A stretch of DNA of 64,000 bases from Clostridia bacterium (GTDB taxonomy: Bacteria; Bacillota; Clostridia; UMGS1840). The notes below the pieces were generated by a model that was given only the letters and a program-made list of their open reading frames with translations, was not told where the DNA came from and made no database searches. The DNA lies in the NCBI GenBank assembly GCA_045638525.1, contig JAZUBQ010000023.1:154656-218655 (forward strand). The letters are read 5' to 3'. Positions 1 to 64,000 of the stretch are shown here, in pieces; within the stretch, counting starts at the first letter, position 1, and each line of letters starts with the position of its first letter. The position numbers and the translations under genes were made by a program.

Positions 1-765
1 CAATATTCCGACGAAGAAAAACAAGGTGAATTTACCGATATTTATGCACTTGCGGCAACTTATTATAAACTGGTTACCGGAAAAACTCCTCCGGATGCCA
101 GAACCCGTGCCGTTCACGACAGCATTGAACGCTTGGACTGTGAGTGTGAAGGAGTCAGCCATCATATTGGTTTAACCATTCATCAGGCATTGTCGTTAAA
201 TTATCGGCAAAGACCACAGAATGTTGATGAATTTTTAGATGATTTGTTGGGACGTCCGGCATATTCAGACGGCTCCCCCGAGCCTACTAATGCAGAATTG
301 TTGCAACAGCCCACCGAAGAAATCAAACAACAGTCGTTTTTTAAACGGATGTTTGGGGAAAAACCGGAGAAAAAAGAAAAGCTTGTCCAACAGGAAGTTC
401 AGCCGGAATATGTCGGTGGCGGTTTTGTGGGAATTGCAACTACGGTTACTCCCTTTGTGCGAGTGGTAAGCGGTTCCATCAATTTGGGGCAGTGGAGTAT
501 TCCTCCTGATCATGAACTAAGTCTGGGCAGAGATGTCAACCAGTGTGATTTGGTCATTAACGGACAATCCATCAGCCGAAAGCATTGCACCGTGATGTAT
601 TCTTCTTCAGGCAACTATTTTGTGCTGACAGATTATTCTTCCAACGGCACCTTTTTGTCAGATGGAACACGGCTGCAACCGGGTGCTGCCTATGCGTTGG
701 ATGTGGGTAGTGTGATATTATTGGCATCTCAGAATTATATTATGGAATTGGGAGTGAAAGAATGA
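1..765 (+). CDS. Ser/Thr protein kinase with C-terminal FHA domain (5'-truncated by window edge)
   Basis: Frame 1 is open from base 1 and reads QYSDEEKQGEFTDIYALAATYYKLVTGKTPPDA (kinase subdomains VIII-IX). It runs into the tracked ORF 133..765, whose C-terminus has FHA motifs LSLGRD..ISRKH..DYSSNGT. No clear TM segment. Confidence 0.85.
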   Translation, partial: QYSDEEKQGEFTDIYALAATYYKLVTGKTPPDARTRAVHDSIERLDCECEGVSHHIGLTIHQALSLNYRQRPQNVDEFLDDLLGRPAYSDGSPEPTNAELLQQPTEEIKQQSFFKRMFGEKPEKKEKLVQQEVQPEYVGGGFVGIATTVTPFVRVVSGSINLGQWSIPPDHELSLGRDVNQCDLVINGQSISRKHCTVMYSSSGNYFVLTDYSSNGTFLSDGTRLQPGAAYALDVGSVILLASQNYIMELGVKE

Positions 766-1700
766 AACCAAACAAGAAAACACCGCAATCCAAAAGAACA
801 AATGCACACGAATTAACAAATATTATTCCGGCAAAAACCGGAACCAAAGCTAAGAATCCAAAAAAGAATCAGAAAGCAAAGGAACACGTTCACATCAGAG
901 AATATCACGAGCTGGAATTTCACATTCCCGTAAATTGCATTGAAATTTACGGAGCGCAGATTTTAGGCTCCCGTGATACACAGCAGGATGCCTTTTCGGT
1001 GTCCGGCTCTACCGATGTTTTTTCAGATGAAACCCCGATGGGGTGGGCGGTTGTTTGTGACGGAATGGGAGGGATGTCTTCCGGTGAAGTTGCAAGTCAG
1101 ACTGCAGATGCGGTAATGCATCAGATTTTGGGTAGCACTTCCTTAGATTCTAATATTCCGGAACTGCTTCGTCAGGCGGTTTTTCTGGCAAATGAGGAAG
1201 TAAAAAAAATCACAGCCGGCACCACAGATGTCAGCGGCACCACCTTAGTCAGCGTGGTGGCAAACGGCAATCAGCTTTATTATGCGTCGGTAGGTGACAG
1301 CAGAATTTACCTTTGTCGGGGAAATGAAATTGCACAGATTACCCGTGACCACAACTATGCACTGGAGCTGGACCAAAAGGTGGCAGCCGGTGAAATGACT
1401 ATGGAGGAAGCGTTGGTACAATCCCAACGGGAAGCGTTAATCAGCTATGTTGGAATTTCTGAATTGGAACTTTGCGATATTTCCGAGGAACCGATTCTTT
1501 TGCATAGCGGCGATATTGTCCTCTTATGCAGTGACGGGCTGACTAAGGTTTTGCCTGATGAAGAAATTTTAAGACTGGTGAATGCCAATCGGAACAGTAC
1601 GAAAAAAATTGTGGATGTACTGTTGCAGGAAGTGCAAATGGCATGTGTCAGAAAACTGGATAATACCACAATCGCAGTCTTAAAATACCAAAACGGATAA
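762..1700 (+). CDS. PP2C-family (PPM) Ser/Thr protein phosphatase
   Basis: Motifs GSRDTQQDA, VCDGMGG, SGTT, VGDSR, TRDH, LCSDGL, DNTT. Lys-rich N-terminal extension. ATGA overlap with the upstream stop. Confidence 0.93.
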   Translation: MKPNKKTPQSKRTNAHELTNIIPAKTGTKAKNPKKNQKAKEHVHIREYHELEFHIPVNCIEIYGAQILGSRDTQQDAFSVSGSTDVFSDETPMGWAVVCDGMGGMSSGEVASQTADAVMHQILGSTSLDSNIPELLRQAVFLANEEVKKITAGTTDVSGTTLVSVVANGNQLYYASVGDSRIYLCRGNEIAQITRDHNYALELDQKVAAGEMTMEEALVQSQREALISYVGISELELCDISEEPILLHSGDIVLLCSDGLTKVLPDEEILRLVNANRNSTKKIVDVLLQEVQMACVRKLDNTTIAVLKYQNG

Positions 1701-1747
1701 AAAAACAATAATATATAACAAAAAAGACAAAAAAAGGAGAGAACATT

Positions 1748-2410
1748 ATGAATTTAACAAGATGTTCACAAGGTCACTTTTACGATGCAGACACCAATGC
1801 AACTTGTCCGCATTGTCAGGGTGGAAAAGGCAACGACGAAACTATGATTTTACAGCGTAAGGTGGAAGACGATTCCAAAACCATTCCGCTGACCGAGGCA
1901 ATCAAACCTCAGCCGGAAGTTGCAAAAACCGTAAGCAAAACCAATATGGGTGTTAACATGGGTTCCGGTGTTACTATGGTACAGGATGATAACGAAAAAA
2001 CCATCAGCTTTGCGAAAGAAAAAGTTGGTCGTGAACCGGTAGTAGGTTGGTTGGTTTGCGTGGAAGGTCCCCACAAAGGCAGTGACTTCCGCTTAAAAAC
2101 CGGCAAAAACTTTATCGGTCGTGGAAGCAATATGGATGCGGCTTTAACCGAAGACAAATCGGTTTCCAGAGACAAACATGCCATCGTTTTATATGAACCC
2201 AGAAAGCACACCTTCTTGGTACAACCCGGTGAATCCAGAGAACTCTGCTACTTAAATGAAGAAGTGGTATTGTCTGCTCAGGTATTAAAACGCAACGACG
2301 TGATTACCGTTGGTGATTCCAAACTGATGTTCTTCCCCTGTTGTGACGTCATTTTCAACTGGGATATGGCAGACAAAGCGGAAGAAACCAAAGCTGATTC
2401 TAAAGAATAA
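1748..2410 (+). CDS. FHA-domain protein with N-terminal Cys/His zinc-ribbon-like motif
   Basis: N-terminal CSQGH..CPHC, Thr-rich linker, then FIGRG..VSRDKH FHA core. RBS AAGGAG upstream. Confidence 0.8.
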   Translation: MNLTRCSQGHFYDADTNATCPHCQGGKGNDETMILQRKVEDDSKTIPLTEAIKPQPEVAKTVSKTNMGVNMGSGVTMVQDDNEKTISFAKEKVGREPVVGWLVCVEGPHKGSDFRLKTGKNFIGRGSNMDAALTEDKSVSRDKHAIVLYEPRKHTFLVQPGESRELCYLNEEVVLSAQVLKRNDVITVGDSKLMFFPCCDVIFNWDMADKAEETKADSKE

Positions 2411-2430
2411 TAGTTTAGGAGGGAAATTTT

Positions 2431-3228
2431 ATGTTTTACTACTTATATTGTTTAACTCAGCATTACATTGCAAAAAAACTAGGTAATAATGATACCTGGA
2501 TGGCATATGTACCCTTTGCCCGTAACGTTCAGAGAATGAGAATGGTAAATATGCCCATGTGGAAGCTGCTGTTTGTTGGTAGTGCTTTCACTTCTGCATT
2601 CAGTTCTCTGTTAATCGGTTTGGTTGCATGGTTGTTTGCTTCCATGAAACCTGCACTTGGTATTGCTGTTGGCAGTATTTTAAGCTTAGTATACTATGTT
2701 CTGTTTATCATCTATACTTACGAATTCCAGAGTAAAATCGCTGCGAAATTCGGCTTCCAGAAAGCACCTTATGCACTGGTTCAGATGTTTTTAAAACCCG
2801 TTGGTATCGTACTTGAATACATGATCGCATTAAGCGACAGATTCTATGTTGGTAAAATCGGCGTTGGAAATAACGGAAATAGCGGAAACAATGGTAATAC
2901 CACCGTTGATCCTTCTACCATCGGTCTGTTAGGTATTTCCGGTATGTATCAGGGTGCAAAATTCACCATGAAAGCCGGTGACCAGTTTGTCATCGGTCGT
3001 GACGGTACCTTAGCAAATGTTATCATTTCTTCTAACGGAGATAAAGTAAGCAGAAGACATTGTACCGTTACCTTTAACGCTGCTACCTGCAGATACGAAG
3101 TAACCGACCATTCCAGCAACGGTACCTATCACGGTAACGAACGTCTGTTAAAAGGTCAGTCTACTCCGATTGAAAGAGGCACCACCATCGTAATCGGTGA
3201 CAAAATGAATCAGTTTAAACTGATGTAA
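2431..3228 (+). CDS. Membrane protein with C-terminal FHA domain
   Basis: Hydrophobic N-terminal half with several predicted TM helices, Gly/Asn linker, then VIGRD..VSRRH..DHSSNGT. RBS AGGAGG. Confidence 0.82.
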   Translation: MFYYLYCLTQHYIAKKLGNNDTWMAYVPFARNVQRMRMVNMPMWKLLFVGSAFTSAFSSLLIGLVAWLFASMKPALGIAVGSILSLVYYVLFIIYTYEFQSKIAAKFGFQKAPYALVQMFLKPVGIVLEYMIALSDRFYVGKIGVGNNGNSGNNGNTTVDPSTIGLLGISGMYQGAKFTMKAGDQFVIGRDGTLANVIISSNGDKVSRRHCTVTFNAATCRYEVTDHSSNGTYHGNERLLKGQSTPIERGTTIVIGDKMNQFKLM

Positions 3229-3266
3229 TTGTTTTGGATATTCCAAAATAATTGCTTAGGATGTTT

Positions 3267-3302
3267 TCTCGGGGGAAGTTAGGATGCTTTCCCCGGGATT
3301 TT
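3267..3302 (+). terminator. Putative intrinsic terminator after the FHA genes
   Basis: Stem CGGGGGAAG/CTTTCCCCG with an 8-nt loop, followed by a short T run. Confidence 0.45.
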
Positions 3303-3443
3303 CCTTAATTTTCTATACTATTATATATAATAACGTTAGAAGCGGTAAGCAGATACGATAGCCGCCAAATTGCAGATTGACTGCTATCCTGTCTGCTTAA
3401 GCAGTTTTTGGTATAAAAAAACAAAACTTGGGAGGATAAGAGA

Positions 3444-5666
3444 ATGAATCAGGATATTTGTTTAGGTTGTTTTGAACCCTTAAACGGATTTGACGTGTGC
3501 TGCCATTGCGGATGGCATCAGGATGCTGTGCCGGAACATGCATATCATTTGAAGCCGGGAACCATACTGCAAGGAAGATACATTGTGGGAAATTCTGTTG
3601 GTATGGGTGGTTTCGGGATTACCTATAAAGCATGGGATGCCAATTTAAACACCTTGGTTGCAATTAAAGAATTTTATCCTGCCGGTTTGGTAAGCCGTGT
3701 CCCGGGAGAAAAAGAGTTGGTTATCTTCAGTGGTGATAAGGAAGAACAGTTCCATGGCGCAATGACCCGATTTTTAGCGGAAGCAAAAACCATGGCAAAA
3801 TTCACCGGCCACCCCAATATTGTGCACGTGTTTGATTTCTTCCAGGAAAATCAGACTGCCTACATCGTAATGGAATATCTGGACGGGATTACGGTAAAAC
3901 AGTTTTTAGAGTCCAGCCCCGATCAGAAACTGCCGATAGAAACTGCCACCGAAATTATTTTGAGCGTACTCAATGCATTGTCTGAAATGCATTCTAAAAA
4001 AATCATTCACCGTGATATTTCGCCTGATAATATTCAGATTACCAGTCAGAATCAGGTTAAAATTTTCGACTTTGGTGCTGCCAGACTGACCAAAGAAGAC
4101 GAAGAGCAGACCCTTTCCATTGTCGTAAAAACCGGTTACACACCGCCGGAGCAGTACCGCGGAAAAAGTAAACAGGGCGCATTTACGGATTTATACAGTG
4201 TGGGTGCCGTTCTTTATAAATTGATTACGGGTCTGACTGCCGATGAATCCATTGACCGTATTGTAGAAGATACTTTGCAAAAGCCCTCCAAACTTGTGGA
4301 TGAGGTTGATTCCAATCTGGAAAAAGTGATTATGAAAGCAATGGCGTTAAAGCCGGAGCTTCGTTTCCAGACTGCCGCACAGTTCAGAGATGCATTGCTT
4401 AACAAAAAGAATGTAGACTATCCTGAAATCGAGTTAAAAAAACGCCGTCGTATCCGTTTATTGATTACTGCGGTTATGGCAGTGTTTACCATTGCGTTTT
4501 TCACAGCCTTTGGCTTATATATCACTTCCGAAGGGGAAGACCCGTTGGTTTGTGATAACGGTGCTATCACCGTTTGTCTGTCTGTCAGTGATAATCCGGA
4601 TGTTGCGAAGACAGAACAACAAATGTATCAGGATATTATTGATACCTTTATAGAAGAAGCAAAAAAAGAAACCCAAAGCCGTCCCGAAGGCAATGAATTT
4701 GCGGTAGAAGCTGTTTTTGTTCCCCAGAGCCAGTATCGTGACTATGTGGATCAAGCGGTTGCGGAAGGAAAGGCTCCCACTGTGTTCCATACCGATGCCT
4801 TCAAATCAGATTTAGGAAACTATGCTTCCAAACTCGACTTATTGGTGGATTCCATTACAGCGGAAGATTTTATAATTTTAGACGAATATGACAGCGTATA
4901 TCCTGCCGGATACGAAATACCGACAGGGTTCTATGCGGGTGCTATTTATGTGAACAAAGCAGCAGCAAAAGCCGCAGGTGTCGATATTACACAGGCAAAA
5001 CCGGTCACCGAGCTGTTGGAAAGTGCAACCACCACCAATGGAGTGGCAACCATTGCCATTGCAGGAGATAATGTGGACGATACTCTGGCAGTTATGATTG
5101 AAGAAGACCTTTATAATGGAAAATCCATCAGCAAACAGAGTGTTCAGGCATTTGACATCATCGGAAAAGCTATGAACAATCAGGCATTTTCTTATTCTCC
5201 TGTTTCCTCACTGCAGCAGTTCTATGCAAATCAGCTGGTATATTTGGTTGACGATACCACAGCTTTGGAATCTCACCATCAGCATATTCCCGGATATTAT
5301 ACCGTATATCCTCTGGCAAGAGACAATGGCTTGATCATCACCATGACAAAGCATCTGGGAGTTTCCAAATCTTCGGATGAAAATTCCAAAAAAATCGGAA
5401 TGCAGTTGATTCGTTTTATGCTCTCCGACTATGCGCAGGATGCATTGCACATCCGTAACAGCACTGCAATTCCCGTAAATCCCAACATGAAGGATTATTA
5501 TATTTCCTTTAACAACGACCTTTCGTTTGTGGGAGACTATGACGAGTATATCATCAACGGACAAAATCGTTTTGATGTATACCAATTTGGTTCAAAAGTA
5601 TATGCCGACATTATGATTCCCAACGGAGATTACTCAAAAATCACAGACTATCTGGAAATGAAATGA
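3444..5666 (+). CDS. Transmembrane Ser/Thr kinase with extracellular solute-binding-protein-like domain
   Basis: N-terminal CLGC..CCHC, then GMGGFGITY, VAIKEF, HRDISPDN, DFGAA, GYTPPEQ, DLYSVG. TM LLITAVMAVFTIAFFTAFGLYI. The ~380 aa ectodomain resembles family-1 sugar SBPs (e.g. LGVSKSS..IGMQLIRFMLSDYAQ..TAIPVN). Confidence 0.85.
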   Translation: MNQDICLGCFEPLNGFDVCCHCGWHQDAVPEHAYHLKPGTILQGRYIVGNSVGMGGFGITYKAWDANLNTLVAIKEFYPAGLVSRVPGEKELVIFSGDKEEQFHGAMTRFLAEAKTMAKFTGHPNIVHVFDFFQENQTAYIVMEYLDGITVKQFLESSPDQKLPIETATEIILSVLNALSEMHSKKIIHRDISPDNIQITSQNQVKIFDFGAARLTKEDEEQTLSIVVKTGYTPPEQYRGKSKQGAFTDLYSVGAVLYKLITGLTADESIDRIVEDTLQKPSKLVDEVDSNLEKVIMKAMALKPELRFQTAAQFRDALLNKKNVDYPEIELKKRRRIRLLITAVMAVFTIAFFTAFGLYITSEGEDPLVCDNGAITVCLSVSDNPDVAKTEQQMYQDIIDTFIEEAKKETQSRPEGNEFAVEAVFVPQSQYRDYVDQAVAEGKAPTVFHTDAFKSDLGNYASKLDLLVDSITAEDFIILDEYDSVYPAGYEIPTGFYAGAIYVNKAAAKAAGVDITQAKPVTELLESATTTNGVATIAIAGDNVDDTLAVMIEEDLYNGKSISKQSVQAFDIIGKAMNNQAFSYSPVSSLQQFYANQLVYLVDDTTALESHHQHIPGYYTVYPLARDNGLIITMTKHLGVSKSSDENSKKIGMQLIRFMLSDYAQDALHIRNSTAIPVNPNMKDYYISFNNDLSFVGDYDEYIINGQNRFDVYQFGSKVYADIMIPNGDYSKITDYLEMK

Positions 5667-5677
5667 GGTAACATAGG

Positions 5678-8080
5678 ATGCAATTATCTAACGAAACTGT
5701 CATTGGCAAACGCTATCAGATTTTGAGACCGAGTAACCAACAAACAGAGGAGATAAACACCTATATCTGTTTGGATAAAACCAATGGCAATACGGTAATT
5801 TTAGCAGAATTTTTTCCTGAATATGCCGAGCGTAAAGAAGACAATCGAGTGGATTATAAAATGCTGCCTGATGATGGTCAGGCGGCATTTCAGGAGGATT
5901 TTTACTGGAAAAAACGGTTTGGCGTTTTGCCCACAGTTCCTGCTGCTTATGAATTGATTTCCGAAAACAACACTTACTATATTGCTTATGAGGATGTTGG
6001 TGTCAATTCGGTTGGCAGACATATTGCAAGAAACCGTCCGTTTACCTACGACTCCGTGCGGCGGTTGTTACTTGCACTTTTGTATACCAATCGTGAGCTT
6101 TTGCGGTTTGGTTTATGCCAGGCGGAGTTTTTACCCCAGAATGTGGTAATCACTGCGGATGGCGAAATTAAACTGAGAGATTTTCGTCCCACGAAAAATC
6201 CGGATGCTCCTGATTTAGCGGTAAGATCTATCGCCGCCCTCGGTTATTATATGATTACCGGCAAACAGCCGGACGCATCTTCCAAATCGTCAGGGATTGC
6301 TTCGGGAAGCAACCTTTCCCGTCTTGCAAAATATTTAAAATGGGTTTACAATCTGCCGCTTGGTGCTATCACCGTTGAGCAGATGATTTCTCATGCCCAA
6401 ATCAATTTTGATGTGGACCTTTCCGAGCAACCGGCACCTATCGGCGCATCGCAGGAACCAAGCATTGCGGATTCACCGGTAACTGCACAGAAAAAACTTC
6501 CTCTTTGGGCAGTCATCACCGCAAGCTGTGTCGTTCTTTGTCTGGTGATTGGTATGATTGCTCTTCTTGCACATGGTGCAACGAAGGCGGTTGATGCTAC
6601 CAATACCGACTTAGGTTTGTGGTATTATACCGAGGACCCGACCGACGTAAAATCGGCACAGGTACTCTATTTTGTGGAAGGCGATAAGCAAGATAAAAAT
6701 TTTGTTGACTTGGTAAAAGGAGACTCTGTTCATCAATACAATAATATTGCCAATGTGGATAAAATTTATCTGAAGGTAGAACAGGAAAATACCGAAGGAT
6801 TTTCTTTGAACGTAACTGCCAATCAAGAAGAAATTTCTGCAAATGATGCAGGTTACTACGAAATTTTGGTAGATGGGAAAACCGATGTAGTTGTGAAAAA
6901 TAGCTACAGCCGTTGGAAATTTTTTAAAAAAAGCTCCATTTATCAGTTTAGCTGCAGTCAGAACGAATTTGCAAAATTGGCAGGTATTTCCTATCTGATT
7001 GACGAGGGTGAAGCAAAAGACGTGCCAAATTTTGAGCCTGATACCAAAGCTTATGCGATGGAAGAACCGATCCCCGTAACAGCTAAAATATTGCAAATTC
7101 TGGATCAAATACCGGAAGGTGAAGACTTTGAGGTTACATATACTCCCTCTGCCAAGATTGATGTGGCAGAGATAGTTAAGGATGCCAAAGTTGGAGAAGA
7201 AACGCCTGTTTCTGTCAGCATCACCGTAACCGATAACACAAAAGGTTTGGACGAAAATACATATACCTTGCAGTTTGTTGTCGAAGCAAAACAACCGGTG
7301 GTTGTGCCGGATGTAATTGGGAAATCAGAAGCCCAAGCAGTGAAAGCTTTGCAAAACGCAGGTTTATATGCGAAGGTAAAGGATAAAAATGCAAAGCAAG
7401 AACGTGAAAACGGAAAGGTGCAAAGCAGTAATCCGGCGGCAGGAATAGAAGTGGAACCCGGTTCTACCATAACCATTTCGGTTGGACGTTGGGAACAACC
7501 GAAATCAACCGCAACTCCGAAATCAACCGCAAAACCAACCGCAACTCCGAGGCCAACTCCCACACCTGTGCCATCTATATCGTCGTCTCCGGAACCGGAC
7601 CTCTCTGTACCGCCAACACCAGGCGGAACAGATTCTTATATCAATGGGGATGACATTACAACAGTTCCTGATGTGGTAGGAAAAACGGAAGCAGATGCGA
7701 AAAAAACTATACAAAATGCAGAATTGACTGTGACCGTCAGCTACAAAGATGTAGATGACAAAACTAAAAACGGCAAAGTGCTTTCCGTCAGCCCCTCTGT
7801 AGGAACTTCTGAACCAAAAGGAACCACCGTAACCATAACCGTAGGAACGTATGTAGAACCCACTGAAGAAGAGAAAAAAGTAACAGTTCCCAATGTGTTG
7901 GGAATGTCTGCGGAAGATGCGGAAAAAACTTTGCAAGCGTTAAAATTAAACGTGAACGTAGAATATGTGGAAAATAACGCCCAAGTCGGCAAGGTTATCA
8001 GCAGTGATACTGACCCGGGAACTTCAGTGAAACCGGGAACTATAGTAACAATAACGGTCGGAAAATTAGCCGATTCCTAA
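5678..8080 (+). CDS. Transmembrane pseudokinase with cadherin-like beta-sandwich and 3 PASTA domains
   Basis: Kinase-like N-terminus colinear with neighbours but with catalytic motifs replaced (VILAEF, CQAEFLPQN, DFR). TM LWAVITASCVVLCLVIGMIALLA. Three VP(D/N)V(I/V/L)G PASTA repeats and a Pro/Thr linker. Confidence 0.75.
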   Translation: MQLSNETVIGKRYQILRPSNQQTEEINTYICLDKTNGNTVILAEFFPEYAERKEDNRVDYKMLPDDGQAAFQEDFYWKKRFGVLPTVPAAYELISENNTYYIAYEDVGVNSVGRHIARNRPFTYDSVRRLLLALLYTNRELLRFGLCQAEFLPQNVVITADGEIKLRDFRPTKNPDAPDLAVRSIAALGYYMITGKQPDASSKSSGIASGSNLSRLAKYLKWVYNLPLGAITVEQMISHAQINFDVDLSEQPAPIGASQEPSIADSPVTAQKKLPLWAVITASCVVLCLVIGMIALLAHGATKAVDATNTDLGLWYYTEDPTDVKSAQVLYFVEGDKQDKNFVDLVKGDSVHQYNNIANVDKIYLKVEQENTEGFSLNVTANQEEISANDAGYYEILVDGKTDVVVKNSYSRWKFFKKSSIYQFSCSQNEFAKLAGISYLIDEGEAKDVPNFEPDTKAYAMEEPIPVTAKILQILDQIPEGEDFEVTYTPSAKIDVAEIVKDAKVGEETPVSVSITVTDNTKGLDENTYTLQFVVEAKQPVVVPDVIGKSEAQAVKALQNAGLYAKVKDKNAKQERENGKVQSSNPAAGIEVEPGSTITISVGRWEQPKSTATPKSTAKPTATPRPTPTPVPSISSSPEPDLSVPPTPGGTDSYINGDDITTVPDVVGKTEADAKKTIQNAELTVTVSYKDVDDKTKNGKVLSVSPSVGTSEPKGTTVTITVGTYVEPTEEEKKVTVPNVLGMSAEDAEKTLQALKLNVNVEYVENNAQVGKVISSDTDPGTSVKPGTIVTITVGKLADS
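7664..7860 (+). repeat. PASTA-coding DNA module, copy 1 (copy 2 at 10613-10809)
   Basis: 7664-7787 and 10613-10736 differ at only 3 of 124 positions by manual alignment. Similarity decays over the remainder. Confidence 0.9.
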
Positions 8081-8131
8081 ACTTGCATCACAATAAACAT
8101 CAAAACTCAGTAAACTAAAGGGAGAATAGCC

Positions 8132-11100
8132 ATGTCTTTATGTTTAGGATGTATGGATGAAAAAGGTGATTCCTATATTTGTCCTTATTGCGGATATGTG
8201 GAAGGAACACCTCCGAAAGAAAGCTATCATATTAAACCCGGTGAAATTCTTCACGGGAAATACATTATAGGCAAGGTGCTTGGCTACGGTGGTTTTGGAA
8301 TCACCTATATCGCCTTGGACTACACACTGGGACGAAAAGTTGCGATTAAAGAATTTTTGCCCAGTGATTTTGCCACCCGTATGCCCGGTGAAAAGTGTGT
8401 AACTGTATACAATGGAGAAGCTACCCATCAGTTTGGGGCGGGGCTGGAACGTTTTGTGGAAGAAGCACAGCGTTTGGCAAAGTTCAATTCCATGGGTAGT
8501 ATTGTAGATATTTATGACACCTTTATTGAAAACAGTACCGGTTATATTGTAATGCAATATCTGGCGGGCGATACGGTGAAGGAACTCATTGAGCGAAACG
8601 GCGTTATGCCTTATGAAAGTGCCCGTTTGATTATTGTAGAAGTTTTAAAAACCCTGGAAGCAGTACATAAAGAGGGTATTATTCACCGTGATATTTCTCC
8701 CGATAATATTTTTATTACCAACGATAATCAGATTAAGCTCCTTGATTTTGGTGCCGCACGGTATGCGTCCGGCTTTCACTCCAAAAGTTTGTCGGTTATC
8801 TTAAAACCCGGCTATGCTCCTGAGGAACAATACCGCAGTCACGGAAATCAGGGTCCCTGGTCGGATGTGTATGCTACGGCGGCAACCCTTTATAAAATGA
8901 TTACGGGAATCACCATTGAGGAAGCAATGGAACGAACCGTTTCGGACAAAGTAAAATCACCTTTGGAGTTAGGGGTCGATTTGCCGAATGGTGCGAATAC
9001 CGCCATTATGAATGCGTTAAATATTCACGCAGAGCTTCGTACCCAGTCTGCCGGTGATTTTATCCGTGAATTGGCAAGTGACGAGGTAGAGCGTGTGATT
9101 GATAAACCGGTCAAAACCGATTCCGGCAAAATGCCGCTGTGGTTGAAAATTGCCATTCCCACTGTGATTGTAATTGTAATTACACTTGTTACTTTAGTGG
9201 CAACAGGAGTGATTAAAATTTCAGGGGTGGGTGGAATGGATAGAGAGGTTGATTTTGAAGACCGTGTTCCTGATGTTCTCAATAAAATGATGAATGTTGG
9301 GGAAGAAATTTTGGCGGATAAAGGACTTGGTATGCAGATTGTTGCTCAGGATTATGATGAATTTGCCGAAAAAGACATCATTAAGACCCAGTCCCCCGAC
9401 AAAGGAAGAGAAATAGTAAACTGTTATTATGATGCAGAGTCCAACCGTTATCTGGTATATGTTATGGTCAGTGGCGGTCCTGCACCAAAAATGGTTCCCG
9501 ATGTTTCGGGAATGTCCGCCGAAGAGGCTACTGCCACCTTACAGGCATTAGGCTTTTTGGTAGAAACAGCAGAAGAATACAGTCAGGATATTGCTGCAGG
9601 AATGGTCATCAGCCAGGATATTGTAAATCAGGAATATGCCCATGGTTCCACCTTGTATTTGGTTGTTTCCAAAGGGGAAATGAAGGTGGACGAATCCAAA
9701 ATGCACAAAATTCCGGATTTGGTTGGTTCAGACTATGAACAGGCATATAAAAAGCTCACATCACTTGGTATGTATGTGGTGAAGAAAGAAGAAACCAGTA
9801 CCAAGCCGGAAAATCAGGTTCTTTCTCAGTCAGTGGCAAAAGATACCGAATGTCCGGAAGGTACCATCATTGAGCTGACTGTTTCCAATAACAGCATTGT
9901 CATTCCCGACGTTCAGTATAAAGAGAAAAACGAAGCGAAGAAAATCCTGGAAGCTGCAGGGGCAAAAGTTGTGATAAAAGAAGTGGAAATTGCCAACGTT
10001 GCGGCAGGTCTTGTTATCAGTCAGTCTAAGAGTGGTAAAGCAACTGCCGGAACCACCGTAACTCTGCAGGTTTCCAAAGGCGAAGCAAACAAAACGGTAC
10101 AGGATGCTATGGCAGACATCCAAAAACAGAATATTGATAATGAAACCAAAAACACCGCAAAAGATGCAAAAACTGTATCGGTTCCCAATGTTTTGAATCA
10201 GACGTTGTCCAAAGCGAAGGCATCTTTACAGAGTGCCGGTTTGCAGGTGAAAATCAGCTATGTGGATGTATCCAACAAAGCTCAGGACGGAAAAGTTGTT
10301 GATATCTATCCGGCGAGCGGTACTGCAGTTGCACAGGGCAGTTCGGTTATGATATCAATCGGGCAGTATGCTGCATCCACTACAGTGGTAGTCCCCAATG
10401 TGGTAGGAAAATCCTCAAGTCAGGCGGTTGCACAGCTAAAACAAGCGGACTTGAAGGTATCTGCATACTATACAGAGGTAACCGATAAAAAACAAGATGA
10501 TAAGATTCTTGACATCTGGCCATCTGTCGGACAGTCCGTGGAAGCAGGCAGTACTGTGGACGTAACGATAGGGAAATACAGTGAACCTGTTGAAAAAGTC
10601 GTTGAAATTGTGGTTCCTGATGTGGTAGGAAAAACGGAAGCAGATGCGAAAAAAACTATACAAAATGCAGGATTGACCGTGACCGTCAGCTACAAAGATG
10701 TAGATGACAAAACTAAAAACGGCAAAGTACTTTCCGCAAGTCCTTCTGTTGGAACTTCTGTCAAAGAAGGAAGCAAAGTAACCATAACCGTAGGAACGTA
10801 TTCTGAACCGGTACCCGAGATGGTAACAGTTCCCGATGTAATGGGAAAAACAGAAGCAAATGCCAAAAGCACTTTGCAAAATTCAGGATTAAAAGCCACT
10901 GTAAAATATCAGGATGTAACAGATCAGGCGAAAGATGGCAAAGTTGTAAGCATGTCTTATGCAAGTGGTAAATCCGTAGAAAAAGGAACTACCGTAACCA
11001 TAACGGTGGGGCGGTATGTTGCTCCGAAAAAAACAGTTCCAAATGTGACAGGACGTTCAGTAGCTGATGCGAAATCGCTGTTGGAAGGCAACGGTTTAAA

Positions 11101-11632
11101 GGTGAATGTAGTTGAGCGTTCCGTAACAGAGGAAAGTCAGAACGGGATGGTTCTTAGTTCAGCACCTTCATCCGGCAGTTCCGTAGAAGCAGGAACTACG
11201 GTGAATATAACGGTTGGTAAACTGCAGAAAGTAACCATTCCCGATGTAACGGGAGGAAGCTATACCAAGGCAGAACAACTTTTGAACAGTGCAGGATTAG
11301 AAGCAGAAAAAGCTACTGAAAATGTAACCGATGAAGAATTGCACGGCAAGGTAATTGCTACCAGTCCAGCTGAAGGGAAAAAGGTGGCATACGGAACCAA
11401 AGTTACCGTAACAGTAGGGAATTATAAAAACACACCGAAAGTGCCGGTTCCTGATGTAGAAGGAATGCCATTGGACGAGGCCACCCAAATACTGTTGGAA
11501 GCCGGATTTTCAGTCAAAGGGAAATCCCACAGCGATGAGTATGTTAGAAATCCTGTTGTTCAGTATACCAATCCCTTCCCCGGTGATAGCGTTCCGCAAG
11601 GAAGCACAATTACAGTATATACAGGAGAATAG
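8132..11632 (+). CDS. Transmembrane Ser/Thr kinase with 11 PASTA repeats
   Basis: CLGC..CPYC N-terminus, intact GYGGFGITY, VAIKEF, HRDISPDN, DFGAA, GYAPEEQ, SDVY. TM IAIPTVIVIVITLVTLVATGVI. 11 repeats starting (V/I)P(D/N)(V/L) counted by eye. Confidence 0.92.
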   Translation: MSLCLGCMDEKGDSYICPYCGYVEGTPPKESYHIKPGEILHGKYIIGKVLGYGGFGITYIALDYTLGRKVAIKEFLPSDFATRMPGEKCVTVYNGEATHQFGAGLERFVEEAQRLAKFNSMGSIVDIYDTFIENSTGYIVMQYLAGDTVKELIERNGVMPYESARLIIVEVLKTLEAVHKEGIIHRDISPDNIFITNDNQIKLLDFGAARYASGFHSKSLSVILKPGYAPEEQYRSHGNQGPWSDVYATAATLYKMITGITIEEAMERTVSDKVKSPLELGVDLPNGANTAIMNALNIHAELRTQSAGDFIRELASDEVERVIDKPVKTDSGKMPLWLKIAIPTVIVIVITLVTLVATGVIKISGVGGMDREVDFEDRVPDVLNKMMNVGEEILADKGLGMQIVAQDYDEFAEKDIIKTQSPDKGREIVNCYYDAESNRYLVYVMVSGGPAPKMVPDVSGMSAEEATATLQALGFLVETAEEYSQDIAAGMVISQDIVNQEYAHGSTLYLVVSKGEMKVDESKMHKIPDLVGSDYEQAYKKLTSLGMYVVKKEETSTKPENQVLSQSVAKDTECPEGTIIELTVSNNSIVIPDVQYKEKNEAKKILEAAGAKVVIKEVEIANVAAGLVISQSKSGKATAGTTVTLQVSKGEANKTVQDAMADIQKQNIDNETKNTAKDAKTVSVPNVLNQTLSKAKASLQSAGLQVKISYVDVSNKAQDGKVVDIYPASGTAVAQGSSVMISIGQYAASTTVVVPNVVGKSSSQAVAQLKQADLKVSAYYTEVTDKKQDDKILDIWPSVGQSVEAGSTVDVTIGKYSEPVEKVVEIVVPDVVGKTEADAKKTIQNAGLTVTVSYKDVDDKTKNGKVLSASPSVGTSVKEGSKVTITVGTYSEPVPEMVTVPDVMGKTEANAKSTLQNSGLKATVKYQDVTDQAKDGKVVSMSYASGKSVEKGTTVTITVGRYVAPKKTVPNVTGRSVADAKSLLEGNGLKVNVVERSVTEESQNGMVLSSAPSSGSSVEAGTTVNITVGKLQKVTIPDVTGGSYTKAEQLLNSAGLEAEKATENVTDEELHGKVIATSPAEGKKVAYGTKVTVTVGNYKNTPKVPVPDVEGMPLDEATQILLEAGFSVKGKSHSDEYVRNPVVQYTNPFPGDSVPQGSTITVYTGE
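10613..10809 (+). repeat. PASTA-coding DNA module, copy 2
   Basis: Near-identical to 7664-7860; encodes VPDVVGKTEADAKKTIQNA..SYKDVDDKTKNGKVLS. Confidence 0.9.
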
Positions 11633-11662
11633 TTTCTTTTCCCGATAAGGAGGAAATATTTC

Positions 11663-12994
11663 ATGAATCGAATGATTGTAAGGATTTGGAAGCGTGCAAT
11701 ATCTGTTGGTCGGATGTTACTGTTGTATTGCCTGGCGGTTTGTTTTGCCGGTTTGTTATCGGGTTGTAGCCTTGATTTGGTGCCTAATACCGAGTTGCAG
11801 TTGTTTTATCATACCGGTGACTCTGCACAGCTGGTGCCACTGGAATCCGTTAAGCAGACAACAGAGGAATCTCGCAATAATGTATACCATTGTACCAATC
11901 CGGATCCCGACATTTTCTCTGAAACCGGAGTGATGTATCTGCAGGTTTTGGGGAATAAATACGGAGAAATCACGGTGAAATGTGATGACAAAGTAATTGC
12001 ATCAGAAGATGGTTTTTATCCCATTGATGTAGAAAAAAACGCAAAAGTTGTAATTACCAACGAATATAACTTTTTGCATTTGTATCAAACTACCACAACC
12101 TATTCTTTTCAGTTTCAGATGTCATCTGCAGCAAAGATCACAGATATTTCTTATCGGCTGGATAATGGTTTAAAGGTCACAGATTACACTGTATTTGATT
12201 TTGATTCTGATACCACAGAGTACGTGGTGGAGAAAAAAATTCCGTATGATACGTTGGAGCTTGTGTTAAATTGTGTGCCGAAAGATGAGGAATTTGAGCT
12301 GACATATTCTCCTTCCCGACGGATTCTCATAAAATCGGAAAAAGGGGAAGAAGTTGCCCTTCCGGTTACTGTGACAGTGAAAGATCCAAATGGGAAATAT
12401 ACTGAAAATACATATACGATAAAGTTTATTGTGGAAGAAAATCCTGTGCGTGACTTGCGTATCAAACATACGCCGTCACCATCACCGACTCCGGAAGATG
12501 GATTAGAACCCATACAAACGGAGACTCCGGCTCCGACAGCAGTTCCAACACCCGAGGTGACTGCGACTCCGGTGCCGCAACCTACGGTGAAACCGACGGT
12601 AACAGCGATACCGTTGCCAAATCCAACAACGCCCGGTTGGGTGACGGTACCTGCAACTCCAACTCCACCCCCTTCTCCCACGCTAACGCCAACTCCAACG
12701 CCCACCCCTACACCAAGCCCAACGCCTACCCCGTTTTCTGGGGAAAAAACAGTTATTGTTCCGAATATGATTGGTATGCATGTGGGTAAAACCGGTGGTG
12801 AAGTTGCGAAAAGCATTTTCGAGCAGTATCCCGAATTGGAGGAAATGCGAATCCAAATTGAGTTTGTCCCTTCAATGTCAAACGGGGGGAGTGGCATTGT
12901 TCCTTCGACGCTAAAAGGTGTAGTTACCACTGTTGTTCCGAGTCCCGGAAGTATTCTGCAGACCGGAAGCTATGTAACGATTTCTGTGAAATAG
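11663..12994 (+). CDS. Lipoprotein with cadherin-like domain, Pro/Thr-rich stalk and C-terminal PASTA-like domain
   Basis: Lipobox LLSGC. The middle region aligns by eye with the pseudokinase ectodomain (AKITDISY..ENTYTIKF vs AKLAGISY..ENTYTLQF). The C-terminus VPNMIGMHVGKTG aligns with the end of 13126..15570. Confidence 0.75.
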   Translation: MNRMIVRIWKRAISVGRMLLLYCLAVCFAGLLSGCSLDLVPNTELQLFYHTGDSAQLVPLESVKQTTEESRNNVYHCTNPDPDIFSETGVMYLQVLGNKYGEITVKCDDKVIASEDGFYPIDVEKNAKVVITNEYNFLHLYQTTTTYSFQFQMSSAAKITDISYRLDNGLKVTDYTVFDFDSDTTEYVVEKKIPYDTLELVLNCVPKDEEFELTYSPSRRILIKSEKGEEVALPVTVTVKDPNGKYTENTYTIKFIVEENPVRDLRIKHTPSPSPTPEDGLEPIQTETPAPTAVPTPEVTATPVPQPTVKPTVTAIPLPNPTTPGWVTVPATPTPPPSPTLTPTPTPTPTPSPTPTPFSGEKTVIVPNMIGMHVGKTGGEVAKSIFEQYPELEEMRIQIEFVPSMSNGGSGIVPSTLKGVVTTVVPSPGSILQTGSYVTISVK

Positions 12995-13125
12995 TGGGTT
13001 AAATGTTCGGTATGAAAAATAATTTAGTTTTAAATAAAAAATTTTCAGACCTCAAATCAAACGAAGAAAAGGAGGAAATGTTTTTTATATATTTATGAAA
13101 TATTTATAAAAAACAGCAAAGAAGT

Positions 13126-15570
13126 ATGAATAAATGTTTAGGATGTATGGAAGATAAAGAGGAGTCTCTTTCCGTTTGTCCCCATTGCGGATATGTGGAA
13201 GGGACACCTCCGAAGGAGATTTATCACATTACTCCCGGTCAGGTTCTTCATGGAAAATATATTGTTGGCAGAGTGCTGGGATACGGTGGATTTGGTATTA
13301 CCTATATTGGTTGGGACTATACCTTAGACCGTAAGGTTGCCATCAAAGAATTTTTACCCAGTGATTTCGCTACCCGTATGCCCGGTGAAACGATGATTAC
13401 GGTATATAACGGGGAACCTACCGTACAGTTTGAAGCAGGTCTGGAACGCTTTATCGAAGAAGCACAGAGACTGGCAAAATTCAATTCAGTAGGCAGTATT
13501 GTAGATATTTATGATACTTTTATTGAAAACAATACGGGTTATATTGTAATGCAGTGTCTGGAAGGGGAAACCGTGAAAGACCTGCTCAAGCAAAACGGTG
13601 TTATGCCGTATGAAAGTGCCCGTCTGATTATTGTAGAAATCTTAAAAACCTTAGAAGAAGTACATAAAGAGGGGATTATCCATCGTGATATTTCTCCCGA
13701 TAATATTTTTATTACCAACGATAACCAGATTAAATTGCTGGACTTTGGTGCCGCACGATATGCGTCCGGTTTCCACTCCAAAAGTTTGTCGGTTATTCTA
13801 AAACCCGGTTATGCGCCGGAAGAACAATACCGCAGTCACGGAAATCAGGGCCCCTGGTCAGACGTGTATGCAACGGCGGCAACTCTATATAAAATGATTA
13901 CAGGGATTACCATTGAGGAATCCATGGAACGAACGGTTTGTGACAATGTGAAATCTCCTCTGGAGTTAGGTGTTGCGATTCCGGAAGGTGCCAACACTGC
14001 GATTATGAATGCGTTAAACATTCACGCCGAGCTTCGTACCCAATCTGCCGGCGATTTTATTCGCGAATTGGAAAGCGAGCAGGTAGAACGTATTATTGAT
14101 AAACCCAAAAAATCAGATTCCGGCAAAATGCCGTTATGGCTGAAAATTGCAATTCCCTCTATTGTTGGTGTTGCAATGATTCTTGTAACCTTAGTTGCTG
14201 TTGGTGTGATTAAAATTCCTTATCTGATTGATGTAATAGGTCCGGATGCAGATTTGACAAATCGTGTTCCCAGTGTCATCAATAAAATGATGAAGGAAGG
14301 GGAACAAATTCTGGCAAAAGAAAGTCTGGGTATGCAGATTATCGGTCAGGATTATGATGAATTTGCTGAAAAAGATATCGTTAAGACCCAGTCTCCCGCC
14401 GGCGGAAGACTGATTGCAGAATGTTCTGTGGTTGACGATAATAAACGTGTGGTATTCGTTGTTGTCAGCGGTGGTCCGGCTCCCAAAATGGTTCCCGATG
14501 TGTCAGGGATGACAAGGGAAGAAGCAACAGCCCTTCTGCAGTCCTTAGGTTTCTTGGTAGAAAGCGAAGAAGAATATAATCAGGATGTTGCTGTTGGCGT
14601 AATCATCAGCCAGGATATCGTAAACCAGGAATATGCATACGGTTCTACCTTGCATCTGGTTGTTTCCAAAGGGGAAATGAAGGTAGACGAATCCAAAATG
14701 CATAAAATTCCGGATTTAGTTGGTTTAGACTATGATCAGGCATATAAAAAGCTGACTGCTATCGGTATGTATGTGGAAAAACGAGATGAACCCAGCACCA
14801 AGAAGGAAAATCAGGTTCTTTCTCAGTCAGTGGAAAAGGATACTGAATGTCCGGAAGGTACCACCATTGTGCTGACTGTTTCCAATAACAGTATCGTTAT
14901 TCCTAATGTTCAGTATAAAGAGAAAAATGAAGCGAAGAAACTGATTGAAGCAGCAGGAGCAAAAGTTGTAATCAAAGAAGTAGAAAGCTCCACCGTTGCA
15001 GCAGGTCTGGTTATCAGTCAGTCTAAGAGCGGTAAAGCAACTGCAGGAACAACCGTAACTCTGCAGGTTTCTAAGGGCGAAGCTTCCAAAGCAGCAAAAG
15101 AAGCGAAACAGGATATTGCACAGCAGCAAAAGAATAATCCGACTCCGAAACCGGCAACTCCTGCACCTGCAACTCCGAAGCCGGCGACTCCGAAACCGGC
15201 AACTCCTGCACCGGCAACCCCAAGACCGGCAACCCCGGCACCTGCAACACCGAAGCCCGCAACACCGAAACCGGCAACTCCTGCACCTACTCCCGAACCG
15301 ACTCCTGCACCTGCAACTCCGAAACCGGCAACTCCTTCACCGACACCGGCTCCGGAAAAGAAATCAGTTGTTGTGCCGAATATGAATGGTATGTATGTAG
15401 GAAAAAGCGGCTCAGAAGCTTCGAAAAACATTTTTGCACAGTATCCTGAATTGAAGGAACTGTCAGTTAACTTCGAATTTGTAGGAAATTCGGGTAGGGT
15501 TAGCAATATTGTGCCCGCACCGGGTTCTGTGTTAACTTCTAAGTCATCACTTACAATTTACATTAACTAA
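13126..15570 (+). CDS. Transmembrane Ser/Thr kinase with 4 PASTA repeats, PATP-repeat stalk and terminal PASTA-like domain
   Basis: Paralog of 8132..11632, with an 87-aa identical stretch from VHKEGIIHRD to TGITIEE. All catalytic motifs intact; TM present. Confidence 0.92.
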   Translation: MNKCLGCMEDKEESLSVCPHCGYVEGTPPKEIYHITPGQVLHGKYIVGRVLGYGGFGITYIGWDYTLDRKVAIKEFLPSDFATRMPGETMITVYNGEPTVQFEAGLERFIEEAQRLAKFNSVGSIVDIYDTFIENNTGYIVMQCLEGETVKDLLKQNGVMPYESARLIIVEILKTLEEVHKEGIIHRDISPDNIFITNDNQIKLLDFGAARYASGFHSKSLSVILKPGYAPEEQYRSHGNQGPWSDVYATAATLYKMITGITIEESMERTVCDNVKSPLELGVAIPEGANTAIMNALNIHAELRTQSAGDFIRELESEQVERIIDKPKKSDSGKMPLWLKIAIPSIVGVAMILVTLVAVGVIKIPYLIDVIGPDADLTNRVPSVINKMMKEGEQILAKESLGMQIIGQDYDEFAEKDIVKTQSPAGGRLIAECSVVDDNKRVVFVVVSGGPAPKMVPDVSGMTREEATALLQSLGFLVESEEEYNQDVAVGVIISQDIVNQEYAYGSTLHLVVSKGEMKVDESKMHKIPDLVGLDYDQAYKKLTAIGMYVEKRDEPSTKKENQVLSQSVEKDTECPEGTTIVLTVSNNSIVIPNVQYKEKNEAKKLIEAAGAKVVIKEVESSTVAAGLVISQSKSGKATAGTTVTLQVSKGEASKAAKEAKQDIAQQQKNNPTPKPATPAPATPKPATPKPATPAPATPRPATPAPATPKPATPKPATPAPTPEPTPAPATPKPATPSPTPAPEKKSVVVPNMNGMYVGKSGSEASKNIFAQYPELKELSVNFEFVGNSGRVSNIVPAPGSVLTSKSSLTIYIN
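15139..15354 (+). repeat. Intragenic 15-nt / 5-aa (PATPK/PATPA) tandem repeat
   Basis: Units such as ccggcaactcctgca and cctgcaactccgaag, with synonymous variation between units. Confidence 0.9.
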
Positions 15571-15589
15571 TGAAAAGTTAATAATATGA

Positions 15590-15627
15590 AAAATGGCTAT
15601 AGCAAAATATTTTGCTATAGCCATTTT
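15590..15627. terminator. Perfect 38-bp palindrome, likely terminator closing the kinase array
   Basis: AAAATGGCTATAGCAAAATATTTTGCTATAGCCATTTT is its own reverse complement and starts about 20 nt after the stop at 15570. Confidence 0.7.
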
Positions 15628-15745
15628 CAGACGATTCCGAAATGATGGTATATTTTTGTATATTTGTCAGAATCAGAAAAACGATTTATTTAAAATGATA
15701 AAAAGAGAATGTTTATTTTTGATTTTAAAAATTAAACGCTGAGGC

Positions 15746-15774
15746 TTGACATTTTCCAATAAATTTGATACACT
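15746..15774 (+). promoter_or_regulatory. SigA-type promoter of tRNA-Ser
   Basis: TTGACA-17 nt-TACACT immediately upstream of the tRNA. Confidence 0.65.
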
Positions 15775-15792
15775 ATAGTGGTATTTTAATGA

Positions 15793-15881
15793 GGAGCGGT
15801 ATCGAAGTGGTCATAACGGACATGACTCGAAATCATGATGCCCCTTGAGGGACGTGGGTTCGAATCCCACCCGCTCCGCCA
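15793..15881 (+). tRNA. tRNA-Ser(CGA)
   Basis: GGAGCGG acceptor stem, anticodon loop CTCGAAA, long variable arm, GGTTCGAATCC T-arm, encoded CCA. Confidence 0.93.
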
Positions 15882-16073
15882 AAAGGAAGACATCTGTTGG
15901 AACAGATGTCTTTTCTTTTGCAAGGGTGGTGATGAGAAGCCACATAGGTTCGTCGAAGCAGCCGAGTGCCAAGGGCAATCGGACTGTGAAGTCTCGAGCA
16001 GCGAAGGTTTTTCGGTAACCGCTAAGAGCGGTCGAAAAAGAGAGTAGCGCAGAGTATCTCACCCGCTCCGCCA
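15882..16073 (+). repeat. 192-bp tRNA-linked unit ending in a copy of the tRNA-Ser 3' end
   Basis: ATCTCACCCGCTCCGCCA at 16056-16073 matches ATCCCACCCGCTCCGCCA at 15864-15881 (17/18). The unit starts with a terminator hairpin and has internal hairpins. Confidence 0.75.
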
Positions 16074-16437
16074 GAAAAAACCGCTAACTTTGTATCAAAG
16101 TTAACGGTTTTTTCTGGCACTAACGGTTTGTTTTAATACGAGCATTATAGGGGTTTCATTTTTTAAAAGATATTTTCACTGTGAAATTATCTTTCTTTTC
16201 CTTGTAAAAAAATATTGTTTTTACAAGGAATTTATGTTATAATTTATATGAAAACAATGTCTGTTGGCGTGTCGACTATATTTGGAATAGCTGCCGCCCT
16301 TTCAGCGTTGTTTTCACCCGAGCGAGATACAAACGGCTTTCCAAAACAGAAGTTGTTGTATTTAAGACCTCGGTTTTTTTATTAGTGAAATATCAACTTC
16401 GTTGATGTGAAATAATTTCTATTGAAATTTTGAAATA

Positions 16438-16554
16438 GAAAGCGATCGCTTTCTGTGAAATGAAATAAATCCACACGCCGTAAGGCGTATTTCACATTGC
16501 GTAGCAATATTTCACGCCCGAAGGGTATTTCACAAATCCGAAAGGATTTATTTC
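16438..16554. repeat. Small multi-hairpin element with ATTTCAC spacers
   Basis: 16-bp palindrome GAAAGCGATCGCTTTC, outer stem GAAATAAATCC/GGATTTATTTC, short hairpins separated by ATTTCAC at 16489, 16509 and 16527. Confidence 0.65.
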
Positions 16555-16598
16555 GTTAAAAAAACCGCCAATCTTGTATCAAGTTTGACGGTTTTTTT

Positions 16599-16672
16599 TG
16601 GAGGCGCCACCCAGATTTGAACTGGGGATCAAGGTGTTGCAGACCGCTGCCTTACCACTTGGCTATGGCGCC
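16599..16672 (-). tRNA. tRNA-Cys(GCA)
   Basis: Reverse complement GGCGCCATAGCCAAGTGGTAAGGCAGCGGTCTGCAACACC..GGTGGCGCCTCCA. Confidence 0.95.
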
Positions 16673-16730
16673 ATATAAAATTGTTTTTTAGTTGACAAAA
16701 GGCACAACCTAAATTGTGCCTTTTATCAAA

Positions 16731-16805
16731 TGGAGCGGAAGACGAGATTCGAACTCGCGACGTTCACCTTGGCAAGGTGACGCTCTACCACTGAGCCACT
16801 CCCGC
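16731..16805 (-). tRNA. tRNA-Gly(GCC)
   Basis: Reverse complement GCGGGAGTGGCTCAGTGGTAGAGCGTCACCTTGCCAAGGTGAAC..TTCCGCTCCA. Confidence 0.95.
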
Positions 16806-16827
16806 ATATTGTGTTTGAAAAAGCTTA

Positions 16828-16903
16828 TGGTGCCTCCGGGTGGAATCGAACCGCCGACACAGGGATTTTCAGTCCCTTGCTCTACCGACTGAGCTACAGA
16901 GGC
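16828..16903 (-). tRNA. tRNA-Phe(GAA)
   Basis: Reverse complement GCCTCTGTAGCTCAGTCGGTAGAGCAAGGGACTGAAAATCCC..GGAGGCACCA. Confidence 0.95.
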
Positions 16904-16947
16904 AAATCTTTTGTAACGGCTCAACTTCCAGGTGGAAAAAAAGAAAG

Positions 16948-17024
16948 TGGCGACCTGGAAGGGACTCGAACCCTCGACCTCTAGCGTGACAGGCTAGCGT
17001 TCTAACCAACTGAACTACCAGGCC
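16948..17024 (-). tRNA. tRNA-Asp(GTC)
   Basis: Reverse complement GGCCTGGTAGTTCAGTTGGTTAGAACGCTAGCCTGTCACGCTAG..CAGGTCGCCA. Confidence 0.95.
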
Positions 17025-17290
17025 ATATTTTCTTTCTGACAACCGCTTTGCTTATCAAGCGAAATTGATTATACACTACTTTTTTCGAAAAGTCAATAGT
17101 TTTTTTGAAATTTTTTTAATTTTTTTTAAATTTTTTTGAAAATATCTTGAAAACCATTGGAAATACTGGTTTTTTAATAATTAAAAAATTTGAATTTTTC
17201 TTTTGGAAAAGAGAAATGTTTGATTTTGTCAGTAATTTTATCAAAAAATAAACAAAAATATACTACTTTGTAAAAAAATGTAAAAACCTA

Positions 17291-17319
17291 TTGACTTTTT
17301 TAAGAAATAATGTTATAAT
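17291..17319 (+). promoter_or_regulatory. SigA promoter with extended -10 for the AbrB-like gene
   Basis: TTGACT-17 nt-TATAAT, preceded by TGn. Confidence 0.7.
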
Positions 17320-17364
17320 TGTAAAAAAATGGAAAAACATATCAGAAACAAAAGAAAAAAGGTG

Positions 17365-17775
17365 ATGAACATGATCGCAACAGGCTTAACACGGCGAATT
17401 GATAAGTTGGGCAGAATTATGGTGCCCAAAGCCATTCGCAGTGAATACGGCATCGGAGAACATACCGCGGTTGAAATTTATACCAATGAAGAATATATTG
17501 TAATTCAGAAATATTCGCAAAAGGATGTGGAAATCCAATCCAAGTACCACACCGATAACGTGGGACGAATTGTATTGCCGAAATCCATTCGGAAACAGTT
17601 TTTCCTGACAGAGAATGATGATTATGTGGAAATTTTTACAGAAGAGCACAGTATCTTGTTAAAAAAATATGAAAAAAGCTGTGTGATTTGTTCCGGTCAG
17701 GAAGGTTTGATTTCTGTAAAAGGGAAAAAAGTCTGCCGACATTGCGTGGAAGAAATTCAAAAAATAAAAGCGTAA
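17365..17775 (+). CDS. AbrB-family regulator with two tandem AbrB domains and a C-terminal Cys4 motif
   Basis: RRIDKLGRIMVPKAIR and HTDNVGRIVLPKSIR repeats, then CVIC..CRHC. Start moved to the ATG at 17365, behind AAGGTG. Confidence 0.8.
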   Translation: MNMIATGLTRRIDKLGRIMVPKAIRSEYGIGEHTAVEIYTNEEYIVIQKYSQKDVEIQSKYHTDNVGRIVLPKSIRKQFFLTENDDYVEIFTEEHSILLKKYEKSCVICSGQEGLISVKGKKVCRHCVEEIQKIKA

Positions 17776-18042
17776 CATCAAATCGGATTACTCTTATTAT
17801 AAAATATTGCATAGTTATGGAATACGGTAGGTAAAAGCATTGCGTTACCTGCCGTTTCTTTTTATCGGGAAAAAGACTGAAAATGCAAATAATCTGACTA
17901 AATGTATAAATAAATTGCAAAAAATATATGATAAGATAAAATTAAGGGAAATTGAGCCTTTCTTCCTGTTTTTTAATTCCTGAAATTCTAAGAGGAGGAA
18001 GCAGTTTTCCAAAAATTAAAATTGAAAGCAGGGCTTTATGTT

Positions 18043-19122
18043 ATGGCAGATTACAATTTGAAAGAAATTATCGGTAAATTTGATGTTACCGACGGTGCCA
18101 CTCCCTACGGAAAGGGGCACATTAATGACACTTATTTGTCCAATACGAATGATCCCCGATTTATCTTACAAAGAATCAACAACAATGTGTTCAAACGTCC
18201 TCAGGATGTTATGGAAAACATTGTTCATGTTACAGCACATCTTAGGGAAAAAATCATCGCAGAAGGCGGAGATCCCAAAAGAGAAACCTTAAATCTGGTA
18301 AAAACCTATGAAGGAGAACCTTACTATGTAACTCCCAAGGGTGATTATTTCAGAATGTATGAGTTTATTGAAGGCGCACAGACCTATGAAATTGTAGAGG
18401 AACCCATCCATTTTTACAATGCGGCAAAAGCCTTTGCAAAATTCCAGCAGCGTCTGGCAGATTTTCCTGCGGAAAAACTTCACGAAACCATCCCCAGCTT
18501 CCACGATACCACAGTTCGTTTCCAGCAGTTAAAAGATGCGATTGCAAAAGATAAAGCAGGCAGATTAAAAGACGTGCAGGCGGAAGTGGAATTTGCTCTG
18601 GCAAGAGAGAAGGATACTTCTGTTATTGTAGATGCAATCAAAGACGGTTCCGTTCCGCTTCGTGTAACTCATAATGATACCAAATATAACAACATTATGA
18701 TTGATGACGAAACAGGTCTCGGCATCTGCGTAATTGACTTGGATACCGTTATGCCCGGCTCTTTGTTATATGACTATGGTGATTCCTTACGTTTTGGTAC
18801 CAATCCTGCGGATGAAGACGAAAAAGATTTATCCAAAGTATACTGCGATTTAAATTTATTTGAAATGTTCACCAAAGGTTATATGGAAGAGTTAAAAGAC
18901 GTTATGACTCCCCGTGAAAAAGAGTTGATGCCCTTTGCAGCAAAACTGATGACCTATGAATGTGGTATCCGTTTCCTGGCTGACTACTTGAACGGTGATA
19001 CTTATTTTAAAACAAAATATCCCGAACATAACTTGGACCGTTGCCATACTCAGTTCAAATTAGTAAAAGATATGGAAGAAAAAGAAGAATTAATGAAGGA
19101 GATTGTGAAGAAGTATGATTAA
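18043..19122 (+). CDS. APH/choline-kinase-fold sugar kinase (N-acetylhexosamine 1-kinase-like)
   Basis: YGKGHINDTY, LQRINNNVF, THNDTKYNN, VIDLDTVMPG, RFLADYLNGD motifs. Confidence 0.8.
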   Translation: MADYNLKEIIGKFDVTDGATPYGKGHINDTYLSNTNDPRFILQRINNNVFKRPQDVMENIVHVTAHLREKIIAEGGDPKRETLNLVKTYEGEPYYVTPKGDYFRMYEFIEGAQTYEIVEEPIHFYNAAKAFAKFQQRLADFPAEKLHETIPSFHDTTVRFQQLKDAIAKDKAGRLKDVQAEVEFALAREKDTSVIVDAIKDGSVPLRVTHNDTKYNNIMIDDETGLGICVIDLDTVMPGSLLYDYGDSLRFGTNPADEDEKDLSKVYCDLNLFEMFTKGYMEELKDVMTPREKELMPFAAKLMTYECGIRFLADYLNGDTYFKTKYPEHNLDRCHTQFKLVKDMEEKEELMKEIVKKYD

Positions 19123-20446
19123 ACCTATTTTAGACCAGGAATTTATCCCTGCAGTTGTATATAACAGAAAATTTTTAGAAACCGCAACCCGTCCTTTACA
19201 GATTGCAGTGGAAAGAGAAAACGGTCTTATCTACCGTTATGACACCAAAATCGGTGACGATAAAGAAGCAAACAACTTCTATGTGGAACGTTTAATCAAA
19301 ATGTTGCTGTGGGCAGTTGGTGGTTTCAAAATTTACTTAAACGGCGATAAAGATGTATATGAATACATCAAAGAAGCGTATACTATGGAAGGACTTCGTA
19401 AATTCGACGTTGACTTTATGAGCAGCGTTTACGAAAATCCCTTTGAAGTTATCTATACCGAAAATATGCCCGAAGAAAAAGGAAACCCTGTTTCCATCGG
19501 CCGTCATTTGGACGGATGCCGTATCGGTTTTGATGCCGGCGGAAGCGATATGAAAGTTTCTGCTGTTGTTGACGGTGAAGTTATTTTCTCCGAAGAAATC
19601 GTTTGGTTACCCAAATTAAACGATGATCCGGAGTATCACTATGAAAACATTCAGAAAGCCATCGACCTGGCAGCATCCAAAATGCCCAGAGTAGATGCAA
19701 TCGGCGTTTCTTCTGCAGGTGTTTATATTGCCAACCGTGCAATGGTTGCTTCTTTGTTTATCAAAGTGCCGAAAGACAAATTCAACGCAAGAATCAAAGA
19801 CATCTATAAAAACATCGCAGGCGACATTCCGGTTGCTGTTGCAAACGATGGTGACGTTGCGGCGTTGGCAGGTGCAATGCACTTAAACAAAAATTCTATC
19901 TTAGGCGTTGCTATGGGTACTTCCGAAGCGGTTGGTTATGTTGATCCCAACGGTAACATCACCGGTTGGTTAAACGAACTGGCATTTGCTCCCGTTGACT
20001 ATAACACCGACGCTATGGTAGACGAATGGTCCGGCGATTTTGGTTGCGGATGTAAATATTTCTCTCAGGATGCTGTTATCAAATTGGCTCCCAAAGCAGG
20101 CATTGAATTGCCCGAAGATTTATCTTTGGCAGAAAAACTGAAAGTGGTTCAGAAATATTTAGCAGAAGGTCACGAAGGTGCTGTTCAGATTTTTGAAACC
20201 ATCGGTACCTACTTCGGTTATGCCATCGCTTACTACAGTGATTTCTATGATATCAACTACCTGCAGATTTTAGGTCGTGTTACCTCCGGTAAAGGCGGCG
20301 ACATCATCATTGAAAAAGCAAAAGAAGTATTAAATCAGGAATTCCCCGAATTGGCAAACAAAGTAAACTTATACATTCCCGATGAATACGAAAGAAGAGT
20401 TGGTCAGTCCATCGCGGCTGCAAGCTTACCCGAATTAGCGAAATAA
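19115..20446 (+). CDS. ROK-family sugar kinase-like protein with N-terminal extension
   Basis: RIGFDAGGSD phosphate-binding motif, AIGVSSAG, VANDGDVAALAG, GTSEAVG, NELAF. Confidence 0.75.
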   Translation: MIKPILDQEFIPAVVYNRKFLETATRPLQIAVERENGLIYRYDTKIGDDKEANNFYVERLIKMLLWAVGGFKIYLNGDKDVYEYIKEAYTMEGLRKFDVDFMSSVYENPFEVIYTENMPEEKGNPVSIGRHLDGCRIGFDAGGSDMKVSAVVDGEVIFSEEIVWLPKLNDDPEYHYENIQKAIDLAASKMPRVDAIGVSSAGVYIANRAMVASLFIKVPKDKFNARIKDIYKNIAGDIPVAVANDGDVAALAGAMHLNKNSILGVAMGTSEAVGYVDPNGNITGWLNELAFAPVDYNTDAMVDEWSGDFGCGCKYFSQDAVIKLAPKAGIELPEDLSLAEKLKVVQKYLAEGHEGAVQIFETIGTYFGYAIAYYSDFYDINYLQILGRVTSGKGGDIIIEKAKEVLNQEFPELANKVNLYIPDEYERRVGQSIAAASLPELAK

Positions 20447-20487
20447 GCAAAAGAATCTGCGAAAACCAGCGAAAGGAGTTTTTGACA

Positions 20488-21210
20488 ATGAGAGTTATTG
20501 TATGCGAAAACTATGAACAGATGTCCAAAGAGGGCGCAAAACTGTTTGCAAGTCAGATGATTTTAAAACCCAATTCCATTTTGGGTCTGGCAACCGGTTC
20601 TACCCCCATTGGTCTGTATAAAAACTTAATTGAAATGAACAAAGCAGGCGAAATTGATTTTTCCGATATCACCTCCTTTAACTTAGACGAATACTATCCC
20701 TTATCTCCCGAAAACGACCAGAGCTATCGTTATTTTATGAACGAAAATCTGTTCAATTTCGTAAACATTGATAAGGCAAGAACCTTTGTTCCCAACGGTT
20801 TATCTGAAAATCCTGAAGAAGAAGGCGCAAACTACGACGCTATGATTGAAAAAGCAGGCGGCGTGGACATTCAGTTATTAGGTATTGGTCAGAATGGTCA
20901 CATCGGCTTTAATGAACCTGATGAAAACTTAATCACCGGTACTCACTTAACCGACTTAACCGAGAATACCATCCAGGCAAATTCCCGTTTCTTTAACTCC
21001 ATTGATGAAGTGCCCACCAAAGCAATCACCATGGGTATGGCAAGCATTATGAAAGCGAAAAAAATCGTGCTGTTAGCAAGCGGTGCCAACAAAAACAAAG
21101 TGGTTCGTGCATTGTTAGACGATAAAATCACCACCAATGTGCCTGCAACTTTATTGAAACTTCATCCGGATGTAGTTCTCATTTGCGATAAGGAGGCATA
21201 CGGAGAATGA
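20488..21210 (+). CDS. nagB: Glucosamine-6-phosphate deaminase
   Basis: LGLATGSTP, FNLDEY, LLGIGQNGHIGFNEP, AITMG. ATG 9 nt after AGGAG. Confidence 0.95.
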   Translation: MRVIVCENYEQMSKEGAKLFASQMILKPNSILGLATGSTPIGLYKNLIEMNKAGEIDFSDITSFNLDEYYPLSPENDQSYRYFMNENLFNFVNIDKARTFVPNGLSENPEEEGANYDAMIEKAGGVDIQLLGIGQNGHIGFNEPDENLITGTHLTDLTENTIQANSRFFNSIDEVPTKAITMGMASIMKAKKIVLLASGANKNKVVRALLDDKITTNVPATLLKLHPDVVLICDKEAYGE

Positions 21211-22265
21211 TTTTTAAAAATGCCACAATCAACGGTCAGCTCTGCGATTTTGAAGTAGTTGACGGTAAATTTACCAAATTCGGTAAACTGGACGGGGAAG
21301 GCACCGACTTAGGCGGAAAAACCGTCATCCCCGGTCTGGTAGACGTACATACCCACGGTTGTGTGGGTGGAGATACCATGGATGCAGAATTTGCCGAAAT
21401 GTGCGATTATTTAGCAAAAAACGGTATCACCTCCTGGTTACCCACCACGATGACCGTTGCAATGGACGACATTGCAAAAACTATGAACTCTGCAACCGAT
21501 TGTAAAGGTGCGCAGATTTTAGGGTTCCATATGGAAGGGCCTTACATCAACGTAAAATATAAAGGTGCACAGAATGAAAAATTCATCAAAGCACCCGATA
21601 TTGAAGAATTCAAAAAGCTTCCCAATGTAAAAATGGTAACCATCGCTCCCGAAGTGGAAGGCAGTATGGAATTTATCAAGGAAGCAAAAGACCTCTGCGT
21701 GGTTTCTTTGGGTCATACCGATACCACCTATGACATTGCAATGGAAGCAATCAAAAACGGTGCAAACTGTCTGACTCACTCTTTCAATGCAATGCCTCCC
21801 TTACATCACAGAAACCCCGGCTTGCTGGGTGCAGGGATGGAAACCGGTATCTATGCACAGATTATCTGTGACGGATTGCACATTCACAAAGCGGTTATTA
21901 TCGCAATGTATAAAATCTTCGGTACTGACAGATTGGTGTTAATCAGTGACTCTATGCGTGCAACCGGTATGTCTGACGGTGAATATGAATTCGGCGGACA
22001 ACCCATCGAAGTAAAAAATGGTGTTGCAAGAACCATGGAAGGCGCTATCGCAGGCAGCACTACCAACCTGTGGGCTTGTGTGAACAAAGCGGTAGAATTC
22101 GGTATTCCTTTCGAAGACGCTGTAAAAATGGCAACCGAAACTCCTGCTAAGATGATTGGCGTGAACAAAGGCCAGTTAAAAGAAGGTTATGATGCCGACT
22201 TTGTAGTGTTAGATGATGCAAGAGCAATCGTTGGCACTTACATTGCAGGAAATCTGTATCAGTAA
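21207..22265 (+). CDS. nagA: N-acetylglucosamine-6-phosphate deacetylase
   Basis: PGLVDVHTHG, GFHMEGPY, LGHT, THSFNAM, DGLH, LISDSM, IAGS, TPAK. Confidence 0.95.
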   Translation: MIFKNATINGQLCDFEVVDGKFTKFGKLDGEGTDLGGKTVIPGLVDVHTHGCVGGDTMDAEFAEMCDYLAKNGITSWLPTTMTVAMDDIAKTMNSATDCKGAQILGFHMEGPYINVKYKGAQNEKFIKAPDIEEFKKLPNVKMVTIAPEVEGSMEFIKEAKDLCVVSLGHTDTTYDIAMEAIKNGANCLTHSFNAMPPLHHRNPGLLGAGMETGIYAQIICDGLHIHKAVIIAMYKIFGTDRLVLISDSMRATGMSDGEYEFGGQPIEVKNGVARTMEGAIAGSTTNLWACVNKAVEFGIPFEDAVKMATETPAKMIGVNKGQLKEGYDADFVVLDDARAIVGTYIAGNLYQ

Positions 22266-22299
22266 TTTTTTTAGTAGCAGGTATTCTTCTATTAAAAGT

Positions 22300-22334
22300 A
22301 AAAAACACTCCGTGAAAATGGCGGAGTGTTTTTT
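22300..22334 (+). terminator. Intrinsic terminator after nagA
   Basis: AAAAAACACTCCG/CGGAGTGTTTTTT hairpin with T tail. Confidence 0.75.
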
Positions 22335-22515
22335 ATGAAATGAATAACGAATAGTGAATAATGAATAATTTCGGTGGCACCTTACAGGTGCATTGTAGGG
22401 GGAGATGATTTCGGTATGCCGTGGTGCAAAAAAACAAAATAATTGACATAACAAAAAAATTTTGCTATGATGAAAACAGAAGAAAATAAATGCAATATTT
22501 CAAAGGAGTGATTGT

Positions 22516-23037
22516 ATGAAAAAGAAATTGTTAATCGGCATTGTTGCGGTGATTCTTTTGATTTTCTTATTGCCCTTTCCGCAAATCATCAACAGAACTT
22601 TTTACGGTGTCAACACGGAAAACGGCGAACAGGTTACAATAACTTTTGCGATGAAATATTTAAGGTTTCTGCTGTTTGATGATAAAATGTACGGAACTAT
22701 CACCGTACAAACCGACACCCAAACTCTTACCTATGGAGAACATTTGTATTATCACGGTCGGTTTCCCCATAATGCTGACGATTCTATGCACAATATAGGC
22801 GGTTGGTATTACAACGAAACAATGTATATGAAAGAATACCCGGATGGTACAATCTCGCCAATGCCTGTTGGATTTGAAGGACTTGATATTCATGTCAGCA
22901 CCGATTTTACTAACATATTGATTCTGCATAATGTCGGTGCTGTCACAGAAATTGCAGAAAAAAACCGCTATATCGGTAGTATTAAACCCAGTGGGTTAGA
23001 GGAAGCAAAACAATATTTTTCGGGGTACTATAATTAA
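22516..23037 (+). CDS. Hypothetical N-terminally membrane-anchored protein
   Basis: RBS AAGGAG; MKKK followed by a hydrophobic stretch; no family recognised. Confidence 0.65.
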   Translation: MKKKLLIGIVAVILLIFLLPFPQIINRTFYGVNTENGEQVTITFAMKYLRFLLFDDKMYGTITVQTDTQTLTYGEHLYYHGRFPHNADDSMHNIGGWYYNETMYMKEYPDGTISPMPVGFEGLDIHVSTDFTNILILHNVGAVTEIAEKNRYIGSIKPSGLEEAKQYFSGYYN

Positions 23038-23139
23038 CAATATCTGGAATATGCAATGGATAAAGGTTTCAGTTATGTCCATTGACGATTGCAGATAATC
23101 TTGTATTTTCAATGAAAATTAAAAAAATTCCAAAATAAT

Positions 23140-23168
23140 TTGACAAATCGGAAATTATGTATTATACT
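23140..23168 (+). promoter_or_regulatory. SigA promoter of the ileS leader
   Basis: TTGACA-17 nt-TATACT. Confidence 0.7.
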
Positions 23169-23204
23169 ATACAAGTAAAACTATGAAAACATAAAACAAA
23201 ATAA

Positions 23205-23445
23205 AAAAGACGATGATAAAGACAGTAGTATTCCATCGAACACTTTGAGCGAGTCGGGTATGGTGTGAGCCGACAGTTAGTAGCGGAATATGAACATCCC
23301 TTTGGAGTTGCATTGCCCAACGGTTTTAGAAAAAACTCAGTAAGTGGTGACGGTGTTCCCCGTAACAGGAAGCGTGTATGATAGTACACGGATAATAGGT
23401 GGTTTAAGAATTTGATTCTGTCCTGTTATCAGGGCAGAATTTTTT
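23205..23445 (+). ncRNA. T-box riboswitch (Ile specifier AUC) upstream of ileS
   Basis: AGTA box, stem I GAG..GGTGTGA loop, GAAC-ATC specifier at 23296-23298, TGGT bulge at 23400, terminator ATTCTGTCCTG/CAGGGCAGAAT plus T run. Confidence 0.8.
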
Positions 23446-23468
23446 GTATCATACTGAAAAAATGAAAA

Positions 23469-23589
23469 GGCTCCCCTGTGTAAGGGGAGCTGTCAGTGAA
23501 ACTGACTGAGGGGTTGTGTGTTGGTGCAATAGCAAAACAATCCCTCCGAGTTTGCTTCGCAAACCCACCTCCCTTTACACAAGGGAGGC
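23469..23589. mobile_element. 121-bp MITE/REPIN-like palindromic element in the ileS leader
   Basis: 21-bp terminal inverted repeats (18/21 match), each itself a hairpin (CTCCCCT-GTGTA-AGGGGAG; CCTCCCTT-TACAC-AAGGGAGG), with internal hairpins. Confidence 0.6.
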
Positions 23590-23668
23590 AGATGAAGGAT
23601 GCCGATATGATTGGTATCGATGATATGTTTATAAATTTGTTTATATATCGAATTAGGAGGAGTACGAA

Positions 23669-26600
23669 ATGTACGAAAAAGTGTCTGCAAATTTAAACTT
23701 TGTGGAAAGAGAAAAGAAAACCGAATTATTTTGGAAAGAGAATGGCATCTTTGAAAAGAGTATTGAGTCTCGAAAAGAAGGGGAAACCTTTACCTTTTAT
23801 GACGGTCCCCCGACTGCAAACGGAAAACCTCATATCGGACACGTATTAACCCGTGTTATCAAAGATATGATTCCCCGTTACAAAACCATGAAGGGATACC
23901 ACGTGCTTCGTAAAGCAGGTTGGGATACGCACGGTCTGCCCGTTGAATTGGAAGTGGAAAAGAAACTGGGCTTAGACGGAAAAGAACAGATTGAAGAATA
24001 CGGTCTGGAACCCTTTATTAAAGAATGTAAAGAAAGCGTATGGAAATACAAAGGAATGTGGGAAGACTTTTCGGGAACTGTTGGTTTCTGGGCAGATATG
24101 GACAACCCCTACGTTACCTATACCAACGATTTTATCGAATCCGAATGGTGGGCATTAAAACAAATCTGGGATAAAGGTCTTTTATACAAAGGCTTTAAAA
24201 TTGTGCCCTATTGTCCCCGTTGCGGAACTCCCTTGTCCAGCCATGAAGTAGCACAAGGCTATAAAGATGTAAAAGAAAAATCCGCAATCGCAAAATTCAA
24301 AGTGAAAGGTACCGATAACGAGTACATTTTAGCTTGGACCACCACTCCCTGGACCTTACCCTCCAACGTGGCACTTTGTGTCAATCCCGATGAAACTTAT
24401 GTAAAAATTGAAACCGAAGGGGTTAAATATATTTTAGCAGAAGCGTTGGTTGCAAGTGTGATTGAAACCGAATATACCCTTTTGGAAACCTATGTAGGGA
24501 AAGATTTGGAATTTACCGAATACGAACCTCTCTTTGATTTTGCAAAACCTGACAAAAAAGCATACTATGTGGTGTGTGACCACTATGTAACCTTAACCGA
24601 TGGGACCGGCGTAGTTCATATTGCGCCTGCATTCGGGGAAGACGATGCTCAAGTTGGCAGAAAATATGATTTGCCCTTTGTACAGTTGGTAAACTCCCGT
24701 GGTGAAATGACCGCAGAAACTCCCTGGGCAGGTATGTTCTGTAAAGATGCGGACAAAGAAGTGTTTATTGATTTAGATAAAAGAGGTCTGCTGTTTAAAG
24801 CCTTACCCTTTGAACATTCTTATCCCTTCTGCTGGAGATGTGATACTCCCTTAATTTATTATGCAAGAGACTCTTGGTTCATCAAAATGACCGAGGTGAA
24901 AGAAAACCTTATCAAAAACAACAATACCGTAAACTGGATTCCCGAATCCATCGGTAAAGGAAGATTTGGCGACTGGCTCAATAATGTTCAGGATTGGGGT
25001 GTTAGCCGTGACCGTTATTGGGGTACTCCTTTAAATATCTGGCAGTGTGAATGCGGACATCGTCACGCAATCGGAAGCATCCAGGAATTAAAGAGTATGT
25101 CTGATAACTGTCCCGATGAAATTGAATTGCACCGTCCCTTTATTGATGCAGTCACCATCAAATGTCCTCAGTGTGAAAAACAGATGCACCGTGTAACCGA
25201 AGTTATCGACTGTTGGTTTGACTCCGGGGCAATGCCTTTTGCACAGTGGCACTATCCCTTTGAAAACAAAGAAATTTTTGAAGAAAATTTCCCTGCAGAC
25301 TTTATCAGTGAAGCAGTGGACCAGACCCGTGGTTGGTTCTATTCTCTGCTCGCTATCTCTACTTTGATTTTTGATAAAGCACCTTATAAAAATGTTATCG
25401 TGTTAGGTCACGTTCAGGATGAAAACGGTCAGAAAATGTCCAAATCCAAAGGCAACGCTGTTGACCCCTTTGAAGCGTTGGCAGAACACGGTGCAGATGC
25501 AATCCGTTGGTATTTCTATTCCAACTCTGCTCCCTGGTTACCCAACAAATTCCATAAAGGTGCGGTAACTGAAGGACAGAGAAAGTTTATGGGTACTCTC
25601 TGGAACACCTACGCATTCTTTGTGCTGTATGCAAATATTGACGGTTTTGATGCCACCAAATACACTTTGGAATATGACAAACTGCCCGTAATGGACAAAT
25701 GGTTATTATCCAAATTAAACACCTTAACCCAGACGGTGGATACCTATCTGGATGACTACAAAATTACCGAAACTGCAAGAGTTCTGGATGATTTTGTGGA
25801 TGAACTCAGTAACTGGTATGTTCGTCGTTCCAGAGAACGTTTCTGGGGCAAGGAAATGACACAGGATAAAATCAATGCGTATATGACCTTATATACCGCT
25901 TTGGTAACCTTGTCCAAATTATCTGCTCCCATGATTCCCTTTATGGCAGAAGATATCTACAGAAACTTAGTTTGCTCCATTGATAAATCTGCTCCCGAAA
26001 GCGTTCATTTGTGTGATTTCCCCGTTGCCAATACCGAATGGATTGACAAGGATCTGGAAGAAAAAATGAATCAGGTAGTTGACATTGTTGTGTTAGGTCG
26101 TGCTGCAAGAAACTCTGCCAACATCAAAAATCGTCAGCCCATTGGTAAAATGTTTGTGAAAGCAGACAACACTCTGCCTGAATTTTTCCGGGAAATTATT
26201 GCGGAAGAACTGAATGTAAAAGAAGTTCTCTTTACCGACAGCGTAAAAGATTTCACTTCTTATTCTTTCAAACCGCAGCTGAAAACCTTAGGTCCCCGTT
26301 TTGGAAAACAGTTGGGTGAACTTCGTACCGTTTTAGCTGAATTAGACGGTATGGCTGCTATGGATGAATTAGAAACCAAAGGTACTTTAACCATTACCTT
26401 AGGCGGAAATGAAGAAGCATTAACCAAAGATGACTTGCTCATCGAATCTGCTCAGGTTCCCGGTTATGAATCCAATTCCGATTACGGAATCACCGTGGTG
26501 TTAGACACCAATTTAACCGAAGAACTGCTGGAAGAAGGCTTTGTGAGAGAAGTGGTTTCCAAAATTCAGACCATGAGAAAAGACACCGGTTTTGAAGTGA

Positions 26601-26782
26601 CTGACCATATCGTTGTTTCCGTTTGCGGTAATGACAAGGTGGCAGACATTATGAAACGCAATGAAGAAACCATCAAAGAAGATGTTTTGGCAACCGAAAT
26701 TTCCTACGGAAGTCTGGACGGCGAAGCAAAACATTGGAATGTAAACGGTGAAGAAGTTGATTTTGCCGTTAAAAAATGCTAA
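23669..26782 (+). CDS. ileS: Isoleucyl-tRNA synthetase (type 2-like)
   Basis: DGPPTANGKPHIGH, GWDTHGLP, WTTTPWTLPSN, DWGVSRDRYWGTP, DQTRGWFY, KMSKS. 1037 aa with no C-terminal Zn finger; Ile T-box upstream. Confidence 0.96.
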   Translation: MYEKVSANLNFVEREKKTELFWKENGIFEKSIESRKEGETFTFYDGPPTANGKPHIGHVLTRVIKDMIPRYKTMKGYHVLRKAGWDTHGLPVELEVEKKLGLDGKEQIEEYGLEPFIKECKESVWKYKGMWEDFSGTVGFWADMDNPYVTYTNDFIESEWWALKQIWDKGLLYKGFKIVPYCPRCGTPLSSHEVAQGYKDVKEKSAIAKFKVKGTDNEYILAWTTTPWTLPSNVALCVNPDETYVKIETEGVKYILAEALVASVIETEYTLLETYVGKDLEFTEYEPLFDFAKPDKKAYYVVCDHYVTLTDGTGVVHIAPAFGEDDAQVGRKYDLPFVQLVNSRGEMTAETPWAGMFCKDADKEVFIDLDKRGLLFKALPFEHSYPFCWRCDTPLIYYARDSWFIKMTEVKENLIKNNNTVNWIPESIGKGRFGDWLNNVQDWGVSRDRYWGTPLNIWQCECGHRHAIGSIQELKSMSDNCPDEIELHRPFIDAVTIKCPQCEKQMHRVTEVIDCWFDSGAMPFAQWHYPFENKEIFEENFPADFISEAVDQTRGWFYSLLAISTLIFDKAPYKNVIVLGHVQDENGQKMSKSKGNAVDPFEALAEHGADAIRWYFYSNSAPWLPNKFHKGAVTEGQRKFMGTLWNTYAFFVLYANIDGFDATKYTLEYDKLPVMDKWLLSKLNTLTQTVDTYLDDYKITETARVLDDFVDELSNWYVRRSRERFWGKEMTQDKINAYMTLYTALVTLSKLSAPMIPFMAEDIYRNLVCSIDKSAPESVHLCDFPVANTEWIDKDLEEKMNQVVDIVVLGRAARNSANIKNRQPIGKMFVKADNTLPEFFREIIAEELNVKEVLFTDSVKDFTSYSFKPQLKTLGPRFGKQLGELRTVLAELDGMAAMDELETKGTLTITLGGNEEALTKDDLLIESAQVPGYESNSDYGITVVLDTNLTEELLEEGFVREVVSKIQTMRKDTGFEVTDHIVVSVCGNDKVADIMKRNEETIKEDVLATEISYGSLDGEAKHWNVNGEEVDFAVKKC

Positions 26783-26895
26783 TAATTCGTATGGATTTGA
26801 TGCTGTGATAATAGTATAATAAAAAGCAAAAGACAGAGCGATTCCCTTTGGAAAAACTCTGTCTTTGCCGTAATTTGAGAGGAGTGCTTTTAAAA

Positions 26896-27726
26896 ATGCC
26901 AGATATCTTAGAAATTTTAAAAGTTATTTTTATCGGAATTGTGCAGGGGATTACCGAATGGCTTCCCGTTTCCAGCACAGGACACATGATTTTAGCGGAC
27001 GAATTTGTGAAGCTGAATGTGTCGGAAGCTTTTTTGGAAATGTTTTTGGTGGTAATTCAGTTTGGTTCAATTTTAGCGGTTTTAGTGTTGTATTTCCATA
27101 AGTTGAATCCCTTTTCACCTAAGAAAACAGCGGCTGAGAAGAGCGAAACCTTAAATCTTTGGGGCAAGGTAATTGTTGGGGTTCTTCCTGCGGCGGTCAT
27201 CGGACTGTTGTTTGATGATATCTTAAACGAAATTTTTTATAACCCCGTAACCGTTACCATTACGCTGATTGTATATGGTGTTTTGTTTATCCTTCTGGAA
27301 AATCGCAACAAAAAGCTTTCTCCGAAAATCAATGCATTATCTGAACTTACTTATCGGACAGCACTCTATATTGGGCTGTTTCAGCTGTTGTCCTTGATTC
27401 CCGGAACTTCTCGTTCCGGCTCCACCATCTTGGGTGCAATGCTGATTGGATCTTCTCGTTTTGTGGCGGCAGAATATTCCTTCTTTTTGGCAATTCCCGT
27501 AATGTGTGGTGCCAGTCTGTTAAAAGTGGCGAAGTTTATGCTGTCAAACACTTTAGCAGGCGGAGAAATTGTGATTCTTGCCGTGGGGATGGTTGTGGCG
27601 TTTTTGGTATCGGTATTTGCCATCAAATTCCTGATGGGATACATCAAAAAACACGATTTCAAAGCCTTCGGTTATTACCGTATTATTTTGGGGATTATTG
27701 TTGCGCTATACTTCATTTTTTGTTAA
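26896..27726 (+). CDS. uppP: Undecaprenyl-diphosphatase (BacA family)
   Basis: [42 protein letters not shown]. Start moved to the ATG behind GAGGAG. Confidence 0.93.
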
Positions 27727-27742
27727 AAACAGGTCAGTTTAT

Positions 27743-27775
27743 TTGCCCGAAAAGCAATTTTCGGGCAATTTTTTT
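27743..27775 (+). terminator. Intrinsic terminator after uppP
   Basis: TTGCCCGAAAA/TTTTCGGGCAA hairpin plus T run. Confidence 0.7.
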
Positions 27776-27867
27776 ATTTTTATCAAAAAAAGTTTTGTGA
27801 GTGAAATTCCTTGGTAAATCAGTGATTTTACAGGATTTTGATTCGGAAAAATCGGGCTGGGAAAAAC

Positions 27868-27912
27868 TGTAAATGTTTTGTAATTGCATTGTAACATAGT
27901 TTATGCTATAAT
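27868..27912 (+). promoter_or_regulatory. Promoter overlapped by three tandem WalR-type half-sites
   Basis: TGTAAA-N5-TGTAAT-N5-TGTAAC (WalR consensus TGTWAH-N5-TGTWAH), overlapping TTGCAT-17 nt-TATAAT with extended TGn. Confidence 0.6.
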
Positions 27913-27976
27913 AGCAGTGCAACATAGGATAGTGTCGTTTGTGTGCAAATAGATTTTTACGAAGGAGGAAACGCTT

Positions 27977-28426
27977 ATGAGACGGAAGTTATTGTGTTTG
28001 GTTTGTGTTCTGTTATGTTTGTTTACTGTATGTTCTTATGCGGCACCTTCTTCTATTTTATCAAAAGACTCCGGCACTTCGGGTCTGATTACCGTAACCA
28101 ATCCCGCGAAAAACTATTCCACCACTTACAACAAAAATATCACGTTGTCCGGTTATGCACCTGCTCATTCCGATGTGTATGTTTATGTGTATGACGGAAA
28201 CAGCTATAAACCCTACTATCAAAACGGCAGCGCATTGAGTGTTTCTGTGGGAGCATCCGGTATCTTTGCCATTCCGGTGAACTTATCTTCCGGAAAGAAT
28301 CTGTTCCTGCTTCGTGCAGAATCTGAGGATTCTTATCAGAATATCACGTTTGAAGTCAACGTTTTGAGTTCTGCCATGTTTGGCTTGATTGATCGCTTGA
28401 AATCTTTAGCCTTTAGTTTTAAATAA
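27977..28426 (+). CDS. Small secreted beta-rich (Ig-like) hypothetical protein
   Basis: RBS AAGGAGG, signal peptide MRRKLLCLVCVLLCLFTVCSYA, beta-strand-rich mature part. Confidence 0.7.
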   Translation: MRRKLLCLVCVLLCLFTVCSYAAPSSILSKDSGTSGLITVTNPAKNYSTTYNKNITLSGYAPAHSDVYVYVYDGNSYKPYYQNGSALSVSVGASGIFAIPVNLSSGKNLFLLRAESEDSYQNITFEVNVLSSAMFGLIDRLKSLAFSFK

Positions 28427-28504
28427 GTTTTAACAGCGTGGATTTAATTTGTTAAAACTTGATTTCCCTTTGCAGACCTTATGGAAGTGTAAGGAGTATT
28501 CTTT

Positions 28505-29863
28505 GTGAAAAAGGAATTTTTTAAAACAGCAGTTTTGACCTGTTTGGTCATTTCTTCTTTGATGCTGTCTGTTCATATTTGGTATGAGAAAGAATTATGG
28601 TCCTGGGACTATAGTTCTTTTGTGTATTCATTGAAAAATTTATTTGAAAAAGAGAATTCCGGCAAATTTTCCAGTACCGATGAATTGGTCTACTGGAGTG
28701 AATTTTCGCCGGAATTTATTTCGTTTACCTACGGTTCTCAAAAAATGATAGCCTACAATTCTTCTCCCGAGTTTGAAGATGCCCTCTCGGTGGTTTCTCA
28801 GGCTGTGGATTCTTTAACAAAGGAAGGGGAACTTGTTTCCATTACCGAGGAAGAATATTTGAATACCTATAAAACCAACAGCGTAATGTTAAAATTTCCG
28901 GTGGAAGTCAATCTGCGGGAGTTTTTAAAACAGGATGATGACTTTTTTGGAACTGTGAAGAATCCCTACGTCACTACAGTGGTAATCGGGATTGATGAGT
29001 CGCAGAACAATTACCTTTCGTTTTTTAACAATGACACAGGTCACGCCCATCGGATGTCGGTCAGCACCGGCGTGGATTCTGTAGCGATTGCAGAATCCAT
29101 TCTTTCTTCCGGGCAAAATTCTTCCTTTGCGTTTGAATTGAATTTTGACGTAAAAAAAGATGACAGTGAACGTATTTTATTTCATCGGTTTGTTCCCATC
29201 ACGTTGGAAGAAACCACCTTACAGTCATTAAAAGCACAACCTGTTTTCTATTCTTCGGATTATGACGGCATTTTTAAAGCATTGGGAATTGTGAAAAATT
29301 CTGCCCGTACCTATCGTGACAAAGAGGGGACAGTGCATTTTATTGAAAACCGTTCCACCTTGAAAATTTTTGAAGAAGGTGCATTTTATTTTGAAGCCAC
29401 TGAGCCGGAAGCGGGAGTCAGCTTGACGAATAATGATGAAAAACAAGCGGTTTTGGAATTTGTGAATCTGTTATATCAGAATATCGCTCCCAAAAGCGAT
29501 GCCTATCTCAGATTGTATCATATTCAAACAGCAGATGGGCAAACAGAATATGAGTTTGTATATCAAACCAGAAACGGCGCTTTGTATCTGGAGGGAGAAC
29601 CTGCAGTGCGGGTCGTGGTGGAAAACGGCGTGATTGTGACATATGAACAGCGATTGCTGGAAGTCTCTGTTGCCGGAGCAACCAAAACTACACTCAGTGT
29701 GTTGGAAGCGTACGATTCGCTGTATGACAGGGCAGATTTCAGCGAAAAAAGCAAACTGACCATCCGTAGTATGATTCCATGTCATATTATGAGAGATAGC
29801 GAAATTGAGGTTGGTTGGATATTCGGTTTTTCAGACAATTCTTTTGTATCTGTAATTCCGTAA
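28505..29863 (+). CDS. YycH-like two-component system accessory protein
   Basis: N-terminal anchor KTAVLTCLVISSLMLSVHIW typical of YycH, ~450 aa, followed by a YycI-like gene. Confidence 0.6.
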   Translation: MKKEFFKTAVLTCLVISSLMLSVHIWYEKELWSWDYSSFVYSLKNLFEKENSGKFSSTDELVYWSEFSPEFISFTYGSQKMIAYNSSPEFEDALSVVSQAVDSLTKEGELVSITEEEYLNTYKTNSVMLKFPVEVNLREFLKQDDDFFGTVKNPYVTTVVIGIDESQNNYLSFFNNDTGHAHRMSVSTGVDSVAIAESILSSGQNSSFAFELNFDVKKDDSERILFHRFVPITLEETTLQSLKAQPVFYSSDYDGIFKALGIVKNSARTYRDKEGTVHFIENRSTLKIFEEGAFYFEATEPEAGVSLTNNDEKQAVLEFVNLLYQNIAPKSDAYLRLYHIQTADGQTEYEFVYQTRNGALYLEGEPAVRVVVENGVIVTYEQRLLEVSVAGATKTTLSVLEAYDSLYDRADFSEKSKLTIRSMIPCHIMRDSEIEVGWIFGFSDNSFVSVIP

Positions 29864-29923
29864 ACTTTTATTGGAAAAACTATAACAGAGAATTCTTCAT
29901 CTTTGGAAAGGAGTGAGTGTTTG

Positions 29924-30787
29924 ATGCAATGGCAACGGGCAAAAACCATCTTGATTGTAGTGTTTTTTTTGATTAATGTGTTGTTGGTATCGTATCTGTT
30001 TATGGAAGAAAACCGTTCCGATGGACAAGCACTTTCTGATTTAACAAACGTCCTTTCCCGCAATCAGATTACCTTGGAAATGACCATGTTACCCCGTTGG
30101 GAAAAGCAGGTTTTGGTGCCTGAATGGAACAGTCCGGTTTTGAGTTTAAAACAAGCCGAAGCGTTGATGGATTCTCCGGTGGCAATTAAGGACGGCTATT
30201 CGGATTCTGCAAAAACTTGCACATTGGTTGTTTCCAACAATCAGTTATCTTATCAAAATCTTAATCCCAATGATAAAAAATTCCGTAAAGTTACCGCAAA
30301 AAATGTAACTTCCAAACTAAAAGATGTGATGGACGTTTTGGGAGTTGAAAAATGGGTAACACCCGTGGAAATTTTAGAACAGGATAACACCATCACCGTT
30401 ATCTATGAATATCAGATTGCAAAACGGAAACTGTTCGGTTCCAAACTTGCGGTTACGGTTTCTTCGGACGGGATTTTAAAAATGGAAGGATTTTTGGGGA
30501 TTCCTGACCAAAAGAATGGATTTTCCTACAGTCTTTCTCAATTGGAAACCGTTTTGCTGAGTCTGGCACAAAATAATGAAGACGAATATGCCATTTCCAA
30601 TATCGAGCTTGGGTATTATCTTGGTAGTTATCGGGATGCATTGGTTTCGCAGGCAATTCCCATTTATGTGGTTACCACTTCCCAAGAAACACTGTTTCTG
30701 GATGCCAGAGACGGTGTAGAAAATACCCAGCGAAATCTTTCTTACCTCGAGAAAGGAGACAACAATGAAGAAGTTTCTGGTGATTGA
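29924..30787 (+). CDS. YycI-like two-component system accessory protein
   Basis: MQWQRAKTILIVVFFLINVLL matches the characteristic YycI N-terminus. C-terminal IELGYY..AIPIYVV. Confidence 0.75.
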   Translation: MQWQRAKTILIVVFFLINVLLVSYLFMEENRSDGQALSDLTNVLSRNQITLEMTMLPRWEKQVLVPEWNSPVLSLKQAEALMDSPVAIKDGYSDSAKTCTLVVSNNQLSYQNLNPNDKKFRKVTAKNVTSKLKDVMDVLGVEKWVTPVEILEQDNTITVIYEYQIAKRKLFGSKLAVTVSSDGILKMEGFLGIPDQKNGFSYSLSQLETVLLSLAQNNEDEYAISNIELGYYLGSYRDALVSQAIPIYVVTTSQETLFLDARDGVENTQRNLSYLEKGDNNEEVSGD

Positions 30788-33251
30788 TGCCAACAGTATT
30801 TTAAATCGTGCTTTTTATGCCATTCGTCCCCTGACCAACAAAGAAGGGTTGAACACCAACGGGATTTTTGGTTTTTTAAATATTTTATTAAAAGAACTGG
30901 ATGCAGAACAGCCGGATTATATTGTGTGCTGTTTTGATGTATCCCGTGTAACCTTCCGTACGGCGTTATACGGCGATTATAAGGGAACCCGAAAAGAAAC
31001 CCCTGCTGAGCTAAAAGAACAGTTTACACCCTTAAAAGAGCTTCTTACGGCTATGAATATCCCTGTGTTGGAAAAAGAAAACTACGAAGCGGATGATTTA
31101 ATCGGAACCATCTCTCGTGTTTGTTCCGAAGAACAGCTGGAATGTTTGATTTTGACCGGCGATAAAGACGATTTGCAGTTGGTAGACGAGTTTGTCAATG
31201 TGAAACTGGTGATTACCCGTATGGGGAAAACCGAAACTACCCGAATGGACATTGAAGCGGTCAAAGAAAAATACAGTGGTCTTTTGCCCAAAGAACTGAT
31301 TGATTTAAAAGCCATTATGGGGGATAAATCAGACAATATTCCCGGAGTGGCAGGCATTGGCGAAGTTGGCGGATTAAAACTGATTGCAGAATATAAAACC
31401 TTGGAAAATTTATATGAAAATATTGACTCGGTGAAAGATAGTCTCAAAAAGAAACTGCTTGCCGACAAGGAAAACGCATTTTTATCCCGGGAACTGGGCA
31501 CCATTTGTCGGGATGTTCCCATAGATACCGAAATTTCAAATTATGAAAGAAAACCTTATGATATTCCTCGTTTGACAGAAGTATTAACAAAGCTGAATTT
31601 CACCAGCTTTTTAAACCGTTTGACCGGGGAAAGTGCTCCTGCACAGCCAAAAGAGGAAATCACTATTTTCGGACGGGATGAATTTTTTGAATCTCCCATC
31701 CAAAACACACTGTATTATCTTTGTGACAAAGATTCCATTTTGGTGGAAAAAGAGGGTAGGGTTTATCAGCTTCCCTTTGATGATGAGGAATTTTTAAAGC
31801 TGTTGCAGGATAAAAACATGGTCAAAGTAACCGCACAGGTCAAACAACAGATGCATTCCGGATTCTCTTTTTCGGGAGAAGTTCGTGATGTGGCGTTGAT
31901 GGCGTATGTGTGTGACCCCAAATATAATGACGGTGACTTTTCTAAAATTTATTACCATTTTCTGTCGCAAATGGCAGAGGATGCGGCGGCATTTACCAAA
32001 TATCTGCCTGCTTTGTATCAGAAGCTTAACAGTTTGGTGGAAGAACATCAGCTCTTTTATATCAATGAAATGGAGCATCAGCTCATCGGTATCCTTTATG
32101 AAATGGAATGTCACGGTGTTAAAATTGATGCAACTTCTTTGGACACTTTATCTGCGTTGCTAACCCAAAAAACCAAAGAACTTGCGGACGCAATCTATCT
32201 GGAAGCAGGAGAATCGTTTAATATTCTGTCACCCAAACAACTGGGCACCATACTGTTTGAAAAATTGGGACTGCCTCCCGTAAAGAAAACAAAATCCGGT
32301 TATTCAACCAATGCGGAAGTGTTGGAAAAACTCAGCGGAACCCATAAAATTATTGATTTAATCAAAGAATATCGTCAGGTGACAAAATTAAATTCCACCT
32401 ATGTGGAAGGATTTCGGACAGCGATGGATGAAGATGGGATTCTTCGTACCACCTATCAGCAGACTATGACTCAGACAGGACGTTTGTCTTCTACGGAACC
32501 GAATTTACAAAACATTCCCATTCGTACTGAAGAGGGAAGAAAAATCAGAGAAGTGATTCTTCCGAAAAATGATTTGTTTATTTCTGCCGACTATTCTCAG
32601 ATTGAACTTCGTGTTCTGGCGCATATTTCCGGGGATGAAAACTTAATTCATGCCTTTATGGATGGGGAAGATGTTCATACCTCCACTGCAAAACGTCTGT
32701 TTTCGGCGGATGAAATCACACCTGACCACCGTCGTGCTGCAAAAGCGGTCAATTTTGGTCTGATTTATGGCAAAGGTGCTTTTTCTCTGGCAAAAGATTT
32801 GGGAATCAGCCGATATGAAGCACAGGAATATATCACCCGTTATCTGGGGCAGTATCCCAAAGTGGAAGACTATATGCAAAAAGTTATAGAAGATGCCACC
32901 GAAGATGGTTATACCAAAACCCTCTATCATCGTCGTCGGTATTTCCCGGAACTTCGGGAAAAGAATCATATGGTGAAAGAAGCCGGTAAACGTGCAGCAT
33001 TAAACAGCCCCATTCAAGGGACAGCTGCCGATATCATCAAACTTGCTATGATTCGGGTGCATGAAGAATTAAAACCCTACAAAAGTAAACTTTCTTTGCA
33101 GATTCACGACGAATTGGTGATTGACTGTGTCAAAGAGGAAGAAGAAGCGGTGAAAGAACTGCTCAAGCGTTGTATGGAAAACGCGGTAAACTTGTCAGTT
33201 CCGTTGGATGTTTCTCTTTCAACAGGCAACAATTTAGACGAATGTAAATAA
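30765..33251 (+). CDS. polA: DNA polymerase I
   Basis: 5'-3' exonuclease motifs IDANSILNRAFY, YEADDLIGT, GDKSDNIPGV. Polymerase motifs TGRLSSTEPNLQNIP, DYSQIELR, KAVNFGLIYG, QIHDEL. Confidence 0.97.
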   Translation: MKKFLVIDANSILNRAFYAIRPLTNKEGLNTNGIFGFLNILLKELDAEQPDYIVCCFDVSRVTFRTALYGDYKGTRKETPAELKEQFTPLKELLTAMNIPVLEKENYEADDLIGTISRVCSEEQLECLILTGDKDDLQLVDEFVNVKLVITRMGKTETTRMDIEAVKEKYSGLLPKELIDLKAIMGDKSDNIPGVAGIGEVGGLKLIAEYKTLENLYENIDSVKDSLKKKLLADKENAFLSRELGTICRDVPIDTEISNYERKPYDIPRLTEVLTKLNFTSFLNRLTGESAPAQPKEEITIFGRDEFFESPIQNTLYYLCDKDSILVEKEGRVYQLPFDDEEFLKLLQDKNMVKVTAQVKQQMHSGFSFSGEVRDVALMAYVCDPKYNDGDFSKIYYHFLSQMAEDAAAFTKYLPALYQKLNSLVEEHQLFYINEMEHQLIGILYEMECHGVKIDATSLDTLSALLTQKTKELADAIYLEAGESFNILSPKQLGTILFEKLGLPPVKKTKSGYSTNAEVLEKLSGTHKIIDLIKEYRQVTKLNSTYVEGFRTAMDEDGILRTTYQQTMTQTGRLSSTEPNLQNIPIRTEEGRKIREVILPKNDLFISADYSQIELRVLAHISGDENLIHAFMDGEDVHTSTAKRLFSADEITPDHRRAAKAVNFGLIYGKGAFSLAKDLGISRYEAQEYITRYLGQYPKVEDYMQKVIEDATEDGYTKTLYHRRRYFPELREKNHMVKEAGKRAALNSPIQGTAADIIKLAMIRVHEELKPYKSKLSLQIHDELVIDCVKEEEEAVKELLKRCMENAVNLSVPLDVSLSTGNNLDECK

Positions 33252-33284
33252 AATGTCGCAGTGATTTTCACTGCGACATTTTTT
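33250..33284. terminator. Bidirectional terminator between polA and the convergent RAYT gene
   Basis: AAAATGTCGCAGTG/CACTGCGACATTTT inverted repeat flanked by A and T runs. Confidence 0.75.
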
Positions 33285-33783
33285 CGTCATTATAAAAACA
33301 ATCCAATTCCCATTTTAGGGGATTTGTTTCAATATATTCATATATTTTTTTGTAATCTTTTTCGTTTCGGATAATATGGTCGTGAAAAGAGGTTTGGAAT
33401 ATTTGTTGTTCCGAATACCCTGCTTTTTTGCACATTCGTGTAGCAATTGATTTCAACGCACAAATTACGTCTGATATTGTAGGGCAGGGGCTTGCTCCTG
33501 CCGAAGCTTCGTAATTGGAAATAATCAGATGAATATGATTTGGCATAATAACATAACAGTCTATTTTTACACCAACATACCGTTCTTCCAAATGTTCGAT
33601 TTGTTGTTGGAGGATTTGTCCGTATATAGTCAGCCTGTTTTCGGCAGGAGCAAGCCCCTGCCCTACGGCAATTTCCGACAACAAATTTTGTCTGTCTTTT
33701 GTACAAATGGTTACAAAATATGCACCCGGTGTGGAATAGTCATATTCTTTTAATCTGGTTGGTTTTCGTTTTGAAAATTCCAT
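33268..33783 (-). mobile_element. REP-associated tyrosine transposase (RAYT, IS200/Y1 HUH family)
   Basis: [22 protein letters not shown] motif MPNHIH, FQTSFHDHIIR, catalytic YIETNP. Start placed at MEFSK. Confidence 0.88.
33479..33666. repeat. Inverted pair of GTAG-type REP sequences inside the RAYT ORF
   Basis: GTAGGGCAGGGGCTTGCTCCTGCCGA at 33479-33504 and its exact reverse complement at 33641-33666. Confidence 0.9.
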
Positions 33784-35083
33784 TATTGTTTCTTTTTTGC
33801 TTTGCCCAGGAGGCATCAATTTTTTTTGCGTAGTCTAAAATTCCGTTTTCAAATTTATTATCACACGGGGAATAATAGCGTTTGTCTTTGATTTCGTCGG
33901 GCAAATATTGTTGCGGCACATAATGGTTGGGGAAATCGTGGGGATACTGATATCCTTTTGCCCGACCAAGCTTTTCGGCACCGCCGTAATGCCCGTCCTT
34001 CAGATGGGCGGGAATATCTCCCGTGTGGGAGTGTTCCACATCGTATAATGCCGCATCAATGGCGGTAATGGCAGAGTTTGATTTTGGTGCTGTTGCCAGC
34101 AGAATCACCGCTTGTGCCAGGGGGATTCTTGCTTCGGGGAATCCCAACTGAAATGCCGCATCCACGCAGGATTTCACAATGGAAACCGCTTGGGGATAGG
34201 CAAGACCGATATCCTCTGATGCCATGACCTGAATCCGTCGGCAAATGGAGATTAAATCGCCACCGGCAATGAGTCTTGCAAGATAATGAATCGCTGCATC
34301 CGGATCGCTGCCCCGAACGGATTTTTGCAAAGCAGAGAGAACGTCATAGTGGCTGTCGCCGTCCCGGTCATAACGAAAGGCTTTTTTGGAGGTGGCACGT
34401 TCCGCATCTTCCAAAGTTACCACAATTTTCCCGTCGGCTTCCACTTTGGCAATCATACTGCACATTTCCACGGTGTTTAACGCCTTTCGGCAATCTCCGC
34501 AAGAGCATCTTGCGATATGGCTGACTGCTTCCTCGGAAAATGTGATGTCTGTGGTTTCCTGTAAGATTTTGATGGCACGGGTTATCGCCTGACGAATGTC
34601 CTCCTCGGACAATTCTTTGAATTCAAACACCGTACAACGGGACAAAAGGGCATTATAAATATAAAAATAGGGATTTTCGGTGGTGGAGGCAATTAAGGTG
34701 ATGTCGCCTTTTTCCACATATTCCAACAGGGATTGCTGTTGCTTTTTATTGAAATTCTGAATTTCGTCTAAGTATAATACCACGCCGTTTTGCCCTTGGA
34801 AACCATCTAAATCCGCAATAATTGCTTTGATATCTGCCACGGATGCATTGGTGGCATTGAGCTTATAAAGCTGTTTGTTGATGTTTTTTGCAATCAGGTT
34901 GGCAACGGTGGTTTTTCCGGTTCCTGACGGTCCGTAAAAAATCATATTGGGTAAACTCATCCCCGGCTCTTTCGCGCGTTCCAACACAGCAAAAACAGGC
35001 ATCCCCTCGGAGAGGAGATGCCTTTGACCGACTACTTCGGTAATATGCTGAGGACGTAATCTGTCTGCCAGCGGTTTACTCAT
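33740..35083 (-). CDS. rarA: Replication-associated recombination protein A (AAA+ ATPase)
   Basis: [51 protein letters not shown]. Start overlaps the glyA stop (ATGAGTAA). Confidence 0.93.
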
Positions 35084-36314
35084 ACAGTTTATATTTTGCA
35101 ACCAGTTCTTTTACGCCTTGGCGTACAGTTTCTTTGTTGCCTTCAAAATCTTTTAAGGTCATAGCGATTAATTTTGCGATGACTTTCATATCTTCCACAC
35201 CCATACCTCTGGAGGTAACCGCTGCAGTACCAACACGGATGCCGCTGGTGATGAAGGGAGACTGGGGATCGTTGGGGATTGCATTTTTGTTTACAGTGAT
35301 GCCAACTTCGTCTAAGTTGTGTTCTGCATCTTTACCGGTTACGTTTAAGTTTCTTAAATCCAGTAACATTAAGTGGTTATCGGTACCGCCGGAAACCAAA
35401 TCAATGCCTTCTTCTAAGAATGCTTCGGATAATGCTTTTGCATTTTCCACAATTCGTTTCTGATATTCTTTGAATTCAGGAGTTAAGGCTTCGCCCAAAG
35501 CAACTGCTTTTCCGGCAATTACGTGCATCAAAGGACCACCCTGTAAACCGGGGAATACCGCTTTGTCAATCGCTTTTGCGTATTCTTCCTTACACATAAT
35601 CATACCGCCACGGGGTCCTCTTAAGGTTTTGTGAGTGGTGGTGGTAACAAAGTCAGCATAGGGAACCGGACTGGGATGAATTCCTGCTGCAACCAGACCT
35701 GCGATGTGAGCGATGTCAACCATTAAGTATGCACCCACTTCGTCTGCGATTTCTTTGAATTTGGGGAAATCAATCACTCTGGGATATGCAGATGCACCGC
35801 ACACAATCATTTTGGGTTTGTGTTCCAATGCCAATTCTCTTACTTTATCATAGTTGATGGTGTGAGTATCATCATCAACACCGTAAGAAACGATGTTAAA
35901 ATATTTACCGGAAATATTAACCGGGCTACCATGGCTTAAGTGGCCGCCGTGTGCTAAGCTCATACCTAAAATGGTATCACCGGGCTCTAACATTGCAAAA
36001 TACACCGCAGTGTTTGCATTTGCACCGGAATGAGGCTGCACATTGGCATGGTCACAACCAAAAATTTCTTTTGCACGGTCTCTTGCAATATCTTCTACGA
36101 TATCCACACATTCGCAACCGCCATAGTAACGTTTGCCGGGATATCCTTCTGCATATTTATTGGTTAACGGAGAGCCAACTGCTTCCAAAACTGCGGGAGA
36201 AACGAAGTTTTCGGATGCAATCAGTTCGATTTTACTGCGCTGTCTGGATGCTTCCAGTTCAATCGCTTCTGCAACTTTCGGGTCAGTTTGTTTAAGAATT
36301 TTTGTAAAGTCCAT
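35076..36314 (-). CDS. glyA: Serine hydroxymethyltransferase
   Basis: [50 protein letters not shown]. Confidence 0.97.
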
Positions 36315-36389
36315 TGTTGTTACCCTTTCTTACTCTATCTTAATGAATTTTTATTCAAAAATATTGTGAAACAAATCCTTCACAAGCAT

Positions 36390-36418
36390 ATTATACAATA
36401 CAAATGTTTTTTTTACAA
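36390..36418 (-). promoter_or_regulatory. SigA promoter of glyA-rarA
   Basis: Minus strand TTGTAA-17 nt-TATAAT. Confidence 0.6.
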
Positions 36419-36560
36419 GTCTTTTTGAGAAATTTATTGTCAAATTTCTTCAATATAACAAAAATAACGAAAATAAAAAAAGGGCATCGCCGTTTGGTTC
36501 GGAAGATTTCCGACTTCAAGGGATGCCCGATTTTTATGAATTTATGGGAATCACAGGGGA

Positions 36561-38195
<1,635 letters not shown>

Positions 38196-38264
38196 CTACT
38201 CCTTTATTTCTATTAAGCAATTGTGGAAAAGGACTTTCTGTTTCAGTCCGAATATTAAAAAAAA

Positions 38265-38600
<336 letters not shown>

Positions 38601-38627
38601 TTAGCACTCTTGTTTGTTGAGTGCTAA
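38601..38627. promoter_or_regulatory. CIRCE element (HrcA operator)
   Basis: TTAGCACTC-N9-GAGTGCTAA, a perfect consensus match upstream of groES. Confidence 0.95.
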
Positions 38628-38957
38628 TTCATTATAGTGCAAGAGCGTCGAGATAGCAATTTGGTTTATTCTTGTTTATTTTAAAATACAAAACGATTTC
38701 TTTTGTTTTCTTTGAAAATCTAATGATTTCTCCATTTTGGTATTTTTTAGAAAAAACCTTGCTGTTGCTGTTTTTCAGACAATTTTCTGCACAATTTTAA
38801 GAAAAAAGAAAAATGTATAAATTTACAGAATATACAATTTTTATATAATATTTTCACATTCTCCTTGACTTATCACCAAACTTATACTATAATAGGAGAC
38901 AATATTGTGATTCTTTGCGGAAATTCCTCAAAGAACTGAAAAAAGGAGACGTGAAAT

Positions 38958-40451
38958 ATGGAAGTTTTAGCATTTGTCCTGTATTTCATTGCTATGATGG
39001 GAATCGGCATATGGTTCTTTATCAAAAGCAAAAGCAACAGTGAAAAGGATTATTTTTTAGGCGGCCGTCAGATGGGTCCCTGGGTTACTGCAATGAGTGC
39101 GCAGGCATCCGATATGAGTGCATGGCTGTTAATGGGTCTGCCCGGCAGCATTCTGGCATTTGGTCTGGGTCAGGCTTGGATTGGTATCGGTCTTGCAATC
39201 GGTACTGCATTGAACTGGATTATCGTGGCAAAAAGACTGCGTAAATTTTCCGAAGCATCCGGTGATGCTATCACCGTACCGCAGTACTTAACCAACCGTT
39301 TTATGGCAAAAAGCTCCGCATTAAAAATCGTTTGTGCGATTGTATTTCTGGTGAGCTTCACTATCTATGTGGCATCTGCGTTCTCTGCAGGGACTACTGT
39401 GTTCACCACTTTATTCCCCGGTTTGAATCCCACGTTGGCAATGGTAATTTTTGCCGCAATTATTTTGGTTTATACTTTCTTAGGTGGATTTAAAGCAGTT
39501 TGTTGGACTGACTTCTTCCAGGGGATTCTGATGTTGGTTGCACTGCTTGCAGTTCCGATTATTGTTGTATGTACCAAAACTTTAGATACTGCGGCTTTAA
39601 GCATTCCCTATTCCTATGTGGAAGGTGGTAACACCGTAGAATGTACCTTTGTTCCTACCTTATTTGCAGCAAGCTGGAAAGAAATCGTTTCCGGTCTGGC
39701 TTGGGGTCTTGGATACTTCGGTATGCCTCATATTATCGTTAGATTTATGTCTATTGAAAAACCTTCTATGGTGAAAAAATCTGCAACCGTTGCAATCATC
39801 TGGGTTGTGGTTACCTTATTTGCGGCAGTTCTGATTGCATATTTCGGAAGAATGTTGCTGGCAGAACAGCTTTTGACCACCGGTTCTCAGAAACTGGTAT
39901 TCATTGAACTGGCAAGATGGCTTTTCCCCGGATTTATCGCTGGGATTCTTTTGGCGGCAATTATTGCAGCTTCTATGTCTACTGCAGACTCTCAGCTGTT
40001 GGTTGCGTCCTCTTCCTTCACCTCAGATATCTACAAACCCTTAATCCGTAAAGATGCTTCTGAAAAAGAACTTCTGTGGGTTGGAAGAATCGTGGTTATG
40101 ATTGTTGCTGTTATTGCATTCTTTATTGCAAATGACGGCGGTGCAGGCGCACAGGCGATTATGAACATGGTAGAAAACGCATGGGGATTGTTTGGTGCAG
40201 CATTTGGACCGGTTATCTTACTGTCTCTGTTCTGGAAACGTTTCACTTATAACGGTGCTGTAGCAGGTATCGTTGTGGGTGCTATCGTGGACTTAGGATG
40301 GTTAATCTGGTTAAGCGGTACCGGAATTTATGAAATTCTGCCCGGATTTATCGCTTGCTTTATCGTTTCTGTGGTAGTATCTTTATGCGACAAAGCACCT
40401 TCCAAAGAAGTGCTTGCAATTTTTGATGCAGCAACCAAAAACGATAACTAA
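38958..40451 (+). CDS. putP: Sodium/proline-type symporter (SSS family)
   Basis: DYFLGGR, AMSAQASDMSAWLLMGLPG, GGFKAVCWTD, LGYFGMPHIIVRFM, ASMSTADSQLL; many TM helices. Confidence 0.85.
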   Translation: MEVLAFVLYFIAMMGIGIWFFIKSKSNSEKDYFLGGRQMGPWVTAMSAQASDMSAWLLMGLPGSILAFGLGQAWIGIGLAIGTALNWIIVAKRLRKFSEASGDAITVPQYLTNRFMAKSSALKIVCAIVFLVSFTIYVASAFSAGTTVFTTLFPGLNPTLAMVIFAAIILVYTFLGGFKAVCWTDFFQGILMLVALLAVPIIVVCTKTLDTAALSIPYSYVEGGNTVECTFVPTLFAASWKEIVSGLAWGLGYFGMPHIIVRFMSIEKPSMVKKSATVAIIWVVVTLFAAVLIAYFGRMLLAEQLLTTGSQKLVFIELARWLFPGFIAGILLAAIIAASMSTADSQLLVASSSFTSDIYKPLIRKDASEKELLWVGRIVVMIVAVIAFFIANDGGAGAQAIMNMVENAWGLFGAAFGPVILLSLFWKRFTYNGAVAGIVVGAIVDLGWLIWLSGTGIYEILPGFIACFIVSVVVSLCDKAPSKEVLAIFDAATKNDN

Positions 40452-40463
40452 TCTATTACAAAT

Positions 40464-40502
40464 AAAGAGCGGGAAAATGAACTTCATTTTCCCGCTCTTT
40501 TT
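40464..40502. terminator. Bidirectional terminator between putP and recD2
   Basis: AAAGAGCGGGAAAATG/CATTTTCCCGCTCTTT inverted repeat. Confidence 0.8.
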
Positions 40503-40519
40503 GTATGTATTTATGAGGT

Positions 40520-42718
40520 TTAAAAGGGAGCATCTTCGGAATCTTTCAAAAAATCTGCAAGATTGGTATAGCGTTTTTGCTCGGTATTATTGTGAATCAT
40601 TTCAGACACACAGGATTTTCTTCCAACAATACACACAAAGGATTTTGCACGGGTAACCGCAGTATACAACAGATTTTGGGTCATTAGTTGCGGATATCCG
40701 TACACCAGAGGAATCACCACGGCATCAAATTCGCTTCCCTGACTTTTATGCACCGTCACCGCATAGGCAAGTTCCAGATTTTCCAATTTTAAAAATTCGT
40801 ATTTCACGATTTTTTCATCGTCAAATAAAATGGTCATTTCTTTATTTTCCAAATCAATTTCGGTGATGACACCCATATCGCCGTTATAAATGCCTTCACC
40901 GGCGATTCCGGATTTTGTTTCCCACATAATTTCGTAGTCGTTTTTGGTTTGCATCACACGGTCAAATTTGGAAAAAGTATAGCCGTTGGCAGTTTTATAA
41001 GGTTGACCTTTACGCACAGGATTTAAGGTTTGTTTTAATGCGTTATTTAAGGCGACCGACCCCAGGACGCTCTTTCGCATCGGGGTTAGCACCTGGATTT
41101 TATCAGGTGGGATGTTTAAAAAATTGGGCAAACGATTTTCCACCAGATCGCAAACAGCAGAAACCGCAGTCTCACCGTTTGGAGACGACACGAAGAAAAA
41201 GTCGCTGTTTTCCTCATTATAAAGAGGTTCTTTGAAATTTAAAATCCGATGGGCATTGTCTACAATTCTTGAGGTTTCATTCTGACGGAAAATCTGATGG
41301 AAATTCACTCGTTTTACCTGATTGGAAGCGATGATATCCTTTAACACGTTTCCGGCACCTACAGGCGGAAGTTGGTCGCAGTCGCCTACCAGAATTAGAC
41401 GGGTTTTTTCTTTCAATGCCCGAAGCAACGATTCAAACAGCAAGGAATCGGTCATCGACATTTCATCCACAATCAGAACATCACACAAAATAGGATTCTG
41501 TTCGTTTCGTAGGAATTCAGGACGTTCTCCTTTGGTATATTTTAGTTCCAGAAGACGGTGAATGGTTTTGGCGTTTTTGCCTGTTAATTCGGAAATTCGT
41601 TTGGCGGCACGCCCGGTAGGAGCTGCTAAAATCACCCTTTTGGATAAACTGTCGAAGGCAGTAATCAGACTTTTGATGACGGTGGTTTTCCCGGTTCCGG
41701 GGCCACCGGTGATAATCAGCACTTTTTCTTGTAACGCCGCTTCGATGGCATCAATTTGTCCGGCAGAAAGAGGGATATCCGTCAACTGTTCTGCCTTGAT
41801 TTTTTTGGACCAGTTTTCGCATTTTGCGGATGCAATCGCCATCAGACGGGAGGCGATATAACTTTCTGCCAGATAAAAATGGGGGAGAGAATAATAAAAA
41901 GACTCCCCCTTTTTACAACTGACCAGTTTGCCTTCCTTTAAAAGAAGCATCAGAGCGTTTTCTCCATCAGTTTGCGAAATACAAAGCAATTTGCACGCTT
42001 CGGACAAAAGTACTTCTTTGGGATAGCAAGTGTGACCGTTGAGGGCTTCCCGATACAGAACATAGGTGATACCTGCCTTCAGCCGTTCCATAGCATTTTT
42101 CGGGATTCCCATTTCTTCTGCAATTTTATCCACGGTCAGAAAGCCGATTTTTTCCACTTTTTCGCAAATAATATACGGGTTTTCGTTGCAAAGTTTAATG
42201 GCACCGCTTCCCAATGTGTTATATACTTTCACAGCCACAGAAGGGGAAATGCCGTATTTTACAAAATAGGAAACCACATTCTGGATTTCGATTTTTTTCA
42301 TATAATCTTTGTGGATGTCCATTGCCTTCATCAAAGAAATGCCGGAAATTTCAGATAAACGTTCCGGATATTTTTCAATGATGGTAAGCGTTTCTTCCGA
42401 AAATTTATCCACAATTTTTTTTGCTGTGGCATTGCCCACGCCACGAATAAAACCACTGGCTAAAAATTTATAAATTGATGTGGTATCATTATCAAAATGA
42501 GGTTCGTAGTATTCACATTGAAATTGTTCGCCGAATTTGGGATGCTCCACCCATTTTCCATAGGCACAGATTCTTTCTCCCTCGGCAATCATCGGCAGAT
42601 TTCCTGCCACATTTACATATTCACCGGAGATGTCAAGCGCAATCACACCGTAGCCGTTTTCATCATTATAGTAGATTACTTCTTCCACAATTCCGATCAG
42701 TCGTTCCATTGCGTCCAT
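40520..42718 (-). CDS. recD2: ATP-dependent RecD2-like helicase
   Basis: N-terminal OB region (HPKFGEQF), TGGPGTGKTT, APTGRAAKR, TIHRLL, DEMSM, GDCDQLPPVG, AYAVTVHKSQGSE. Confidence 0.93.
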   Translation of the reverse strand: MDAMERLIGIVEEVIYYNDENGYGVIALDISGEYVNVAGNLPMIAEGERICAYGKWVEHPKFGEQFQCEYYEPHFDNDTTSIYKFLASGFIRGVGNATAKKIVDKFSEETLTIIEKYPERLSEISGISLMKAMDIHKDYMKKIEIQNVVSYFVKYGISPSVAVKVYNTLGSGAIKLCNENPYIICEKVEKIGFLTVDKIAEEMGIPKNAMERLKAGITYVLYREALNGHTCYPKEVLLSEACKLLCISQTDGENALMLLLKEGKLVSCKKGESFYYSLPHFYLAESYIASRLMAIASAKCENWSKKIKAEQLTDIPLSAGQIDAIEAALQEKVLIITGGPGTGKTTVIKSLITAFDSLSKRVILAAPTGRAAKRISELTGKNAKTIHRLLELKYTKGERPEFLRNEQNPILCDVLIVDEMSMTDSLLFESLLRALKEKTRLILVGDCDQLPPVGAGNVLKDIIASNQVKRVNFHQIFRQNETSRIVDNAHRILNFKEPLYNEENSDFFFVSSPNGETAVSAVCDLVENRLPNFLNIPPDKIQVLTPMRKSVLGSVALNNALKQTLNPVRKGQPYKTANGYTFSKFDRVMQTKNDYEIMWETKSGIAGEGIYNGDMGVITEIDLENKEMTILFDDEKIVKYEFLKLENLELAYAVTVHKSQGSEFDAVVIPLVYGYPQLMTQNLLYTAVTRAKSFVCIVGRKSCVSEMIHNNTEQKRYTNLADFLKDSEDAPF

Positions 42719-42893
42719 CTTTGACATCCCCTTTCTTTTTGGTAATATGTGTTTTATTATACACCTTTTTTGTGAAAATGTCAAGATTTAATACGAATGT
42801 TTGTTCGTGTTTCAGGCACTAAAAAAGCACTTGCAAACACAAGTGCTTTTTTAGCGTCGTTCCTTCTCGGAGGTGAACTATCGATACAGCTTA

Positions 42894-44969
42894 TTATTTT
42901 GTTGCTAAATCGTATTCACACAAAGGAATCATTTTGGTGAAATCGGACCACACAAATGCTTTGATACTCATTGTTCCTTCCGGGATTTTAATGGAATGTT
43001 TATCTACTGTTGCCGCAGGTTTCACATCTTTTGCTTCACTCACAGAAAAACCGATGCTGCTGTCATTTTCGCCATAGAAGATCAAGCCTAACTGATAGGT
43101 TAAGTTTTCAACATCAGCATAGTTATTGAGTTTCACTTCGCAGGAAACATTCACTTCATCATACTGATAAATATTCACTGCAGTATCAACCCAGGAATAA
43201 TCCACTTCTGCCAAGGTAATCGTGTCGGTGATCACCTGACCATTTTGCATCATTCGTAATTCATAGTCCTCCATATTGCCTTTGAAGGAGAAATCAAAGG
43301 AGTAGTTTCCGTTGCTATCCAATTTGCTCTGTGCAACATAGCCAATTTCATTGTTAGTGGGTTTTTCGACACCTTTTTTCACAAGAAGCAGAGTAACAAT
43401 GTCAGTTTTTGAAGCATCTTTCACTTGACCTTTTACCAACACCTTGCCGGTAAGATTATCTGTGATTTTAACTTCTTTGTTGTTTACTTCCGGCTGAGTT
43501 CTCAGATCCAGAACACGTTGGGGCACATAGAATCTTCCTTTGGAATAAACGGCTACTTCACCATCTAAATCCACGTTTTTTCCGTTCAGTGTTGCAACCG
43601 CCTGGTTTGCTTTGATGCTTAACTCGGTGTTATCAAAGGAATATTTATCAAAGGTAAATGTGCTTGTATCGGAATCGTACTCACCAAGGTCGGTTACATC
43701 CACAAACAATTTTTCGGATGCTTCTTCTAAGTCAAGACCCAACAATTCACAAAGATAAGGTGCGATCTGATAGTTTTCAATCACATAAGCATCTGCTCTT
43801 TTATCTGCGGTGTCGCCGGGGATGGCTGACAATCCTTCTAAAATATCAACACCTTCGGGGCCGTAAAACCAAACGCCGCAGTTTCTTCCGGTATGTCCAC
43901 TACTTGACCAGCTAATACCTTTTGTACTGTTTTTCCCTGCCTGTGTTTCTGCAATTGCATCAGCGTATCCTTTCCAGTTTACGCTACCGTAAACAGCATC
44001 CGCATTGGGAAGATTCAATCCGCCGGTATCGTGGTCGGGTGCTACAATAACAACGGTGTCGTTTCTGCCTTTTGCATATTCCACTGCTACCTGGAATGCA
44101 GCGTCGAAGGAGAGATATTCGCTGACTGCCTGAACAACATCGTTGTTGTGTCCGCCGCCATCGATTGCACTACCTTCTACCATCAGGAAGAAGCCGTCTT
44201 TATCGCCTTCCAAAGCACGGATTGCAGCATCGGTCATTTCTGCTAAAGTGGGCTGAGTGGCAGACAAATTGATATCAGAGGGGAATGCAACAGAAGATAA
44301 GTTCCCCCACACTCTGGTGCCGGGCTGAACATTTTCCAGCTGTTTTTTGGTGTTTACCACGGTGTAGCCTCTGTTCACAGCTTCATCAATGGTACCCCAT
44401 TTTGCAGCGCCAAAGCCTACGCCTAACACAACATCAATGCCCTGATTCACAATCTGTTCGGACATAATTTTATAATTGGTTCTGGAGATGTTATGTGCTG
44501 AAAAGGCTGCCGGAGTTGCGTTGGTCCATTCGTAGGTGGTACACATACCAACTCGTTTGCCTGCCAACTGAGCAGCTTCTAAAATGTTTGCGTGGGGAAC
44601 GCCATTTACGTCAACACCAACATATGTGTTGTTGGTTCTGTATCCTGAGGATAACGCAGTTCCTGATGCAGCAGAGTCTGTAATAGAGGAACTGGCAGAA
44701 CGGGTTCTTTCGGTTCCCACCAGATAATCCTTCATCGCCATGGGACCTTTGGTAACCTTGGTGGAGTTGGGATATAACCCTTCGTTAAAACCGCCTTGTT
44801 CTTTCACCCCGTTTGCAAAATCGAACAGAGCAAAACCACCGCCGTCGGGAATCATATAGATAACATTTTTAATAACGGGTTTTTCCGCTGCCATAACCCC
44901 TAAGGGCAATACAGCAAATGAGGAAATGATTACCGTTATTGCAATCAATAAGCTTATAATTTTTTTCAT
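42894..44969 (-). CDS. Secreted alkaline phosphatase with C-terminal accessory domains
   Basis: Signal peptide, MIPDG, TDSAASGTALSSG (catalytic Ser), ATPAAFSAH, LMVEG..IDGGGH, DHDTGG, GHTG. About 270 aa of extra C-terminal sequence. Confidence 0.88.
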   Translation of the reverse strand: MKKIISLLIAITVIISSFAVLPLGVMAAEKPVIKNVIYMIPDGGGFALFDFANGVKEQGGFNEGLYPNSTKVTKGPMAMKDYLVGTERTRSASSSITDSAASGTALSSGYRTNNTYVGVDVNGVPHANILEAAQLAGKRVGMCTTYEWTNATPAAFSAHNISRTNYKIMSEQIVNQGIDVVLGVGFGAAKWGTIDEAVNRGYTVVNTKKQLENVQPGTRVWGNLSSVAFPSDINLSATQPTLAEMTDAAIRALEGDKDGFFLMVEGSAIDGGGHNNDVVQAVSEYLSFDAAFQVAVEYAKGRNDTVVIVAPDHDTGGLNLPNADAVYGSVNWKGYADAIAETQAGKNSTKGISWSSSGHTGRNCGVWFYGPEGVDILEGLSAIPGDTADKRADAYVIENYQIAPYLCELLGLDLEEASEKLFVDVTDLGEYDSDTSTFTFDKYSFDNTELSIKANQAVATLNGKNVDLDGEVAVYSKGRFYVPQRVLDLRTQPEVNNKEVKITDNLTGKVLVKGQVKDASKTDIVTLLLVKKGVEKPTNNEIGYVAQSKLDSNGNYSFDFSFKGNMEDYELRMMQNGQVITDTITLAEVDYSWVDTAVNIYQYDEVNVSCEVKLNNYADVENLTYQLGLIFYGENDSSIGFSVSEAKDVKPAATVDKHSIKIPEGTMSIKAFVWSDFTKMIPLCEYDLATK

Positions 44970-44999
44970 ATTAAAACCTACTTTCGTATCCCTTCCTGA

Positions 45000-47900
45000 T
45001 TAAAATTCACAAACAAATACATCGCTTAAAGCAAACATATCGATGATGTTGTTCCACACATAGATGTACATTTGGGACCAATCGGTGATGGTGGAAAACT
45101 CGGGGATTTCGTTCAAGGAAATCACCTGGTTGTTTGCAGTTGAGGTAACATCAGCCACATAGATTTCATCCATATCATTGGATTCTGAATATTTTGCAAC
45201 TAACACAACAAAACTTTGCGGTTTTGCCACGGTAATGTTCGGAATCTGAGCATTCATTCCGAAGTTAATAGCACTTACTTCAGAAACAGTAACTGAGAAT
45301 TGGGGCATCATGAACGCATAATTATCGCCGGTTACTGTCATCTCGGTATCCGCTTTTAAGCCCATATCACCGGAATAGGTGAAGTTAATGTCTGCGCCTA
45401 CTTCTGCAAAATATTTGTTAACTACTTGTGTTGCGGTTGAGGAAGAGGGTAACACCTTCACATTTTTACTTTCTGAAATGGTTGCCTGTGCGGGCAGGAA
45501 AATTTCATAGGTATATGCGAAATCGTAAATCACCACATCGTCAAGCTCGAAAATAACATCTGCTACATTTGCGTTGCTGTCTTCCTGGCTGCTTGTGATT
45601 TTGAAGTTATAAGAAGTATCTTTCGCAGTGAATACGCCTGAACGGGTGGTCCATTCCGTTGTCAGTTCAGGTCTTGCCACATCGTTGTGTGCGGTGTGGT
45701 TCTTATTGTAGGAATATACCGCACCGTCGTAGGTTTTGCTTTCCACCAGTCTGATTTTGTAGGAATAGTAGTAGGATTGTCCTTCTGTTAACACATTGCT
45801 GTAAGTAACATAGGAAATCTTTCCGGCGCTGATATTGGTTCCGTCATATCGTAATACCTGGTTTGCGGGGTTCTGAGAGTCTTGTACCAAGGATACCACA
45901 GCACCTGTAACGGAGCTGGAAGCCTTCCATTTGTTTACATCACCTTCCATATCGCCGTTTGCAATCAGGTTGGTGAATGCCGGTTCGGTCACAGTAATGG
46001 TAATGCTTTCGTCAGGCATAACGAAGGTATACACATCGCCATTTTTTGCCAGAGCCACATCGAGACTGCTTAAGCTCTGCTCACCATTCGACTTGATTTT
46101 GATTTCCTGATCCTGGGTAGCATAGCATTTATTGATGGTGCTTAAGTCGCTTTGGGTAAAGGGTAACATTTGTCCGCCATCGATAAGTTGGGCACCTTCC
46201 GGCAGAACAATCTCATTCATGTATTCCACTTCGTAGATTACCACATCATCGATTTCGTAAATAACATCAATCACATTGTCGTTGCTGTTTTTGATATCTT
46301 TTGTTATTTTAAAGTCATAAGTTGTCTGTTTTGCTTCTGAAATAAAACCGGAACGGGTTGACCACTCGGTTGTCAGTTTCGGTCTTGCAAGTTCAGTTGT
46401 GCCGGTATGATTTCTGTTGTATGCATAAACATCACCGTCGTATGTTTTGCTTTCCACCAGTCTGATTTTGTAGGAATAGTAGTAGGATTTTCCTTTTGTT
46501 AATACATCGGAATAAGAAACAAAAGAAGTTGAGGCTTTTGTAACATTGGTTCCGTCATATCTCATTACATGGTTGTCCGGATCCTTTGAATCTTGCACCA
46601 ATGATACAACAGCACCTTCGGTTGAACTGGAAGCTTTCCAGTTGTTTACATCGCCTTCCATATCACCGTTTAAGATGAGGTTTTCAAAAGGAGGCTTTGC
46701 TAAGGTTACGGTGGTAGCTGCGCTGGGCATGGTGAAGGAATAGATATCACCAACCTTTGTTACCTTGGTGTCTAAAACGCTTAAACGTTTTTCAGCCTTG
46801 TATTCGATTTTGATGGTTTCGCCTGCCTCGGCATAGTATTTGGTAGTGGTACTCAAATCACTTTTGGTATACTCTAACGCTTTTGCGCCTTCTGTTAATC
46901 TGACATTGTCCGGCAATGTCAGTTCATATACGTCGGATAAACTGTAAATAACCACATCGTCGATTTCGTAAATAACATCAGTTACATTTTGGTTACTGTC
47001 TTTGATATCTTTTGTTACTTTAAAGTCATAGGTGGTCTGTTTTGCTTTGGAAATAATGCCGGAACGGGTTGTCCATTCGGTTGTCAGTTTCGGTCTGTCA
47101 AGTTCAGTTTTTTCGGTGTGGTTTCTGTTGTATGCATAAACATCGCCTTTGTATGTTTTGCTTTCCACCAATCTGATTTTGTAAGAGAAGTAGTAGGGGG
47201 TATCCACAGAGGTTGTTAACACATCAGCATAAGACATAAACGAAGTCGTGCCTTTTGTGATATTGGTTCCGTCATATCGTAACACATGGTTTGTGGGATC
47301 CCTGGAATCCTGCACCAATGATACAACAGCACCTTCGGTTGAGCTGGATGCCTTCCAGGCGAGTCCTTCTCCTTCCATATCACCGTTTAAAATGAGGTTT
47401 TCAAAGGTTTTGAATCCAGCCACTTCAACAGTCATATCAGCGTTCGGCATAGTGAATCTGTAGGAAGCGCTGTCTTTTGCGATGGTAGCCTGGTCGGATA
47501 CCAGTTTCACGCCGGTTGTGGTACAGGTTACTGTAACGGTATCACCGGATTTTGCATAGATAACACCATTGACTGTGGAAACTCCGCTTGCAGCAGATAC
47601 ACCGCTGGGAAGGGTCACTTTATGATAACCTTCCATATCGTATAACATGAAATCATCAATTTCATACACCGCTGTGGGATAGTTGATGTTTTCACCGGAT
47701 GAAGCAGTTGCTTTGGTGGTTGCTTTAAATCCGATGTTGGCAGTATCGCCGGAAGTGGTTACAACCCCGGAAATAATGCTCCAGCCGTCTTTGGTAACCT
47801 GCGGTCTTGTGGAAGAGTAATAATTCTTTCCGATTTTTCCCAAGGAAGCCGCATAAATGAACATATCCCCGGTGTTGGATTCCACATCAGCCATTCTGAC

Positions 47901-48221
47901 TTTCAGGGTCATATAGTATGTTTTGTTCGGTTCCGCACCGGTATAATTGATGTAGGAAATGTCTTTTGAGTTGTTGGTACCATCATAACGAAGCACCTTG
48001 TTGGACGCATCCTTTGAGTCGGTCACGATGGACAAACCACCCTCAGCAGAGGAAGAGAGTGCCCATGTGTCGGCGAGATTGTTATTAAACTCACCGTTAA
48101 CAGCCACATCGGTAAGTCCTGCATCAGTAGCATCAAAAGCATTTACCAAAGTAAATCCTGTGAAAGCACTGATGATGATGCATAAACTTACGATGCATGA
48201 AAGTGTTTTTTTGAATTTCAT
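45000..48221 (-). CDS. Large secreted protein with four CBM4/9-like repeats and no recognisable catalytic domain
   Basis: Signal peptide; four modules starting (N/D)(L/V)(I/A)xNG(D/E).. and ending (YE/FE)(I/L)DD, each followed by a spacer ending Y.F.MP. Repeat period 711-717 nt. Confidence 0.7.
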   Translation of the reverse strand: MKFKKTLSCIVSLCIIISAFTGFTLVNAFDATDAGLTDVAVNGEFNNNLADTWALSSSAEGGLSIVTDSKDASNKVLRYDGTNNSKDISYINYTGAEPNKTYYMTLKVRMADVESNTGDMFIYAASLGKIGKNYYSSTRPQVTKDGWSIISGVVTTSGDTANIGFKATTKATASSGENINYPTAVYEIDDFMLYDMEGYHKVTLPSGVSAASGVSTVNGVIYAKSGDTVTVTCTTTGVKLVSDQATIAKDSASYRFTMPNADMTVEVAGFKTFENLILNGDMEGEGLAWKASSSTEGAVVSLVQDSRDPTNHVLRYDGTNITKGTTSFMSYADVLTTSVDTPYYFSYKIRLVESKTYKGDVYAYNRNHTEKTELDRPKLTTEWTTRSGIISKAKQTTYDFKVTKDIKDSNQNVTDVIYEIDDVVIYSLSDVYELTLPDNVRLTEGAKALEYTKSDLSTTTKYYAEAGETIKIEYKAEKRLSVLDTKVTKVGDIYSFTMPSAATTVTLAKPPFENLILNGDMEGDVNNWKASSSTEGAVVSLVQDSKDPDNHVMRYDGTNVTKASTSFVSYSDVLTKGKSYYYSYKIRLVESKTYDGDVYAYNRNHTGTTELARPKLTTEWSTRSGFISEAKQTTYDFKITKDIKNSNDNVIDVIYEIDDVVIYEVEYMNEIVLPEGAQLIDGGQMLPFTQSDLSTINKCYATQDQEIKIKSNGEQSLSSLDVALAKNGDVYTFVMPDESITITVTEPAFTNLIANGDMEGDVNKWKASSSVTGAVVSLVQDSQNPANQVLRYDGTNISAGKISYVTYSNVLTEGQSYYYSYKIRLVESKTYDGAVYSYNKNHTAHNDVARPELTTEWTTRSGVFTAKDTSYNFKITSSQEDSNANVADVIFELDDVVIYDFAYTYEIFLPAQATISESKNVKVLPSSSTATQVVNKYFAEVGADINFTYSGDMGLKADTEMTVTGDNYAFMMPQFSVTVSEVSAINFGMNAQIPNITVAKPQSFVVLVAKYSESNDMDEIYVADVTSTANNQVISLNEIPEFSTITDWSQMYIYVWNNIIDMFALSDVFVCEF

Positions 48222-48580
48222 AAAAATCCTCCTTATTTATTGTTTTATATAAAAATATTTTTACGCTTAGCATGCCGATATAATGTCTTCGTTTTTAGCA
48301 GATTTTCATACTTATCAACAAAATTATAAGTACACATATGTATAATTTAACATATATATAATAGTTAAGCAAGTTGATTTTTTATAGGCGTTTTGGTGAA
48401 ACCGGCAATCTGTTGTGTGGTGTAACCTGTACTTTTTTGATAAAAGAGAGTTATGGTTTTATGGTGAGAATAAAAAAGAGATAAAGCTTTTTACAGCCTT
48501 ATCTCTTGTTGTACCCTCTCAGGGTTCAAGCCGCCTCTACGGCACTAAAAAAAGCACCTGCTTTCGCAAGTGCTCTTTTC

Positions 48581-48657
48581 TGGCGCGCCTTGAGGGACTC
48601 GAACCCCCGACATTTCGGTTCGTAGCCGAACCCTCTATCCAGCTGAGGTAAAGGCGC
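48581..48657 (-). tRNA. tRNA-Arg(ACG)
   Basis: Reverse complement GCGCCTTTACCTCAGCTGGATAGAGGGTTCGGCTACGAACCG..AAGGCGCGCCA. Confidence 0.94.
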
Positions 48658-48809
48658 ATACAAAACGTAAAGTTTTGCAACATTGGTATTATATCAAAAG
48701 AAAGTTTGTTTGTCAATCTTTTTTTCGATTTCTGTTGAATTTTTTTTTTGAGTGTGGTAAAATAAGCTTATAATACAGTAAAAAAACGTACGTTAATATG
48801 AGGTAACTT

Positions 48810-49292
48810 ATGAGTTTGCAACCTGATTTTTTATTTCCCCAGGTGGAAGATATCACCATAGAATTTTTGAAACAGCATAACATTCGTCTCCTGATTTTAG
48901 ATGCCGATGCCACTTTGATTCAGGCTCATGACGACAAAATCTTACCGCAACGGGTGGAGTGGATCAGTGCCATCGAACAAGCGGGCATTCGTGCGATGGT
49001 GGGCTCCAACGGCAAAACTCACCGCATCACAAAAGCCTTTGGCAGCCATAAAATCGAAGCCTACGGCTATTCCTTAAAACCACTTCCGTTTCGCCTTGCC
49101 CAGCGCATCAAAGGATACCGCAGAAAAGAAGTTCTTTTGGTGGGGGATCAGTTTTTCACGGACATCCTTTGTGCAAAACTTTTGGGAATCCGCTGTGCAA
49201 TGGTAGAGCCTTACGGTATGGATGAAGGATTTTTGATTGGATTCCGACGTGCATTGGAAAAAATCATCGTAAAAAGGAAGGTAACAAAATGA
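48810..49292 (+). CDS. YqeG-family HAD IIIA phosphatase
   Basis: LILDADATL, SNG, KP, VGDQFFTDILCA. Confidence 0.85.
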   Translation: MSLQPDFLFPQVEDITIEFLKQHNIRLLILDADATLIQAHDDKILPQRVEWISAIEQAGIRAMVGSNGKTHRITKAFGSHKIEAYGYSLKPLPFRLAQRIKGYRRKEVLLVGDQFFTDILCAKLLGIRCAMVEPYGMDEGFLIGFRRALEKIIVKRKVTK

Positions 49293-50137
49293 GTATTATT
49301 TTCGGTCCCGGCGGTAACAGCGAACAGTATTATGATGACGGCAACAAATCATCCTTAAACCGTCCGGCATATCTTCATAACATCGGCTTGAACGGATATG
49401 AATACCAATGCAATAAAGGAGTTCACATTTCTATTGACAGCGCCCGGATTTTGGGGGAAGAAGCAAAAAAACACGGGGTGCATCTTTCCATTCACAGTCA
49501 ATATTATGTGAGTCTGTCCTCTGTGGAAGAAGAAAAACGGCAAAAAAGCGTGGAATATTTACTTGCCTGCTTTCGTGTGGCAAAACAGATGGGAGCCGAC
49601 CGTATTGTGGTTCATTCCGGCTCCTGTGCAAAGATGACCCGTGCAAAAGCCTACGAACTTTCGCTGGATACCCTTCACAAAACCCTTGACAGAGCAAAAG
49701 AAGAAGGTCTTGACGACATTTTCCTTTGTCCCGAAGTGATGGGGAAACTCAATCAGTTGGGCGATTTTGACGAAGTTATCAAACTCTGCACCACCCACAA
49801 AATGTTGCTTCCTGCCATTGATTTCGGGCATCTGAATGCCAGAACTTTGGGAGGTCTGAAAACCACCGAAGATTATTTAACCCTTTTCACCAAAATGGAG
49901 AAAAAATTAGGACGTGACAAAGCACAGATTTTCCATTGCCATTTTTCCAAAATAGAATATACCAATCAGGGGGAAAAACGGCATCTCACCTTTGATGATA
50001 CTGTGTTTGGGCCTGACTATGAACCATTTTTGGAGGCAGTGTATCAAAAAAATCTGACTCCGATGATTATTTGTGAATCTGCAGGCACTCAGGATAGAGA
50101 CGCACTGCTTATGAAACAATTTTATCAAACGCTGTAA
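49289..50137 (+). CDS. Endonuclease IV-like TIM-barrel protein
   Basis: FGPGG, LSIHSQYY, VVHSG, PEVMGK, IDFGHLNAR, HCHFSKIEY, EKRH, ICES. Confidence 0.8.
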   Translation: MSIIFGPGGNSEQYYDDGNKSSLNRPAYLHNIGLNGYEYQCNKGVHISIDSARILGEEAKKHGVHLSIHSQYYVSLSSVEEEKRQKSVEYLLACFRVAKQMGADRIVVHSGSCAKMTRAKAYELSLDTLHKTLDRAKEEGLDDIFLCPEVMGKLNQLGDFDEVIKLCTTHKMLLPAIDFGHLNARTLGGLKTTEDYLTLFTKMEKKLGRDKAQIFHCHFSKIEYTNQGEKRHLTFDDTVFGPDYEPFLEAVYQKNLTPMIICESAGTQDRDALLMKQFYQTL

Positions 50138-50257
50138 CTGATGAGATAGCACTCTCCGGGTGCGGTTTGCATATAATAATCCCGAAAGAATTTTAAAAAG
50201 AATTCTAAAAGAATTTTAAAAAATTCTAAAAAATCATACTGGAAAGAAGGAAACATT

Positions 50258-51310
50258 ATGCAAACCGAACGACACTACTTTCCGGGAGGGAACACGCCGG
50301 AGGGGTTTTTCAGTTATTATAATCGGATTTTAAAAGATAACACAGTCGGGAAACTGGCGGTCATCAAAGGCGGACCCGGGTGCGGTAAGTCAACCTTTAT
50401 GAAACATCTGGGAGCAAAACTGCAACAGCAGGGGATGGACGTATCTTATCTGCATTGTTCTTCGGATCCGGATTCTTTCGACGGCGTATATCTGCCCCAA
50501 ACCAATGCCGCAATCATTGATGGGACAGCACCTCACATCGTGGATGCCCGTTATCCCGGTGTTTGTGACAGAGTGCTGAATTTTTGCGATTTTATTGATG
50601 AAAAAGCCATCCAACCTCATCGAGATACCATCATTCAAACCAATCAACAGATTCACACCGCATTTTCGCAAGGGTATTATTACCTGAAAAGTGCTTCGGT
50701 GTTATTGGAACGGATGAACACAAGAAGTCGGGCAGCCTATTCCCGGGAAGAAGGACTCCAATTTTGTCTGGATACCTTAAAACGATTGCCAAAATCCACA
50801 GGGCAGGGGACCGATCGGCGGATGTTTGTGTCGGCTATCACTCCTTATGGATTTAAAAATTACTTACAAGAAACATTGCGTGATTATTTTGTGGTGATGC
50901 TTCGGGCAGAAACGGGAGATGTGGCAGGAGAGCTTCTGGAACAGTTTGCACAGCAGTGTTTGGCACGACGGTTGGACATTGAACGGTTTATGTGTCCCAT
51001 GCAACCAAACCGAACCGAGCATCTCACAATACCGTCGGCAAATTTTGCCATCGTGGTTTCCAATTCCTATCACACTTACGAAAATCCCGATGAGGTAATC
51101 TATTTTTCCGATTTTACACGGACACAATCCCAAAATCCCAAAGATACGCTTCTTTATGATGATTTAATCAAATCCGCAATTTCTCAATTTGCCGTTGCAA
51201 AAAATCTGCACGACCAATTGGAGCAGTGCTACATTCCCTGTGTCAACTTTGACGGCATCGGCAAGCTCACCGAACCCACTTTGGAATTTTTATCTCAGAA
51301 ATTAACATAA
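50258..51310 (+). CDS. PRK06851-like P-loop ATPase of unknown function
   Basis: YFPGGNTPEGF, KGGPGCGKST, HCSSDPDSFDG, DGTAPH. Confidence 0.75.
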   Translation: MQTERHYFPGGNTPEGFFSYYNRILKDNTVGKLAVIKGGPGCGKSTFMKHLGAKLQQQGMDVSYLHCSSDPDSFDGVYLPQTNAAIIDGTAPHIVDARYPGVCDRVLNFCDFIDEKAIQPHRDTIIQTNQQIHTAFSQGYYYLKSASVLLERMNTRSRAAYSREEGLQFCLDTLKRLPKSTGQGTDRRMFVSAITPYGFKNYLQETLRDYFVVMLRAETGDVAGELLEQFAQQCLARRLDIERFMCPMQPNRTEHLTIPSANFAIVVSNSYHTYENPDEVIYFSDFTRTQSQNPKDTLLYDDLIKSAISQFAVAKNLHDQLEQCYIPCVNFDGIGKLTEPTLEFLSQKLT

Positions 51311-51322
51311 AATGGAGATACT

Positions 51323-52210
51323 ATGCTGAAATATTCACAGTTTTTAAAAAACATCTATGGCGAAAAGGTATATAAAATTCCCGTCAATACCGGCGGTACC
51401 TGTCCCAATCGGGACGGTACCAAGGGAGTTGGGGGATGCATTTTCTGTTCCGAAATCGGAGCAGGTTTTGAGCTGTTGCCCGAAACCACCGATTTTTTAA
51501 AACAAATCGAAACCAACATCGCCTACATCCAAAAAAAATATAAAGCCAATCGGTATCTCATATATTTTCAGAATTATACCGGCACCTATCTTCCCATAGA
51601 GCAATTTGATTCTTACCTACAAAAAGTGCGGAAGGTGGACAAGGTGGTTGGCGTTTGTGTTTCCACCCGACCTGATTGCCTTTCGGGCGGACATCTGGAC
51701 TTGTTGGCGCAGTTAAAGCAAGAAGGTTATGATATTTTTATCGAGCTTGGTCTGCAGTCTGCCAATGATGACACATTGAAAAGAATCAATCGGGGGCATA
51801 CGGTTGATGATTATCTTCGGGGAGCCGAACTGGTAAAACAGTACGGTTTTTATCTGGATACCCATTTGATTTTAAATCTTCCGTGGGATTCTGAGGAAGA
51901 TGTGGTAACTGCCGCCCGTCTTATGAATCAGGTGCAAACCGATTCGGTGAAGCTTCATTCGTTGCACATCCCCTATGGAACCAAGCTGTACGAAATGTAT
52001 CAGAATCGGGAATTTGAAATTATTTCCAAAGAAGAATATTTTCACAGATTGTATCTGTTCTTAAAAGAATTAAATCCCGACATTGCGCTCCAACGACTGT
52101 TTTCCCGGGCACCCAAAGAGGACACTGCCTTTTGTAATTGGCAAACCGGCTGGTGGAAATTGGAGGAAGAATTTTATTCCTACCAAGAAAAAATGAACCA
52201 AGAAGGATAA
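51323..52210 (+). CDS. Radical SAM protein (TIGR01212/YtqA-like)
   Basis: TCPNRDG..GGCIFC (Cx11Cx2C), YFQNYT, STRPDC, ELGLQS, INRGH, VKLH. Confidence 0.88.
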   Translation: MLKYSQFLKNIYGEKVYKIPVNTGGTCPNRDGTKGVGGCIFCSEIGAGFELLPETTDFLKQIETNIAYIQKKYKANRYLIYFQNYTGTYLPIEQFDSYLQKVRKVDKVVGVCVSTRPDCLSGGHLDLLAQLKQEGYDIFIELGLQSANDDTLKRINRGHTVDDYLRGAELVKQYGFYLDTHLILNLPWDSEEDVVTAARLMNQVQTDSVKLHSLHIPYGTKLYEMYQNREFEIISKEEYFHRLYLFLKELNPDIALQRLFSRAPKEDTAFCNWQTGWWKLEEEFYSYQEKMNQEG

Positions 52211-52287
52211 AATTCCCTATTACATTTATATATAATATAATGACACCACCGCTGATTGGAAAAATAAAATCTTTTTTCAAAAAAAAC

Positions 52288-52316
52288 TTGACAATTCATA
52301 AAAAAAAGGTTATAAT
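52288..52316 (+). promoter_or_regulatory. Consensus SigA promoter (distal) upstream of the S-layer gene
   Basis: TTGACA-17 nt-TATAAT, perfect consensus. Confidence 0.75.
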
Positions 52317-52488
52317 TAGCAAGTTGCGTTATGTGAATATTTCCCTTACCTTTGAAAAAATCGGAGGATGCGGGAACAAAATTGATGTCATAATCGTCTG
52401 TTATTATGCAAAATGCAGGATGCAAATTCACCGAAAAACAGATGGAATTTGCGGTAATATTACCGAAATATTACCAAGTAACAGGAAG

Positions 52489-52549
52489 TTTACAACTATG
52501 TTACATATATCAGCAATTTATTGACAAACCAAAAATTATCTGTTAGAAT
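52489..52549 (+). promoter_or_regulatory. Proximal S-layer promoter with an upstream WalR-type box
   Basis: TTGACA (52521)-17 nt-TAGAAT with TGn. 52489-52505 reads TGTAAC-N5-TGTAAA on the minus strand. Confidence 0.65.
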
Positions 52550-52666
52550 GACATCGAAGAAAGCCCCTCACCGGGGATATCTCTATCAACATCGCTTCTC
52601 TTTTTGGAAGCGAATCCTTACTTTTGTAAAAAAAAAATATATAAAAATTTTTAGGAGGACATCCAA

Positions 52667-55531
52667 ATGAAACTGTCTAAAGTTTTATCTTTAGTATTAG
52701 CAATCGCAATGCTGTTAAGCGTGCCGACTTTCGCTGCTTTCACCGACGTTGCTGCTAATGCTAACTACGCTGAAGCTGTTACGGTTCTGTCCGCTCTGGA
52801 AATCATCAACGGTTACGGAGACGGTACTTTCAAACCGGAAGGCAAAATCACAAGAGCTGAATACTCTGCAATCATCTGTAGAGCAATCGGCATGGGCGAT
52901 GCTGCTAAAGGAAGCATCACCGATTCTTTCACTGACGTTCCCGCTACTCACTGGGCAAACGGCTACATTGCTACCGCTCAGAACGCTGGAATCATCAACG
53001 GTATGGGCGATGGTACTTTCGCTCCTGAAGCTGAAGTTACCTACGAACAGGCTGTTAAAATGTTAGTTTGTGCATTAGGTTACGAAAAGAAAGCTATCGC
53101 ACTGGGTGGTTACCCCACCGGTTACATGATGGTTGCTATTCAGGAATCCATCACCACCGGTACTAACAACACTCCCGGCGGCGCTGACAGAGCAACTGTT
53201 GCAAGATTAACTTACAACGCTCTGACCGTTCCTATGATGGACCAGACTTCTTGGGGTTCTGACGAAAAATTCGAAGCTATCCCCTACTCTTCTTTACTGT
53301 GGAGCAAATTAGACGCTTTCACTGCTGAAGTGAAAATTGCATCTATCTCTCTGGACAAAGAAGCTACTGACGTTACTTTAGACGTTAGAAAAGTTGACAA
53401 AGTTGCAGCTCACAAAAACAACGGTTTAATCACCGAATCTGCAGCAACTTCTTTCCTGGGCGACCAGAACGTTAAAATCAACGGCGTTGATTTAGCAGGC
53501 TTACAGGGCTTAACCGTTACTGCAGTAATCGACAAATCTGACGATTCTGAAATGAACCTGCTCTGCATCGTTCCCAAATCCGGTAAAAACGCTGAAGTTA
53601 CCATCAATCCTCAGTTATTAGTTAACAGAAGAAATGGTGACTATGTTGAATACTACAAAAACGTTGACGACGACAAAGAAAGCAAACTGAAATTAGATGC
53701 TAACGTTGATGCATACATCAACTTAGTAAAAGCAACAAGCTACGATGGTGTATTTGGTGCTGATGCTGTTAATGCAGAAGCAAATCGTGATGCAGATGAA
53801 AGAAGATCCGACGTTGCTTACAAATATGTAGATACCGATAACAATGGTGCATACGACACTTTATTTGTTACTAACGAAAAAGTATTTGTTGTAGGTGATG
53901 TTAATACTTCCTCCAACAAAATCTTCAGAGCAGATGCAAAAGTTGAACCTTCTTTCACCGCTTCTAACTTACAGTTAGATCCTGAAGACGACAACGTTTC
54001 TTGGACTATGGTTGATGCAGAAGGCAACGCTATCGAATTAGCTGACGTTAAAAAAGGTGACGTTGTTGCAGTTAAAGAATCTTCTGACAACGGTTTCACC
54101 GTATACGAAATCGCTGTTTCCAACACTGTTGTTGAAGGTACTATCACTGAAACCTTTACCGAAACTTCCAGAACTGATGCTACCATCCACAAATTCAAAA
54201 TTGATGATGCTGAATACACCTTATTAGATGGAAGCCAGATGGATCCCGGTGACACTGTTACTGCTAAAGTTTATGGCAACAAAGTTGTTGACTATGCAGT
54301 TGCAAAAGGCGTTCAGAATTACGGTTTAGTTATCGGTAGAAATAATACAACCGAATTCGGTAAAACTATTTACCAGCTTCAGTTATTAAACACTGAAGGC
54401 GAAGTTGTTACTTATGACTTTGCTGAAAGAGATGCTCAAGCTAATTACGATCTGACTACTGATGGTGCTTTAGTTGTTTACGAATTAAACAAGAGCGGTG
54501 AAATCAAATCCATCAATAATTTAGATGATGATGAAGAAATCACTGTTAGAGCTACCGCTCAGTACAAAGCTACTTCAGCTAAATTAGGTTCTAACTTCGT
54601 TACTGAAGATACTATCGTATTCACCACTGATTATGCAAATACCTTCAGCAAAGAAAACGTAGATGTAGCAAATATCGATTGTTTTGCTGAAGACACTGAT
54701 TACGATTATGTAGCAATCAAAAACTCCAACAAAGAAATCCTGGCAGTTGTTCTGTACGCTGCTGCAAATCAGGTTGATATGGATACTTATCCCCTGGTTA
54801 TCACCAAACTTGCTTCTGTAACCGTTGATGGCGAACAGAGAGATAAACTGTTCGGTTATGTAAATGGTGAAAATGCGGAATTCGTTCTGGCTGAAAATGC
54901 AGAAATTACCGTTATAGCAAGCGAAGCAGATGATACTACCGCTCTTGTAAATGTAGGTGATATCGTAATGTTCACCACCAACGCTGCTGGTGAAATGATG
55001 AGAGTAGAACACTTAGTTGACAAAAACGGCTCTAACTTTGTTGTAAAAACTAACAATGCTGATGACGATGAAGATCTGGCAGTTGCAGGTAAACCTGTAA
55101 CCTTAACTACCGCTGGTAATGTAAACGCTACCGGCGAAGACGTAGAAGATTACCTGAAAGGTTTCGGTGTTGCTGGTAGAGCATACAAAGTTCAGAACAA
55201 CTTACTGAGAATCGTTAAAGCTGCTGACATGGCTGACTTAGGTGTATATCCTGAAGAACATGAATTTGAAGGTCAGATCAACTACACTAAAGATGGCAAT
55301 GATGAAGGTTTGATCAGCGATTATTCTGTAAGCACCTCTGCTGTTGCTTATCTGTATGATGTTGAAACTGGTAAATTCAAAGTTGCTTCTCTGTTAGATG
55401 CTGAAACTGATTATAGCACTCGTGACTACAAAGATGCTACTCAGGAAGATAACGATGACTTAGTATACGCTTACAACTTCGATGGCGAAACCAAACTGAT
55501 TCTGATCATCGATACCAATAGCGACAACTAA
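52667..55531 (+). CDS. S-layer protein with N-terminal SLH domains
   Basis: Signal peptide; SLH repeats (INGYGDGTFKPEGKITRAEY; INGMGDGTFAPEAEVTYEQA); acidic beta-rich body; strong high-expression codon bias (GCT, ACT, GTT, AAC, TAC). Confidence 0.88.
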   Translation: MKLSKVLSLVLAIAMLLSVPTFAAFTDVAANANYAEAVTVLSALEIINGYGDGTFKPEGKITRAEYSAIICRAIGMGDAAKGSITDSFTDVPATHWANGYIATAQNAGIINGMGDGTFAPEAEVTYEQAVKMLVCALGYEKKAIALGGYPTGYMMVAIQESITTGTNNTPGGADRATVARLTYNALTVPMMDQTSWGSDEKFEAIPYSSLLWSKLDAFTAEVKIASISLDKEATDVTLDVRKVDKVAAHKNNGLITESAATSFLGDQNVKINGVDLAGLQGLTVTAVIDKSDDSEMNLLCIVPKSGKNAEVTINPQLLVNRRNGDYVEYYKNVDDDKESKLKLDANVDAYINLVKATSYDGVFGADAVNAEANRDADERRSDVAYKYVDTDNNGAYDTLFVTNEKVFVVGDVNTSSNKIFRADAKVEPSFTASNLQLDPEDDNVSWTMVDAEGNAIELADVKKGDVVAVKESSDNGFTVYEIAVSNTVVEGTITETFTETSRTDATIHKFKIDDAEYTLLDGSQMDPGDTVTAKVYGNKVVDYAVAKGVQNYGLVIGRNNTTEFGKTIYQLQLLNTEGEVVTYDFAERDAQANYDLTTDGALVVYELNKSGEIKSINNLDDDEEITVRATAQYKATSAKLGSNFVTEDTIVFTTDYANTFSKENVDVANIDCFAEDTDYDYVAIKNSNKEILAVVLYAAANQVDMDTYPLVITKLASVTVDGEQRDKLFGYVNGENAEFVLAENAEITVIASEADDTTALVNVGDIVMFTTNAAGEMMRVEHLVDKNGSNFVVKTNNADDDEDLAVAGKPVTLTTAGNVNATGEDVEDYLKGFGVAGRAYKVQNNLLRIVKAADMADLGVYPEEHEFEGQINYTKDGNDEGLISDYSVSTSAVAYLYDVETGKFKVASLLDAETDYSTRDYKDATQEDNDDLVYAYNFDGETKLILIIDTNSDN

Positions 55532-55560
55532 TCAAAAACTTAGGTTTTCATAAAATCTTA

Positions 55561-55592
55561 AAAAAGAGCTACCCAATCGGGTAGCTCTTTTT
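55561..55592 (+). terminator. Intrinsic terminator of the S-layer gene
   Basis: AAAAAGAGCTACCC/GGGTAGCTCTTTTT. Confidence 0.85.
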
Positions 55593-55637
55593 GTTATATT
55601 AGGACATCTGCTCAAAAAGCTTTCTCCGCTTCCTTTT

Positions 55638-55720
55638 CGGTGCAGCGTAAACGCTGCACCCAACAATTCCACCCAAAACACTCAATGATATTTGTAGGGG
55701 AGGGGTTCCATCCCCTCCCG
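55638..55720. repeat. Pair of divergent REP-like palindromes
   Basis: GTAGGGGAGGGGTTCCATCCCCTCCCG at 55694-55720 (+) and GTTGGGTGCAGCGTTTACGCTGCACCG at 55638-55664 (-). Confidence 0.65.
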
Positions 55721-55744
55721 TGTTGTATCGATTCCTTGAACAGC

Positions 55745-56560
55745 TTAAAACTGTCGAACGGTTTCTATCACGCAATCTAAAATCACCTTGCAATCCCGAT
55801 ATACCTTTCCGAATAAACTGTGAGGCAAAGGATTTTTGCCAAGGCCTGCTTCAATGGTGAAGGCGGGTTTTTGGTAGGTTTTAATAAACCAGTCTTTCAT
55901 TCCTGCGTGGGAAGCAGTTCCTTCGGGAGAACAAATACGGTAGTGGGATTTCTGCCGAAACGCATCTAAAAATTTTTTTGTTCCGTCGGGAATCAATCCA
56001 TCATATTCATAATAAATTTCTTCCCCTTGAGAGTGGAGTGCAATCGCCACATCAAAGGGGATTTTTTTGCATAAATCCCGAATTGCCTGAGTTTCCGGTT
56101 CTGAAAACGGAGTTTCTCCGCCGTATTTTGTTGAATTTGGTTTGATAATTCCTTCTGCTTCCACCATTTTCTTTGCAAGATAAAAACCTGCATCATAATT
56201 ATGATTTAAGTCAACTCCACGATAATTTGCCTGCCAACAGCTTCGCTCAGCTGAAAATTCGTGGATTCTGCCTGCAACAATATCAGCACCGTCTGGATTC
56301 AAAAGAGGAACACTATACAGGGTAATCCCCCGAAAGTCCTTCATTCGGGAACGAAATAAATACTCCATTACAACCTCCGATAACATCGTTTCCAAGCTGT
56401 GATGTCCTGCAACAATCAGCACATTTTTCGGCCCATTCCCCGATTTTACGCAAAACAGATTCTGTCCAAGATAGGATGTGCCAATCGAGAAAAAGGACAT
56501 CTCCTTTTGAAATACATCCAAGCGAATTAAGTCATAAATCAATTCATGATATGCATACAT
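55745..56560 (-). CDS. M14-family zinc carboxypeptidase (gamma-D-glutamyl-meso-DAP peptidase-like)
   Basis: GHHSLE (HxxE), VPLLNPDG, NYRGVDLNHNY, FSEPET, ALHSQG, TIEAG. Confidence 0.8.
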   Translation of the reverse strand: MYAYHELIYDLIRLDVFQKEMSFFSIGTSYLGQNLFCVKSGNGPKNVLIVAGHHSLETMLSEVVMEYLFRSRMKDFRGITLYSVPLLNPDGADIVAGRIHEFSAERSCWQANYRGVDLNHNYDAGFYLAKKMVEAEGIIKPNSTKYGGETPFSEPETQAIRDLCKKIPFDVAIALHSQGEEIYYEYDGLIPDGTKKFLDAFRQKSHYRICSPEGTASHAGMKDWFIKTYQKPAFTIEAGLGKNPLPHSLFGKVYRDCKVILDCVIETVRQF

Positions 56561-56712
56561 ATGTAATAATCCTCCAATACTTGTAGTAGTGGCAATGTAG
56601 AAATTACCACGATTGTATGAGTATATGGTTTCTCGGTGTAAAAAAATTAATGCTTCTTAGAAAAATATTTTTGTGAAAGGCGGAAGCGTTTGCTTCCGAA
56701 ACAGGTGAGAGT

Positions 56713-57171
56713 ATGAAAGAAACAACAAAGATGACTTGGAAAGTCATTGCCGTTACCGCATTAACTGCGATTTTAGGCGGATTGTTTTCCATGAATTCCA
56801 AAGAGTTTTATCAAACTTTAGTGAAACCGCCTTTGGCACCACCATCCGGTGCGTTTCCCATCGTTTGGGGGATTTTGTACGTATGTATGGCATTGGCAAT
56901 GATTTTGTACTTCCGTAAAAAGCCGGAAGAACCTGTTGTATTCTGGGTTTATGTGATAAATCTTGTGTTGAATGCCTTATGGCCGCTGTTTTTCTTTGCC
57001 TTGGGGAAAATCTGTTTTTCCGTATTCATTCTGTTGGGTATGATTGTCATCAATCTGATTTTGATTGCTGAATTGAAAACATTTAAAACTTCTTTTTATC
57101 TGTATCTTCCATACCTTTTGTGGCAGATTTTCGCATTATATTTAAATCTTGCATTTTGTTTTTTAAATTAA
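56713..57171 (+). CDS. TspO/MBR family tryptophan-rich sensory membrane protein
   Basis: FYQTLVKPPLAPP..FPIVWGILY, LNALWPLFFF, LYLPYLLWQIFALYLN. Confidence 0.88.
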   Translation: MKETTKMTWKVIAVTALTAILGGLFSMNSKEFYQTLVKPPLAPPSGAFPIVWGILYVCMALAMILYFRKKPEEPVVFWVYVINLVLNALWPLFFFALGKICFSVFILLGMIVINLILIAELKTFKTSFYLYLPYLLWQIFALYLNLAFCFLN

Positions 57172-58052
57172 AAAATGTAGAGCGTTAAGAAACGAATTCC
57201 ATAGAAACAACCCACCGACACAATGCCGTAGATACTGCGAAGCAAAAACAGCGAAAGCAGATTTACGGCATTTTTTTTATCAAAAAAAATGGATTGAAAC
57301 ATCACGCAAATTCCGGAGAATCCGGTGAAAAATATTGCAAAAGGTAACGGGAAATGTTGTATCAGAAGCGGTAATCCCGATGTGATTTCTATGATAGAAC
57401 AAAGAGCGGAACAAAGGGGAGAATCCGGCAAAAAAGAGCGTAAGAAACAAATCAGTGACGAAAAAAAGCAAACAAAACAAATGAGTGACAAAATTGCAAG
57501 GGCGCTTTCACTCACCGATTCCACCAATGCTGTGGAAAAAGGAAGCGGTTTTTCTACCGGTTTTATGGTTTTTCCAAAAGAAATATCATCTTTTTTCTGA
57601 AAAAACCATCCTAAAAGAAGCGAGGCACATAAAAAACTAAGATAAATCCGGATTCCCAATCCAACGCTTTGGTATAGCACTCCACCAAGATAAGACACCG
57701 AAAATCCGAATCCCGGAATGTTAAAAAATCCGTACATCTGATATAGCTCTCGTTTGGTAATCTCATTGTTATCATATGCAACGGATGCCAATCTTGCTCC
57801 GGTTGGATATCCGCAAAAAAGAGAAGGAATGATCAGTTTATACATTTTTGAATCCTTGTTTTTACAAAATATCCGTTCAAGATATGTGGCACCGCCCGTT
57901 TTCATAAGAATTTGCGACACCACCATATAGGGGAAAATTGCAGGCATTAAGACTAAAAATCCTTTTTCCAACCCTTTGGATATTCCGTCTGCCGCAATTT
58001 TTGGGTAACAAAGAAATAAAATAAAAATTCCAATTCCCAACCACCGTGACAT
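57168..58052 (-). CDS. YlbJ-like sporulation integral membrane protein
   Basis: LMPAIFPYMVVS, SLFCGYPTGAR, EITSG, GFSGICVMFQ. Confidence 0.75.
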   Translation of the reverse strand: MSRWLGIGIFILFLCYPKIAADGISKGLEKGFLVLMPAIFPYMVVSQILMKTGGATYLERIFCKNKDSKMYKLIIPSLFCGYPTGARLASVAYDNNEITKRELYQMYGFFNIPGFGFSVSYLGGVLYQSVGLGIRIYLSFLCASLLLGWFFQKKDDISFGKTIKPVEKPLPFSTALVESVSESALAILSLICFVCFFSSLICFLRSFLPDSPLCSALCSIIEITSGLPLLIQHFPLPFAIFFTGFSGICVMFQSIFFDKKNAVNLLSLFLLRSIYGIVSVGCFYGIRFLTLYIF

Positions 58053-58133
58053 AAAAACCACCCGTTTTCATATAATTTTATTAAATTATATTGATGTATT
58101 CTTAGGAATATACATCGTTTGGAAGGACGTATT

Positions 58134-58448
58134 ATGAAACGGAAGAAAAAAGCGCCAATCAGCAACCCAACCCAACCGCCTATCCCGTCTCCGCCGCCGA
58201 AAAGTCTGTCGCAACGACTGGGGATTTCAGGTGAAGTTTTAAAAAACGAGCCAAAAATTGTAATTACGGGAGATTATATGGTTGAAATCTATAATCATAA
58301 GGGAATTGTGGATTTATCAGAGAATCAGATTCAGGTGAATACCCGGAAATTTATCTATTCCATCCGTGGAGTCGATTTAATGATTGCTACAGTGACCGAT
58401 GATGAACTTGTGATTACGGGAACTGTGATTTCGTTGGAAAAAATATAG
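58134..58448 (+). CDS. yqfC: YabP/YqfC-family sporulation protein
   Basis: PKIVITG..VEIYNHKGI..I.G..L.I, immediately upstream of yqfD-phoH (conserved synteny). Confidence 0.8.
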   Translation: MKRKKKAPISNPTQPPIPSPPPKSLSQRLGISGEVLKNEPKIVITGDYMVEIYNHKGIVDLSENQIQVNTRKFIYSIRGVDLMIATVTDDELVITGTVISLEKI

Positions 58449-58460
58449 GAGGCGGTAGCA

Positions 58461-59633
58461 ATGGCACGTGCCTATCAGTTTTTAAGAGGATATCTTACGG
58501 TAACTGCAACCGGAATCCATGTGGAAAAATGTTTGAATCTTGGACTTGCCAATCGGGTTTATTTATGGAATGTGCGTCGTATGACTCACGGAGAACTCAC
58601 CTTTTGTGTCAGTCGGCAAGGTTTTTTGATGATGGAGGAATATGCAAAGAAAACCAATACCATCCTCTCTGTCGTATCTCGGGACGGACTGCCGTATCTT
58701 TGGCAATCTACCAAAAAACGCAAAGTATTTTTTCTTTCTGCCGTTGTTTCTTTCAGCATTATTCTGCTGTCTGCTTCGTTTATCTGGAGCATAGAAATCA
58801 AAGGAGAAAATCCGGTGTCCCAAGACCGTTTGGAACAGGCACTTGCATCCTACGGGTTGGGAGTCGGAAGATTTCGGACTTCTGTTGATTTTACCGAAAT
58901 ATCCAACCGTTTAATCAGCGATTTTGATGAAATCTTGTGGGCAAATGTGGAGCTTTCAGGCACAAAACTAACGGTAACGGTAGTTCCAAGAACCCCTGCA
59001 CCAACTGTGATTCCCAAAGAAATCCCCACCAATATTGTGGCAAAAAAAGACGGACATATTACCAGCATTATTGCCCATAACGGGGATGCCATGGTGAAAG
59101 TTGGGGACACGGTGGTGAAGGATCAAATTTTAATTTCGGGATTGATTCCTTCACCTTCCGTTGGAAGTCGTTATTTACATTCGATGGGGGAAATCACCGC
59201 ACTGACCTGGGAAGAAAGAAGTTTGGAGCAGAAACTTTATCGCTATGATAAGGTTTTTACCGGAAATCAGTCGGTTCATCGGGAAATTGAACTTCCGTTT
59301 GTAAAAATTCCTCTGGATTTTCGGCAAACTATTGACTTTTACAATTATGATAGTATAATAAAAGAAAAGCATTTTTTGTTTCTTACCTATCGGGAAACTA
59401 CCTGTTTGGAATATCGGTTGCAAAAAGCGTCGCTTTCGGTTACGGAAGCGGTTAACGAAGGGAAAAATACTCTGCTTTCCGAATTTTCGGAGGAAGGAAT
59501 TACGGAATTTGTTTCATTGAAAATTGATTATGACACGTTGGATGAGGAAACAATTTTGGTAAAAGTATTAGCAGAGTGTGAAGAAGAACTTGGTGTTTCC
59601 AAAGAAATTATAAAACCGACAGACCCATTTTAG
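58461..59633 (+). CDS. yqfD: YqfD (stage IV sporulation) family protein
   Basis: GYLTVTATG..EKCLN, IWSIEIKG, NIVAKKDG.I, GDTVVKDQILISG. Confidence 0.85.
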   Translation: MARAYQFLRGYLTVTATGIHVEKCLNLGLANRVYLWNVRRMTHGELTFCVSRQGFLMMEEYAKKTNTILSVVSRDGLPYLWQSTKKRKVFFLSAVVSFSIILLSASFIWSIEIKGENPVSQDRLEQALASYGLGVGRFRTSVDFTEISNRLISDFDEILWANVELSGTKLTVTVVPRTPAPTVIPKEIPTNIVAKKDGHITSIIAHNGDAMVKVGDTVVKDQILISGLIPSPSVGSRYLHSMGEITALTWEERSLEQKLYRYDKVFTGNQSVHREIELPFVKIPLDFRQTIDFYNYDSIIKEKHFLFLTYRETTCLEYRLQKASLSVTEAVNEGKNTLLSEFSEEGITEFVSLKIDYDTLDEETILVKVLAECEEELGVSKEIIKPTDPF

Positions 59634-59645
59634 AAAGAGGTATCT

Positions 59646-60638
59646 ATGGAGAAAGAAATTTTCTTACATTCGGTAGACGAGGCAATTCGTCTGTTTGGCA
59701 ATTTTGATGAAAATATTTTATTGATTGAAAAAGAGCTTGGCGTCAAAATTTTTCACCGTAACGGAATTGTGAAAGTAAGCGGTGAAGATGTTGCAGTAAC
59801 TATGGCATCCGAGGTGTTGGAGGGTCTCATTCAACGTCTGAAATTTGAAGAATCCTTAGATGAACAGACCATTCGCTATCTGATCAGTATGGCAAGAGAG
59901 GGCAATGTGAAATCGGTTGCCGAAATTGGTGGAAACTGTGTTTGTGTGACTGCAAAAGGAAAACCGATTAAGCCAAAAACTTTGGGGCAGAAAGCGTATA
60001 TTGAAAATATCGAAAAAAATATCATCAATCTGGGCATCGGTCCTGCCGGTACCGGGAAAACCTATCTGGCAGTTGCTTGTGCAGTTACAGCGTTTAAAAA
60101 TAAGGAAGTTTCTCGTATCATTTTAACTCGTCCCGCTATTGAAGCAGGGGAGAAACTTGGATTTTTGCCCGGTGATTTGCAGTCGAAAATTGATCCTTAT
60201 CTTCGTCCGCTTTATGACGCATTGTTTGATTGTCTTGGTTCTGATACATTTGCCAAGTATTCCGAAAAAGGATTGATTGAGGTGGCCCCCCTTGCCTATA
60301 TGAGAGGTCGTACCTTAGATGATTGTTTTGTGATTTTGGACGAAGCGCAAAACACTACCCCCGAGCAGATGAAAATGTTTTTAACCCGTATCGGCTTTAA
60401 CACCAAAGCAGTCATTACCGGTGATATTACCCAAACAGACCTTCCATACGGCAAAAAATCCGGCTTAAAGGAAGCGGTTGGCATTTTAAAAAATATCGAA
60501 GGTATTTCCATTACGATGCTTTCGCATAAAGACGTTGTCCGTCATCCGTTGGTACAGAAAATTATTCTTGCCTATGAAAAACACGAGCAACAAAAACTGA
60601 GAAAAAATCGCTTCTCGGAAAGCGAAAAACGAAACTGA
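59646..60638 (+). CDS. phoH: PhoH-family ATPase
   Basis: IKPKTLGQ, GPAGTGKTYLA, LTRPAIEAGEKLGFLPGD, APLAYMRGRTL, LDEAQN, VVRHPLV. Confidence 0.93.
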   Translation: MEKEIFLHSVDEAIRLFGNFDENILLIEKELGVKIFHRNGIVKVSGEDVAVTMASEVLEGLIQRLKFEESLDEQTIRYLISMAREGNVKSVAEIGGNCVCVTAKGKPIKPKTLGQKAYIENIEKNIINLGIGPAGTGKTYLAVACAVTAFKNKEVSRIILTRPAIEAGEKLGFLPGDLQSKIDPYLRPLYDALFDCLGSDTFAKYSEKGLIEVAPLAYMRGRTLDDCFVILDEAQNTTPEQMKMFLTRIGFNTKAVITGDITQTDLPYGKKSGLKEAVGILKNIEGISITMLSHKDVVRHPLVQKIILAYEKHEQQKLRKNRFSESEKRN

Positions 60639-60680
60639 AAAAAGCTGTTTCCGTTTGGATGTAACGGGAACAGCTTTTTT
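60638..60680. terminator. Bidirectional terminator after phoH
   Basis: AAAAAAGCTGTTTCCGTT/AACGGGAACAGCTTTTTT. Confidence 0.75.
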
Positions 60681-60711
60681 GGTTATATGATAAGTTGTGC
60701 AGAAAAATCTG

Positions 60712-60984
60712 TCTTAAGGTTCAAGTCCTGTATGAAAAAAAGAGCCATCCTTTGTGAATGACTCTTTTCTGGTCGAGGTGACAGGACACGGTTGTGCGTT
60801 GCACCCCCTGTTGGCTTGGCGACCCAAGCCTATGGCTTCGGTACCCGCCATCGCCCCACAGCTCGGAAAACTTGCCGCCGGCAACTTTTCGTATCTCGCC
60901 GTGCCTTCTTAAGGTTCAAGTCCTGTATGAAAAAAAGAGCCATCCACTTTGTGGATGACTCTTTTCTGGTCGAGGTGACAGGAC
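60712..60984 (-). repeat. tRNA-Pro-linked direct repeat (76/78-bp copies, period 195-197 bp)
   Basis: 60712-60787 and 60907-60984 differ by a 2-nt indel and one substitution. Each contains the 18-nt tRNA 3' end, a terminator hairpin and an inverted copy of the T-arm. Confidence 0.85.
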
Positions 60985-61043
60985 TTGAACCTGCGGCATC
61001 TTGGTCCCAAACCAAGCACTCTACCAAACTGAGCTACACCTCG
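60967..61043 (-). tRNA. tRNA-Pro(TGG)
   Basis: Reverse complement CGAGGTGTAGCTCAGTTTGGTAGAGTGCTTGGTTTGGGACCAAG..CACCTCGACCA. Confidence 0.95.
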
Positions 61044-61298
61044 TAAAACTATTGGTTATTATACAACATTTTTTGAAGATTGTCAAGTGTTTTTCGCAGC
61101 AGTCCAATAAAATTTGGGGAAAGTGAGCAGTTTTTCTATTGGGTAAACGAACCTGTGGATTTTCCCATTTATGATTTGGTTTTTCTTTGATATTGTTTTT
61201 CATAAAACAACATAAAAGATGATAAAAACTACCGCTTATCAAAAATTAGGGAATGGCTTTATTTTTGTATCTTCGGAGAACAATTTTTGTTAAAACTA

Positions 61299-61327
61299 TT
61301 GAATTATGTGAAGAAGTATGTTATAAT
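61299..61327 (+). promoter_or_regulatory. SigA promoter of the hydrogenase operon
   Basis: TTGAAT-17 nt-TATAAT with TGn. Confidence 0.6.
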
Positions 61328-61432
61328 ATTTATGCAAGTTGTATAAAATGCAACAAATTTAATATAAAAATATGTGATATATATCCAATCAAACAGGTAT
61401 TTTGCCGAAAACTTTGTAAGGAGGATTTAACT

Positions 61433-61921
61433 ATGGCTCGCATTAGTGAAGCCGGTGTGAAAAAAATTTGCGAAATCTGTGACAGATATACCAATGAAAA
61501 AACACCGCTGATGATGATTTTAAGCGACATTCAAAATGAATATGGATACATTCCCTTGGATGTGCAGGAGATTGTTTCGGAAAAAACCGGAATTTCTGTT
61601 GCAGAAATCTACGGAGTGGTAACCTTTTATTCCTTCTTTTCTTTAGAACCGAAAGGGAAATATGTAATCGGATGCTGTATGGGAACTGCTTGTTATGTCA
61701 AAGGAGCGCAGCTGGTGATGGATAAATTTTCAGAGCTTTTGGGGATTGCTCCCGGAGAAACCACTGCGGACGGCTTGTTTACCATAGATGCGTTGCGTTG
61801 TATCGGTGCCTGCGGGATTGCTCCCGCGGTAACCATTAACGGGAAAGTATACCCCAAACTTTCTGTGGATCAGGTTCCCGGCATTGTAGCGGAATACAAA
61901 GCTTTAGGAGGTGCAAACTAA
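61433..61921 (+). CDS. NuoE-like [2Fe-2S] subunit (HydC-type) of an electron-bifurcating [FeFe]-hydrogenase
   Basis: GVVTFYSFF, CMGTACYVKG, CIGACGIAP. ATG behind AAGGAGG. Confidence 0.88.
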   Translation: MARISEAGVKKICEICDRYTNEKTPLMMILSDIQNEYGYIPLDVQEIVSEKTGISVAEIYGVVTFYSFFSLEPKGKYVIGCCMGTACYVKGAQLVMDKFSELLGIAPGETTADGLFTIDALRCIGACGIAPAVTINGKVYPKLSVDQVPGIVAEYKALGGAN

Positions 61922-61922
61922 G

Positions 61923-63803
61923 ATGAAAACTTTTGCCGAATTAGATGCGAAAATCTGTAGCTGTACCGAAGCGTTAAAAGGAAAAATTGAAGGACTTGGC
62001 GGAAAACGTGCCATCTTACTTTGTGGTGGTACCGGTTGTTTGTCTTCCAATTCCATGGATATTAAGAAAAAGTTTGAACAACTCATTGAAGCCAACAATT
62101 TAGGAGACAAAGTGAGCTGTAACATTGTTGGGTGTTTTGGCTTTTGTTCTCAGGGACCTTTTGTGAAAATTTATCCGGAAGATACTTTGTATCGTCTGGT
62201 GCAAGAGGATGACGTAGAAGAAATTTTTGAAAAAGATATCAAAAACGGCGAAATTGTGGCACGTCTTCTTTACATAGAACCTTTAACAGGAGAAAAAGTT
62301 GCAAAACAGGAAGATATCAATTTCTATAAAAAACAAAAACGTATTGCTTTGCACGGTTGTGGTGTCATCAATCCCGAAGATATGAATGAAGCAATGGGAG
62401 AAGGTGCGTTTGCCGGCTTAAAAAGAGCACTTTCGATGGATCCGAAAGAAGTTATCGATGAAGTGCTTGCATCAGGAATTCGTGGTCGTGGCGGAGCAGG
62501 ATTCCCAACCGGTAGAAAGTGGAGCTTTGCGTATGCCAATGAAGCAGATCAGAAATATGTAGTGTGTAATGGTGACGAAGGCGACCCGGGCGCATTTATG
62601 GACCGTTCCATTCTGGAAGGGAATCCATTTGCGGTGTTGGAAGGTATGATGATTGCAGGATATGCCATTGGAGCAACCGAAGGTTATTTCTATGTTCGTG
62701 CCGAGTATCCCATTGCTGTAAATCGTTTGAAAAATGCCATCAATCAGATGAACGAAGCAGGAATTCTGGGTGACAATATTTTAGGTTCCGGATTCAGTTT
62801 TCGTGCACATATCCGTTTGGGTGCCGGTGCATTTGTGTGCGGAGAAGAAACCGCACTGTTAAATTCCATTGAAGGAAAACGCGGTATGCCCCGTCCCCGT
62901 CCGCCATTCCCGGCTGTGAAAGGATTGTGGGGAAAACCCACCATTGTAAACAATGTGGAAACATTGGCTTGTATTCCCTATATTTTACGGGAAGGTGCTG
63001 AAAAATTCGCAGAATGTGGTACCGAAAAATCAAAAGGTACCAAGGTATTTGCTTTAGGTGGTAAAGTTAATAACGTAGGTTTGGTGGAAATTCCCATGGG
63101 TACCACCTTACGGGAACTGATTTATGATATCGGCGGCGGTATTCCCGGTGGCAAACAGTTTAAAGCTATCCAGACCGGTGGACCCTCCGGCGGTTGTCTG
63201 ACTGCGGAAGCATTAGACGAACCCATTGATTTTGATAATCTGGTAGCCAAAGGCTCTATGATGGGGTCCGGCGGTGCCATTGTTATGGATGAAGATAACT
63301 GTATGGTAGACGTTGCAAAATTCTATATGGAATTTATTTGCGATGAATCTTGCGGTAAATGTTCTCCCTGCCGTATCGGTACCAAACGAATGCTTGAAAT
63401 TTTAACCCGCATTACCGAAGGAAACGGCACAATGCAGGATTTGGAAGAATTGCAGGAATTGGGCGAAACCGTAAAAGCCAACTCCTTGTGTGCGTTGGGG
63501 CAGACAGCGGCAAATCCGATTATTTCTACATTAACCCATTTTAAAGATGAATATTTAGCACATATCAACGACAAAAAATGTCCTGCAAAAGTGTGTAAGA
63601 AGCTGATTCGCTACACCATTGTGCAAGATAATTGTTTTGGATGCGGAATGTGTGCAAAAGCTTGTCCCGTTGGTTGTATCAAGCAAACCGATTATACTGC
63701 TCCCGGCAAAAAGTTGAAATCTTATCAGATTGATGCTACGCAGTGTGTAAAATGCGGCGCTTGTCTTGCAACCTGTAAGTTTAAAGCAATCATTCAGAAG
63801 TAA
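61923..63803 (+). CDS. NuoF-like FMN/NAD-binding subunit (HydB-type)
   Basis: CGGTGC, GCFGFCSQGP, RGRGGAGFPTG, NGDEGDPGAFMDR, GAFVCGEETAL, CGKCSPCRIGT, C-terminal 2x[4Fe-4S] motifs. Confidence 0.92.
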   Translation: MKTFAELDAKICSCTEALKGKIEGLGGKRAILLCGGTGCLSSNSMDIKKKFEQLIEANNLGDKVSCNIVGCFGFCSQGPFVKIYPEDTLYRLVQEDDVEEIFEKDIKNGEIVARLLYIEPLTGEKVAKQEDINFYKKQKRIALHGCGVINPEDMNEAMGEGAFAGLKRALSMDPKEVIDEVLASGIRGRGGAGFPTGRKWSFAYANEADQKYVVCNGDEGDPGAFMDRSILEGNPFAVLEGMMIAGYAIGATEGYFYVRAEYPIAVNRLKNAINQMNEAGILGDNILGSGFSFRAHIRLGAGAFVCGEETALLNSIEGKRGMPRPRPPFPAVKGLWGKPTIVNNVETLACIPYILREGAEKFAECGTEKSKGTKVFALGGKVNNVGLVEIPMGTTLRELIYDIGGGIPGGKQFKAIQTGGPSGGCLTAEALDEPIDFDNLVAKGSMMGSGGAIVMDEDNCMVDVAKFYMEFICDESCGKCSPCRIGTKRMLEILTRITEGNGTMQDLEELQELGETVKANSLCALGQTAANPIISTLTHFKDEYLAHINDKKCPAKVCKKLIRYTIVQDNCFGCGMCAKACPVGCIKQTDYTAPGKKLKSYQIDATQCVKCGACLATCKFKAIIQK

Positions 63804-63817
63804 GGAGGAATATCAAA

Positions 63818-64000
63818 ATGGCTAACGTGAATATTAAAATTGAAGGCGTTTCTTACCAGGTTGAAGAAGGTTTAACCATTTTAGAGGCGGCAAAAGCTTG
63901 TGGCTATGAAATTCCATCCTTGTGTGCATTTAACCATGGTGAATGTTCCAATGGTTCTTGTCGTGTGTGTCTGGTAGAAGTTGCCGGAGCAAGAGGTTTG
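63818..64000 (+). CDS. [FeFe]-hydrogenase catalytic subunit (HydA/NuoG-like N-terminus), truncated by window edge
   Basis: RBS AAGGAGG; MANVNIKIEG..TILEAAKACGYEIPSLC..CSNGSCRVCLVEV ([2Fe-2S] domain). The H-cluster is outside the window. Confidence 0.75.
   Translation, partial: MANVNIKIEGVSYQVEEGLTILEAAKACGYEIPSLCAFNHGECSNGSCRVCLVEVAGARGL

Follow-up and report, generated by a model that had tools for sequence, protein, structure and literature searches.

The first 15,570 nt of the window (the whole 64,000-nt stretch of Clostridia bacterium DNA analysed here) carry nine co-oriented ORFs on the + strand, g1 to g9. They form the distal part, and the greater part, of a chromosomal array of roughly 12 genes. 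This array is a real, previously undescribed variant among a known type of bacterial signalling clusters; in full, judging the upstream genes from relatives, it would comprise several membrane receptor kinases, two phosphatases and six FHA (phosphothreonine-reader) domains. We favour, with some reservation, the reading that its genes, conserved in (gut) Clostridia, work together in Ser/Thr phospho-signalling as a single unit fed by several extracellular inputs; most likely it senses envelope and glycan signals through these inputs and responds through FHA outputs. An ORF check recovered all nine genes at the positions in Table 1, and Pfam and ortholog domains agree with the original prediction of nine consecutive signalling genes. 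What is observed is the domain content, the state of the catalytic motifs (intact or degenerate), the topology signals, the conserved gene order, the paralogy and the recent duplication.

Table 1. Features of the array, numbered from the first base of the window
Feature	Position	Strand	Description
g1, kinase-FHA gene, 3' part (254 codons)	1..765	+	kinase C-lobe, aa 1-90; FHA, aa 174-241
g2, PP2C phosphatase (PP2C#2 of the full array)	762..1700	+	Pfam PP2C 1e-18
g3, Zn-ribbon-FHA	1748..2410	+	putative Zn ribbon (C-x3-H...CxxC), S/T-rich linker, FHA
g4, polytopic membrane protein with C-terminal cytoplasmic FHA	2431..3228	+	Pfam FHA 5e-12 at aa 187-256
Terminator-like hairpin	3267..3298	+	13 pairs, 7 of them G-C, then a T-run; inside the 215-nt g4-g5 gap
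Conserved non-coding element	3346..3409	+	upstream of g5; long imperfect hairpin, GCAGAT / TCTGC repeats, TTGACT hexamer
g5, Zn-ribbon, active Hanks kinase, TM helix, solute-binding ectodomain	3444..5666	+	Pfam Pkinase 7e-40
g6, pseudokinase, TM helix, two tandem Ig-like beta-sandwiches, 3 PASTA	5678..8080	+	Pfam PASTA
g7, Zn-ribbon, active kinase, TM helix, 11 PASTA	8132..11632	+	Pfam Pkinase, PASTA
g8, lipoprotein	11663..12994	+	lipobox LLSGC, two Ig-like domains, Pro/Thr-rich linker, divergent PASTA-like C-terminus
g9, Zn-ribbon, active kinase, TM helix, 4 PASTA, (PATPK)n linker, divergent PASTA-like domain	13126..15570	+	
Palindromic hairpin	15589..15628		perfect, 18 bp, A/T runs on both sides

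Conservation and origin of the core

The order of the core genes (PP2C, ZnFHA, vWA-FHA, (STK-FHA), PP2C, ZnFHA, TM-FHA, STK-SBP) was kept in 12 further Clostridia loci (L001-L008, L011, L012/13, L014 and L015), so that the grouping is not by chance, and it persisted at STK-SBP gene identities as low as 40%. The core numbers eight genes, or seven in the loci without the kinase-FHA gene, and contains no PASTA domain, the PASTA part being a variable tail; the neighbourhood comparison thus bears out the predicted PP2C/FHA core with a variable receptor tail.

Since g1 lacks its 5' part, the array does start upstream of base 1, as had been proposed, and the unit is larger than first described: in relatives, another PP2C, another Zn-FHA and a secreted vWA-TM-FHA protein stand at its beginning. 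All close relatives examined have an array start composed of PP2C, Zn-FHA, secreted vWA-TM-FHA and kinase-FHA, and from these orthologous loci, at 52-82% identity, we infer that the same genes (PP2C#1, Zn-FHA, vWA-TM-FHA) precede the window. Module A would accordingly open with a PP2C and a Zn-ribbon-FHA, continue with a secreted receptor of vWA-Ig-TM-FHA build and close with a soluble Zn-ribbon-kinase-FHA; g1 is the 3' end of this last gene. From its sequence, the vWA-FHA protein of L001 has a signal peptide, a DxSxS MIDAS motif and one TM helix preceding the FHA. The flanks further upstream vary among loci (PHP, rubrerythrin, acetyltransferases), and the array start is therefore placed at PP2C#1.

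Module B starts with a PP2C (g2) and a Zn-ribbon-FHA (g3), after which come a polytopic membrane FHA (g4) and a receptor kinase with an SBP ectodomain (g5). Since g3 resembles the Zn-FHA encoded upstream in L001 (34% identity, E 7e-44) and g2 the PP2C encoded there (E 4e-22), the core looks like an ancient tandem duplication of a four-gene module.

Soluble, FHA and solute-binding components

The kinase-FHA fusion proposed for g1 was upheld by the Pfam FHA match (1e-14) and by 69% identity to residues 233-490 of the 490-aa L001 kinase-FHA, which carries Pkinase and FHA and with whose kinase C-lobe the N-terminal part of g1 aligns; the full gene is of the soluble Zn-ribbon-kinase-FHA type. The phosphatase g2 has a basic N-terminal extension of ~65 aa and all of its metal-binding motifs (DGMGG, GDSR, SDGL, DNTT), and its PDB matches were tPphA-type (2e-24), PppA (1e-21) and PstP (2e-17). 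Pfam matched g3 to FHA and Yop-YscD_cpl, and its PDB matches, to GarA/Rv1827-type FHA, were weak; orthologs occupy the same position in L001-L008 and L011-L015, and g3 is a candidate output or adaptor protein. In g4, read from the sequence, N-terminal hydrophobic segments precede the FHA, for which the top NCBIfam match was the T6SS TagH-type FHA (7e-9, under the cut-off); among the 150 best-matching cluster representatives at 50% identity (1.84 billion proteins searched), ~60 match g4 over its full length. Both g1 and g4 have the FHA residues that bind pThr (GR, SxxH, NG), and g3 has most of them. Zn ribbons were assigned to the array proteins at motif level, Pfam giving no match, and no output domain with known activity (DNA-binding or enzymatic) is present in the array.

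The catalytic motifs of g5 are intact and its best solved relative is PpkA (3e-44 vs 1e-35 for PknB). Its ectodomain had been proposed as an SBP-like sugar sensor, in agreement with the SBP_bac_8 or SBP_bac_1 domains of g5 orthologs, profile matches to sugar SBPs in the PDB (~1e-8) and an AF2 model (pLDDT 87) whose top Foldseek matches were all family-1 oligosaccharide SBPs (E 5e-16, TM 0.6-0.72); the domain is a family-1 (oligosaccharide-type) solute-binding fold.

The PASTA tail

By blastp (E 2e-18), the kinase domain of g7 has a homologous region in g6, and Pfam gave g6 no significant kinase match. Its Gly-loop is gone, VAIK has become VILA, HRD QAE and DFG DFR, and the activation segment has lost ~27 aa; as the L001 ortholog has the same catalytic-motif and activation-segment changes, g6 is, by its sequence, a genuine pseudokinase, as proposed. 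Its ectodomain, without a Pfam match even at E=10, was modelled as two tandem beta-sandwiches (AF2, pLDDT 84) with weak Foldseek matches to tandem domains of the Ig, cadherin and S-layer kinds (E 5e-5 to 1e-3, TM <0.4); the label 'cadherin-like' is justified only in part. These generic Ig-like folds are also the sole basis for the suggested contact sensing. The PASTA units of g6 lie at aa 543-603, 663-723 and 737-795, and its N-terminal 540 aa have 3 relatives only in a 5.8-billion-protein database.

The 11 PASTA units proposed for g7 were counted, whereas in g9, described as a 5-PASTA kinase, four units are clear and the fifth, C-terminal one is divergent and PASTA-like. Pfam matched g9 to Pkinase and PASTA, its kinase motifs are intact, and a 15-nt tandem repeat runs through 15127-15356. 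L001 has a single PASTA kinase, to which g9 is 76% identical, and no counterpart of g7 or g8. Residues 1-670 of g7 are 79% identical to g9, and its PASTA units 5-11 cluster with those of g6 (unit 7 having 89% aa identity to g6 unit 2). The lipoprotein g8, which has no family in Pfam or NCBIfam, resembles g6 aa 285-722 (27% identity, E 1e-21) and is a paralog of the g6 ectodomain minus the pseudokinase; its C-terminus is 44% identical to that of g9. These similarities indicate that the tail was enlarged here by lineage-specific tandem duplication and PASTA-unit exchange, and the 'diversified receptor panel' originally envisaged is thus partly a product of recent events (g7/g9, g6/g7).

Relation to known kinase systems

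The array kinases are, on sequence grounds, not ordinary PrkC orthologs, as had been anticipated, because their nearest solved relative is PpkA, which acts as receptor kinase in the threonine-phosphorylation pathway of the T6SS (best PDB match of both the g7 and g5 kinase domains, closer than PknB, PknA and StkP), because they carry N-terminal Zn ribbons, and because g9 (297 bits) and g5 (211 bits) fall below the NCBIfam Stk1 cut-off of 450 bits and both PP2Cs (154 bits for g2, and 179) below the Stp1 cut-off of 230 bits. The same observations speak against the array being the lineage's housekeeping PASTA-kinase/PP2C system (PrkC-PrpC, StkP-PhpP, or PknB-PstP with FhaA/FhaB), whose main job would be coupling peptidoglycan synthesis and division to wall state, with the extra kinases as paralogous fine-tuners. 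Such a system would fit the kinase-TM-PASTA architecture of g7 and g9, the g7 Stk1 score of 614 bits, the housekeeping chromosomal context (tRNAs, IleRS, UppP, PolA), the weak NCBIfam-search matches of the FHA proteins to FhaB/FipA, and a composition (two FHA proteins, PP2C, PASTA kinases) that mirrors the actinobacterial fhaA-fhaB-pstP...pknA-pknB cluster. However, the g7 score is inflated by its own 11 PASTA repeats, PASTA is absent from the conserved core and confined to the variable tail, and no SEDS, PBP or rsgA/rlmN-type neighbour occurs in any locus; we regard this explanation as unlikely. As PASTA kinases in other bacteria control wall growth and division, the tail alone may, by analogy, simply be the organism's PrkC-like function beside an unrelated core.

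A conflict system, with surface sensors that detect phage, epibionts or competitors and trigger defence via FHA output, appears quite improbable. The array shares the vWA, PP2C and kinase domains of the TerY-P triad (PMC11090510), counting the vWA from the upstream part in relatives, and in actinobacterial Esr pathways, too, a vWA and a kinase/phosphatase pair go together with an FHA output that varies and is often of the zinc-finger kind (PMC13622651). The fast-evolving receptor tail, with its rarity of g6 relatives, duplication and domain exchange, would also suit such a role, as would L016, a distant, reduced variant lying between a STAND NTPase and an EssC-like FHA-FtsK (T7SS-type ATPase). 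The original prediction had set its module apart from accessories of a TerY-P locus; although the triad is present upstream in relatives, the defining TerY-P features are absent, the vWA being secreted and fused to TM-FHA in contrast to cytoplasmic TerY, and the Zn ribbon N-terminal with no OB fold. In PADLOC the vWA-FHA protein, PP2C#2 and the FHA proteins had no match, and among the 25 matches listed of 34-35 the kinases had only generic kinase models; no MoxR ATPase, nuclease or toxin was found in any locus. Position and synteny are stable, GC content is uniform, the window part of the array holds no mobile-element genes, and the ectodomains (sugar SBP, PASTA) resemble nutrient and wall sensors. 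It is just as doubtful that the array serves as a regulatory accessory to some FHA-gated membrane machine whose genes lie elsewhere (T7SS EssC, an FHA-ABC exporter like M. tuberculosis Rv1747, or a pilus), by analogy with PpkA/PppA/Fha1 gating the T6SS. The PpkA-like kinase domains, the TagH-like FHA of g4, the FHA-FHA-ABC2 exporter within the L006 and L009 arrays and the EssC-like gene adjoining L016 are consistent with this proposal, but no machine gene belongs to the conserved eight-gene core, no secretion system or FHA-gated machine lies in the 48 kb downstream within the window, and no FHA-gated machine was found in the ~2.5-10 kb upstream flanks of L001, L011, L014 and L015. No named system that fits the array was found, in line with the original prediction.

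Proposed mechanism

For the multi-input signalling unit that we favour, the ligands, the substrates of each kinase and the output are proposed as follows. An outside ligand (a glycan for the SBP, a peptidoglycan fragment or lipid II for PASTA, a metal-dependent ligand for the vWA) would bind and activate the cognate kinase; pThr sites on the kinases and S/T-rich linkers would then recruit the six FHA domains, passing the signal to the small Zn-ribbon-FHA proteins as outputs, and the two PP2Cs would reset the system. The tail would add the PASTA receptor kinases g7 and g9 and the non-catalytic partners g6 (pseudokinase) and g8 (lipoprotein). The proposed convergence of the receptor kinases on shared FHA adaptors is plausible, and the FHA-bearing machines of related arrays (FHA-FHA-ABC2 exporter, EssC-like FHA-FtsK) are possible targets.

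Gene packing and non-coding elements

Genes g1 to g9 overlap or are separated by spacers of 11-51 nt, with the exception of g4-g5 (215 nt) and g8-g9 (131 nt); the start of g2 overlaps the stop of g1 by 4 nt. Because the terminator-like hairpin between g4 and g5, which the alignment also placed in L001, is strong, the array may comprise at least two transcription units, and the single self-contained module originally proposed needs qualification, being divided at this point. The non-coding element that follows (no match in Rfam) has 2 mismatches in 64 nt with L001, and L011 retains most of it, in contrast to the diverged intergenic DNA on either side. The fold energy of the element is -28 kcal/mol (z = -3.7), and its possible roles are those of an RNA leader or of an operator/promoter for the g5-g9 unit. 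The palindromic hairpin beyond g9 is likely a bidirectional terminator closing the array. It is followed by a tRNA-Ser (15793-15881) and by a flank (16590-17690) with 81% identity to the DNA downstream of the L001 array.

Extent and conservation of the array

The nine forward-strand reading frames in bases 1-15570 of the window (g1 to g9, numbered 5' to 3'; see table) are the larger part of a conserved signalling array. No convincing gene was found on the opposite strand, and Pfam bears out the nine-gene list of the original prediction. The genes are closely packed, with a 4-nt overlap between g1 and g2 and gaps of 47 nt (g2-g3), 20 nt (g3-g4), 11 nt (g5-g6), 51 nt (g6-g7) and 30 nt (g7-g8), and there are two larger gaps of 215 nt (g4-g5) and 131 nt (g8-g9). 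Minus-strand reading frames within the array (e.g. 12184-12930 and 6611-7294) were rejected as shadows of the coding strand or of a Pro/Thr repeat. The (P-A-T-P-K/A)n linker of g9 comes from a 15-nt tandem repeat, similar Pro/Thr-rich linkers occur in g8 and g6, and these linkers give rise to long spurious opposite-strand frames (e.g. 12184-12930 and 15018-15506).

Positions of the array genes and of other features in the window and in related loci
Feature	Position	Strand	Description
g1	1-765	+	Pfam FHA; 5' end outside the window
g2	762-1700	+	Pfam PP2C
g3	1748-2410	+	Pfam FHA
g4	2431-3228	+	Pfam FHA
Terminator-like hairpin	3267-3298		g4-g5 gap
Conserved element	3346-3409	+	g4-g5 gap; about 65 nt, non-coding
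g5	3444-5666	+	Pfam Pkinase
g6	5678-8080	+	Pfam: three PASTA, no significant kinase match
g6 PASTA unit 2	7664-7860
g7	8132-11632	+	Pfam Pkinase and PASTA
g7 PASTA unit 7	10613-10809
g8	11663-12994	+	Pfam: nothing
g9	13126-15570	+	Pfam Pkinase and PASTA
Tandem repeat	15127-15356		15-nt repeat in g9
Palindromic hairpin	15589-15628		end of array
Gut-1 RNA	16484-16558	-	Rfam RF01706
tRNA cluster	16599-17024	-	Asp-Phe-Gly-Cys
Amino-sugar catabolism genes	18022-22265
Surface-type protein	45000-48221	-	1073 aa
Surface-type protein	52667-55531	+	954 aa
Conserved element, L001	12580-12650
Conserved element, L011	about 9900-9975
FHA-FHA-ABC2 exporter, L006	14932-17304
FHA-FHA-ABC2 exporter, L009	4772-7162
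NagA and NagB, L014	19145-21081
Reduced array, L016	7077-22076

Related Clostridia loci (L001 to L016, with L001 the closest) were obtained from a PP2C scan of GTDB species genomes, from the neighbourhoods of g5 orthologs and from a blastp ortholog map. They agree with the view that the array starts upstream of base 1: g1 is the 3' part of a longer gene, its 254 codons match residues 233-490 of the Zn-ribbon-kinase-FHA protein of L001, which is 490 aa long, at 69% identity. In L001, L011, L012/13, L014 and L015, where the g5 orthologs are 77%, 73%, 60%, 52% and 40% identical, respectively, four same-strand genes precede the g2-type PP2C, encoding another PP2C, another Zn-ribbon-FHA protein, a protein of ~570 aa with VWA and FHA domains, and the Zn-ribbon-kinase-FHA counterpart of g1. 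From these orthologous loci we infer the same vWA/PP2C/kinase neighbourhood upstream of base 1 in the window genome. In the L001 sequence, the vWA protein can be read as a cleavable signal peptide, a MIDAS motif (DxSxS), an Ig-like stretch and a single TM helix, then basic residues and lastly the FHA domain, a layout that places the vWA domain outside the cell and the FHA domain inside. Since the genes preceding the first PP2C differ between loci (PHP and M28 peptidase genes; rubrerythrin and SpoVA genes; acetyltransferases), the array is taken to start at that PP2C.

The same gene order was present in seven Lachnospiraceae MAG loci (L002-L008, ~41-45% PP2C identity), with the kinase-FHA gene absent in two and the Zn-FHA gene not resolved in L007. 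Within the conserved core, identity is 34% between the two Zn-FHA proteins (E 7e-44) and 32% between the two PP2Cs (E 4e-22), and on sequence the core reads as two paralogous four-gene modules, each comprising a PP2C, a Zn-FHA protein, a membrane FHA protein and a kinase. In the first module, of which g1 is the last gene, the vWA sensor and the kinase are separate proteins with an FHA domain on each; in the second (g2-g5), the solute-binding (SBP) sensor and the kinase form one fused protein, and it is the polytopic membrane protein g4 that carries the FHA domain. Among the best 150 representatives at 50% identity from 1.84 billion proteins, roughly 60 match g4 over its full length, and the g4 family has the specificity needed of a marker for the array, which is present in gut and other anaerobic Clostridia of several families. 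Co-conservation, for which the original prediction had proposed a gene-neighbourhood check, is thereby demonstrated, with a fixed core order and a variable receptor tail.

A strong terminator-like hairpin lies between g4 and g5, in L001 as in the window, and is followed in the same gap by a non-coding element of ~65 nt (GGCGGTAAGCAGATACGATAGCCGCCAAATTGCAGATTGACTGCTATCCTGTCTGCTTAAGCAG). This element is almost invariant across the window, L001 and L011, the flanking intergenic DNA having diverged. Its predicted fold is a long hairpin (-28 kcal/mol, z = -3.7); an Rfam search of the gap returned nothing above noise. It could be an RNA leader, or an operator or promoter of the receptor-kinase unit. 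Because of the terminator-like hairpin and the conserved element, the array is probably split into two transcription units, and the receptor part may be separately controlled. The module that had been described as self-contained is co-conserved as proposed, but the unit is larger, taking in a vWA receptor and a second phosphatase, and probably not a single transcription unit. Its end is marked by a perfect palindromic hairpin, beyond which lie tRNA-Ser, Gut-1 RNA and a minus-strand tRNA cluster.

Kinases, pseudokinase and PASTA units

All catalytic motifs are kept in g5, g7 and g9, metal-binding motifs are present in the g2 PP2C sequence, and the FHA domains carry the GR, SxxH and NG pThr-binding residues, g3 having most of them. 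The N-terminus of g6 is homologous to the g7 kinase domain (blastp, 26% identity, E 2e-18) and has lost the Gly-rich loop, the catalytic Lys (VAIK to VILA), the HRD motif (to QAE), the Gly of DFG (to DFR) and ~27 residues of the activation segment. The L001 ortholog shares the same catalytic lesions, which identifies g6 as a maintained pseudokinase, as had been proposed from its degenerate motifs. The array as a whole has four kinases predicted to be active and one pseudokinase, together with PP2Cs that look active from their metal-binding motifs.

An HMM iterated on the array proteins found 11 PASTA units in g7, 3 in g6, 4 confident units plus a divergent C-terminal PASTA-like unit in g9, and a PASTA half-unit at the C-terminus of g8, in agreement with the Pfam counts of 10, 3 and 4 for g7, g6 and g9. 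The kinase-TM-PASTA layout of g7 therefore ends in the 11 units first counted, and that of g9, originally given as a 5-PASTA kinase, in four units and one divergent unit.

Among solved structures, the best match of the g7 and g5 kinase domains was PpkA (E 2e-42 and 3e-44; 149 and 155 bits), ahead of PknB (E 2e-25 and 1e-35; 93 and 126 bits) and StkP (78 and 102 bits), and well ahead of PknA too. Against the NCBIfam equivalog models, g9 (297 bits) and g5 (211 bits) fell under the kinase cut-off (NF033483, 450 bits), while g2 (154 bits) and the upstream PP2C of L001 (179 bits) fell under the phosphatase cut-off (NF033484, 230 bits). The score of g7 (614 bits) passes, but it comes from 6 matched stretches of repeats and is inflated by them.

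Ectodomains of g5, g6 and g8

For the ectodomain of the window g5 protein, Pfam at E=10 found nothing, phmmer against the PDB gave noise only, and the ectodomain alone as a query matched no homolog, although the full-length query did find orthologs. A 6-sequence profile gave a marginal SBP match (E 0.048). Full-length orthologs carry SBP_bac_8 or SBP_bac_1 domains, and a 12-sequence profile matched sugar-binding proteins, among them Lmo0181, MalE1 and AbnE, at ~1e-8 in alignments that cover most of the ectodomain. The AlphaFold model (pLDDT 87, pTM 0.87) was used in a structure search of the PDB, where the top matches were all family-1 oligosaccharide-binding proteins (E 5e-16, TM 0.6-0.72). 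The ortholog domains, the larger profile and the model agree with the SBP-like ectodomain first proposed.

The g6 ectodomain (aa 308-539) was modelled as two tandem beta-sandwiches (pLDDT 84) with weak matches to tandem Ig, cadherin and S-layer domains (E 5e-5 to 1e-3), and Pfam at E=10 found nothing in it. The earlier cadherin-like label holds only as far as an Ig-like/cadherin-like fold, which is the safe description. The N-terminus of g8 is a signal peptide with the lipobox LLSGC, in line with its earlier naming as a lipoprotein, and at E=10 the protein has only weak sub-threshold Pfam matches to BSD and PASTA. It aligns with the two-domain g6 ectodomain (E 1e-21) and has a C-terminal domain in common with g9 (44% identity), and is on these grounds a paralog of the g6 ectodomain without the pseudokinase part.

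Comparison with known systems

In sequence and domain set, the closest known system is the T6SS threonine phosphorylation pathway of Pseudomonas and Serratia (PpkA, PppA, Fha1/TagH), which has the same four domain types as the array: Hanks kinase, extracytoplasmic vWA, PP2C and FHA. PppA is among the top PDB matches of the PP2C, a TagH-type FHA is the top NCBIfam match for g4, and PpkA has a periplasmic vWA domain (PMC1262709). In PpkA, however, the vWA domain is fused to the kinase, whereas in the array it is on a separate polypeptide, TM-linked to FHA and adjoining a soluble kinase-FHA. The array goes further in having two PP2Cs, six FHA domains and extra SBP and PASTA receptor kinases, and its host is a Gram-positive-type Clostridium. 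No T6SS structural genes were found in the window or in the flanks of related loci, and the T7SSb genes for EssC, WXG100 and EssB are absent from the window, L001 and L011-L015. Because no such genes occur in these flanks, an accessory role to a T6SS, T7SS or Tad system, which the original prediction had named as a possible alternative, was rejected for the window clade. The only T7SS link seen, through an EssC-like gene, was in L016, a reduced and distant variant (34% identity) holding a kinase, a PASTA kinase, two PP2Cs and a Zn-FHA gene between a TPR-repeat STAND-type NTPase and a LytTR regulator plus an EssC-like FHA-FtsK/SpoIIIE ATPase.

Writer, eraser and reader also share one locus in the PrkC-PrpC (StkP/PhpP) systems and in the actinobacterial fhaA-fhaB-pstP-rodA-pbpA-pknA-pknB cluster, where two FHA proteins (one membrane-anchored), a PP2C and PASTA receptor kinases occur together, with SEDS (RodA) and class B PBP genes between the phosphatase and the kinases. 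The array differs from these in the N-terminal Zn ribbons of its kinases and in a core that has vWA and SBP sensors and no PASTA domains; no SEDS or PBP gene was found in any array locus examined, and its FHA proteins scored 28, 24 and 52 bits against the FhaB_Rv0019c cut-off of 125. With PpkA as the best PDB match and the family cut-offs missed by g9, g5 and both PP2Cs (g7 being the exception), an ordinary PrkC/PrpC pair was rejected, and the kinases are not the plain PrkC orthologs against which the original prediction had warned.

The TerY-P triad, comprising a TerY-like vWA protein, a PP2C and a Ser/Thr kinase (Anantharaman et al. 2012; Gao et al. 2020, summarised in PMC11090510), features a stand-alone cytoplasmic vWA protein and a kinase whose C-terminus is fused to a Zn ribbon or an OB fold (PMC11090510). 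Adjacent vWA, PP2C and kinase genes do occur in L001, L011, L012, L014 and L015, and to this extent the earlier concern about a TerY-P locus was justified. The defining details differ, however: the vWA protein of the array is secreted, membrane-anchored and FHA-fused, and the kinase carries its Zn ribbon at the N-terminus and an FHA domain at the C-terminus. In PADLOC-DB 2.0, a database that includes TerY-P models, the vWA-FHA, g2 PP2C, Zn-FHA and TM-FHA proteins had no match, and among the 25 of 34-35 matches listed the kinases matched only generic kinase models (PD-T4-6, mad6, MkoA). No link to Ter, restriction or CoCoNuT genes was found in the array loci. TerY-P membership was rejected, the triad being present without a cytoplasmic TerY, a C-terminal Zn ribbon or OB fold, or PADLOC matches.

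Functional analogues include the Esr pathways of Actinomycetales (PMC13622651), ArnA (ZnF-FHA) and ArnB (vWA) of Sulfolobus (PMC6509490) and a vWA-STPK-FHA-PP2C operon of D. radiodurans (bioRxiv 10.64898/2026.01.23.701218), all of which combine a surface or vWA part and a kinase/phosphatase pair with a small, often zinc-finger, FHA protein as the phosphorylated output. As in an ArnA/ArnB-type pair, a Zn-ribbon-FHA gene lies directly beside the vWA gene, and the PDB matches to the FHA domain in the vWA-FHA protein include ArnA. These systems depend on MoxR or have a cytoplasmic vWA protein, whereas the array has no beta-propeller sensor and many more kinases and FHA domains; no AAA+/MoxR gene was found in or beside it in any annotated locus. 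Since the vWA domain of the array is extracellular, pairing with the Zn-FHA protein in the manner of ArnB and ArnA is not possible.

Each single protein architecture of the array has a precedent, fusions of kinases with solute-binding, FHA and vWA domains having been catalogued long ago (PMC1262709). The array belongs with the Hanks kinase/PP2C/FHA clusters; it is not categorically new and no component is mechanistically unprecedented. The original prediction had recognised no named system, and no published description of this fixed combination and order was found in a literature of incomplete coverage, which is absence of evidence only.

Variable receptor tail

The genes that follow the core differ between loci: one pseudokinase and one PASTA kinase in L001; a pseudokinase, a 122-aa ORF and two PASTA kinases in L012; a pseudokinase and two PASTA kinases in L014; one PASTA/Big_2 kinase of 1273 aa in L015; a kinase with BspA-type LRRs in L010; and an FHA-FHA-ABC2 exporter in L006 and L009. 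These exporters, absent from the window, are a candidate phospho-regulated output. M. tuberculosis Rv1747, an FHA-FHA-ABC exporter found with PknF, has the same architecture with two N-terminal FHA domains.

In the window, the first 670 residues of g7 and g9 are 79% identical (DNA 75-82% at a constant offset of ~4997 nt), and g7 and g8 have no counterpart in L001, though the downstream flank is syntenic (81% nucleotide identity). PASTA units 1-4 of g7 pair one-to-one with the g9 units (67-89% identity), while units 5-11 group with the PASTA units of g6. Unit 7 of g7 and unit 2 of g6 share 89% protein and 90% DNA identity, the other units within and between these two genes sharing only ~20-64%, and this single unit points to recent exchange or conversion between neighbouring genes. 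In view of the g7/g9 duplication and the unit exchange, part of the diversified receptor panel of the original prediction is recent and does not reflect old functional diversity.

Proposed function

Most of what is understood about Hanks-type kinase signalling in Bacillota comes from a single PASTA kinase with a single PP2C. The layout of the array differs: two four-gene modules, in a fixed and apparently ancient pairing, are joined to a fast-evolving receptor tail. Its function is one that we infer, and we lean towards multi-input, FHA-routed signalling as the main role. The outward-facing domains are SBP, PASTA and, in relatives, vWA; a ligand bound at an ectodomain would activate the cognate kinase, and pThr on the kinases and on S/T-rich linkers would recruit the FHA proteins. 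The soluble kinase-FHA may be drawn to the vWA-TM-FHA receptor or to primed sites, the two together forming what would be a split version of PpkA. Putative phosphorylated outputs are the small Zn-ribbon-FHA proteins, the two PP2Cs would reset the two modules, and g6 and g8 may be non-catalytic co-receptors of the neighbouring PASTA kinases.

A more specific proposal, tentative and rather doubtful, is that the array serves gut Clostridia as a widely conserved, hitherto unrecognised integration hub, resembling a eukaryotic receptor-kinase/adaptor network more than a pair of one kinase and one phosphatase. Separate receptors might read host or diet oligosaccharides (the SBP kinase), peptidoglycan fragments (the PASTA kinases, helped by the pseudokinase and the lipoprotein as co-receptors) and an extracellular ligand of the vWA domain, with pThr-FHA docking onto two Zn-ribbon-FHA proteins that would act directly on gene expression. 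The oligosaccharide-type receptor kinase, the natural pseudokinase-kinase pair, the split PpkA and the two candidate FHA outputs are testable parts. If the wiring is true, the array would provide a tractable model for the combination of extracellular cues via phosphothreonine-reader adaptors and a functional annotation for many unnamed gut-metagenome genes. The array would be of interest to research into Ser/Thr signalling in bacteria and into gut Clostridia.

Genomic surroundings

The remaining window is ordinary chromosome, with an AbrB-like gene and genes for a NahK-like kinase, NagB, NagA, IleRS, UppP, PolA, RarA, SHMT, GroEL, RecD2, an alkaline phosphatase and an SLH protein. With GC content even across the window, a downstream flank syntenic with L001 and housekeeping neighbours, a mobile or defence island is unlikely. 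The Gut-1 RNA scores 72 bits (gathering score 50) and follows the minus-strand tRNA cluster a short distance downstream. The amino-sugar catabolism genes 3' of the array encode the NahK-like kinase, a 443-aa protein without a Pfam match, NagB and NagA, and in L014 NagA and NagB follow immediately after the array; simple synteny could account for this arrangement, or it may hint at GlcNAc-type ligands for the SBP and PASTA sensors. Two large surface-type proteins are also encoded in the window, one with only a weak DUF7369 match and the other with S-layer homology domains.
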